From the IMG/VR virus record IMGVR_UViG_3300026138_000017, positions 1 to 30,315 of that record: DNA of 30,315 nt. The stretch is one strand, 5' to 3'. The DNA comes from a virus (Duplodnaviria; Caudoviricetes). Shown in pieces: positions 1 through 30,315 of the stretch (position 1 is the first letter of the stretch; each line of letters starts with the position of its first letter). The position numbers and the translations under genes are program-made. The notes under the pieces are model-generated. The model ran no database searches, was not told the origin of the DNA, and saw nothing but the letters and a program-made list of their open reading frames with translations.

Positions 1-47
1 CGTGAAGGTTTATTTAATGTGACACTTTTTCCTTGATATTCCGGCAT
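1..47 (-). CDS. 5' part of a phage hypothetical protein (MPEYQGKSVTLNKPS...), truncated by the window edge
   Basis: ATG at 47-45 overlaps the stop of the upstream gene (TAATG). The N-terminus resembles a small-protein family I recall from marine phages. Not in the ORF track. Confidence 0.6.
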   Translation of the reverse strand, partial: MPEYQGKSVTLNKPS

Positions 48-127
48 TATTTTTTCTTTTTCTTTTTAGCTGCTTTTTTCTTAGTAGCTTTTTTCATACC
101 GGTTGGATATCCAATTCCTTTAGGCAT
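47..127 (-). CDS. Small Lys-rich basic peptide (26 aa, MPKGIGYPTGMKKATKKKAAKKKRKK)
   Basis: Hand translation. Strong SD AAGGAGG just upstream, an extended -10 element, and TAATG coupling to the next gene. Confidence 0.75.
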   Translation of the reverse strand: MPKGIGYPTGMKKATKKKAAKKKKKK

Positions 128-145
128 ACATCCTCCTTTTAATTC

Positions 146-156
146 ATAATAGCACA
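146..156 (-). promoter_or_regulatory. Extended -10 promoter (TGTGCTATTAT)
   Basis: TG-n-TAnnnT upstream of the SD of the basic peptide gene; same form as the elements at 21061-21071 and 22784-22794. Confidence 0.5.
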
Positions 157-176
157 AAACCTCCCGAAGGAGGTTT
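157..176 (-). terminator. Intrinsic terminator-like hairpin
   Basis: AAACCTCC-CGAA-GGAGGTTT (TTCG loop on the minus strand) with a short T run on the minus strand. Confidence 0.55.
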
Positions 177-429
177 AGTGACCTTACAAAGTGTCCAACT
201 TTGTTGCGAGAAGGCAGTTGTGTCTTTAGTTAAAAGTCCTCACACCTTCTCTGTGAAAGAAAAAAGAAATAATCAATCTCACTAAACTCAACAACAGAGC
301 TGTCATATCTGTAAAGAGAAACGCTATTTTCTTTATTTCAACTGTATCCTCATACAGTACCTAGAAACTTTTTCTAGGCAGATTTATTATAGGGTAGCCT
401 CGTTTTAACGAGGCGTAAAAAAAATTTTT

Positions 430-633
430 TTATAGAGTTTTCCAACACGAATTACACATAAAGTAATCCTTGCTAGTAAGAGGATAGATGTGACTTTGCC
501 CGCACCCAGCACAATAAAATTTTCTTCTACCTTTAGCTACCTTGTCGTTCTTAAAAATATAATTATAGAAGTAGAACAGTAAGTTATTGGCTATTGATAT
601 TTTCTTGACAATTTTCGCATAGACCATCTTCAT
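430..633 (-). CDS. Small Zn-ribbon-like protein (CAGC...CNSC); start uncertain, possibly a gene remnant
   Basis: The C-terminal half has two CxxC motifs. The annotated N-terminus overlaps ORF 584-694 and looks non-coding. Confidence 0.4.
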   Translation of the reverse strand: MKMVYAKIVKKISIANNLLFYFYNYIFKNDKVAKGRRKFYCAGCGQSHIYPLTSKDYFMCNSCWKTL

Positions 634-694
634 TGATTAAATCCTCCCACATTGGTTGTAAACATTCATCGCAATCTTTAACATAAATTGTCAT
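584..694 (-). CDS. Small acidic CxxC...CxxC protein (36 aa, MTIYVKDCDECLQPMWEDLINEDGLCENCQENINSQ), probably leaderless
   Basis: Hand translation. TG-T-TATAGT -10 element (706-701) lies 6 nt before the ATG, with no clear SD. Confidence 0.6.
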   Translation of the reverse strand: MTIYVKDCDECLQPMWEDLINEDGLCENCQENINSQ

Positions 695-713
695 ATCCCA
701 ACTATAACATAAA

Positions 714-748
714 AGATAAAGCCGGCCATTGCTGGCCGGCTTTTATCT
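714..748. terminator. Bidirectional intrinsic terminator-like hairpin
   Basis: AGATAAA-GCCGGCCA-TTGC-TGGCCGGC-TTTTATCT: 8-bp GC stem flanked by A and T tracts. Confidence 0.7.
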
Positions 749-1494
749 CAACACAATAGAAAGGGGAACAATATGTATCCAAGAATGGATAAGATGTTCA
801 ATTTCTAAAATTAATTATACACTATCTGAATTTAATACAAGTAAATACTTGTATAATTTTTTTATGTGGTATAGTTAGTAAACAAACATAGTAGATTTCA
901 AGCACTTAGGAACAATTTACTAGATAAGACTTTTAATTAAGCCGACTTGCTTGCCGGTGGTAACTAGGGTAAAAGCCTATTATTCTACATATGTATAACT
1001 GCTGCGATATGGAGTTAATTCGGTTTGGGAGGGCGTAGCACAGGGTTAGAACTATTAAACTTCTTAATTAATAATTAATCAACAATAAAGATAACACAGT
1101 AAGGGATAGCCAGTTTTCCTTAAAGTTCACAGTATATTCTTAGGGGGTACACCTAATATAATTGAGGTGTCAACCTTAAACCTCCCCCTATGTTTAAAGG
1201 TTATCATAGACAAAATTTTTCTTTATTTGTTTATACAGATGCATAGATATATATACAAAATGACTACTTGTTTATACAGTGTGTAAGACTATGGGATAGA
1301 AATTTAAACAACATCCCCCCGAATGTAAAACAACTAACTTTCATCCGGCCAACCTTATCAAAAGTATCAAGGCAAATTCGGTGCAAAATTCACCAACTTT
1401 TTTTTATTTTTTTAAAGTTTTTTTTCGGCCTTCAAATAAGCCTATAAACATTAAGGATATTAGATATATTTTTTATGTAGTTATTCAATAGTTG

Positions 1495-1523
1495 TTGACA
1501 ACTAAAGATAATCCCCCTATTGT
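1495..1523 (+). promoter_or_regulatory. Sigma70/SigA-type early promoter
   Basis: TTGACA (1495-1500), 17-nt spacer, TATTGT (1518-1523), with an AT-rich upstream element. Confidence 0.75.
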
Positions 1524-1529
1524 TCTTCT

Positions 1530-1860
1530 TAACACAAAGACATAGAGAGGGGACCTGGGACCTTGCATAAATAGCCCCAGGAAATGAGCGAGAAAAGATA
1601 CCAAATCCAAGGTGTTCAACTAAATACCTGGAACGAGGCATAAAAGCCCCAGGATACAGCCAAAGATTTGATTATCGGGAAACTTAGATGCTAGAGGAAA
1701 TGCTAGCTTACCGATAGGCCCAACCATAATAGGAAGGCGACAGATTGACCTCATAAGCGAAAAAATCAAACTATCGTGACCTTTAACCGGGGTGAGATTG
1801 CGGGAGATTAACAGACTTTATACCATTACTAGCAGTTCGCATAACTTTTAATCTAGTCTT
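1530..1860 (+). ncRNA. Candidate structured leader/ncRNA containing a duplicated hairpin motif
   Basis: No credible + strand ORF after a consensus promoter; locally higher GC; repeats at 1553-1582 and 1626-1654; nested TATCGG/CCGATA and GCTAG/CTAGC stems. Confidence 0.45.
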
Positions 1861-1863
1861 TTA

Positions 1864-1919
1864 TATATAATCTATTTAAGACTGGTTGTTTAAACAGCCG
1901 GTCTTTGAGAGATTATGTA
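1864..1919 (+). repeat. Intergenic hairpin repeat copy 1 (TGTTTAAACA-centred)
   Basis: TATATAATCT..AAGACTGGT-TGTTTAAACA-GCCGGTCTT..AGATTATGTA, symmetric about 1891/1892; stem mismatches are G-U on the + strand. Confidence 0.85.
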
Positions 1920-1969
1920 ACCTTTTTACATAACTCTAGTCTAAATATAAAACACAAATAGGAGGCAAT

Positions 1970-2686
1970 ATGAAGACATTACTAGCGGAAAATCCAGTAC
2001 ACGAAGAACACTTACCTTTATTCAAGGGTAATCGTGAAACCTGGTTAAACAAAGTTGCGGATTTTATCTACGACAAAATCAACGAAGAGTTCGTTCCGGT
2101 TGTTCCAAGAGAAAATATTAGATTATCCATCGGCTTTATGCCGGGTGGTGTTAAAGGTTCAGCTATCGGTGTATGTCACTATGAAACACACAGCACTGGA
2201 AATTATAGAGAAATCTTTATCAAGCCTACATTAGGTGCAAGTAATTTAGCAGAATGTATTGAAACAGCCCAGGTTGTTGCCCACGAGGTAACACACGCAA
2301 TATTACCATCGGGTACTGGACACAATGCAAAATTCTCTAAAGTTATCAAATCTTATCTAGGTGCAGAGGGTAAGCCAACAGCAACTATTGCTGGACCAAG
2401 GTTCACTCTTATGATACAAGACTTTATCCAGGAGTTAGGATACCTTCCACACTCTAAGATGGTAGAAGATACCAAGGGTAAAGGTTCAACAACAGTAGCA
2501 GTTAGATGCACTGGTGCAGAAACTTGCCCTGGTGCTAGCGACAAATCATTAACACAAGGTTGGGGACTTATTGCAAGAGTATCAATCGCAGTATTCAGAA
2601 AAGTTGGTGACAACTTCAGATGTATGGCTTGCGGTTCATCCACAGTTGTAGAGTTACCGGAAAACTTACGCAAAGATTATGCCTAA
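1970..2686 (+). CDS. SprT-like zinc metalloprotease with C-terminal Cys cluster
   Basis: VAHEVTHA (HExxH) followed by GHNAKF, typical of SprT-like proteins; C-terminal CTGAETC...CMAC; SD AGGAGG. Confidence 0.7.
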   Translation: MKTLLAENPVHEEHLPLFKGNRETWLNKVADFIYDKINEEFVPVVPRENIRLSIGFMPGGVKGSAIGVCHYETHSTGNYREIFIKPTLGASNLAECIETAQVVAHEVTHAILPSGTGHNAKFSKVIKSYLGAEGKPTATIAGPRFTLMIQDFIQELGYLPHSKMVEDTKGKGSTTVAVRCTGAETCPGASDKSLTQGWGLIARVSIAVFRKVGDNFRCMACGSSTVVELPENLRKDYA

Positions 2687-2735
2687 GTATCTAGCTAGAG
2701 CTGGCTGTTTAAACAGCCAGCTTTATGGTAGATAT
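2687..2735 (+). repeat. Intergenic hairpin repeat copy 2
   Basis: GTATCTAGC-TAGAGCTGGC-TGTTTAAACA-GCCAGCTTTA-TGGTAGATAT; begins directly after the stop codon. Confidence 0.85.
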
Positions 2736-2771
2736 CATAAGGATATTTACAAAACTATATAGGAGGCCCAA

Positions 2772-3095
2772 GTGAGCAAAAGTGACAAAGAAAATGCAAG
2801 AATTGCTAGAACAGCAATAGCTAACATATTCAACAACGATGACCTACAAGGAGTTTATGACCTACTCAAAGAGAGATGGGACTTAAACACAAAACAACAG
2901 GTAAATCAGTTCAATGAGTTAGACCTTGTAGATGTTAAGTTCAGTGATGGACAAGTGCTTAGAGCTAGAGTAGAAAAAGTTAATAAGAAAACAGTTAGTG
3001 TAATCATATTAGAAAAATACCAAGGCACAAAGTATAAAGTATCACCGAAATACTTAACTAAAGTTACAGAAGAAATGCTACAAGAGCAAGCATAA
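2772..3095 (+). CDS. Hypothetical protein, possible SH3/KOW-like C-terminal barrel
   Basis: GTG start with SD AGGAGG; beta-rich pattern GQVLRARVEKVNKKTVSV...YKVSPKYL. Confidence 0.7.
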   Translation: MSKSDKENARIARTAIANIFNNDDLQGVYDLLKERWDLNTKQQVNQFNELDLVDVKFSDGQVLRARVEKVNKKTVSVIILEKYQGTKYKVSPKYLTKVTEEMLQEQA

Positions 3096-3142
3096 TTAGT
3101 TAGGACTGGTTGTTTAAACAGCCAGTCTTATAGTAAATATGC
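3090..3142 (+). repeat. Intergenic hairpin repeat copy 3
   Basis: GCATAATTAGT-TAGGACTGGT-TGTTTAAACA-GCCAGTCTTA-TAGTAAATATGC. Confidence 0.85.
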
Positions 3143-3169
3143 AAACACAAATATAAAAGGAGGCACAAT

Positions 3170-3598
3170 ATGCAACAGTATATTGTTCAGGCTAGATGTA
3201 TGTTCAGTGGCTACACCGATGTAGCTAGTGTTCAAGCAGATAGCGCAAAAGATGCAGTAAAGAAATGGAGTGATGACCAATTCAATATTGCAGGAATTAT
3301 AACGAGTGTGAGATATGGTAAAGTTATTGCTTGCAAACTGGAACATTTTAAGCCAGGCAATGTAAAAGCAGACAACGCACCAGTCAACACAGCAAAGATG
3401 GGTAGTGATGAGAGAGCTTATGGTATTCCTTATTCACAAGCTAGTAAGGAGGACAAGAAAGTTGTTAGAGAAATCATAGAGGCAGACAACGAACAGTTCA
3501 AGTTCGCCAAAGCTAACAATGTAGAAGTCAACGACACCTACTGGGATGAAGATGACAAACTACAAGTGAGAGATGCTAACGAAGCCCCGCCATTCTAA
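3170..3598 (+). CDS. Hypothetical early protein
   Basis: ATG with SD AAGGAGG; acidic C-terminus ending EAPPF. Confidence 0.75.
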   Translation: MQQYIVQARCMFSGYTDVASVQADSAKDAVKKWSDDQFNIAGIITSVRYGKVIACKLEHFKPGNVKADNAPVNTAKMGSDERAYGIPYSQASKEDKKVVREIIEADNEQFKFAKANNVEVNDTYWDEDDKLQVRDANEAPPF

Positions 3599-3649
3599 GA
3601 TACCTAGCTAGACCAGGTTGTTTAAACAGCCTGGTTTATGGTAAGTATC
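3599..3649 (+). repeat. Intergenic hairpin repeat copy 4
   Basis: GATACCTAGC-TAGACCAGGT-TGTTTAAACA-GCCTGGTTTA-TGGTAAGTATC; begins directly after the stop codon. Confidence 0.85.
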
Positions 3650-3686
3650 ACAAGGATATTTACAGACACAGTTAAAAGGAGGCAGT

Positions 3687-4040
3687 GTGATAAATGGTAA
3701 AGATATTGTTCAAGTATGGACTAGCGATGGCCGAAATAACAATTCGGTATGGTGCGAAACAAGTGATGGACAATACTACAAAATAAAAGCTAGCGAGTTA
3801 TTAAAGAGTTTACAAACAGTAGATACTTTTAATACAAAGCTAGCAAGGAAACATACATACTTAGAAATAAGTAGTGAAGATGTGAAACACAATCCAGGTT
3901 TTTCATCTATTGATACAGAAGAGTTAGATAGTGCTTGTGAAGTTATGTTCGGCCATTCAGACTGGGAGTTCGTAGCAGACACAGATAAATATATCACTAT
4001 CAAATTTAATGTAGAAGATACACAAGAGGAGGAAGAATGA
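3687..4040 (+). CDS. Hypothetical acidic early protein
   Basis: GTG start with SD AAGGAGG; ATGA overlap with the next gene. Confidence 0.75.
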   Translation: MINGKDIVQVWTSDGRNNNSVWCETSDGQYYKIKASELLKSLQTVDTFNTKLARKHTYLEISSEDVKHNPGFSSIDTEELDSACEVMFGHSDWEFVADTDKYITIKFNVEDTQEEEE

Positions 4041-4591
4041 GCGACCATTCAAGAGATGACCAACAAAAAGTTGCGGAACAATTCAAAGCAGACTTAGAAT
4101 TAATCCAAGATTATTTGAGGGTACAAAAAGAACAAGACTTGCGAGAAGAGCAAGACATAGAAGTTAGGTTCTTCAGCGAAGTCTTCTGTGATATGAAGGT
4201 GACTAGCAGAGTTCAACAAGAATTTGAAATCAGAGAAGAAAACCTTCATTGCAATCACTATGGATGCGAGGAGATGCTATCAATAGAAGTTCATTCAAGT
4301 GATGGACAGATAGGAATAGATAACATTACCTGGAATTGGGATGATGCAAAAGATGAAATGATACCAGTATTCGGTGCGGAAATTATTTACCTGGACCGAA
4401 GTAGATTAGCAGAAGGCAATGTTGTAAGGGGTATGGTGTACAAGACTATCAAGGAGATAGACATACCATTCAAGCGAGCCTGGTTAGAAGACACCAACTT
4501 GCAAGCAGTATTGGACTATCTAAAGAGCGGAGAGTTCCTTACCTGGATGCGACTACTAAGCGACACAACACACAAAGTACCAATCAACTAA
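4037..4591 (+). CDS. Hypothetical early protein
   Basis: 184-aa ORF, SD GGAGG, coupled to the upstream gene. Confidence 0.75.
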   Translation: MSDHSRDDQQKVAEQFKADLELIQDYLRVQKEQDLREEQDIEVRFFSEVFCDMKVTSRVQQEFEIREENLHCNHYGCEEMLSIEVHSSDGQIGIDNITWNWDDAKDEMIPVFGAEIIYLDRSRLAEGNVVRGMVYKTIKEIDIPFKRAWLEDTNLQAVLDYLKSGEFLTWMRLLSDTTHKVPIN

Positions 4592-4607
4592 CACGCCCAA
4601 TAGGGTA

Positions 4608-4667
4608 AGACATTCTAGGGTTGGGTGCCTCCGGCCCTAGCTTGTCTAGTTGTTTAAACAGGAGGCA
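4608..4667 (+). ncRNA. Candidate hairpin/pseudoknot RNA element
   Basis: Stem AGACA..CTAGGGTTGG/CCGGCCCTAG..TGTCT; TGCCTCC (4626-4632) is complementary to GGAGGCA (4661-4667); TGTTTAAACA at 4651-4660. Confidence 0.45.
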
Positions 4668-4682
4668 AAACTTAAACAGTTA

Positions 4683-4711
4683 TTGACAATAATTCAATAG
4701 CCGTATAAGAT
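4683..4711 (+). promoter_or_regulatory. Sigma70/SigA-type promoter
   Basis: TTGACA (4683-4688), 17 nt, TAAGAT (4706-4711), followed by SD AAGGAGG and ATG 4742. Confidence 0.75.
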
Positions 4712-4741
4712 AGTATAAAAAAAATAATAGAAGGAGGAATA

Positions 4742-4942
4742 ATGTTAAGTATTCAAGGATTAATAATTATGTTTATGTTCGGGGTGGCTGTGACACTAAC
4801 CATATCAGCAATGTGGTTGATGTATGCCGAATATAGAATAGCAAAAGAAGAAATTAAGAGAGCAAATAAGGAAAGATTATCCAAAGATTTTATGGATAAT
4901 TTTTTCAAAAGAAATGGAGATAATGATGAAGGACAATCCTAA
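4742..4942 (+). CDS. Small membrane protein (single N-terminal TM helix)
   Basis: Hydrophobic residues 3-28 followed by a charged tail; strong SD. Confidence 0.75.
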   Translation: MLSIQGLIIMFMFGVAVTLTISAMWLMYAEYRIAKEEIKRANKERLSKDFMDNFFKRNGDNDEGQS

Positions 4943-5240
4943 AGTAATATCTATTTGTACGAAGTTCAATCTAAAAACATCCACCCAAGGTGATGTTAAG
5001 TGGATTATGTTCGACAACAAAGAAGAAGCTATAGAAAAACAAACCACTGGTGAGCTAGATGAGCCAACAGTTTTACAACACTTTGATATTGTTGGTAAGA
5101 CAGACCAAGGATTTGTTTTAAAACTACAAGAAGGAATAGAAATAAAAGCAGTAGAGGTTAAAGAAAACCCTATTGATGAACACGACTTATACCAAGATAG
5201 GCAAGAGTATAGAGCGAGAATGAATGAGGATGGAGGATGA
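4914..5240 (+). CDS. Hypothetical protein
   Basis: Fits operon packing; the true start may be ATG 4923/4926 after GGAGA. Confidence 0.65.
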   Translation: MEIMMKDNPKVISICTKFNLKTSTQGDVKWIMFDNKEEAIEKQTTGELDEPTVLQHFDIVGKTDQGFVLKLQEGIEIKAVEVKENPIDEHDLYQDRQEYRARMNEDGG

Positions 5241-5479
5241 TAGAGCAAGAAGTACTAGAGTTAGAAATATTACTGCGTAAATTACAAGGTAGATTAAACG
5301 CAGTTAATACAGCTTTAGTAAACACAAATAGAAAAAGTGATGTGAGTACTTTGATACACACGCAAGAAAAACTTCACTCCAATATAAAAGTAGCAGAATT
5401 AGAAATCGATATTGCTAAAAAACAAATAGAGATAGACAACATATTAAAACAATATGAAGTGGAAGGAAGTAATAAATAA
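5237..5479 (+). CDS. Hypothetical coiled-coil protein
   Basis: ATGA overlap, SD GGAGG, heptad Leu/Ile pattern. Confidence 0.7.
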   Translation: MIEQEVLELEILLRKLQGRLNAVNTALVNTNRKSDVSTLIHTQEKLHSNIKVAELEIDIAKKQIEIDNILKQYEVEGSNK

Positions 5480-5529
5480 AATAGTTAATCAATACTTGTT
5501 TAATATTCAACAGGTGTTAACATAATGTT

Positions 5530-5685
5530 ATGAAATACATTGTAAAATGTGTAAGTTTATTAGACAACAGCACTATGCAATGGGAGTTTAACGACTTAGG
5601 TAGAGCTAAGGAACAAATAAGACACCTTCAAGACCTAGGTGCAAACACTCAGTTGATAAACTTATACGAAACAATAACAGTCTAA
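5530..5685 (+). CDS. Small hypothetical protein (51 aa, MKYIVKCVSLLDNSTMQWEF...), probably leaderless
   Basis: Hand translation; fills the gap; TG-T-TAACAT (-10 at 5518-5523) 6 nt before the ATG. Below the ORF-track size cutoff. Confidence 0.6.
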   Translation: MKYIVKCVSLLDNSTMQWEFNDLGRAKEQIRHLQDLGANTQLINLYETITV

Positions 5686-5705
5686 CGACTAGAAAGAGGT
5701 GGAGT

Positions 5706-5924
5706 ATGGCCCAAGGCCTTAACTTTAAAGACCCTAAAACAATTAGAAATTGGAGTATTAATTTAGCTAACGCTTGTGGTGGTGCAGAAGTAAGACCCGC
5801 AGGCCCAAGATTAAACAAACCAAATCCAGTATTAGCCAACGCATTACTGGAACAATTCGCACAAGCATATAACGCATTAGTAAAGGAAGGAACAGAAGAT
5901 GCCGGAGAGCAAGAAGAAGAGTAA
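5706..5924 (+). CDS. Hypothetical protein
   Basis: SD GAGGTGGAG; operon packing. Confidence 0.7.
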   Translation: MAQGLNFKDPKTIRNWSINLANACGGAEVRPAGPRLNKPNPVLANALLEQFAQAYNALVKEGTEDAGEQEEE

Positions 5925-6108
5925 AGTTCTAACACTAGAAGTTCTAGTAGAAGATGAAACTTTATATCAAAGAACAGCAGAACAACGACAAAATTTTCTA
6001 GTCGGATACATAAGCAGTATCCCTGGATGCACAGTTGTAGATGCAAAAGTAGAAGATGCGGAGGTGATTAGCATTGACAACAAAAGAACAGTTGATGGCG
6101 ATAAATAA
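5899..6108 (+). CDS. Hypothetical protein
   Basis: SD AGGAAGG; short overlaps with both neighbours. Confidence 0.6.
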   Translation: MPESKKKSKVLTLEVLVEDETLYQRTAEQRQNFLVGYISSIPGCTVVDAKVEDAEVISIDNKRTVDGDK

Positions 6109-6295
6109 TCTTCGTGGAATACAACACGAACTAAACAGATTAGACACGCAAAAGAACATTAACTTAGAAGTAAGAAAAAATTATATTGCTAGTTGTTTAA
6201 ACAGTGGCGTAAAAGTCAAGCAGGTTGCTGACATTTTAGGTATTAGTTTAGCAAGAGTATATAAGATTATGGAAGAGGTGAAGGTAAATGCCTAA
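6074..6295 (+). CDS. Helix-turn-helix DNA-binding protein
   Basis: GVKVKQVADILGISLARVYKIM is a classic HTH signature; TTG start after SD GGAGGTG. Confidence 0.8.
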   Translation: MTTKEQLMAINNLRGIQHELNRLDTQKNINLEVRKNYIASCLNSGVKVKQVADILGISLARVYKIMEEVKVNA

Positions 6296-6503
6296 GCCAA
6301 TACAAAAGAACCCAGCATATAAAGTGTTCGGTAAAGGTTACGCTTGCCGACACCACAAGAAACACAATATAAATTGCAAACCATATAAGAAATGGGATAC
6401 GAACTATTGTGACTTTGAAACTTGGTGGGAGTTTTGTATGAAGAGTAAAAACGCAAAGAAAAACTTTTTACGATATCGTAAAGAAGTTGGAATAAGGAGA
6501 TAA
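6288..6503 (+). CDS. Small basic Cys/His-containing hypothetical protein
   Basis: SD GAGGTG; operon packing. Confidence 0.6.
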   Translation: MPKPIQKNPAYKVFGKGYACRHHKKHNINCKPYKKWDTNYCDFETWWEFCMKSKNAKKNFLRYRKEVGIRR

Positions 6504-6505
6504 GA

Positions 6506-7453
6506 ATGGATGAAAAAATCCTAAAAGCACTGATAAAGAATTTCTCTAAGGATGTAGTTAAAGATGCACCTAAAGGAAAATTCGGTAAGTATGTTCCGCA
6601 TCACATTGTGACACAGCGGTTAGTAGATGTAATCCCTGGAGGTTATGACTTCACATACGAAGAAGTAAGAGGCAAAGATAATGCGATAGTCGGGGCCAAG
6701 TGCAGACTATACATTAAAGCAACAGACCAAACTATAGAAGAAGTAGGTGATGTTGATAAGCACGCACTGGAGAGAAACACTGAAAGTGAGATATTAAAAC
6801 TTGCAGTTAGTGATGGTATCAAAAGATGTGCGATGAGAATAGGCCTTGGACTAGAGCTATGGACCGGTGGAGTTACTGAAGAAGAGTTCTATGCACAAGG
6901 TGATGCACCAGTGCAAGAACCTAAAGCAGAACCAAAGCCAAAGCCAACACCTAAACCTAAGACTGAAGAGAAGTTCTTAGATGAGGACCCAGCAGATATG
7001 CTTAACAGATTACGCAGTGCCTTAGAGTTTCACGAGGCTGACAAAGCAGTAAGAAAACATATTAAGGACAAGGCTTGGGCTGACTGGAAGAAGGCCGATA
7101 ACAAACTTGACATAGGTGAATGGAATGAGCAAGACTTTAATAACTTTATGGACTTGTTCGTGCAATACCAGGAGGCTGAGAAACAACAAGATGACACTGA
7201 ACTTGTTAAAGAAGTATTCGGTGAAGTTGAAGAGAAGGTTGTTAGAAAATGCCCTAAGTGTGACAAGGCTGACAACATTGCAGACAATAGAGAGAAGAAG
7301 GCTAACGCACCGGAAGGTAGCGGTATAAAAAGAATACCGGATTTTAGTTGTGAAACTAATGACCCAAAGTGGAGGCCGGATGCTAACGGATGTGGTTGGG
7401 GAGGATACATCGGTGGTAGTGGTGACAAGGAAGTTCCCGAAGGATGGGCCTAG
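6506..7453 (+). CDS. Rad52/Sak-like single-strand annealing protein with Pro/Lys linker and C-terminal Zn-ribbon-like domain
   Basis: YVPHHIVTQRL...LKLAVSDGIKRCAMRIGLGLELW matches the Rad52/Sak pattern; C-terminal CPKC...PDFSC...GCGW. Confidence 0.8.
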   Translation: MDEKILKALIKNFSKDVVKDAPKGKFGKYVPHHIVTQRLVDVIPGGYDFTYEEVRGKDNAIVGAKCRLYIKATDQTIEEVGDVDKHALERNTESEILKLAVSDGIKRCAMRIGLGLELWTGGVTEEEFYAQGDAPVQEPKAEPKPKPTPKPKTEEKFLDEDPADMLNRLRSALEFHEADKAVRKHIKDKAWADWKKADNKLDIGEWNEQDFNNFMDLFVQYQEAEKQQDDTELVKEVFGEVEEKVVRKCPKCDKADNIADNREKKANAPEGSGIKRIPDFSCETNDPKWRPDANGCGWGGYIGGSGDKEVPEGWA

Positions 7454-7752
7454 AAAACCCATCCATCTCTATCGGTAAGCTAAAGGATAAGTTAAAAAAG
7501 AAATACCCCAATCATAACTTTGACATAGCATCTTTACCGGATACTAAGTGTAGGTTCCCTCATAGATGTAGGCAAGGACAACCAGTTTATTATGACAAAG
7601 ATGAAAACTATTTTTGTGCAGTAATGGACAAGGTTGTGACTGACTTAGGTTCTATGAAAAATGAATTACAAGGATGCAACGCATACCTGGTAGAACTTAC
7701 ACAAAGAAAACAAGAGGAGAAGAAAAGAGATGGTAATACCCCTATTTTTTAA
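7444..7752 (+). CDS. Hypothetical Cys-containing protein
   Basis: Overlaps the upstream stop; operon packing. Confidence 0.65.
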   Translation: MGLENPSISIGKLKDKLKKKYPNHNFDIASLPDTKCRFPHRCRQGQPVYYDKDENYFCAVMDKVVTDLGSMKNELQGCNAYLVELTQRKQEEKKRDGNTPIF

Positions 7753-8161
7753 ATGGATATTACCCCTATGTATCTATCCAGTTGGAGAGATGCCTAGTGA
7801 TATAAACCTCTACGCCACTTGTTTAAACAATGTAGAGAAGATAGAAAATGTAATTGAGTGGGAACCTCTTATAAGCAAACACTTTAAAGAAGAAGATGTT
7901 TCGGAGGTTCTCACCATTATATTCTGTGAAAGTTCGGGCCGTGCTGATGCGGTCAATGACAACACAAATGGAACTAGAGATGTAGGACTGTTTCAATTCA
8001 ATGATGATACCTGGAACTGGCTTACACCCAAACTAAAGATTACTAGCCCAAGGACTGACCCAGTTATATCTACTAAGGTAGCATCCTGGTTATGGTATAA
8101 CGATGGTAAGCACCATTGGAATAGTAGCGGACAATGTTGGAGGAACGATGCCGAAGAATAA
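7730..8161 (+). CDS. Lytic transglycosylase (SLT/lysozyme-like fold) with hydrophobic N-terminus
   Basis: CESSG (catalytic Glu), DVGLFQF motif and a C-terminal GKHHW; SD GAGGAG. Confidence 0.85.
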   Translation: MVIPLFFKWILPLCIYPVGEMPSDINLYATCLNNVEKIENVIEWEPLISKHFKEEDVSEVLTIIFCESSGRADAVNDNTNGTRDVGLFQFNDDTWNWLTPKLKITSPRTDPVISTKVASWLWYNDGKHHWNSSGQCWRNDAEE

Positions 8162-8570
8162 AGACTACGACATAAACACACAAAAGTTTCACGATGACCT
8201 TAAAAAAGGTGAAGAGATGGAGGAACTATTTAAAGAGTTTATGTTAGGTAAAAACATAGAAGTAAAAAGCGAGAGGCATATATGGGAGAACACACGAAAC
8301 CATTTCGTTGAGTATGCTTATAAGCCTATCGGTAAAGATGAGTGGGAACGCAGTGGTATAGCGGCTACCAAATCCGAATACTGGTGTGTATTTCTTGTTG
8401 ATGAGTTAGAAAATCCTGTCATTGCTTATATTGTTAGAGTTGCTGACCTTAAAAAAATAGTAAGTAAATATCTACAATCCAAAAGGGATGTGGTCGGTGG
8501 CGATGGTAATAGAAGTAAAGGAGTATTGGTGCCCATTGATGAGATAGCAGGTCTAGCCTTTAAAAGCTAG
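8148..8570 (+). CDS. Putative PD-(D/E)xK-fold nuclease-like protein
   Basis: FHDDLKKGEEME...IEVKSE...NHFVEY...SGIAATKSEYW pattern; start moved to ATG 8148 after SD GGAGG. Confidence 0.55.
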   Translation: MPKNKDYDINTQKFHDDLKKGEEMEELFKEFMLGKNIEVKSERHIWENTRNHFVEYAYKPIGKDEWERSGIAATKSEYWCVFLVDELENPVIAYIVRVADLKKIVSKYLQSKRDVVGGDGNRSKGVLVPIDEIAGLAFKS

Positions 8571-8585
8571 GCCTGGCCTACCTGT

Positions 8586-9776
8586 TTAAACAATGACTGG
8601 AAAGCTAGGACCCCTGTCGTTTATTAATAATGTAAGAACCCCTGGATGTGACCACAACCCTGTTCTTTGTGTAAAGTCTATACTCTTATCTATAGATGGA
8701 CATTGAAACCAGTGTCTATCACCTTGTGTCTTAGCACGAAAATGATGGTAATGGCCTGTGACTAATATCTTCGCATCACCCGATGGTAAGAACCCATACA
8801 TCTGACCCTTCCACCAGTTCTCTATTTTGTTTTCTGCATTCCCACTGCCCGAACTCATATGGCCGTGAGTAAAAGCACAAGGCACACCTTTTATATCTAA
8901 GTTTAAGTGATAACCCTCCGGAACTATTACCTCTACCTTCTTATATCTCTCCGGATTAGCTTTAAATATCTCATCCATTATTTGTATATGCATAGTATCA
9001 CTGTTATCTAAACGATTAGATAGCACTTGACCCTTAGAACTTCTTGTCATTTCTCCGTGATTGCCTGGAACACCAGTAAGAACTATCTTATCTGCGTGAG
9101 GTAAGAAGTTTTCTACTGCTTTGAATATCATTGCCCTGGCTAATGCGTATTGTTCTAAGAGATTGAGAGAAACATTGTGTGGTTGACTGTCGTAAAAGAA
9201 TTTACTGCACCCTTCTGTGAGGTCACCCATTCCTATTAAGTAAATCTCATCTATCTTCATACCCATTTTTCTGTAGTTCTTTAGTAGTTGCAACCCATCT
9301 TGTAAAGCAACATCAAATCTTTTGACTGTGTTTTCTACACCATAGTCATCTTTACCTAATTGGAAGTCGGCAAGGAAAAAGCAGAATGCAGTGTCACCCT
9401 TAAAGATATTATGCTTCGGTAGTGGTGGCTTCTTAACTGCTTGTTTAAACAATTCCTTGTAATACTTATCTCTTGATAAATTTTTTCTACGAATTGTACC
9501 TTTGAATGCATAAAATGTTTCAACCCTACCACCTTTAAGTTGTGCATTCCAGGAAGATACTTTTAAGATACCATCTATCTCATACTCTTTAGGATTAAAT
9601 CCCCACTTCTTTAGTATGTTGTCGTAGTTATTGTGGTAGTTCTTATCAGTAGTGACTTCTGTTATTTCACCCCTGTTTGTTTCGTGATTAAATTCAGCGT
9701 TAGGTTTCCATCCGGCTTTGTAAAAGTTATTACTATTCTCTACCGGTATCCCCTTCTCTTGTTTCTTTTTAGGCAA
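8586..9776 (-). CDS. Calcineurin-like metallophosphoesterase (Mre11/SbcD-like superfamily)
   Basis: Motifs ADFQLG, GDLTEG, GNHG, HGH and GHYH in canonical order; TTG start after SD GGAGGTGG. Confidence 0.85.
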   Translation of the reverse strand: MPKKKQEKGIPVENSNNFYKAGWKPNAEFNHETNRGEITEVTTDKNYHNNYDNILKKWGFNPKEYEIDGILKVSSWNAQLKGGRVETFYAFKGTIRRKNLSRDKYYKELFKQAVKKPPLPKHNIFKGDTAFCFFLADFQLGKDDYGVENTVKRFDVALQDGLQLLKNYRKMGMKIDEIYLIGMGDLTEGCSKFFYDSQPHNVSLNLLEQYALARAMIFKAVENFLPHADKIVLTGVPGNHGEMTRSSKGQVLSNRLDNSDTMHIQIMDEIFKANPERYKKVEVIVPEGYHLNLDIKGVPCAFTHGHMSSGSGNAENKIENWWKGQMYGFLPSGDAKILVTGHYHHFRAKTQGDRHWFQCPSIDKSIDFTQRTGLWSHPGVLTLLINDRGPSFPVIV

Positions 9777-9799
9777 GTTCCACCTCCAGTTTTCTTGCT

Positions 9800-9820
9800 T
9801 GTTTAAACAAGTATATAACA
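9800..9820 (-). promoter_or_regulatory. -10 element (TATACT, 9815-9810) with a TGTTTAAACA palindrome over the predicted start site
   Basis: CTTGTTTAAACAAG at 9798-9811 lies between the -10 element and the SD of the phosphoesterase gene. Confidence 0.5.
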
Positions 9821-9851
9821 GATATTGAAAAACACTGGTATTTAAATTAAA

Positions 9852-10061
9852 TTATTTAGATACTTTAGTTGCTGGTTTTTTACCTATTTGTTTCTTAGCG
9901 AACTCTTTAACTACAACTAATGCAGCCGCACCACCGGATAAGGCGGCAAGCTGAAGAGCATCAGCATCAACACCAACTAATGGTGCTACTGTAAGTGCTG
10001 ATATAAAGGCCTCAACGAATGTCCAAATAGTTTTTTCCAAAACTTCTTTATATTCTTTCAT
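9852..10061 (-). CDS. Holin (r1t-like/actinobacteriophage type)
   Basis: EKTIWTFVEAF pattern, two hydrophobic segments, basic C-terminus, directly downstream of the endolysin. Confidence 0.75.
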   Translation of the reverse strand: MKEYKEVLEKTIWTFVEAFISALTVAPLVGVDADALQLAALSGGAAALVVVKEFAKKQIGKKPATKVSK

Positions 10062-10660
10062 CTTATTAGATTTCCTAACTTTAATTTATTTTCTATGTTC
10101 TCTAGTTTAGCAATAATTATAGCAAGTTTTTTATCTGTGTTCATCTTAGTAGTTGCTTGACTTGTTTTTTGTGAAGAAGTGTGTTCAATAATCCACTGCC
10201 TCCAGGCATCACCAGGGCAAGCTGTTTGTTTAAACGATGAGTGAGGTCTTAGTTCTCCACCGACTTGTTCGTATAGCCACTCAATAGATTTAATAGCTTT
10301 ATCTGAAGGTTTGTCGGTAGGTTCTGCACCACCAAGCCAACACACAGCAACATAATGCTTGTTATTGTAGTTAATCTCTTGCCTATTGTTACCACCTTGG
10401 GCCGCACTTCTGTTACCAAATCCTCTGCCTTCATAAATCTGTCCTGTATCTCCTACTAAAAAGTTGTATGCTACATCATTCCAACCTCTATCTACTTGAT
10501 GTAGTCTTTGTATTGTCTTACACTGGTCCATCTCTGCTTGATTACCTACTGCTTTAGGATAAGCAGACCAATGGATTACCAGTCCTTTGATATCTCCTAG
10601 CTTACTAAACTTAGTCTTGTTAGGTTTAGCACCCCAGCTATCTCTTCTTATTATTTCCAC
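10058..10660 (-). CDS. Endolysin, N-acetylmuramoyl-L-alanine amidase (Amidase_2/PGRP-like)
   Basis: IIRRDSWGA, VIHWS, RGWNDVAYNFLV..GQIYEGRG, PHS...TACPG; probable GTG start at 10660 (the track start at 10708 overlaps the small upstream ORF). Confidence 0.9.
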   Translation of the reverse strand: MEIIRRDSWGAKPNKTKFSKLGDIKGLVIHWSAYPKAVGNQAEMDQCKTIQRLHQVDRGWNDVAYNFLVGDTGQIYEGRGFGNRSAAQGGNNRQEINYNNKHYVAVCWLGGAEPTDKPSDKAIKSIEWLYEQVGGELRPHSSFKQTACPGDAWRQWIIEHTSSQKTSQATTKMNTDKKLAIIIAKLENIENKLKLGNLIR

Positions 10661-10733
10661 AGTTATCACTTCCACCTTTGCAGTTACACAACTGCACAAA
10701 TGAACCATCTTCTTTTACTTCTACTTTACACAT
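10638..10733 (-). CDS. Small Cys-rich peptide (31 aa, MCKVEVKEDGSFVQLCNCKGGSDNCGNNKKR)
   Basis: Hand translation; fills the gap; TAGAAT -10-like hexamer 6 nt before the ATG. Confidence 0.5.
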   Translation of the reverse strand: MCKVEVKEDGSFVQLCNCKGGSDNCGNNKKR

Positions 10734-10742
10734 AGTTATATT

Positions 10743-10946
10743 CTAGCCACCCATTTTAAATAACAGTTCAGTAAAGTTACTTTCTAACATATCAAGTTCA
10801 CTATTCATCTCTAATACCATAGCATCACAAGCGTTTTGATGTGATTTAATTTCTTCTATGGAGTTGAATACCCAACCAAATGCACTAAGCAAAGCTGTTA
10901 TAACTATTGGTGCTAGTGTCTTTGTGTCTATCTTTAATGTTGCCAT
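10743..10946 (-). CDS. Small membrane protein with coiled-coil tail (lysis region)
   Basis: TM segment LAPIVITALLSAFGWVF followed by heptads. Confidence 0.7.
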   Translation of the reverse strand: MATLKIDTKTLAPIVITALLSAFGWVFNSIEEIKSHQNACDAMVLEMNSELDMLESNFTELLFKMGG

Positions 10947-11074
10947 TTAATTTTACAACTATCTCCACAATCATCTGTAAATTCTTGTGATGTATCTACG
11001 AATATAGGATTATCTGTAAACATATCTTCAGGTAACTGAAATGTTTCTATATGTAACTCACTCATTTTTCCCAT
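10934..11074 (-). CDS. Small acidic hypothetical protein (46 aa, ...DDCGDSCKIKWQH)
   Basis: Hand translation; tiles between its neighbours. Confidence 0.5.
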   Translation of the reverse strand: MGKMSELHIETFQLPEDMFTDNPIFVDTSQEFTDDCGDSCKIKWQH

Positions 11075-11077
11075 TGT

Positions 11078-11254
11078 TTACATTACAATCGCTGCAACAA
11101 CTCCACCAAGTGCTACAAGTAGCGTTAATACTTTATAAAATTCTGCTTTGTCTAACTTTTGGTCCAACTTCTCTTCAATCTTTTCAAGTTTCTCAAATAT
11201 CATTTGATTTAATTCCTTCTGTGTATATCCGTTACTTGATTTTGAAGTGGCCAT
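11078..11254 (-). CDS. Small coiled-coil protein with C-terminal TM helix (58 aa)
   Basis: MATSKSSNGYTQKELNQMIFEKLEKIEEKLDQKLDKAEFYKVLTLLVALGGVVAAIVM; TAATG coupling. Confidence 0.7.
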   Translation of the reverse strand: MATSKSSNGYTQKELNQMIFEKLEKIEEKLDQKLDKAEFYKVLTLLVALGGVVAAIVM

Positions 11255-11412
11255 TATGGAAGGTCATCCTCCGACATATAAATGTCATCACTCCAGGTAT
11301 ATGCCTTATTAAAATAATTACGATTTTCCCAGTCGTATTCACTTATTCTTTTAAGATATCCCATAATATCTTTTAAAAAAATTCCTAATAAAAATCCTAT
11401 GATGTAATCCAT
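11254..11412 (-). CDS. Small membrane-anchored protein (52 aa, MDYIIGFLLGIFLK...), probably leaderless
   Basis: Hand translation; TGG-TATAAT extended -10 (11425-11420) 7 nt before the ATG. Confidence 0.65.
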   Translation of the reverse strand: MDYIIGFLLGIFLKDIMGYLKRISEYDWENRNYFNKAYTWSDDIYMSEDDLP

Positions 11413-11429
11413 AAATAAGATTATACCAC

Positions 11430-12086
11430 TTAATAGTTACGATTGCGATTATACCCGTAATCAAATACTGAAGTTAATTCTAACCTAGACTTCCTATGTC
11501 TTGACCACCAGTATTTATTCATAGCCCATATTCTTTGTTTGGTTTTATCCCTCTTGTAAGGTATGTACATACAAAGAGGTTGTCCTTGCTTGATAATTAC
11601 TTCTTGTTTAAACAACATAACCTGTTGATTGTTTTCGTGGTGCTGGTCTGAATATATAATTCCAGGCAATACTTCCCAGTCGGGATTGAAATGATAATAC
11701 ATAGGCAACTGCATAACACTCCATCCTGGAGGTGTAAAGGTTAGCCAGGGTGATATCGCTTTAAAAATACCATAGTTATTTTTGGGTATATGATTACTAA
11801 ATTGTCCATCTCCGTGTATCTCCCAGGTAAATAAACTATTTGCAGTTTCCCAATGGTACTCATCACCATCTCTTGTTAGCTTGCTATCACACCACATAGG
11901 TATAACATAAGCTAGTTTAAACAAATCAACGAAGCTAGGGCATTGTTTAGCTGTCTTACCTCCGTTCATTTTTGCTGGTAACTGGCTAAACCAAGGAGGT
12001 AGATACTCCATTGCAGGTTTAGGTTTGCATATCTCAATGTTTTCTAATTCCGGAACTGCTGATACAAAATCTATCTTAGGTTTCAT
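11430..12086 (-). CDS. DUF6065-like protein (paralogue 1)
   Basis: KQCPSFVDLFKLAYVIPMWCD, PWLTFTPPGWS, LPGIIYSD, IIKQGQPLCMYIP; clearly paralogous to 12596-13330. The family name is from recall. Confidence 0.65.
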   Translation of the reverse strand: MKPKIDFVSAVPELENIEICKPKPAMEYLPPWFSQLPAKMNGGKTAKQCPSFVDLFKLAYVIPMWCDSKLTRDGDEYHWETANSLFTWEIHGDGQFSNHIPKNNYGIFKAISPWLTFTPPGWSVMQLPMYYHFNPDWEVLPGIIYSDQHHENNQQVMLFKQEVIIKQGQPLCMYIPYKRDKTKQRIWAMNKYWWSRHRKSRLELTSVFDYGYNRNRNY

Positions 12087-12612
12087 TGTTATCCATTACA
12101 AAGTTAATAACAACTCTAGCTTTTTCATCTGTTTGTGTAACGCCATAGTGTAGTATGTTACCGCTAAATATTATTAATTGATTACCTTCACTAGGAACTT
12201 CCTGGTATATTCCTTTATCCGGGTCATCAAATACTGTCATACCATTATTTTTATTTACTTGATACACACAAGTTATGTAATCATCTACATCCCATAAGTC
12301 TTGGTGGGCCCCGTGCTTAACAGCTTTACCTTGATTAGTAGATAGGTTAGCTTTACATCTATACACTTGTTTAAATGGTTGTTCTTTGTGTATGAATTTA
12401 TACATATCATTAACAAGTGGGAACCAGTCGCTTGTAACTTCTACTGCATTGTTAAACAAATGTACAAATATAAATTTGTCATCGGGTTCTATACCACCTT
12501 CTTCTTCTAATGTTCTAGGATTGTAATACCAAGGGAAATTGTTACTTAACATATCGTTTAATATTGCATCGTGATATTCTTTGGGAAGGAAATCATTAAT
12601 TATTTTTATCAT
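12076..12612 (-). CDS. 2OG-Fe(II) oxygenase superfamily protein
   Basis: IINDFLP start, HQD (HxD), distal H (LHYG) and R (ARVVINF); start moved to ATG 12612. Confidence 0.8.
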   Translation of the reverse strand: MIKIINDFLPKEYHDAILNDMLSNNFPWYYNPRTLEEEGGIEPDDKFIFVHLFNNAVEVTSDWFPLVNDMYKFIHKEQPFKQVYRCKANLSTNQGKAVKHGAHQDLWDVDDYITCVYQVNKNNGMTVFDDPDKGIYQEVPSEGNQLIIFSGNILHYGVTQTDEKARVVINFVMDNNET

Positions 12613-13330
12613 ATTCTTTATGCACCTTTCGTAGTGAATTTTTATGTACTGACAAAACAGTAACACCTTCTTCGTGATGCTTTGCTTCATCTTCTGCTGT
12701 AGCTTTTCTAACAACAAACTCTGTTTCTTCATCCAATGGTACTATCTGAACGTGTATCAATGGGTCGCCTTGTAAAATCTGTACGCTTTCTCCTACTTGC
12801 AATGGAGGATTTATTTCAAATGGAAAATTAACACTACCATATACATCACTTCTAACAAGACCAGGCAATAATCTAATCCTTCTATCTTCTGTCCAAAACG
12901 GGTCTGAATATAATACTCCCCATCCTTTAGATGTATAAACTCTCCAAGGGCTATGTAGTTTTAATATACCACCACTTGCTAATTGTTCTACAGGAACACC
13001 ATCTACTTGATACGATTGATGCATACCTATAATTTCATTTGATGGAAAAAAACTTTCTATACCTTGTTGTACTCTTGGTCCTGAGTGTTCTTGTACTATA
13101 TTAATCCACGACCAAGCAGGAATAATATATCCCGTAGATAGTATATCTTGTATAGCAGGGCAACCTTTTGCATTGTCTTTCAAATGTAAGTCAGTTGGGT
13201 CCACCGGATGATGTTTTAATTTTTTATACCATTCGGGTAAGAACTTATTTGCTGGTACTGGTTGTGCTAGATTAGTTACATAATTGTGTGCAGGTTTAAC
13301 AGGTACAAATTCTATTTTAGGCTTTTCCAT
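12596..13330 (-). CDS. DUF6065-like protein (paralogue 2)
   Basis: KGCPAIQDILSTGYIIPAW, SPWRVYTSKGWG, LPGLVRSD, ILQGDPLIHVQIVP. Confidence 0.65.
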   Translation of the reverse strand: MEKPKIEFVPVKPAHNYVTNLAQPVPANKFLPEWYKKLKHHPVDPTDLHLKDNAKGCPAIQDILSTGYIIPAWSWINIVQEHSGPRVQQGIESFFPSNEIIGMHQSYQVDGVPVEQLASGGILKLHSPWRVYTSKGWGVLYSDPFWTEDRRIRLLPGLVRSDVYGSVNFPFEINPPLQVGESVQILQGDPLIHVQIVPLDEETEFVVRKATAEDEAKHHEEGVTVLSVHKNSLRKVHKEYDKNN

Positions 13331-14519
13331 ATATACCTTCTTCGTGTATTTTTTTATACATACCTAATCCATTTAGATTTTGAAACCAAGAATGTAACAA
13401 CCATCCACCACCAGTAAAACCTAACTCATAATTATCTTTACGCCAGTCAAACTGTTCGCTATGTATTATGTTCTTCCATATATTTTCACTCGCATTGTTT
13501 AAACAAGCAGTGCCTTGTTCTTCTGCATACTTCCAAAATGGTGTATCCCATTTACTACCTGCTGCATAATGCACCATAATAATTACTTCAGCCTCTTGTA
13601 ACCAGTTGTCATATAACTGTTGCGAGTGAAATGGTCTTTGTCCTTTATGCAACCAGTCATAACTATGCCTATTTACTTTATCTATCATCTCTATAGTTGT
13701 AGCCTCTAATGGTTCCAGGAAAAAAGATGCGTTGCCGTTGTATGCGAATTTTCTATTACCATCTAATATTAGGTAATTATCTTTACGCCAATAGTTTTTA
13801 AAAGAAAAACTATTTACATCAGAACTTAACTCTACTTCTAACTCATTAGATAGTTCTTCTAAATCTTTTGCTATCTCTTCCTCTGTGTTAAATGTGTTGT
13901 TGTACAAATAACCTAAAGATAATCTGTTAGCTAATGGTATTCCAAATACCCAGCCGTATGGTCTAGCTATACATAATGTGTAATCTATTGATGGATTATC
14001 CCAATACACTTGTTGTACATAAACTGAATTAACTGATATGTATTGTGGTATGTGGAACTCATCGTTTAATTCTTTAGGTGAACCGCTACAGTCCATAATT
14101 AAATCTGCATCTATATCTTTAGGATTGACTTTTTTATCTATGTAATTAATGTTGGGCCTTGTACTTAACTGGTCTTTTACAAACTCTTGTAACTTTAAAG
14201 CATTAAAATGCAATGACATATAAGGCATATGAAACTCGTGTAAGTAATCGTATGCATTATATTTTTGCTTACCCCAATTAATGTAATGTATTGCTCTTTT
14301 ATAATTACCATCAATGATTGGTAAGTTAGCATAACTAAAATCAAATGCATCTTTTAACAATAAAGGTAAGGATAACTGCGAACCTTCACCTACTGCTGCC
14401 TCTTGTACAGAACTATCGTAATAAATATCTATATCATAATTAGACCAAGCAGAAAAATGCATTGCAGATATAGCACCTGCTGTTCCTTTACCTACTATTG
14501 CTATTTTATTTGATGACAT
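13317..14519 (-). CDS. Flavin-dependent (tryptophan) halogenase family protein
   Basis: IVGKGTAG (FAD-binding), VGEGS, NYKRAI (Lys at the expected catalytic position), DCSG, GWVFGIP (variant of WxWxIP), FLEPLEAT. Confidence 0.85.
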   Translation of the reverse strand: MSSNKIAIVGKGTAGAISAMHFSAWSNYDIDIYYDSSVQEAAVGEGSQLSLPLLLKDAFDFSYANLPIIDGNYKRAIHYINWGKQKYNAYDYLHEFHMPYMSLHFNALKLQEFVKDQLSTRPNINYIDKKVNPKDIDADLIMDCSGSPKELNDEFHIPQYISVNSVYVQQVYWDNPSIDYTLCIARPYGWVFGIPLANRLSLGYLYNNTFNTEEEIAKDLEELSNELEVELSSDVNSFSFKNYWRKDNYLILDGNRKFAYNGNASFFLEPLEATTIEMIDKVNRHSYDWLHKGQRPFHSQQLYDNWLQEAEVIIMVHYAAGSKWDTPFWKYAEEQGTACLNNASENIWKNIIHSEQFDWRKDNYELGFTGGGWLLHSWFQNLNGLGMYKKIHEEGIYGKA

Positions 14520-15037
14520 TTAGATAACTCCTTGTATGGAAATCTTTTTTTAATCCTACTGTATAGTTTAGTAACACCTTTGTAATAATCAGCTAGTCTA
14601 TAATTTGCTAAGAATGCTCTCCATATTGCATCGTTAGGTATTATGTGTATTAACTCTACTGGTCTATTAAACAACACATACATTAAAGGTTCTCCTTTTT
14701 TAATTGTTTGTTGTTTAGGATTTACTAATGTAAAGTTTAATATCTTACATTGAAACTTTATATTTAATAATCCTTCTGCGAAATCTTTGTGCTTACTTAG
14801 TAAATACATTTGTATGTCACTTTCAGATAAAAATACATAAGGCATTTCTGCTGTGAATTGTCCTTCATATTCATCTATAACTATGTCTTGTGGTGCGTGT
14901 AATGTAAATCGTTGTTTATCTAATGCTGTAGTTTGTGGGCAACCTATGTTTTGATTGTAAGGTTGTGGGTCATCAAAGATATGACTAGGTGGTAATTCGG
15001 GAAGGTCCGCTAAGAACCAATATACTTTATCCACCAT
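14501..15037 (-). CDS. Divergent DUF6065-like protein (paralogue 3)
   Basis: IGCPQ...FTLHAPQD and TIKKGEPLMYVLF echo the motifs of the other two paralogues. Confidence 0.5.
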   Translation of the reverse strand: MVDKVYWFLADLPELPPSHIFDDPQPYNQNIGCPQTTALDKQRFTLHAPQDIVIDEYEGQFTAEMPYVFLSESDIQMYLLSKHKDFAEGLLNIKFQCKILNFTLVNPKQQTIKKGEPLMYVLFNRPVELIHIIPNDAIWRAFLANYRLADYYKGVTKLYSRIKKRFPYKELSKCHQIK

Positions 15038-15422
15038 TCGGTAATTTATCGGCAGGTATATCTGAACCTGCTGACATCTCCACCCAATTACCTAAATCTT
15101 CATCCCAATAATAACTCTTTGGTGCAAGTGCATCATCGCTCTCTGTACCATCAAACATTAATGAACCAGCATCTTGCGGAAACGGAACTGGTGGTTCATA
15201 TTCTCTTGTAGTTTCATTTAATGTCCAACTAGGAAACAAATGTGGTCCATTAAATTCTTCTGTTTCTGTATTCCAAACCCATCCAATTCCTGGTTTGTAT
15301 CCTAAATCATCAGCAATAACTTTTAAATTTTTTGTTGGCCATAGTGCTTGTGCATCTTCTAAACTATCTGCAATAGCAATATTTTCTATTGTGCCTCCAG
15401 GGCTAACCCACGCAATTATCAT
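15027..15422 (-). CDS. Putative tail-fibre-associated/assembly protein
   Basis: PGIGW, FPSWTLN...EPPVPFP...YYWDE...W pattern that I recall following Gly-rich fibre genes; coupled to the fibre gene. Confidence 0.55.
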   Translation of the reverse strand: MIIAWVSPGGTIENIAIADSLEDAQALWPTKNLKVIADDLGYKPGIGWVWNTETEEFNGPHLFPSWTLNETTREYEPPVPFPQDAGSLMFDGTESDDALAPKSYYWDEDLGNWVEMSAGSDIPADKLPNGG

Positions 15423-16198
15423 TACAATGCATCCTTTAAATATTGAATATAGGCTTTACCGGAACCACCATCTCCACCGGAATGATTGTTACCACCGCCA
15501 CCTCCACCGGAACCGGAGTTAACAACACCATTTCCACCTGGTGAGTTATTAGAGTTTCCGCCTACACCACCACCATATAGGTTACCCGAAGAACCTTGTG
15601 CACCCCAGGCACCTCCTCCACCACCACCACCGGAATGATAGTAAGTAGAACCATAGTCAGTAGAAGTTCTGTTAAAATATCCACCTATTTCTCCACGATT
15701 AACGTGTTGTGCATTGTTATGGGCACCACCGGAACGACCATTACCTGTTCCTTTTTCTCCACCGGAAGTTACAGTTACTTTAGTAGAACCGGAACCTGTA
15801 CTAGAGTTGTTACCTACTTGTCCACCCCAACCACAACAAGCACCGCCACCACCACCGCCACCTGCAGCAATGTTACCAATACTAGATTGACCACCTCTTT
15901 GGCCGGAGTTGTTTGCGTTGTTACCACCATTACCAATAGTTACAGTAATGTTATTACCAGGTTGTACACTAAGAAATCCAAAACCATCTACATAACCGGC
16001 ACCACCACCGCCACCACCTTGATGATTTCCTGGTCCTCCTCCACCACCTACTACTAACATTTCAAAATAGTTAGAGCCAAGTGGTTTAGAAAATGAAGAA
16101 CTAGATGTATATGTATGTGTTTGCGTAACAAAACCTAAACTTTTTTTAGATTTTCTACCCAAACCAACTGCTTGTGCAGTTGCTCTGTAAACTCCCAT
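15422..16198 (-). CDS. Glycine-rich tail fibre/receptor-binding protein
   Basis: LVVGGGGGPG, ITVTIGNGG, repeated GGGGG runs, C-terminal GGDGGSGKAYIQY; position after tail genes. Confidence 0.75.
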   Translation of the reverse strand: MGVYRATAQAVGLGRKSKKSLGFVTQTHTYTSSSSFSKPLGSNYFEMLVVGGGGGPGNHQGGGGGGAGYVDGFGFLSVQPGNNITVTIGNGGNNANNSGQRGGQSSIGNIAAGGGGGGGACCGWGGQVGNNSSTGSGSTKVTVTSGGEKGTGNGRSGGAHNNAQHVNRGEIGGYFNRTSTDYGSTYYHSGGGGGGGAWGAQGSSGNLYGGGVGGNSNNSPGGNGVVNSGSGGGGGGNNHSGGDGGSGKAYIQYLKDAL

Positions 16199-16206
16199 TT
16201 ATACTC

Positions 16207-16536
16207 CTATGTAATCTCTACGCCATATACATTAAAAGCTAAGTTTGTGTCTGAAGCATATATAGTTATTACATCTGTTGCACCTAAAGTAATACCCAAA
16301 GTTAAAGCAACTGTATCGTTTGCAGGAATAGTAGTGTCATAAGCAATGTAATGTGAATTGTCTATGGATGCACCACCATCTCTAACTGCAATACGATAAG
16401 TATTTGCTGAACCCTCTAAGTTTGCAACTGTTATTGTTGAAACTATTACCTGCGTATCTGCACCAACAGTTAAAATATCTGTATTAGTAGTAGCAGCAGG
16501 GTTACTTTGTGCAAGTATTTTATACTCATTCGCCAT
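16207..16536 (-). CDS. Small beta-rich virion structural protein
   Basis: MANEYKILAQSNP...FNVYGVEIT; Thr/Ala/Val rich; SD GGAG. Confidence 0.7.
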   Translation of the reverse strand: MANEYKILAQSNPAATTNTDILTVGADTQVIVSTITVANLEGSANTYRIAVRDGGASIDNSHYIAYDTTIPANDTVALTLGITLGATDVITIYASDTNLAFNVYGVEIT

Positions 16537-16547
16537 TTAATTATCTC

Positions 16548-16736
16548 CTATAATTGTGTGAGCAATAATTGTTGTTGCTCAAACTCTTGTACTATAACCC
16601 AGTGACATCTATTGTCCGGATTATCTGTAGCTATACCTATATTAGCACCAAAAAATCTTGTTACAAGGAAAGCGAGGTTTTCATCATATGGTTCATCACT
16701 CCCACTAAACGCAAATCTTGTTGCACCTAAAGGCAT
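16548..16736 (-). CDS. Small hypothetical tail-region protein
   Basis: Tight packing; C-terminus resembles that of 16738-16986. Confidence 0.6.
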   Translation of the reverse strand: MPLGATRFAFSGSDEPYDENLAFLVTRFFGANIGIATDNPDNRCHWVIVQEFEQQQLLLTQL

Positions 16737-16737
16737 T

Positions 16738-16986
16738 TTATAGCCCAGTTAATAGGATAACTTGTTCTTCGGAATTTGCAAAACCAACTGCTTCTACCCA
16801 ATGAACACTGTTACTAGGTTGTTGTAAAGCATTAGTTCCTGTAAAAATTCTATATGTTGTAAATAATAATGTTGCATCAAATCCACTAGCATCAGGTAAT
16901 AAATCTATATCTTCATCTATTGGTAAGTTACCAATAGTATCAATACCTAAACTTCCACCTTCTTTTAGCATTAGTAACATACTCAT
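16738..16986 (-). CDS. Small hypothetical tail-region protein
   Basis: Tight packing with its neighbours. Confidence 0.6.
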   Translation of the reverse strand: MSMLLMLKEGGSLGIDTIGNLPIDEDIDLLPDASGFDATLLFTTYRIFTGTNALQQPSNSVHWVEAVGFANSEEQVILLTGL

Positions 16987-16989
16987 TGT

Positions 16990-17763
16990 TTAAACAAAGG
17001 CCTGTAATGCGTTTATATATAAATCACCTTCATATGTTAATACACCTACTATATCTATTCCCGATGCAGTTTGTGCATAAACATTACCATTAGCGTGCTT
17101 AGGTGTTTTAGATACGCCATCTATTTCCCAGGATAATGCTGCTGTTCCTGTAGTATTTTTCAGAATAAATGTTGCATTTTCTAATAATGAACTATCAACA
17201 TTTGTTAAGTTTAATGTTACTGTTCCTTGTATGTCTGCTTCAAATACATTGTGTGCCTCTAAATCACAATCTGTAGTACCAGTAGTTAAAGCACCAAGGT
17301 CCGAAACCTTCTCTTCAAAACCTGCAAGTTTAGGTTGTGTAAGTTCGTTACCATCAAAATCTACAGTACCAGTCATAGTTCCACCGGATTTAGGAAGTGC
17401 TGCGTTTGCAGTTGTTTGTGCATTTGTTGATAAAGTTTGTGCATCACTAATATGTTCGGCTAATACAGCAAGTCTTACTATTGTACCTACTTGGTGTGTT
17501 GGTAAACTTGCGTGCCTACCTTCTAAATCTCTTGTTATAGCAGTAAAAGAAGTACCCGAAGATGCAGTTACAGATACAACTTCTCTGTTAGCAGAGTTAT
17601 CCGGGTCCATAACTAAATATATAGGGCTACTAACTGATGCATTAATTACAGTAGTACCATCTGTTGTTGGTGCTGTAACTACTGTTGTACTAGCAGGAGT
17701 AGCACCTGTTAGTATTGATGCTAAGGTGCTTTCATAAAAGTTTACTATTTGACTTGTAGCCAT
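16990..17763 (-). CDS. Minor tail/tail fibre protein
   Basis: Thr/Ser/Ala rich; ALPKSGGTMTG fibre-type repeat; TAATG coupling. Confidence 0.7.
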   Translation of the reverse strand: MATSQIVNFYESTLASILTGATPASTTVVTAPTTDGTTVINASVSSPIYLVMDPDNSANREVVSVTASSGTSFTAITRDLEGRHASLPTHQVGTIVRLAVLAEHISDAQTLSTNAQTTANAALPKSGGTMTGTVDFDGNELTQPKLAGFEEKVSDLGALTTGTTDCDLEAHNVFEADIQGTVTLNLTNVDSSLLENATFILKNTTGTAALSWEIDGVSKTPKHANGNVYAQTASGIDIVGVLTYEGDLYINALQAFV

Positions 17764-19733
17764 TATCCTCCGTATCTCATTATACCAAATGCTGCAATAC
17801 CTGGAACGTGTACAGAAGTTACATCTGTCAATGTAGGCTGTCTAGTTCCACGCACTGTAATGATAGCATAAGTAGTATCGCTACCTAAGTTATTGTTAGA
17901 TATAACTGGATAGCTTATTTGTTCTACCACACCACGAATAATTTCTCGTGGTTGAAATATTTCTAATGTAACACTGTCACCTTCTTTAGAACGAAGTGCA
18001 GAATATAATTCATCTCCTAATCCTTTTACAGTTATAGGTTTTCTGCCGGGCCTTTCAACTCTATCGCTTATATTTATAGGTATTTGTGCAACTACAAGTT
18101 CCGGTCTAGCTAATGCACGAAACTGTACTGATTTAACTTTAGGTGTATTGATACCATCACTTGATTTTAAAACTACTTTACCAATAATATATCTTGATAC
18201 TTCTGCTATTTGTTTTTCAATATCACCTGTACCGGATATTTGTTCAAAGGCACTTGTGTATGTAGCAGCAGTAGGAGTATCTAAATCTTCAAACTTTGTA
18301 GAATATTGCAACTCAACGCTTGTGTTAGTTGCTAAGTTAGTAGTAGATATTTCTGCACCAACAAATTGTTTATTTTCTGCAGTAAAAAAATCTGCAGCAG
18401 ATAACACTAAATAACCTTCACTCATATGTGTAGAGGTTTCTCTATATATATCAGCACCGGCTACTACTGCTAAAAATTTACCACCTGCGTTAGATATACC
18501 AGTAACAAATCCACCTTCACCCAATTCTAAATCTCTAGCTAGACCTGCAGTTGGTAAGTAATATCTCCATAAATAACTTTCATTAGTATCTTCCTGGATA
18601 CCACAATATACACTATCTCTTGATACGAACATATGTTTTGGTGTTGTGTCTATACCATCAATAACCCATTCTTTTATTAATTGCCTACCAGTTAAGACAT
18701 ACAAATCATCTGCTACTGATAGTTGAGCACGATACATCCTACCTACATCACGACTAAATTCTTTAGTACCAAAAAATACTTGACCTTCTGCAGCTGCAAT
18801 AGAATGTATTTCTTCATACGGAATATTTGTTTGCCCTTTAAGTCCGAATGTACCTTCTACTTCTTTACAAGAATATATATCACCATTTGTACTTGCTACT
18901 AACACTACAGCACCGGCATCAATTACTTGTGAAACGTGGTGACTATCTTCAAATTTAATTATTTCATCATCAACTGCTAAATCAGATGCTGACCAAGTTT
19001 TATTAAATGGGCTTACAGCGTAAACTCTCTCTATTACACCATCATCTGCAGATATAAATAACTGTCCTTTTTGAAACCACACACCAGTAAGTCCTCCATT
19101 GCTATCCCAGTGTGTATTCTCTTTGGTCCAGGTAGTACCATCATATTTTATTAACTCTGAATTAGATACACTATTTGCTGTTGTTGCATAAATGTGGTCA
19201 CCTACTGATGCAATACCTGTAATATTATAGTTTATAGTAAAACCTGGTGAAACTGATGACCAAGATACTCCATCATTTGTAGATTGATATATTGTAGTAC
19301 TATCTGTCACATACAAATCACCATTGGTTGTTCTTGCTAAATAGTTATTTGTATTTGAAAAATTAATACTTTTTGTTTCTGTTGTAAATAATAAATGAAT
19401 ATTATAAGCTACTTCATCATCTCCGTGAAAAACATCTACTCCTTTACTATCCCAAAATCTATTTGGGTCATTAGGTTTTGCATCTGCTCTATGTGCAGTA
19501 TCAAGTCCTTGTCCTCCTGTAAAATTATTTCTTGAATATATACGACCTAAGTTAGAAGTAAAATCTTCAGCATTTTGTTTTACATTAACCTGTTGTTCTT
19601 GTACATCAGAAGATTGTATTGTCATTTGTCTATCCGGGGATGTAGCAGTTCTTAAATATATATCATCAATTTGTATGTCGTATCCGTATCGTTTTGGATT
19701 TCTTAAATTGGAAGTGCTTGATACTCTAGGCAT
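17763..19733 (-). CDS. Large tail protein (nozzle/tail-tubular-B-like, predicted beta-propeller)
   Basis: 656 aa, beta-rich with an Asp-box (STNDGVSW); follows the adaptor-like gene. Assignment is by position. Confidence 0.55.
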   Translation of the reverse strand: MPRVSSTSNLRNPKRYGYDIQIDDIYLRTATSPDRQMTIQSSDVQEQQVNVKQNAEDFTSNLGRIYSRNNFTGGQGLDTAHRADAKPNDPNRFWDSKGVDVFHGDDEVAYNIHLLFTTETKSINFSNTNNYLARTTNGDLYVTDSTTIYQSTNDGVSWSSVSPGFTINYNITGIASVGDHIYATTANSVSNSELIKYDGTTWTKENTHWDSNGGLTGVWFQKGQLFISADDGVIERVYAVSPFNKTWSASDLAVDDEIIKFEDSHHVSQVIDAGAVVLVASTNGDIYSCKEVEGTFGLKGQTNIPYEEIHSIAAAEGQVFFGTKEFSRDVGRMYRAQLSVADDLYVLTGRQLIKEWVIDGIDTTPKHMFVSRDSVYCGIQEDTNESYLWRYYLPTAGLARDLELGEGGFVTGISNAGGKFLAVVAGADIYRETSTHMSEGYLVLSAADFFTAENKQFVGAEISTTNLATNTSVELQYSTKFEDLDTPTAATYTSAFEQISGTGDIEKQIAEVSRYIIGKVVLKSSDGINTPKVKSVQFRALARPELVVAQIPINISDRVERPGRKPITVKGLGDELYSALRSKEGDSVTLEIFQPREIIRGVVEQISYPVISNNNLGSDTTYAIITVRGTRQPTLTDVTSVHVPGIAAFGIMRYGG

Positions 19734-20674
19734 TATGCACTCGGATATACAACACTATTTATTGTTACTGGTTCCGGGTATCTTGCTCTAAGGTCCTTTC
19801 GTGCTTGTTGAATAAGCAACTGTTGGTATTGTAATAATGAATTTCTTACAGAGTTTGAACTTCCTATAGGAACACTAGCTGTTTGTAATTGTTCTGTAAT
19901 AAAACTTGCATCCATTGTAGATATATCTTTACCTGCTATTAATTGTGCAGCAACACCAGCCATAATAATTGGTTCATATTCACTTTCTAATCCTATTGAA
20001 GCAAGTGTTGTATCTTCATCTGTTACTTGTCCAAACTTTTTCTTAAATGTAACGTGAACATTTATACCAGTATTTATTCCAAAAAACTGTACAACTTTAC
20101 CGGAGGCAGTTACAGATGTGGGTACATCTATTAACTCTACAGATACACCCCTAAACTGTACTGATGTTTCATTGCCCGATGCAAGTGTTGTAAATTGTGA
20201 TACCGCTTTTAAAGGTGCAACAATTAAGTTGTCATCTCCACCAGTTAAAGCAACATATCCAGTAGCAGAAGTTAATGTTTGTTCTTCAACTGCGTAAATT
20301 GTAGGATATAAATTTTCTATTTGGTCTGTAACAGCATCATAAACTGCTTTCCTGGTATAAGATGGTGCTATTTTTATAATATCACCTGCACTATGTGCTG
20401 CTGCAGTAGTACCTCTTTGTCCTCTCTTGACTGTTATTTCGTTTGATACTGTATTTAATGCAGTAGAGAACATAATCTCCTGGCCAATTTCTATAATTGC
20501 ACCAGCATCTAAAGCATCTTCTTCTTCAACACTTAACAAGTCACCATCATAAGCAACAGTAGTTGCATCAATAGCAACACCTCCTGTTAAATATGAATAG
20601 CTATTAACTTTATCGGGTGTATCTAGGTACTCTCTAAATGTCCTATCTACTAGACCTCTTATATCACTACTCAT
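19733..20674 (-). CDS. Head-tail adaptor/tail-tubular-A-like virion protein
   Basis: Position after the capsid genes; VKRGQRGTTAAAH motif common in virion proteins. Confidence 0.5.
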   Translation of the reverse strand: MSSDIRGLVDRTFREYLDTPDKVNSYSYLTGGVAIDATTVAYDGDLLSVEEEDALDAGAIIEIGQEIMFSTALNTVSNEITVKRGQRGTTAAAHSAGDIIKIAPSYTRKAVYDAVTDQIENLYPTIYAVEEQTLTSATGYVALTGGDDNLIVAPLKAVSQFTTLASGNETSVQFRGVSVELIDVPTSVTASGKVVQFFGINTGINVHVTFKKKFGQVTDEDTTLASIGLESEYEPIIMAGVAAQLIAGKDISTMDASFITEQLQTASVPIGSSNSVRNSLLQYQQLLIQQARKDLRARYPEPVTINSVVYPSA

Positions 20675-20682
20675 TTTCTACC

Positions 20683-21036
20683 TTATGCTGAATGAAATAC
20701 TAATTTAATTTCTCTATCAGCTGCTTCTGCGGAACCGGATACAACTTTAATTGCACCTACTCCAGCCCATCCACTAGGGTCCACACGAACTTGTTTGTCT
20801 GCTGATACTGTATAAGACACATCTGTTCCATCAGTTTCAGTTAAGACTTTAAAGTTTCCGTTGGAGTTAGTATTACTTACTTGAAATGTAATAGCTGTTC
20901 CTGTCATTGCTGCTGGGAAGATAATTCCTGATAACAATAAACCATCAGTATCCACTGCTGTAGATACAGTTGTGCTTTCGCTTATGTCTATTGTTACTGC
21001 TTTTGTTTTGTATAAACTTTTACCTGCTACCGGCAT
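20683..21036 (-). CDS. Small virion structural protein (possible capsid decoration)
   Basis: Beta-rich 117 aa directly after the MCP; SD AGGAG. Confidence 0.6.
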   Translation of the reverse strand: MPVAGKSLYKTKAVTIDISESTTVSTAVDTDGLLLSGIIFPAAMTGTAITFQVSNTNSNGNFKVLTETDGTDVSYTVSADKQVRVDPSGWAGVGAIKVVSGSAEAADREIKLVFHSA

Positions 21037-21068
21037 TCTTTCTCCTAAATCTTATTTTATATTTTAAC

Positions 21069-21108
21069 ACAAGAAGTGGGTGGAGGTGGAGTTCCACCCA
21101 AATCTTGT
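21069..21108 (-). terminator. Hairpin after the major capsid gene, abutting an extended -10 (TGTGTTAAAAT, 21071-21061)
   Basis: ACAAGA..TGGGTGGA-(8 nt)-TCCACCCA..TCTTGT. Confidence 0.6.
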
Positions 21109-21119
21109 AAATTTTATCT

Positions 21120-22130
21120 TTAGCTTACGCCATTGATAACAGCGTGATATTCCGCTGGTCCTTTTTCAAGACCAATTTCCATATAAACACGCTTTGATAC
21201 TGCTGCTGCATCATCATTGTCTGTATCTTCTACGAATACACCACCTTTACCAGGGATGTTTAAGAAGCATACATCAAGATATGCAAGGTCCAATACGAAT
21301 GCTTGGTCAGAAGGAACGAACTCGTTCACTGCTAATCCAATATTTCCGAATGGTGTAACGATAGTATCAATGTTGATACCAGCTACATTTCTATCTCTTG
21401 GTAAGATAGCCATTTGGTTAGAACCACTCTTAACAAGGTTTTGGTTCAAGTCTAAGATTGAACCTGGTCTTGCGAAGAGCACTACATTTTGCATTGGTGC
21501 ACCGGCATCATACATTAATTTCAATGTTTCTGCGATTGCATCAAAGTCAAGACCTTGTGCTGAACCGGTTCCATTACCGGCATCATCGTGTGCGTATGCT
21601 GATGAACCATTTCCTGTGGCTACCCATTCAGCGATGCCTCGCATCTCTCTTGGGTTTCCATCTGTTCCATCATTGAAGGTAGCATTGAAAAATTCATATT
21701 CAACTTCTCTTGCTATCTTTGAAAGTAACTCTTCTAATTGAAAAGCCATTTCATCATTAATTGGGTTTGAACCTTCAAAAGCTGCTGTTCCTGTTTCCAT
21801 AGCTTGTGAGTTCAAGTATCCTGTGGATGCTAATGCGGAATAGGTGAGTTTAACACCTTGGTTCCAAATTTGCACACAGTCAATAGATGAACTTCTGCTT
21901 CTACCAAAGTAAGCAGGGTTACCACCTTCAGCAACGGCTGTGTAGCCGGATACTGCTGGTGTATCTACTTTTTGGGTTTGGAAAACTGGAGAGTTAAGAA
22001 GTTTACCACCTGTTAAACCACCAACCATTGATAGTAAAGGTGTTCTTCTTGCACCAACTTTGAATAGTTCACCTGTAAAGTTATTGATTTCGCTTACTGA
22101 AATCGGGTCGGGTGAGCCTATTGCGGCCAT
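21120..22130 (-). CDS. Major capsid protein (HK97-like; resembles the DUF5309/SU10-type family)
   Basis: 336 aa after an acidic scaffold-like gene; TPLLSMVG, IAREVEYEF, REMRGI, IDTIVTPFGNI, YMEIGLE motifs; strong SD. Confidence 0.85.
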   Translation of the reverse strand: MAAIGSPDPISVSEINNFTGELFKVGARRTPLLSMVGGLTGGKLLNSPVFQTQKVDTPAVSGYTAVAEGGNPAYFGRSRSSSIDCVQIWNQGVKLTYSALASTGYLNSQAMETGTAAFEGSNPINDEMAFQLEELLSKIAREVEYEFFNATFNDGTDGNPREMRGIAEWVATGNGSSAYAHDDAGNGTGSAQGLDFDAIAETLKLMYDAGAPMQNVVLFARPGSILDLNQNLVKSGSNQMAILPRDRNVAGINIDTIVTPFGNIGLAVNEFVPSDQAFVLDLAYLDVCFLNIPGKGGVFVEDTDNDDAAAVSKRVYMEIGLEKGPAEYHAVINGVS

Positions 22131-22174
22131 TTTAATCTCCTAAATTTCTTGTTTAGGAGGCTTATTCTCCTAAA

Positions 22175-22624
22175 CTACTTTTTGTCCAACTCGTTAAGAG
22201 CCTTCATTTTAGAAGCTATGCTATCTCGCACCCTACCAGTTTCTTGTGCTTGTGCAATTTGGTCCCGAATTCCTGGGGAACCCGACACGGCTTGTGCTTG
22301 TGCTGCAAGGTTGTCTAATCTTTCCTGCCCTGCGTTGACTGTTTCACGAAAACTGTCTTGTTGCCCAAATACTTCTTCACCAAATTCTTCAGATATAAAT
22401 GCTTTTAAAGCATCTGCTGAAGTATCGCCTTCGTACATTTGGTCGGCTGCTTTACCAATTCCTTTTGACCTATCTAAACCTATTTGTTTAAACAACTCAT
22501 CTCGTTCCTGGGTCTGATACTTTATCAGTTCTTCTTTGAGGGTTTTATTCTCCTCACGAATTGCCTTCCAGTTTTTATCTTCACCAGTATTGGTTTCTAC
22601 GCTTGCTTCTTCGTTTTGTGACAT
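22175..22624 (-). CDS. Capsid scaffolding protein (putative)
   Basis: Acidic, helical, 149 aa, immediately upstream of the MCP; SD GAGGAGG. Confidence 0.7.
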   Translation of the reverse strand: MSQNEEASVETNTGEDKNWKAIREENKTLKEELIKYQTQERDELFKQIGLDRSKGIGKAADQMYEGDTSADALKAFISEEFGEEVFGQQDSFRETVNAGQERLDNLAAQAQAVSGSPGIRDQIAQAQETGRVRDSIASKMKALNELDKK

Positions 22625-22638
22625 TGCTGTCCTCCTCT

Positions 22639-22777
22639 ATAAATAATATTTTTACAAGCCGCATTTATGTCATCGGCTGAACTACTACATATTATTTATT
22701 TATCGTGTCTTGTATGTAGGCATCAAGACAGTTTTCGTTCTAGGTCTAGTTTAACCACCCGGCCTTAGTAGAGTGTC
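22639..22777 (-). ncRNA. Candidate structured cis-regulatory 5' leader of the scaffold/capsid operon
   Basis: Stems 22639-22649/22689-22699, 22657-22661/22674-22678 and 22706-22712/22724-22730; possible cross-pairing 22685-22691/22713-22719. Confidence 0.5.
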
Positions 22778-22783
22778 GTATTA

Positions 22784-22810
22784 ATTATAACACAACTTGT
22801 TTAAACAAGT
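22784..22810 (-). promoter_or_regulatory. Capsid-operon promoter: extended -10 TGTGTTATAAT with the 16-bp perfect palindrome ACTTGTTTAAACAAGT directly upstream
   Basis: TATAAT at 22789-22784; palindrome at 22795-22810. Confidence 0.7.
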
Positions 22811-22812
22811 AG

Positions 22813-23985
22813 TTAATCCTCAACTAATCCAACAACTTGACCACCTTGGGTTGTTGCTGCACCTGTCTGTACTGCACTTTCACTAGCTTCTTGTGCTGAT
22901 ACTCGTTTAATTAATCCTAATTCTTGTGGCGATAATCCGGCTACACCTAATGCAATTTGTTCTTCAGTAATAGTACCGCCACGACCTGCGGCTGCACCTG
23001 TAAGTCCGGATAATTCTTCTGTTCTAGCGAATACTTTAGCTGCATCTCTTTGTGATATATCTGCCTCTACAAATTTTTCTGCTGTTGATAGGCCTACTGT
23101 TACTGTAGCTATCTCTGCTTCTGCAAGTATTTGAGATGTAAGTATCTGATTTTCTAATACTGCTGTAGATATTGTTGGGCTAATAAACATAGCAAATAAA
23201 GAAGTTTCATCTATTGCATAACCATACTGTTCGTTAAATACTTCTAATACTTGGTCTTTGTTGTTTATTAATTGTTCATAACCAAACTCTAATCTTGCTT
23301 GGAACTCTGTTACATCTACATCTCCACTTATCGCATTAACAATTTCATCTGCAAATATATCCGGATTAAGATTGTAAGTTCTTAATGCATCTTTCATACC
23401 ATCTTTTAATTCTAAATATTGTACTTCTGTCATACGAAGAGTTCCATCTTCTCTTCTTATACCAGGGAACGCAGCAGCGTATTCATCCCCTGACCTTACT
23501 GTAGCTAGTGCTATATCTATACTTCCTGTTTCAGTCCATTTATTAACAATGCTTTGAATAATGTTGTCCGGAAAATATGGGAACAATGCCGAAGCATCTT
23601 CTTTAGTAGGTGTATATGTTTTAGTTTCTTCTTCAAATTTTGATTGTGTAGATGAACCAGTATAAATATTAGAACCTTCTAACTCTTTTAATAATGATTG
23701 TATTATTCCTAACGCTGCGTTTGTAGCTGCATCTAATTCATCTTGTGCTGATGTAGAATAAGTCATAATACCTGGTGTTAAATTTTCCTCACTATCACCT
23801 TCATCTAGCGGGTCAGCAATATTAAAGTCAATGCTTGGGTCAAGAGTTCCGCTGTTAATTTTTTCTAATAAATCGGGGTCAATTTGAATGTCCGGTACTT
23901 GTTCAAAATAACCTTCACCTGCTGCTTCAGCAGAAGTATCAAATTGTTTTGTTTGTCCTGTTCTTGGGTCCCTAAATGTAGGCAT
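22813..23985 (-). CDS. Putative internal virion/ejection protein
   Basis: 390 aa, acidic, helical; within a run of TAATG-coupled large genes. Function is inferred from context only. Confidence 0.5.
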   Translation of the reverse strand: MPTFRDPRTGQTKQFDTSAEAAGEGYFEQVPDIQIDPDLLEKINSGTLDPSIDFNIADPLDEGDSEENLTPGIMTYSTSAQDELDAATNAALGIIQSLLKELEGSNIYTGSSTQSKFEEETKTYTPTKEDASALFPYFPDNIIQSIVNKWTETGSIDIALATVRSGDEYAAAFPGIRREDGTLRMTEVQYLELKDGMKDALRTYNLNPDIFADEIVNAISGDVDVTEFQARLEFGYEQLINNKDQVLEVFNEQYGYAIDETSLFAMFISPTISTAVLENQILTSQILAEAEIATVTVGLSTAEKFVEADISQRDAAKVFARTEELSGLTGAAAGRGGTITEEQIALGVAGLSPQELGLIKRVSAQEASESAVQTGAATTQGGQVVGLVED

Positions 23986-25208
23986 TATCTAAACACTCCC
24001 GAATATGCTTGTGGTACTCTTGATGCTAAATCATCTAAGAATTGGTTTTTAATACCTGGGCTATTAATATATTTTTGTCTTATTAGTTTATCAAATTCCA
24101 TATAATCTCCATTAGCTTTAACAATTAAATCATCTACATTGTCTTGTTGGCTTTGTGTTAGCTTTACTAATTGTCCACCAGTAGTTCCATTAATAAGTTT
24201 AGATGCTCTATTAGAATAGTAACCATTCCAGGTAGCGTAGTTTGAACCTTTAAACATTGGATATAATACATCGTGTTGCATTTGTAATTCATTCTTTACA
24301 CCTTCTATATCTCCTGCTCTAACTCTTGCAGCTATTTTATAAAATGAATTGTTTTCTACCATAGCTTCGTAAGCACCAACTCCTAATGTATCCATAATTA
24401 AACCTTTAGCAGTTGATTGTCCTGTATTAACACCAGTAAATTTTCCAACAAAATCTTGTAATCCTTCCGGTAATAAATCTTTACCACCTAACATATCCAA
24501 ATATGTACTATCATCAATGTAATCTAAATATGTATCTACTTCATCCGGTAGTATTTGGCCTGTTGTTACCATCATTGATATGGTTTTAGATAATTCATTT
24601 ACTGGCCCTGTCATATTCCTGGATATAATTCCTTCTTTAATACTGGCCAAATTAGTTTTTATATCTTTAGCGACTGCATCCGGGTCAGTGTAATACTTTA
24701 TCATAAAGTTTCTTTCGCCTTCAGTAGAGTTTTGATACCATTCTGTATCTTCTAAATCATCAGTAGATATTGGTGTTCCAGTTAAAGAAGCAGCTAAAAA
24801 TGCAACTTGTACATCTGTGTCTAATAACCACTTCATACCATCTTTTTGTGCTTTAGCTTCAAACTGTGCTTCTACTACATTAAATACACCTGTGTAATCT
24901 TTTTCTTCTTCTCCTGTTAGTATCTCACTAACTAATAAATCTTCGTGTCCTCTATATGCATAATTATACTTAGCAGCAAAACTAACTATATCTAATGGTT
25001 CGGGTTCTACACCTACTGTAATAAAATTAGGGTTATCTATTTTAGCAAGAATAGGGAAGTCACCTAATGCTTCATCAGTATCAAGATATACTGCATATAC
25101 AACACCATCAATTTCTATAATATCTGTTGGTTGGAATACAAACTGGTTAGTTAATAATCCTTGTTTATTATCATCTTCCATAAGTATATTGTGGAATAAA
25201 TCCCTCAT
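23985..25208 (-). CDS. Putative internal virion protein (start may be ATG 25181)
   Basis: Long ORF coupled to its neighbours. Confidence 0.5.
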   Translation of the reverse strand: MRDLFHNILMEDDNKQGLLTNQFVFQPTDIIEIDGVVYAVYLDTDEALGDFPILAKIDNPNFITVGVEPEPLDIVSFAAKYNYAYRGHEDLLVSEILTGEEEKDYTGVFNVVEAQFEAKAQKDGMKWLLDTDVQVAFLAASLTGTPISTDDLEDTEWYQNSTEGERNFMIKYYTDPDAVAKDIKTNLASIKEGIISRNMTGPVNELSKTISMMVTTGQILPDEVDTYLDYIDDSTYLDMLGGKDLLPEGLQDFVGKFTGVNTGQSTAKGLIMDTLGVGAYEAMVENNSFYKIAARVRAGDIEGVKNELQMQHDVLYPMFKGSNYATWNGYYSNRASKLINGTTGGQLVKLTQSQQDNVDDLIVKANGDYMEFDKLIRQKYINSPGIKNQFLDDLASRVPQAYSGVFR

Positions 25209-26946
25209 CCTCCTGTTCTAATTCTTCAGTGAGATTACTAAATATTATATCATACACTGGTTTACTTATTTTATAACTAATAGAATACTTGTCACTTACT
25301 TCACCAAAGTTATCCCAAAAGCCTTCATCAGTTGTTCTTGCTTGATAAATAGCATTTGATATATCTCCTAGCAGTAATGCAGTTTCATATCCTGCATAAG
25401 CTAAAGCAAGTGGTCCAGTTGCACCAGCTACACCTATTCTTCCTAACGCAGGTAATACTGCTTTAGTAATTACCTGGTCCCCAATGTCTAGTTTTTCTAA
25501 CACACTAAATACTTTTTTAAATACACCAGGGTTTTTATTCATAATCTGTTTGGCTTTATTTAAATTTTCTACACCATCTGATTTAGATATAACATTATCT
25601 ATATCATCTACTACATTTGTAGGTGTGTCTATAGATTTATTTAAATCTTCTACTAATTGGTCGGGTGTTATATATCGTGGGTCATATGGTAAATCTTCCT
25701 TTACATCATTAATACTTATGCGGTTTAATTTTTCTCGCATATCATCATCAATACGATTTTCGTATATGTTCATACTTACATAATCAGCAATAAATTCACC
25801 AGCAGTTAGGTTTTTAGATGCATTTATATCTTTAGCAAAATTTGGGTCAAGAGTAACATCGTATGCTTTTCTACCTGCTATTTCCTGGAACCTATTCATA
25901 TATGTTTTATTAATTTGAAATGGTAAATCTGTATCTATTCCATCAAACACTTTAAAGCTGGTAGTAAACTGTGCTGGTTCTTTAGTGCTAAATATCATAT
26001 CACCAAATGCATCTCTCATTGGGTCCACTATTGACCCCATATTGACAAACATTCTTTCAACATCAGAATTGTGTGTTGATTGAAAAATTGTTGATGGTGT
26101 GTTCTTGAAGTTTATATATCTTTCTTGTAAATCAGTCATTTCTTCAAAGAAATATTTTATTTGATTTTTTACTACTTGTGCATCATTAGGTACATTTTTA
26201 TAAAGTAAATCTCCAGGGTCCCTTGTAATCCATAATTCATCTAATACATCAACCCTAAATACTTCTGCTATGTCATCATCTAAATTATCTATTTGGTCGT
26301 GCAACTCTATAAGCTGTATCGTAAATGGCCTTACACCTTCAGTAGATGGGAATGTAGCATACATTTGATATAGCTCATTAGCTCGTATATCATCTAAAAC
26401 TCTTACTTTTAATTCAAGACTGTTTGATAAGTCCTCAACTTTTATGTCACTATCCATTAATGCTTCACTGGTTTCTGTCAATATTGTTTTTATATCCCAG
26501 CCATCATCACTAACTGAAGGTATCTCTAAACCAAAATCATTAGATAATTCCATTGCAATATCGTAGACAGCTTCACTTGTTTCATCGTATCCAGTCCATA
26601 AAAAATCCGGTAGTGTCAAATCACCTAAAGTTTCTGTTTCTTCAAATGCTTTATAATTTTCTAATGCATAGTCAATAAGAGTTTCCAGTCTTATTTTTCC
26701 CATATTGCTATCTATTTTGTTAGTGTGATTAAACAATACACTTGTGTGTGTTGTGTATGCATCTCCTGGAGTTCCTTGTATAAGATTAGAGATAATACTC
26801 ATACGCCAGTCCTCTGCGTTTTTCATATAAAAGCCATCAACTGTTTTAAAATTTTCGGGATTACCGAACTTTATAGCATCATTAATAACTGATTTAATAG
26901 CATCAGTTATCATTTGAACTTCTCTAATACCTAGTTCAACTGACAT
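25171..26946 (-). CDS. Large acidic hypothetical protein with a C-terminal hydrophobic Gly/Ala segment (putative ejection protein)
   Basis: 591 aa; AVLPALGRIGVAGATGPLALAYAGY segment near the C-terminus. Confidence 0.5.
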   Translation of the reverse strand: MSVELGIREVQMITDAIKSVINDAIKFGNPENFKTVDGFYMKNAEDWRMSIISNLIQGTPGDAYTTHTSVLFNHTNKIDSNMGKIRLETLIDYALENYKAFEETETLGDLTLPDFLWTGYDETSEAVYDIAMELSNDFGLEIPSVSDDGWDIKTILTETSEALMDSDIKVEDLSNSLELKVRVLDDIRANELYQMYATFPSTEGVRPFTIQLIELHDQIDNLDDDIAEVFRVDVLDELWITRDPGDLLYKNVPNDAQVVKNQIKYFFEEMTDLQERYINFKNTPSTIFQSTHNSDVERMFVNMGSIVDPMRDAFGDMIFSTKEPAQFTTSFKVFDGIDTDLPFQINKTYMNRFQEIAGRKAYDVTLDPNFAKDINASKNLTAGEFIADYVSMNIYENRIDDDMREKLNRISINDVKEDLPYDPRYITPDQLVEDLNKSIDTPTNVVDDIDNVISKSDGVENLNKAKQIMNKNPGVFKKVFSVLEKLDIGDQVITKAVLPALGRIGVAGATGPLALAYAGYETALLLGDISNAIYQARTTDEGFWDNFGEVSDKYSISYKISKPVYDIIFSNLTEELEQEDEGFIPQYTYGR

Positions 26947-27032
26947 TATTCCTCTTCAGATTTTTTAGATTGTTCCTTCATCTGTCTAAGTTCTTCAGCT
27001 ATTTCTTCAATAGTTTTCATTTTAACTGACAT
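26946..27032 (-). CDS. Small charged peptide (28 aa, MSVKMKTIEEIAEELRQMKEQSKKSEEE)
   Basis: Hand translation; starts 2 nt after the upstream stop; TAATG overlap with the next gene and supplies its SD (GAGG). Confidence 0.55.
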   Translation of the reverse strand: MSVKMKTIEEIAEELRQMKEQSKKSEEE

Positions 27033-27034
27033 TG

Positions 27035-27367
27035 CTATTCACCTTGTATTCTTTTAACCATCTCTAATAATGATTGAGCTTCTTCATTTTGTGGAAACTG
27101 TGTATTAGGTGGTTCGCTCTCTAACATACCTGCTCTAGCTAGAGCTTCTTTTGTAGGTCCACCTCCACCTTGTGCAAGTCTATTAACTATAGTTTTTAAA
27201 TCATAAGGGCTATCCTTTACCGATGACATAAATTTAAGCAATGAATAATAGCTTTTAGCTGGTTGTTTAAACAATGAGTTTTTAGCTTGTGGTTCCGGCC
27301 TTCTAGGAAACTTAGTGTTTGGAGTAGGCATTGGGTCCACTGATGTTTCTGTATTATTTTCTTCCAT
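27035..27367 (-). CDS. Hypothetical Pro-rich protein
   Basis: TAATG coupling; internal repeat PNTKFP/PNTQFP. Confidence 0.65.
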   Translation of the reverse strand: MEENNTETSVDPMPTPNTKFPRRPEPQAKNSLFKQPAKSYYSLLKFMSSVKDSPYDLKTIVNRLAQGGGGPTKEALARAGMLESEPPNTQFPQNEEAQSLLEMVKRIQGE

Positions 27368-28842
27368 TATTTATCTTCCATTCCTATTTGGTTCATAGAT
27401 GCTTCAAAAAAGTTAGTACCATATTGTATTTTTTGTAGTTCTTCAACAGATGCTACTTCTCCTTGTATTTTAGGATTAGCTAATAAATGCTGTTCAATAG
27501 CATCTAATGCATTTAATGGTTGTGGTATCTCACCTTTACCTTGCATTAATACTTCGTATCCTGGAATTATTAGAGGCAATGCACTACCAGGTAATGGATG
27601 TTTAACATATCCTTCTCCTGGTTGTTGTCCTGCTATACCAACTGTACTTCCTAAAATAATATCTTTGTCTGTTATTAAACTCTCTTCGTATGCTCTTTGT
27701 GATGCTGCAGATTGTGCTAATCCAGCATTTACATCTTGTGCAAATTCTACATAATCAGCATCAGTAAAATTAATTCCTAATAACGCACCTACTTGGTCCA
27801 TAAGTTCTTTAATTTGTGTAGGATTAGCTTTAGTTTGTTGTTCAAGATTTAACATATCTTGGTACATATCCGTAAAGTTTTGTGTTTCTGTATATATTTG
27901 TTCTTGTTCTGTAAGAGTAGTTTCATACATAGGAATATTCGCATTCATATCTTTTTCCCAGTTTCCACTATCAGTTGCTTTAATAAATATTTGGGCCATA
28001 AAAGTAGCATCTTTATCTGTCCACTGGCCAAACTCAGCTGGTGGTCCTGCATCGTGTCCTGCTCTTACCATTCGTTGTTTTAATATAAATATATCACTTG
28101 GGTCCATATCAATAAAGTTTCTATACTCTGCACCTTTATAGAATGGTGCATCGTACTCTACAGGATTTCCATTTTCATCCGTTTCAGTTTTAGAATATAC
28201 TGTTCCACCTTGTGTAGTTGAATATCCCCACGCTGGATGACTTGACCTATAAGTACCAGCTGGGTCAGCAATAATTTCTCCGCCTTTAGTTCTTTCTTCT
28301 AATTTTTTCTCTTTATCTCTAGCACTTTGAAAATCAACACTGTCAAGAGTTTTATTTATGTCATCTATTATGTCTTGTGTATTTGTTTGTGTACCACTTC
28401 CAAAAAATCCTGGTTTTTGAAATGTATATGTTGTTGCACCTTTAGCAGAACCTTCAGTCGGTCTATCAATTACCGGTTCAGCACTTTTAATTTCTGCATC
28501 AGCTTTTATTATGAACTCTGTTAATTTATCTATATTTTGATTTAGTGTCACATCATTGTATAAAGCTATTGTGTCATCACTAAATATACCTTGTAAATCA
28601 TCGTTTTGAAATATTTGATTTATATTAAAAGTTTGAGTATCAGCATCAACTGATGTGCCTCTTTCATTTACTTTTGCGACATTATATTCATATGCAGCTT
28701 GTGCTAGATAATAAGTTATTATTTGTTCTATAGTTATAACACCTTCGGGTAAATTACTAAATTCAGCAACTTCAATACCAGTGTCACCACTGCTACCTTC
28801 TTCAAGGTCTAATATATTATTCTCTTCTTCTCCGTTGGCCAT
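27367..28842 (-). CDS. Putative internal virion protein
   Basis: 491 aa, acidic; TAATG coupling at both ends. Confidence 0.5.
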   Translation of the reverse strand: MANGEEENNILDLEEGSSGDTGIEVAEFSNLPEGVITIEQIITYYLAQAAYEYNVAKVNERGTSVDADTQTFNINQIFQNDDLQGIFSDDTIALYNDVTLNQNIDKLTEFIIKADAEIKSAEPVIDRPTEGSAKGATTYTFQKPGFFGSGTQTNTQDIIDDINKTLDSVDFQSARDKEKKLEERTKGGEIIADPAGTYRSSHPAWGYSTTQGGTVYSKTETDENGNPVEYDAPFYKGAEYRNFIDMDPSDIFILKQRMVRAGHDAGPPAEFGQWTDKDATFMAQIFIKATDSGNWEKDMNANIPMYETTLTEQEQIYTETQNFTDMYQDMLNLEQQTKANPTQIKELMDQVGALLGINFTDADYVEFAQDVNAGLAQSAASQRAYEESLITDKDIILGSTVGIAGQQPGEGYVKHPLPGSALPLIIPGYEVLMQGKGEIPQPLNALDAIEQHLLANPKIQGEVASVEELQKIQYGTNFFEASMNQIGMEDK

Positions 28843-30314
28843 TATCTATCCTTTATATTTGTTGGGTTCACTGGGCTTATTTCGTAAAACAACACTTCAT
28901 TAGCTAATTGTCTAAAGTTTGTGCCTTCACTTTTAGCTACAATGTCCTCCCATATAAATCTCATTATTTCCTGTGCTTCTAAGTAATCATTACTGTTACC
29001 ACTTAACACTTTTCTAGTTCTTGAAGAACCTCTAATTCTTAAATTTTCAGTTTGTCCATACCTGTTAGTGTATGTGTAATTTCCATTATTAAGAAATACA
29101 TCAAGAACTTCATTTCTTCTTTGTACATATTCTACTACAAATGGATACTCCGGTGAATTTTTAGTAAGTTCATAATTATCCCAGTCATCTAATTCAGCCA
29201 TAATAGTTTCTATCTTCGCTCTTTGTTGCCTGCCTACAAAGTTGTAAATATTAGCAATACCATACTCTTCTTGTATTTGTTGCTTGGCTTCTGCGTATGC
29301 ATCATCCCAATTTCTTTCCGGTTCAGTATTTCTTATTTCTACCTTCTTTTTTTCTAGTTCAAAGATAGCTTGTGACTGTTGCATAAACTCTGCATATTGT
29401 TGTGGTTGTAAGTTTTGAGTTTCTATTTCATAGAATGCTGGATAATATAAATCATCTTCTATTCTATCCGGTTGTATATACACACCAGTATTTGGTAATG
29501 CACCTGGTTCTAATATTTTTTTTCTATCATCTACATTCCACCAAAAGTATGAATGTTCTTTAACTGGTTTTTTACCAAGACTTTGGTTCTTAGATTGTGT
29601 TAATGGAATTGGATTTATACCAAATTTTTCTTCAAAGTCTATATCTGTTTGTATGTAATCATAACCATTCTTAATTAACAACTCATCGTATTTAGATTTT
29701 AATACTTGTGTTGTCCACCAAGTACCATCTTTATCTTCTACTTCTATCCTTGGTTGTATTCCAGTAGGCAATGTAAATTGTGTAGTTCCTCTAAATATAA
29801 ATAATTGTCTAGCTTGTACAAATGCTTTTTCCATATATTTATCTATACTTGCTTGGTCTTTTTGGTCTACTTTACCTGCTAATACATATCCTGTGTAAGT
29901 ATCCATAACTGCTGTTCCAAATTGTGCTTGTCGTTCTGCACTAAATGTATCTTCACTTGTCATAAATTTTTGTAACCACGCTGGCCATTGGTCAAATGGA
30001 TTACCTCTACCAAATGAACCTAGGAAAAAGTCTTGTATGTTTTTAGGAACAGGCATTGCGTTAGCAATTATATTGGCTGGAATTGTAACTAATGGTCCAA
30101 ATCCTGGTGCGAAACCATTCTGTGCAATTAAGTTAAGCCCACTAGCATATCCAGGTATTGTCATTCTTACACCTTCATCTTCTAAATCTTCACCAAATGC
30201 AGCTCTATTAGCTACTGCTTTTAATGCCCTACCACCGACACCAAATGTTAATAAGTTAAGTGCATCTACATAGTTAAACATCATCTTGCCTGTTCTTGGG
30301 TCCTCTTCTAAGAA
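28842..30314 (-). CDS. C-terminal part of a large putative internal virion protein, truncated at the window edge
   Basis: The frame stays open upstream of ATG 30284 (FLEEDPRTGK-MMFNY) to the end of the window. Confidence 0.65.
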   Translation of the reverse strand, partial: FLEEDPRTGKMMFNYVDALNLLTFGVGGRALKAVANRAAFGEDLEDEGVRMTIPGYASGLNLIAQNGFAPGFGPLVTIPANIIANAMPVPKNIQDFFLGSFGRGNPFDQWPAWLQKFMTSEDTFSAERQAQFGTAVMDTYTGYVLAGKVDQKDQASIDKYMEKAFVQARQLFIFRGTTQFTLPTGIQPRIEVEDKDGTWWTTQVLKSKYDELLIKNGYDYIQTDIDFEEKFGINPIPLTQSKNQSLGKKPVKEHSYFWWNVDDRKKILEPGALPNTGVYIQPDRIEDDLYYPAFYEIETQNLQPQQYAEFMQQSQAIFELEKKKVEIRNTEPERNWDDAYAEAKQQIQEEYGIANIYNFVGRQQRAKIETIMAELDDWDNYELTKNSPEYPFVVEYVQRRNEVLDVFLNNGNYTYTNRYGQTENLRIRGSSRTRKVLSGNSNDYLEAQEIMRFIWEDIVAKSEGTNFRQLANEVLFYEISPVNPTNIKDR

Positions 30315-30315
30315 A

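Follow-up and report, generated by a model that had tools for sequence, protein, structure and literature searches.

Genes and repeated sites in the window

The window, i.e. the whole stretch of 30,315 nucleotides that we analysed, is a fragment of an actinophage-like genome of about 41 kb from an estuarine phage. Its rightward early arm opens with a gene for a SprT-like zinc metalloprotease, and copies of a short palindrome are scattered from this arm to the capsid region and beyond (Table 1).

Table 1. Features of the window, with conservation of the sites as the number of aligned relatives in which they are intact
Coordinates	Strand	Feature	Remarks
1228..1278		Two TGTTTATACA variants (1228, 1269)	Left non-coding region; possibly weak sites
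1887..1896		TGTTTAAACA in long dyad	Core 82 bp 5' of SprT-like gene, 3' of TATAAT
1970..2686	+	SprT-like zinc metalloprotease gene, 238 aa, with C-terminal four-cysteine zinc ribbon	phrog_6361, E 8.5e-22; opens rightward early arm; proposed reader of the word
2282..2323	+	HExxH...H catalytic motif (H105, E106, H109, H118)	Invariant in 131-sequence alignment
2477..2644	+	C-terminal zinc ribbon (C180, C186, C218, C221; R203)	Predicted DNA-reading module and part of predicted dimer interface
2706..2715		Site in early intergenic cassette, long dyad	Directly past SprT-like stop codon
3111..3120		Site in early intergenic cassette, long dyad	
3619..3628		Site in early intergenic cassette, long dyad	
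4651..4660		Intergenic site without long dyad	5' of TTGACA-17-TAAGAT promoter-like element (4683-4711)
6194..6203		Site in HTH gene, C-L-N codons	Intact 14/14
7820..7829		Site in SLT-like gene, C-L-N	Intact 13/15
8583..8592		Site across exonuclease stop codon, where gene arms converge	Intact 17/17
9442..9451		Site in exonuclease gene, L-F-K-Q with TTG	Intact 23/23
9800..9809		Intergenic site straight after TATACT, 5' of exonuclease gene	Intact only 2/22
10228..10235		Core GTTTAAAC in amidase gene, S-F-K-Q with TCG	Intact 3/6
11605..11614		Site in phrog_7084 gene	
11915..11922		Core GTTTAAAC in the same phrog_7084 gene	
13496..13505		Site in tryptophan-halogenase-like gene, C-L-N	
16987..16996		Site across stop codon of gene 16990-17763	
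22485..22494		Site in gene adjoining major capsid gene upstream	Intact 9/12
22798..22807		Intergenic site 9 bases before TATAAT, 5' of capsid operon	Intact 12/12
27264..27273		Site in gene 27035-27367	Intact 3/3

The iterated unit is an 8-bp palindrome selected at the DNA level

The palindrome TGTTTAAACA occurs in 16 exact copies, all at the coordinates given in the original prediction and none elsewhere in the window. Its chance expectation, said there to lie far under one copy, is 0.11-0.31 under Markov models of orders 0-4, and 100 dinucleotide shuffles gave a mean of 0.13 and a maximum of 2; the runner-up 10-bp palindrome of the window has three occurrences. Copies with one mismatch number six (1228, 1269, 2042, 10227, 11914, and 26726), so that the four positions previously listed are right and their total is not. 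This class is not enriched, as the shuffle mean for at most one mismatch is 4.1. The copies at 10227 and 11914 retain an intact core, which points to the 8-mer GTTTAAAC, present 18 times in the window, as the true unit. As this 8-mer is kept in relatives with looser flanks, the 10-mer is ruled out as the unit: an iterated palindrome was rightly recognized, its length was not, and the flanks around the 8-mer differ between lineages. A likeness to the outer arms of the parS consensus was discarded when the shorter core emerged. Separately, comparison of population contigs with positions 1800-14000 lists 40 of about 600 differences, a number too small to bear on site conservation; one variant alters flank base 1896. 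Two RNA runs contained only 5-7% of the sequence words.

Seven of the 18 cores are intergenic, two lie across stop codons (8584 and 16988) and nine within genes, in a window with 2,971 non-coding bases out of 30,315; occurrence over stop codons and inside genes is thus as first described. Coding sequence holds nine copies of GTTTAAAC, against a mean of 1.23 and a maximum of 6 in 2,000 synonymous shuffles, and seven copies of TGTTTAAACA (synonymous-shuffle mean 0.61, maximum 5). The codons themselves are unusual: TTG is used in all five LFK[QL] contexts, though it makes up 10% of Leu codons, and TCG in the SFKQ context, though it makes up 4% of Ser codons. Amino-acid usage, already held to be an unlikely cause, and codon usage are ruled out by this synonymous-codon null, and enrichment persists under both the Markov and the codon-shuffle backgrounds that had been proposed as checks. 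Across relatives, 110 of 139 alignments of orthologous positions show an intact site, compared with 19% for control 8-mers. GTTTAAAC is therefore a word selected at the DNA level and conserved in relatives, and the central claim of the original prediction, a DNA-level site, holds.

Of five early intergenic copies whose folding was computed, four lie in long dyads (z -4.5 to -6.6) and share a repeated cassette of 48-64 nt; the proposal that copies lie in hairpins applies to these four and fails for the exception at 4652. The promoter positions proposed for 9800 and 22798 agree with what inspection finds, namely a TATACT hexamer abutting the core at 9801 and, on the minus strand, a TATAAT 9 bases from the core at 22799. 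A promoter scan of the window gave no excess (21, against 32.2 in shuffles), and a terminator scan found none at the motif sites.

The word and the SprT-like gene occur together

We compared 24 relatives, each at least 90% complete. The SprT-like family (phrog_6361) is present in 12 of them, which carry 15-34 sites, and absent from the other 12, which carry 0-2. No other family assembled from the 1,773 ORFs in 30 genomes splits 12/12 against 0/12, the next best reaching 11/12 against 1/12. The HTH gene at 6074-6295, whose product had been put forward as the binder, tracks the word poorly (present in 8 of the 12 genomes rich in the motif and in 3 of the 12 poor in it) and was rejected as its reader. 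Sister genomes in the capsid tree can differ in both traits: G077 has 24 sites and the gene while G076 has one site and no gene, and G069 (20 sites) and G073 (2 sites) are likewise unlike in the gene. The terminase tree was a quick tree only. Three incomplete records hold 9-14 sites without the gene, but as their early arm is missing they are uninformative.

The flanks of the word vary with the protein. The first flanking base is A in 243 of 252 half-sites of the window type, 284 of 366 of the G003 type and 14 of 40 in G069. Genomes G077 and G093 have a distant capsid, yet carry a window-type protein and strict flanks; flank strictness thus goes with the protein subtype and not with the capsid. 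Window-type proteins have KGSTT in place of the family's KQTTR and the core word is unchanged, which suggests that the reading residues are not simply this tail motif.

The association extends to unrelated phages. All nine cultured phages with an intact KKQxTR zinc-ribbon tail are enriched in GTTTAAAC or GTGTAAAC; for example, R5C has 10 copies against 0.33 expected, and Crosby has 38 copies of GTGTAAAC against 1.58. Cultured phages without enrichment comprise all three with an altered tail and both of those without the gene. Among 36 viral contigs picked only by distant homologs and without DNA similarity to the window, 33 are enriched (P<0.001), one retrieval pattern having included the tail motif, and relatives and contigs alike being non-independent samples. 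Microbacterium EB phages and Epa5 have an intact protease and no such word, which indicates that the protease can persist without its DNA address. A site lies within 150 bp 5' of the SprT-like gene in 17 of 23 cases, and none is found in that span in the other six; in one relative this autoregulatory position is occupied by a TGTTTATACA variant. The word thus comes and goes with the SprT-like gene, across relatives and unrelated phages, and as the two are gained and lost together it is likely that protein's docking site.

The SprT-like protein is a predicted dimeric zincin

The protein matches PF10263 with an E value of 2e-4 and 21.6 bits, below the curated cut-off of 25.6, which the Dismas homolog clears (26.5 bits); among Atlas neighbours, 24-40% of members carry this domain. 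HExxH and the third histidine are invariant in 131 sequences and present in 145 of 148 representatives, and the four ribbon cysteines are conserved. The best fold matches are to SPRTN (VIA Z 7.5, rmsd 3.1, 100 aligned), tied with selecase and abylysin; Foldseek returned no match at E<=0.001, and a PDB sequence search with the alignment gave a single weak match (E 0.38). Modelled in isolation, the zinc ribbon (pLDDT 68) has a best structural match of Z 2.8, i.e. no fold match, which is evidence neither against a family nor for a new fold. The homodimer score is 0.52, compared with 0.02 for the best control; of 30 solved homodimers, 20 attained this mark, as did one of 23 monomers. Dimer runs agree with one another in 90% or more of their contacts, with pLDDT of at least 81, and the predicted interface takes in zinc-ribbon residues 200-225 of both copies. 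A SprT/zincin fold and a homodimer are thus predicted.

The family is large, as its profile matches 2,395 clusters at 50% identity, and about 150 cultured-phage records are annotated only as 'SprT-like protease'. PADLOC matched none of the nine early proteins.

Proposed targeting of the protease to its own genome

Of the readings offered in the original prediction, protein binding is the best. We think it somewhat more probable than all other explanations taken together that GTTTAAAC is the binding site of the predicted dimeric SprT-like protease, whose intact catalytic centre would act on the phage's own genome. The first step, binding of the word by the zinc ribbon, with paired ribbons reading the palindrome, is very probable. 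The copy at 1887..1896 is likely an autoregulatory operator, through which the SprT-like gene would repress itself, and promoter-overlapping copies (9800 and 22798) may tune other operons. Dispersed copies within genes would load the protease along the genome, most densely on the early arm. Site spacing in the window is random overall (CV 1.0, p 0.70) and clumped in several marine relatives; it is more even than random in five of eight cultured phages, as expected if sites cover the DNA.

Binding might then switch on proteolysis as DNA does for SPRTN, the protease clearing phage DNA of stalled complexes or of host proteins for defence or silencing. This step of loading and proteolysis, which names no substrate, is the weakest. 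SPRTN itself is not known to have a sequence-specific DNA site, and the window protein is unlike it in co-evolving with a single exact word that the phage genome carries. Both have an HExxH zincin domain, after which SPRTN has a small zinc-binding domain and the window protein its predicted zinc ribbon (SPRTN: PDB 6mdw, 6mdx). SPRTN and Wss1 are DNA-dependent metalloproteases, of which SPRTN acts on DNA-protein crosslinks (PMC5127644).

More broadly, and with slightly less than even confidence, we suggest a widespread phage system in which a SPRTN-like protease has turned sequence-specific and its address is spread by the phage throughout its genome; active only on self DNA, the protease would strip off host defence or silencing proteins. 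Address and reader would drift together, giving GTTTAAAC, its strict form TGTTTAAACA, GTGTAAAC, or the loss of both. For a family annotated only as 'SprT-like protease', the pairing suggests what the protein may do and which exact DNA sequence it may target. If true, phage DNA would be marked as self in a new way, through an 8-bp word that addresses a protease, and such a protease might also serve as a tool to cut proteins at chosen DNA sites. Among the matches listed in our literature search, which took in few subscription journals and excluded bioRxiv supplements, none describes the pairing. Cluster AZ Arthrobacter phages are likewise described as having a SprT-like protease; the main text of that preprint gives it no DNA target and contains none of the strings GTTTAC, GTAAAC, and palindrom (10.1101/2025.05.26.655371).

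Alternative readers of the word

The same protein could instead be a repressor, with the sites as operators or stoperator-like roadblocks in early transcription or in the lysis-lysogeny decision, and the protease domain as a switch (through self-cleavage or the cutting of one regulator). We regard this as unlikely, but it is the alternative that best survives. In relatives, gene boundaries hold an excess of sites (90 of 223, where non-coding DNA makes up 10.9%), with a weak excess also near -10-like hexamers (24 of 90, against 17.6%, p 0.02), and the autoregulatory position described above suits a repressor; nevertheless, 9 of the 18 window sites and 133 of the 223 in relatives lie within genes. 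Although the SprT-like gene is near an integrase in Persinger, Alexa, and Phives, a search for the tyrosine type found none in five of five near-complete relatives, and in Emotion, with its 17 sites, no integrase is annotated. AZ phages are reported to have no identified immunity repressor, a gap for which the SprT-like protein may account, and Liebe, with a truncated SprT, forms clear plaques where Maureen forms turbid ones (10.1101/2025.05.26.655371), but three further positions separate these two phages.

The known arrays of this kind are the stoperators of Cluster A phages (L5, TipsytheTRex), asymmetric 13-mers that are intergenic, oriented with transcription and read by a monomeric two-HTH repressor of temperate phages (PMC9283540). 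As in those arrays, some 20-30 sites would serve a protein of the phage's own, some of them over promoters, and the Cluster A trait of more than about 20 spread sites has its counterpart here (18 in 30 kb, and 15-34 per relative). In contrast, the window word is an 8-bp palindrome with half of its copies within genes, and the gene that tracks it encodes a predicted dimeric zinc-ribbon protease, SprT-like and not HTH. The word is symmetric, and its asymmetric variant in Crosby is found 20 times forward and 18 times reverse, unlike oriented stoperators (PMC9283540); the corresponding counts are 6/15 in Phives and 13/4 in Caron. If the repressor reading were true, the sites would be a new variant of stoperator-like array with an unusual reader.

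A host protein or defence system might also read the word, the SprT-like gene being a co-selected partner or antidote, but this is improbable. In its favour, the word is identical across distant phages, and all 13 gene-positive genomes are almost devoid of ACGT while 11 of 12 gene-negative ones have it at normal levels, which suggests different hosts; a host-lineage effect is thus a possible confounder of the association, and only G076 breaks the pattern, as it avoids ACGT yet has neither gene nor sites. Against it, the pairing recurs without ACGT avoidance in phages of Actinomycetota, of Pseudomonadota and of a cyanobacterial isolation host, flank preference follows the phage protein subtype, and two phages of the host strain Arthrobacter sulfureus B-14730 differ, BaileyBlu having 0 sites and no gene, Emotion 17 sites and the gene. 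In the inferred host order phrog_6361 was found in 0 of 65, and a search with the exonuclease for a host prophage was negative; a single capsid match at 43% is the source of this putative host assignment.

It is far less probable that the word has no reader and is left over from an intergenic cassette that moves or recombines (a recombination site or a duplicated hairpin). The repeat with long dyads around four early copies fits such an origin, but beyond the core the remaining 14 copies agree in just a few adjoining bases, nine copies are made of synonymous codons in genes, and the conservation of orthologous sites exceeds that of control 8-mers; as a source of the in-gene copies, cassette residue is largely refuted.

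Least credible is a HIP1-like or methylation-related origin of the word, which the original prediction also suggested. Such a word would come from the host or be kept up by a methyltransferase. Like HIP1 of cyanobacteria, the word is an iterated 8-bp palindrome selected in genes (PMC4390886, PMC5861425), but HIP1 is chromosomal and methyltransferase-linked, whereas 61 genomes of the inferred host order (0.6-1.1 Mb) hold only 4-25 copies each, fewer than the reversed control in 60 of them, a host-wide iteration check over 160 kb found 3 copies where 3.7-5.5 were expected, no N6/N4 methyltransferase was detected in five of five near-complete relatives (PF01555) or among the 46 window proteins (Pfam or PHROG), and no methyltransferase-like family tracks the word across the family comparison.

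Another phage array shares several features. Cluster O mycobacteriophages carry a 17-bp dyad of differing sequence and spacing, for which the account in PMC4351075 gives the function as unknown, names no reader and does not mention SprT. These phages have no integrase, their dyads form more than 30 invariant sites of which about a third lie in genes, and binding by a dimer is predicted (PMC4351075).

Selection on the word

All 16 exact copies of TGTTTAAACA were recovered at the positions originally listed, and the expectation is indeed well below one copy (0.13 in shuffles, 0.11-0.31 under Markov models of order 0-4). The six one-mismatch copies in the window are not enriched as a class, and two of them retain the 8-bp core GTTTAAAC (hereafter the word), which occurs 18 times. 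Copies fall between genes (7) and, as first described, over stop codons (2) and within genes (9). Amino-acid usage, already considered an unlikely cause, would give 1.23 copies in coding sequence (2,000 codon-preserving synonymous shuffles) where nine are observed. Rare codons make up the in-gene copies, with TTG in all five LFK[QL] contexts and TCG in SFKQ. The word is also conserved in relatives: of 139 alignments of orthologous sites, 110 show the site intact, versus 10,922 of 56,696 for control 8-mers, as scored over 42 related loci that are not independent of each other. Four window sites have no aligned ortholog, and site 9801 is intact in just 2 of 22. Taken together, the codon null, the rare codons and the ortholog conservation thus show that the word is selected as DNA, with some turnover.

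Association with a SprT-like gene

We surveyed 43 virus records, most of them found via the capsid and two via the SprT-like gene, and one MAG. In the window this gene, whose product includes a zinc ribbon, spans 1970-2686. Among the 24 records at least 90% complete, the 12 carrying the SprT-like gene have 15-34 sites and the 12 lacking it 0-2. The 19 less complete records comprise six with the gene (4-31 sites), ten with neither, and three with 9-14 sites and no gene; in these three fragments, alignment to the nearest gene-bearing relative shows that the early arm, the gene block starting with the SprT-like gene, is absent. When 1,773 ORFs from 30 genomes were clustered, the SprT-like family alone split 12/12 versus 0/12 (runner-up, 11/12 versus 1/12). 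The HTH gene, a candidate reader in the original proposal, does not follow this pattern, being found in 8 of 12 motif-rich and 3 of 12 motif-poor genomes. On the capsid tree the trait requires seven changes, with the three fragments scored negative, and two supported sister pairs (G077/G076 and G069/G073) differ in gene and in sites alike.

The bases flanking the word co-vary with protein type. Genomes with the window-type protein have A as the first flanking base at 243 of 252 half-sites, compared with 284 of 366 for the G003-type protein and 14 of 40 for G069, where the SprT-like tail bears a long insertion; these counts overstate independence because relatives share sites. Two genomes with a distant capsid and a window-type protein, G077 and G093, have strict flanks. 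The 10-mer TGTTTAAACA is therefore the window lineage's version of the 8-bp word. The G069 insertion adds about 35 residues to the zinc ribbon, and none of the 20 cores in that genome has both T/A flanks.

Features discussed in the text
Feature	Record	Position	Remark
Early cassette, copy 1	window	1873-1920	bears site
Early cassette, copy 2	window	2688-2751	bears site
Early cassette, copy 3	window	3093-3156	bears site
Early cassette, copy 4	window	3601-3664	bears site
Block behind tail genes	window	11430-15037	3 sites
Gene 76	Crosby (L207)	46251-46976	SprT-like
SprT-like protein	G069 (L151)	11884-12807	

Cultured phages and distant contigs

Our cultured sample consists of 12 of 152 homolog-bearing records plus two homolog-free relatives, four of them as 50-kb parts. 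All nine phages with a KKQxTR tail are enriched, either for the word (observed versus expected: Persinger, 4 versus 0.09; ECO1230-10, 5 versus 0.7; R5C, 10 versus 0.33; Pan1, 10 versus 0.12; Alexa, 8 versus 0.98) or for GTGTAAAC (Phives, 21 versus 0.49; Crosby, 38 versus 1.58; Caron, 17 versus 0.28; Emotion, 17 versus 0.3). No copies occur in Dismas, Coltrane and Epa5, whose homologs have altered tails, or in BaileyBlu and Donkey, which lack the gene. Among 36 viral contigs, none resembling the window in DNA, 33 are enriched at P<0.001; the contigs were chosen solely via two distant homologs, include many near-copies, and one retrieval pattern included the tail motif.

Other words are iterated in three of these phages. 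The Epa5 homolog has a tail without cysteines and the top word of its 50-kb part is CCCTGGGC (48 versus 7.9 expected), possibly a switched address. Emotion has a second iterated word, CGTGAAAC (20 versus 2.0), and Donkey carries CGAGCTTC (16 versus 1.4).

The predicted reader

The SprT-like protein is very probably the reader of the word. Its model (pLDDT 81) has SPRTN, selecase and abylysin as tied best structural matches (Z 7.5-7.2; best Foldseek E 0.015), and HExxH...H is invariant in 131 sequences. The predicted architecture resembles that of SPRTN (PMC5127644). A homodimer is predicted with a score of 0.52 (best control, 0.02), a value attained by 20 of 30 homodimers of solved structure and by 1 of 23 monomers. 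The runs share at least 90% of their contacts, with pLDDT of at least 81. The predicted interface joins zinc ribbon to zinc ribbon, as well as the protease domains, which supports, rather than shows, a two-fold reader for the palindrome. The window-type tail has KGSTT where others have KQTTR, and the core word is nonetheless the same, a point against this assignment.

Site layout

In 17 of 23 instances the 150 bp upstream of the SprT-like gene contain a site; in G004 this position is taken by a variant differing at one base, and Crosby has a site just within the annotated start. That start is probably annotated too far upstream, because the annotated 5' end takes in a TTGCAC hexamer, the site and a TACCTT hexamer. 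Of 223 sites in nine genomes, 90 touch non-coding DNA (10.9% expected), and 24 of these 90 have a -10-like hexamer nearby (17.6% expected, p 0.02).

Placement in hairpins was borne out for four early intergenic copies, each in a 48-64-nt cassette with a dyad of 26-30 bp and a ribosome-binding site, ahead of the first four early genes respectively. One possible role of the cassette is in gene shuffling or RNA processing; that the word is a residue of it fits worse and is very improbable. Sites are randomly spaced along the window as a whole, and below 14 kb their spacing is more even than chance (p 0.018, with a boundary picked post hoc). Greater evenness than chance is also seen in 5 of 8 cultured phages, and clumping in several marine relatives. 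The block behind the tail genes (two phrog_7084 genes, a 2OG-Fe(II) oxygenase-like gene and a tryptophan-halogenase-like gene) contains sites despite its variability among relatives.

Mechanism and alternatives

The reading we consider most likely, somewhat ahead of even, is a DNA-switched protease with autorepression. The SprT-like dimer would bind the word, repress its own promoter when bound and, loaded along the genome, act against proteins occupying phage DNA. This protease-in-place role is the weakest part, and EB phages and Epa5, which retain the protease without the word, count against this reading.

The main rival, a repressor with a proteolytic switch, is rather unlikely. Sites do overlap promoters, and the Liebe/Maureen contrast in a preprint on cluster AZ Arthrobacter phages (10.1101/2025.05.26.655371) favours it; however, sites also lie inside genes and lack orientation, and a tyrosine integrase is absent in five of five relatives. 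The stoperator array (PMC9283540) has a similar layout, but the word differs in asymmetry, intergenic confinement and HTH reader. The Cluster O repeats (PMC4351075) are a comparable orphan array of different sequence. The word is not mentioned in the passages covered of PMC7771536, 10.64898/2026.04.03.716425, PMC7824862, PMC5313236 and PMC10276819, and no description of the word-protein pairing was found among the literature matches listed.

The SprT-like gene was found in none of 65 genomes of the inferred host order, and GTTTAAAC occurs there 4-25 times per genome, under the reversed control in 60 of 61; the word is a property of the phages, not of these chromosomes, and fails the host abundance test of HIP1. 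Of the DNA-level site first proposed, selection on a DNA word stands, with predicted protein binding as the best fit. A host protein reading the word fits worse and is improbable, and a HIP1-like or methylation origin is scarcely credible.

Host and palindrome avoidance

The window, a phage fragment, encodes, among others, an SU10-type capsid about 30% identical to actinophage capsids, an amidase, a holin, an exonuclease and an annealing protein; its complete relatives measure about 41 kb and carry terminal repeats. Sequencing runs containing its DNA are mostly labelled estuary, and some marine, freshwater or soil. The sole genome match to the capsid alignment is in an Actinomycetota MAG (43%), in whose order genomes are 0.6-1.1 Mb with 31-34% GC (eight sampled stretches). 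This fits Ca. Actinomarinales, a name we infer, the host itself being unproven.

ACGT is nearly absent from 13 of 13 SprT-positive genomes (0-5 versus 28-50 expected) and at normal level in 11 of 12 SprT-negative relatives, a split which hints that the two groups differ in host. The exception, G076, avoids ACGT and lacks the gene and the sites alike, and nine cultured carriers show no avoidance; we therefore read the avoidance as host restriction pressure acting in parallel, a reading based on one separating genome within the family. Palindrome avoidance in the window is strong, and none like it was found in the eight stretches sampled from that host order. CATG (0 versus 117 expected), GATC (0 versus 68), CGCG (0), TCGA (2) and GCGC (1) are avoided, 34 of the 64 possible six-base palindromes do not occur, and CCGG is enriched 3.6-fold.
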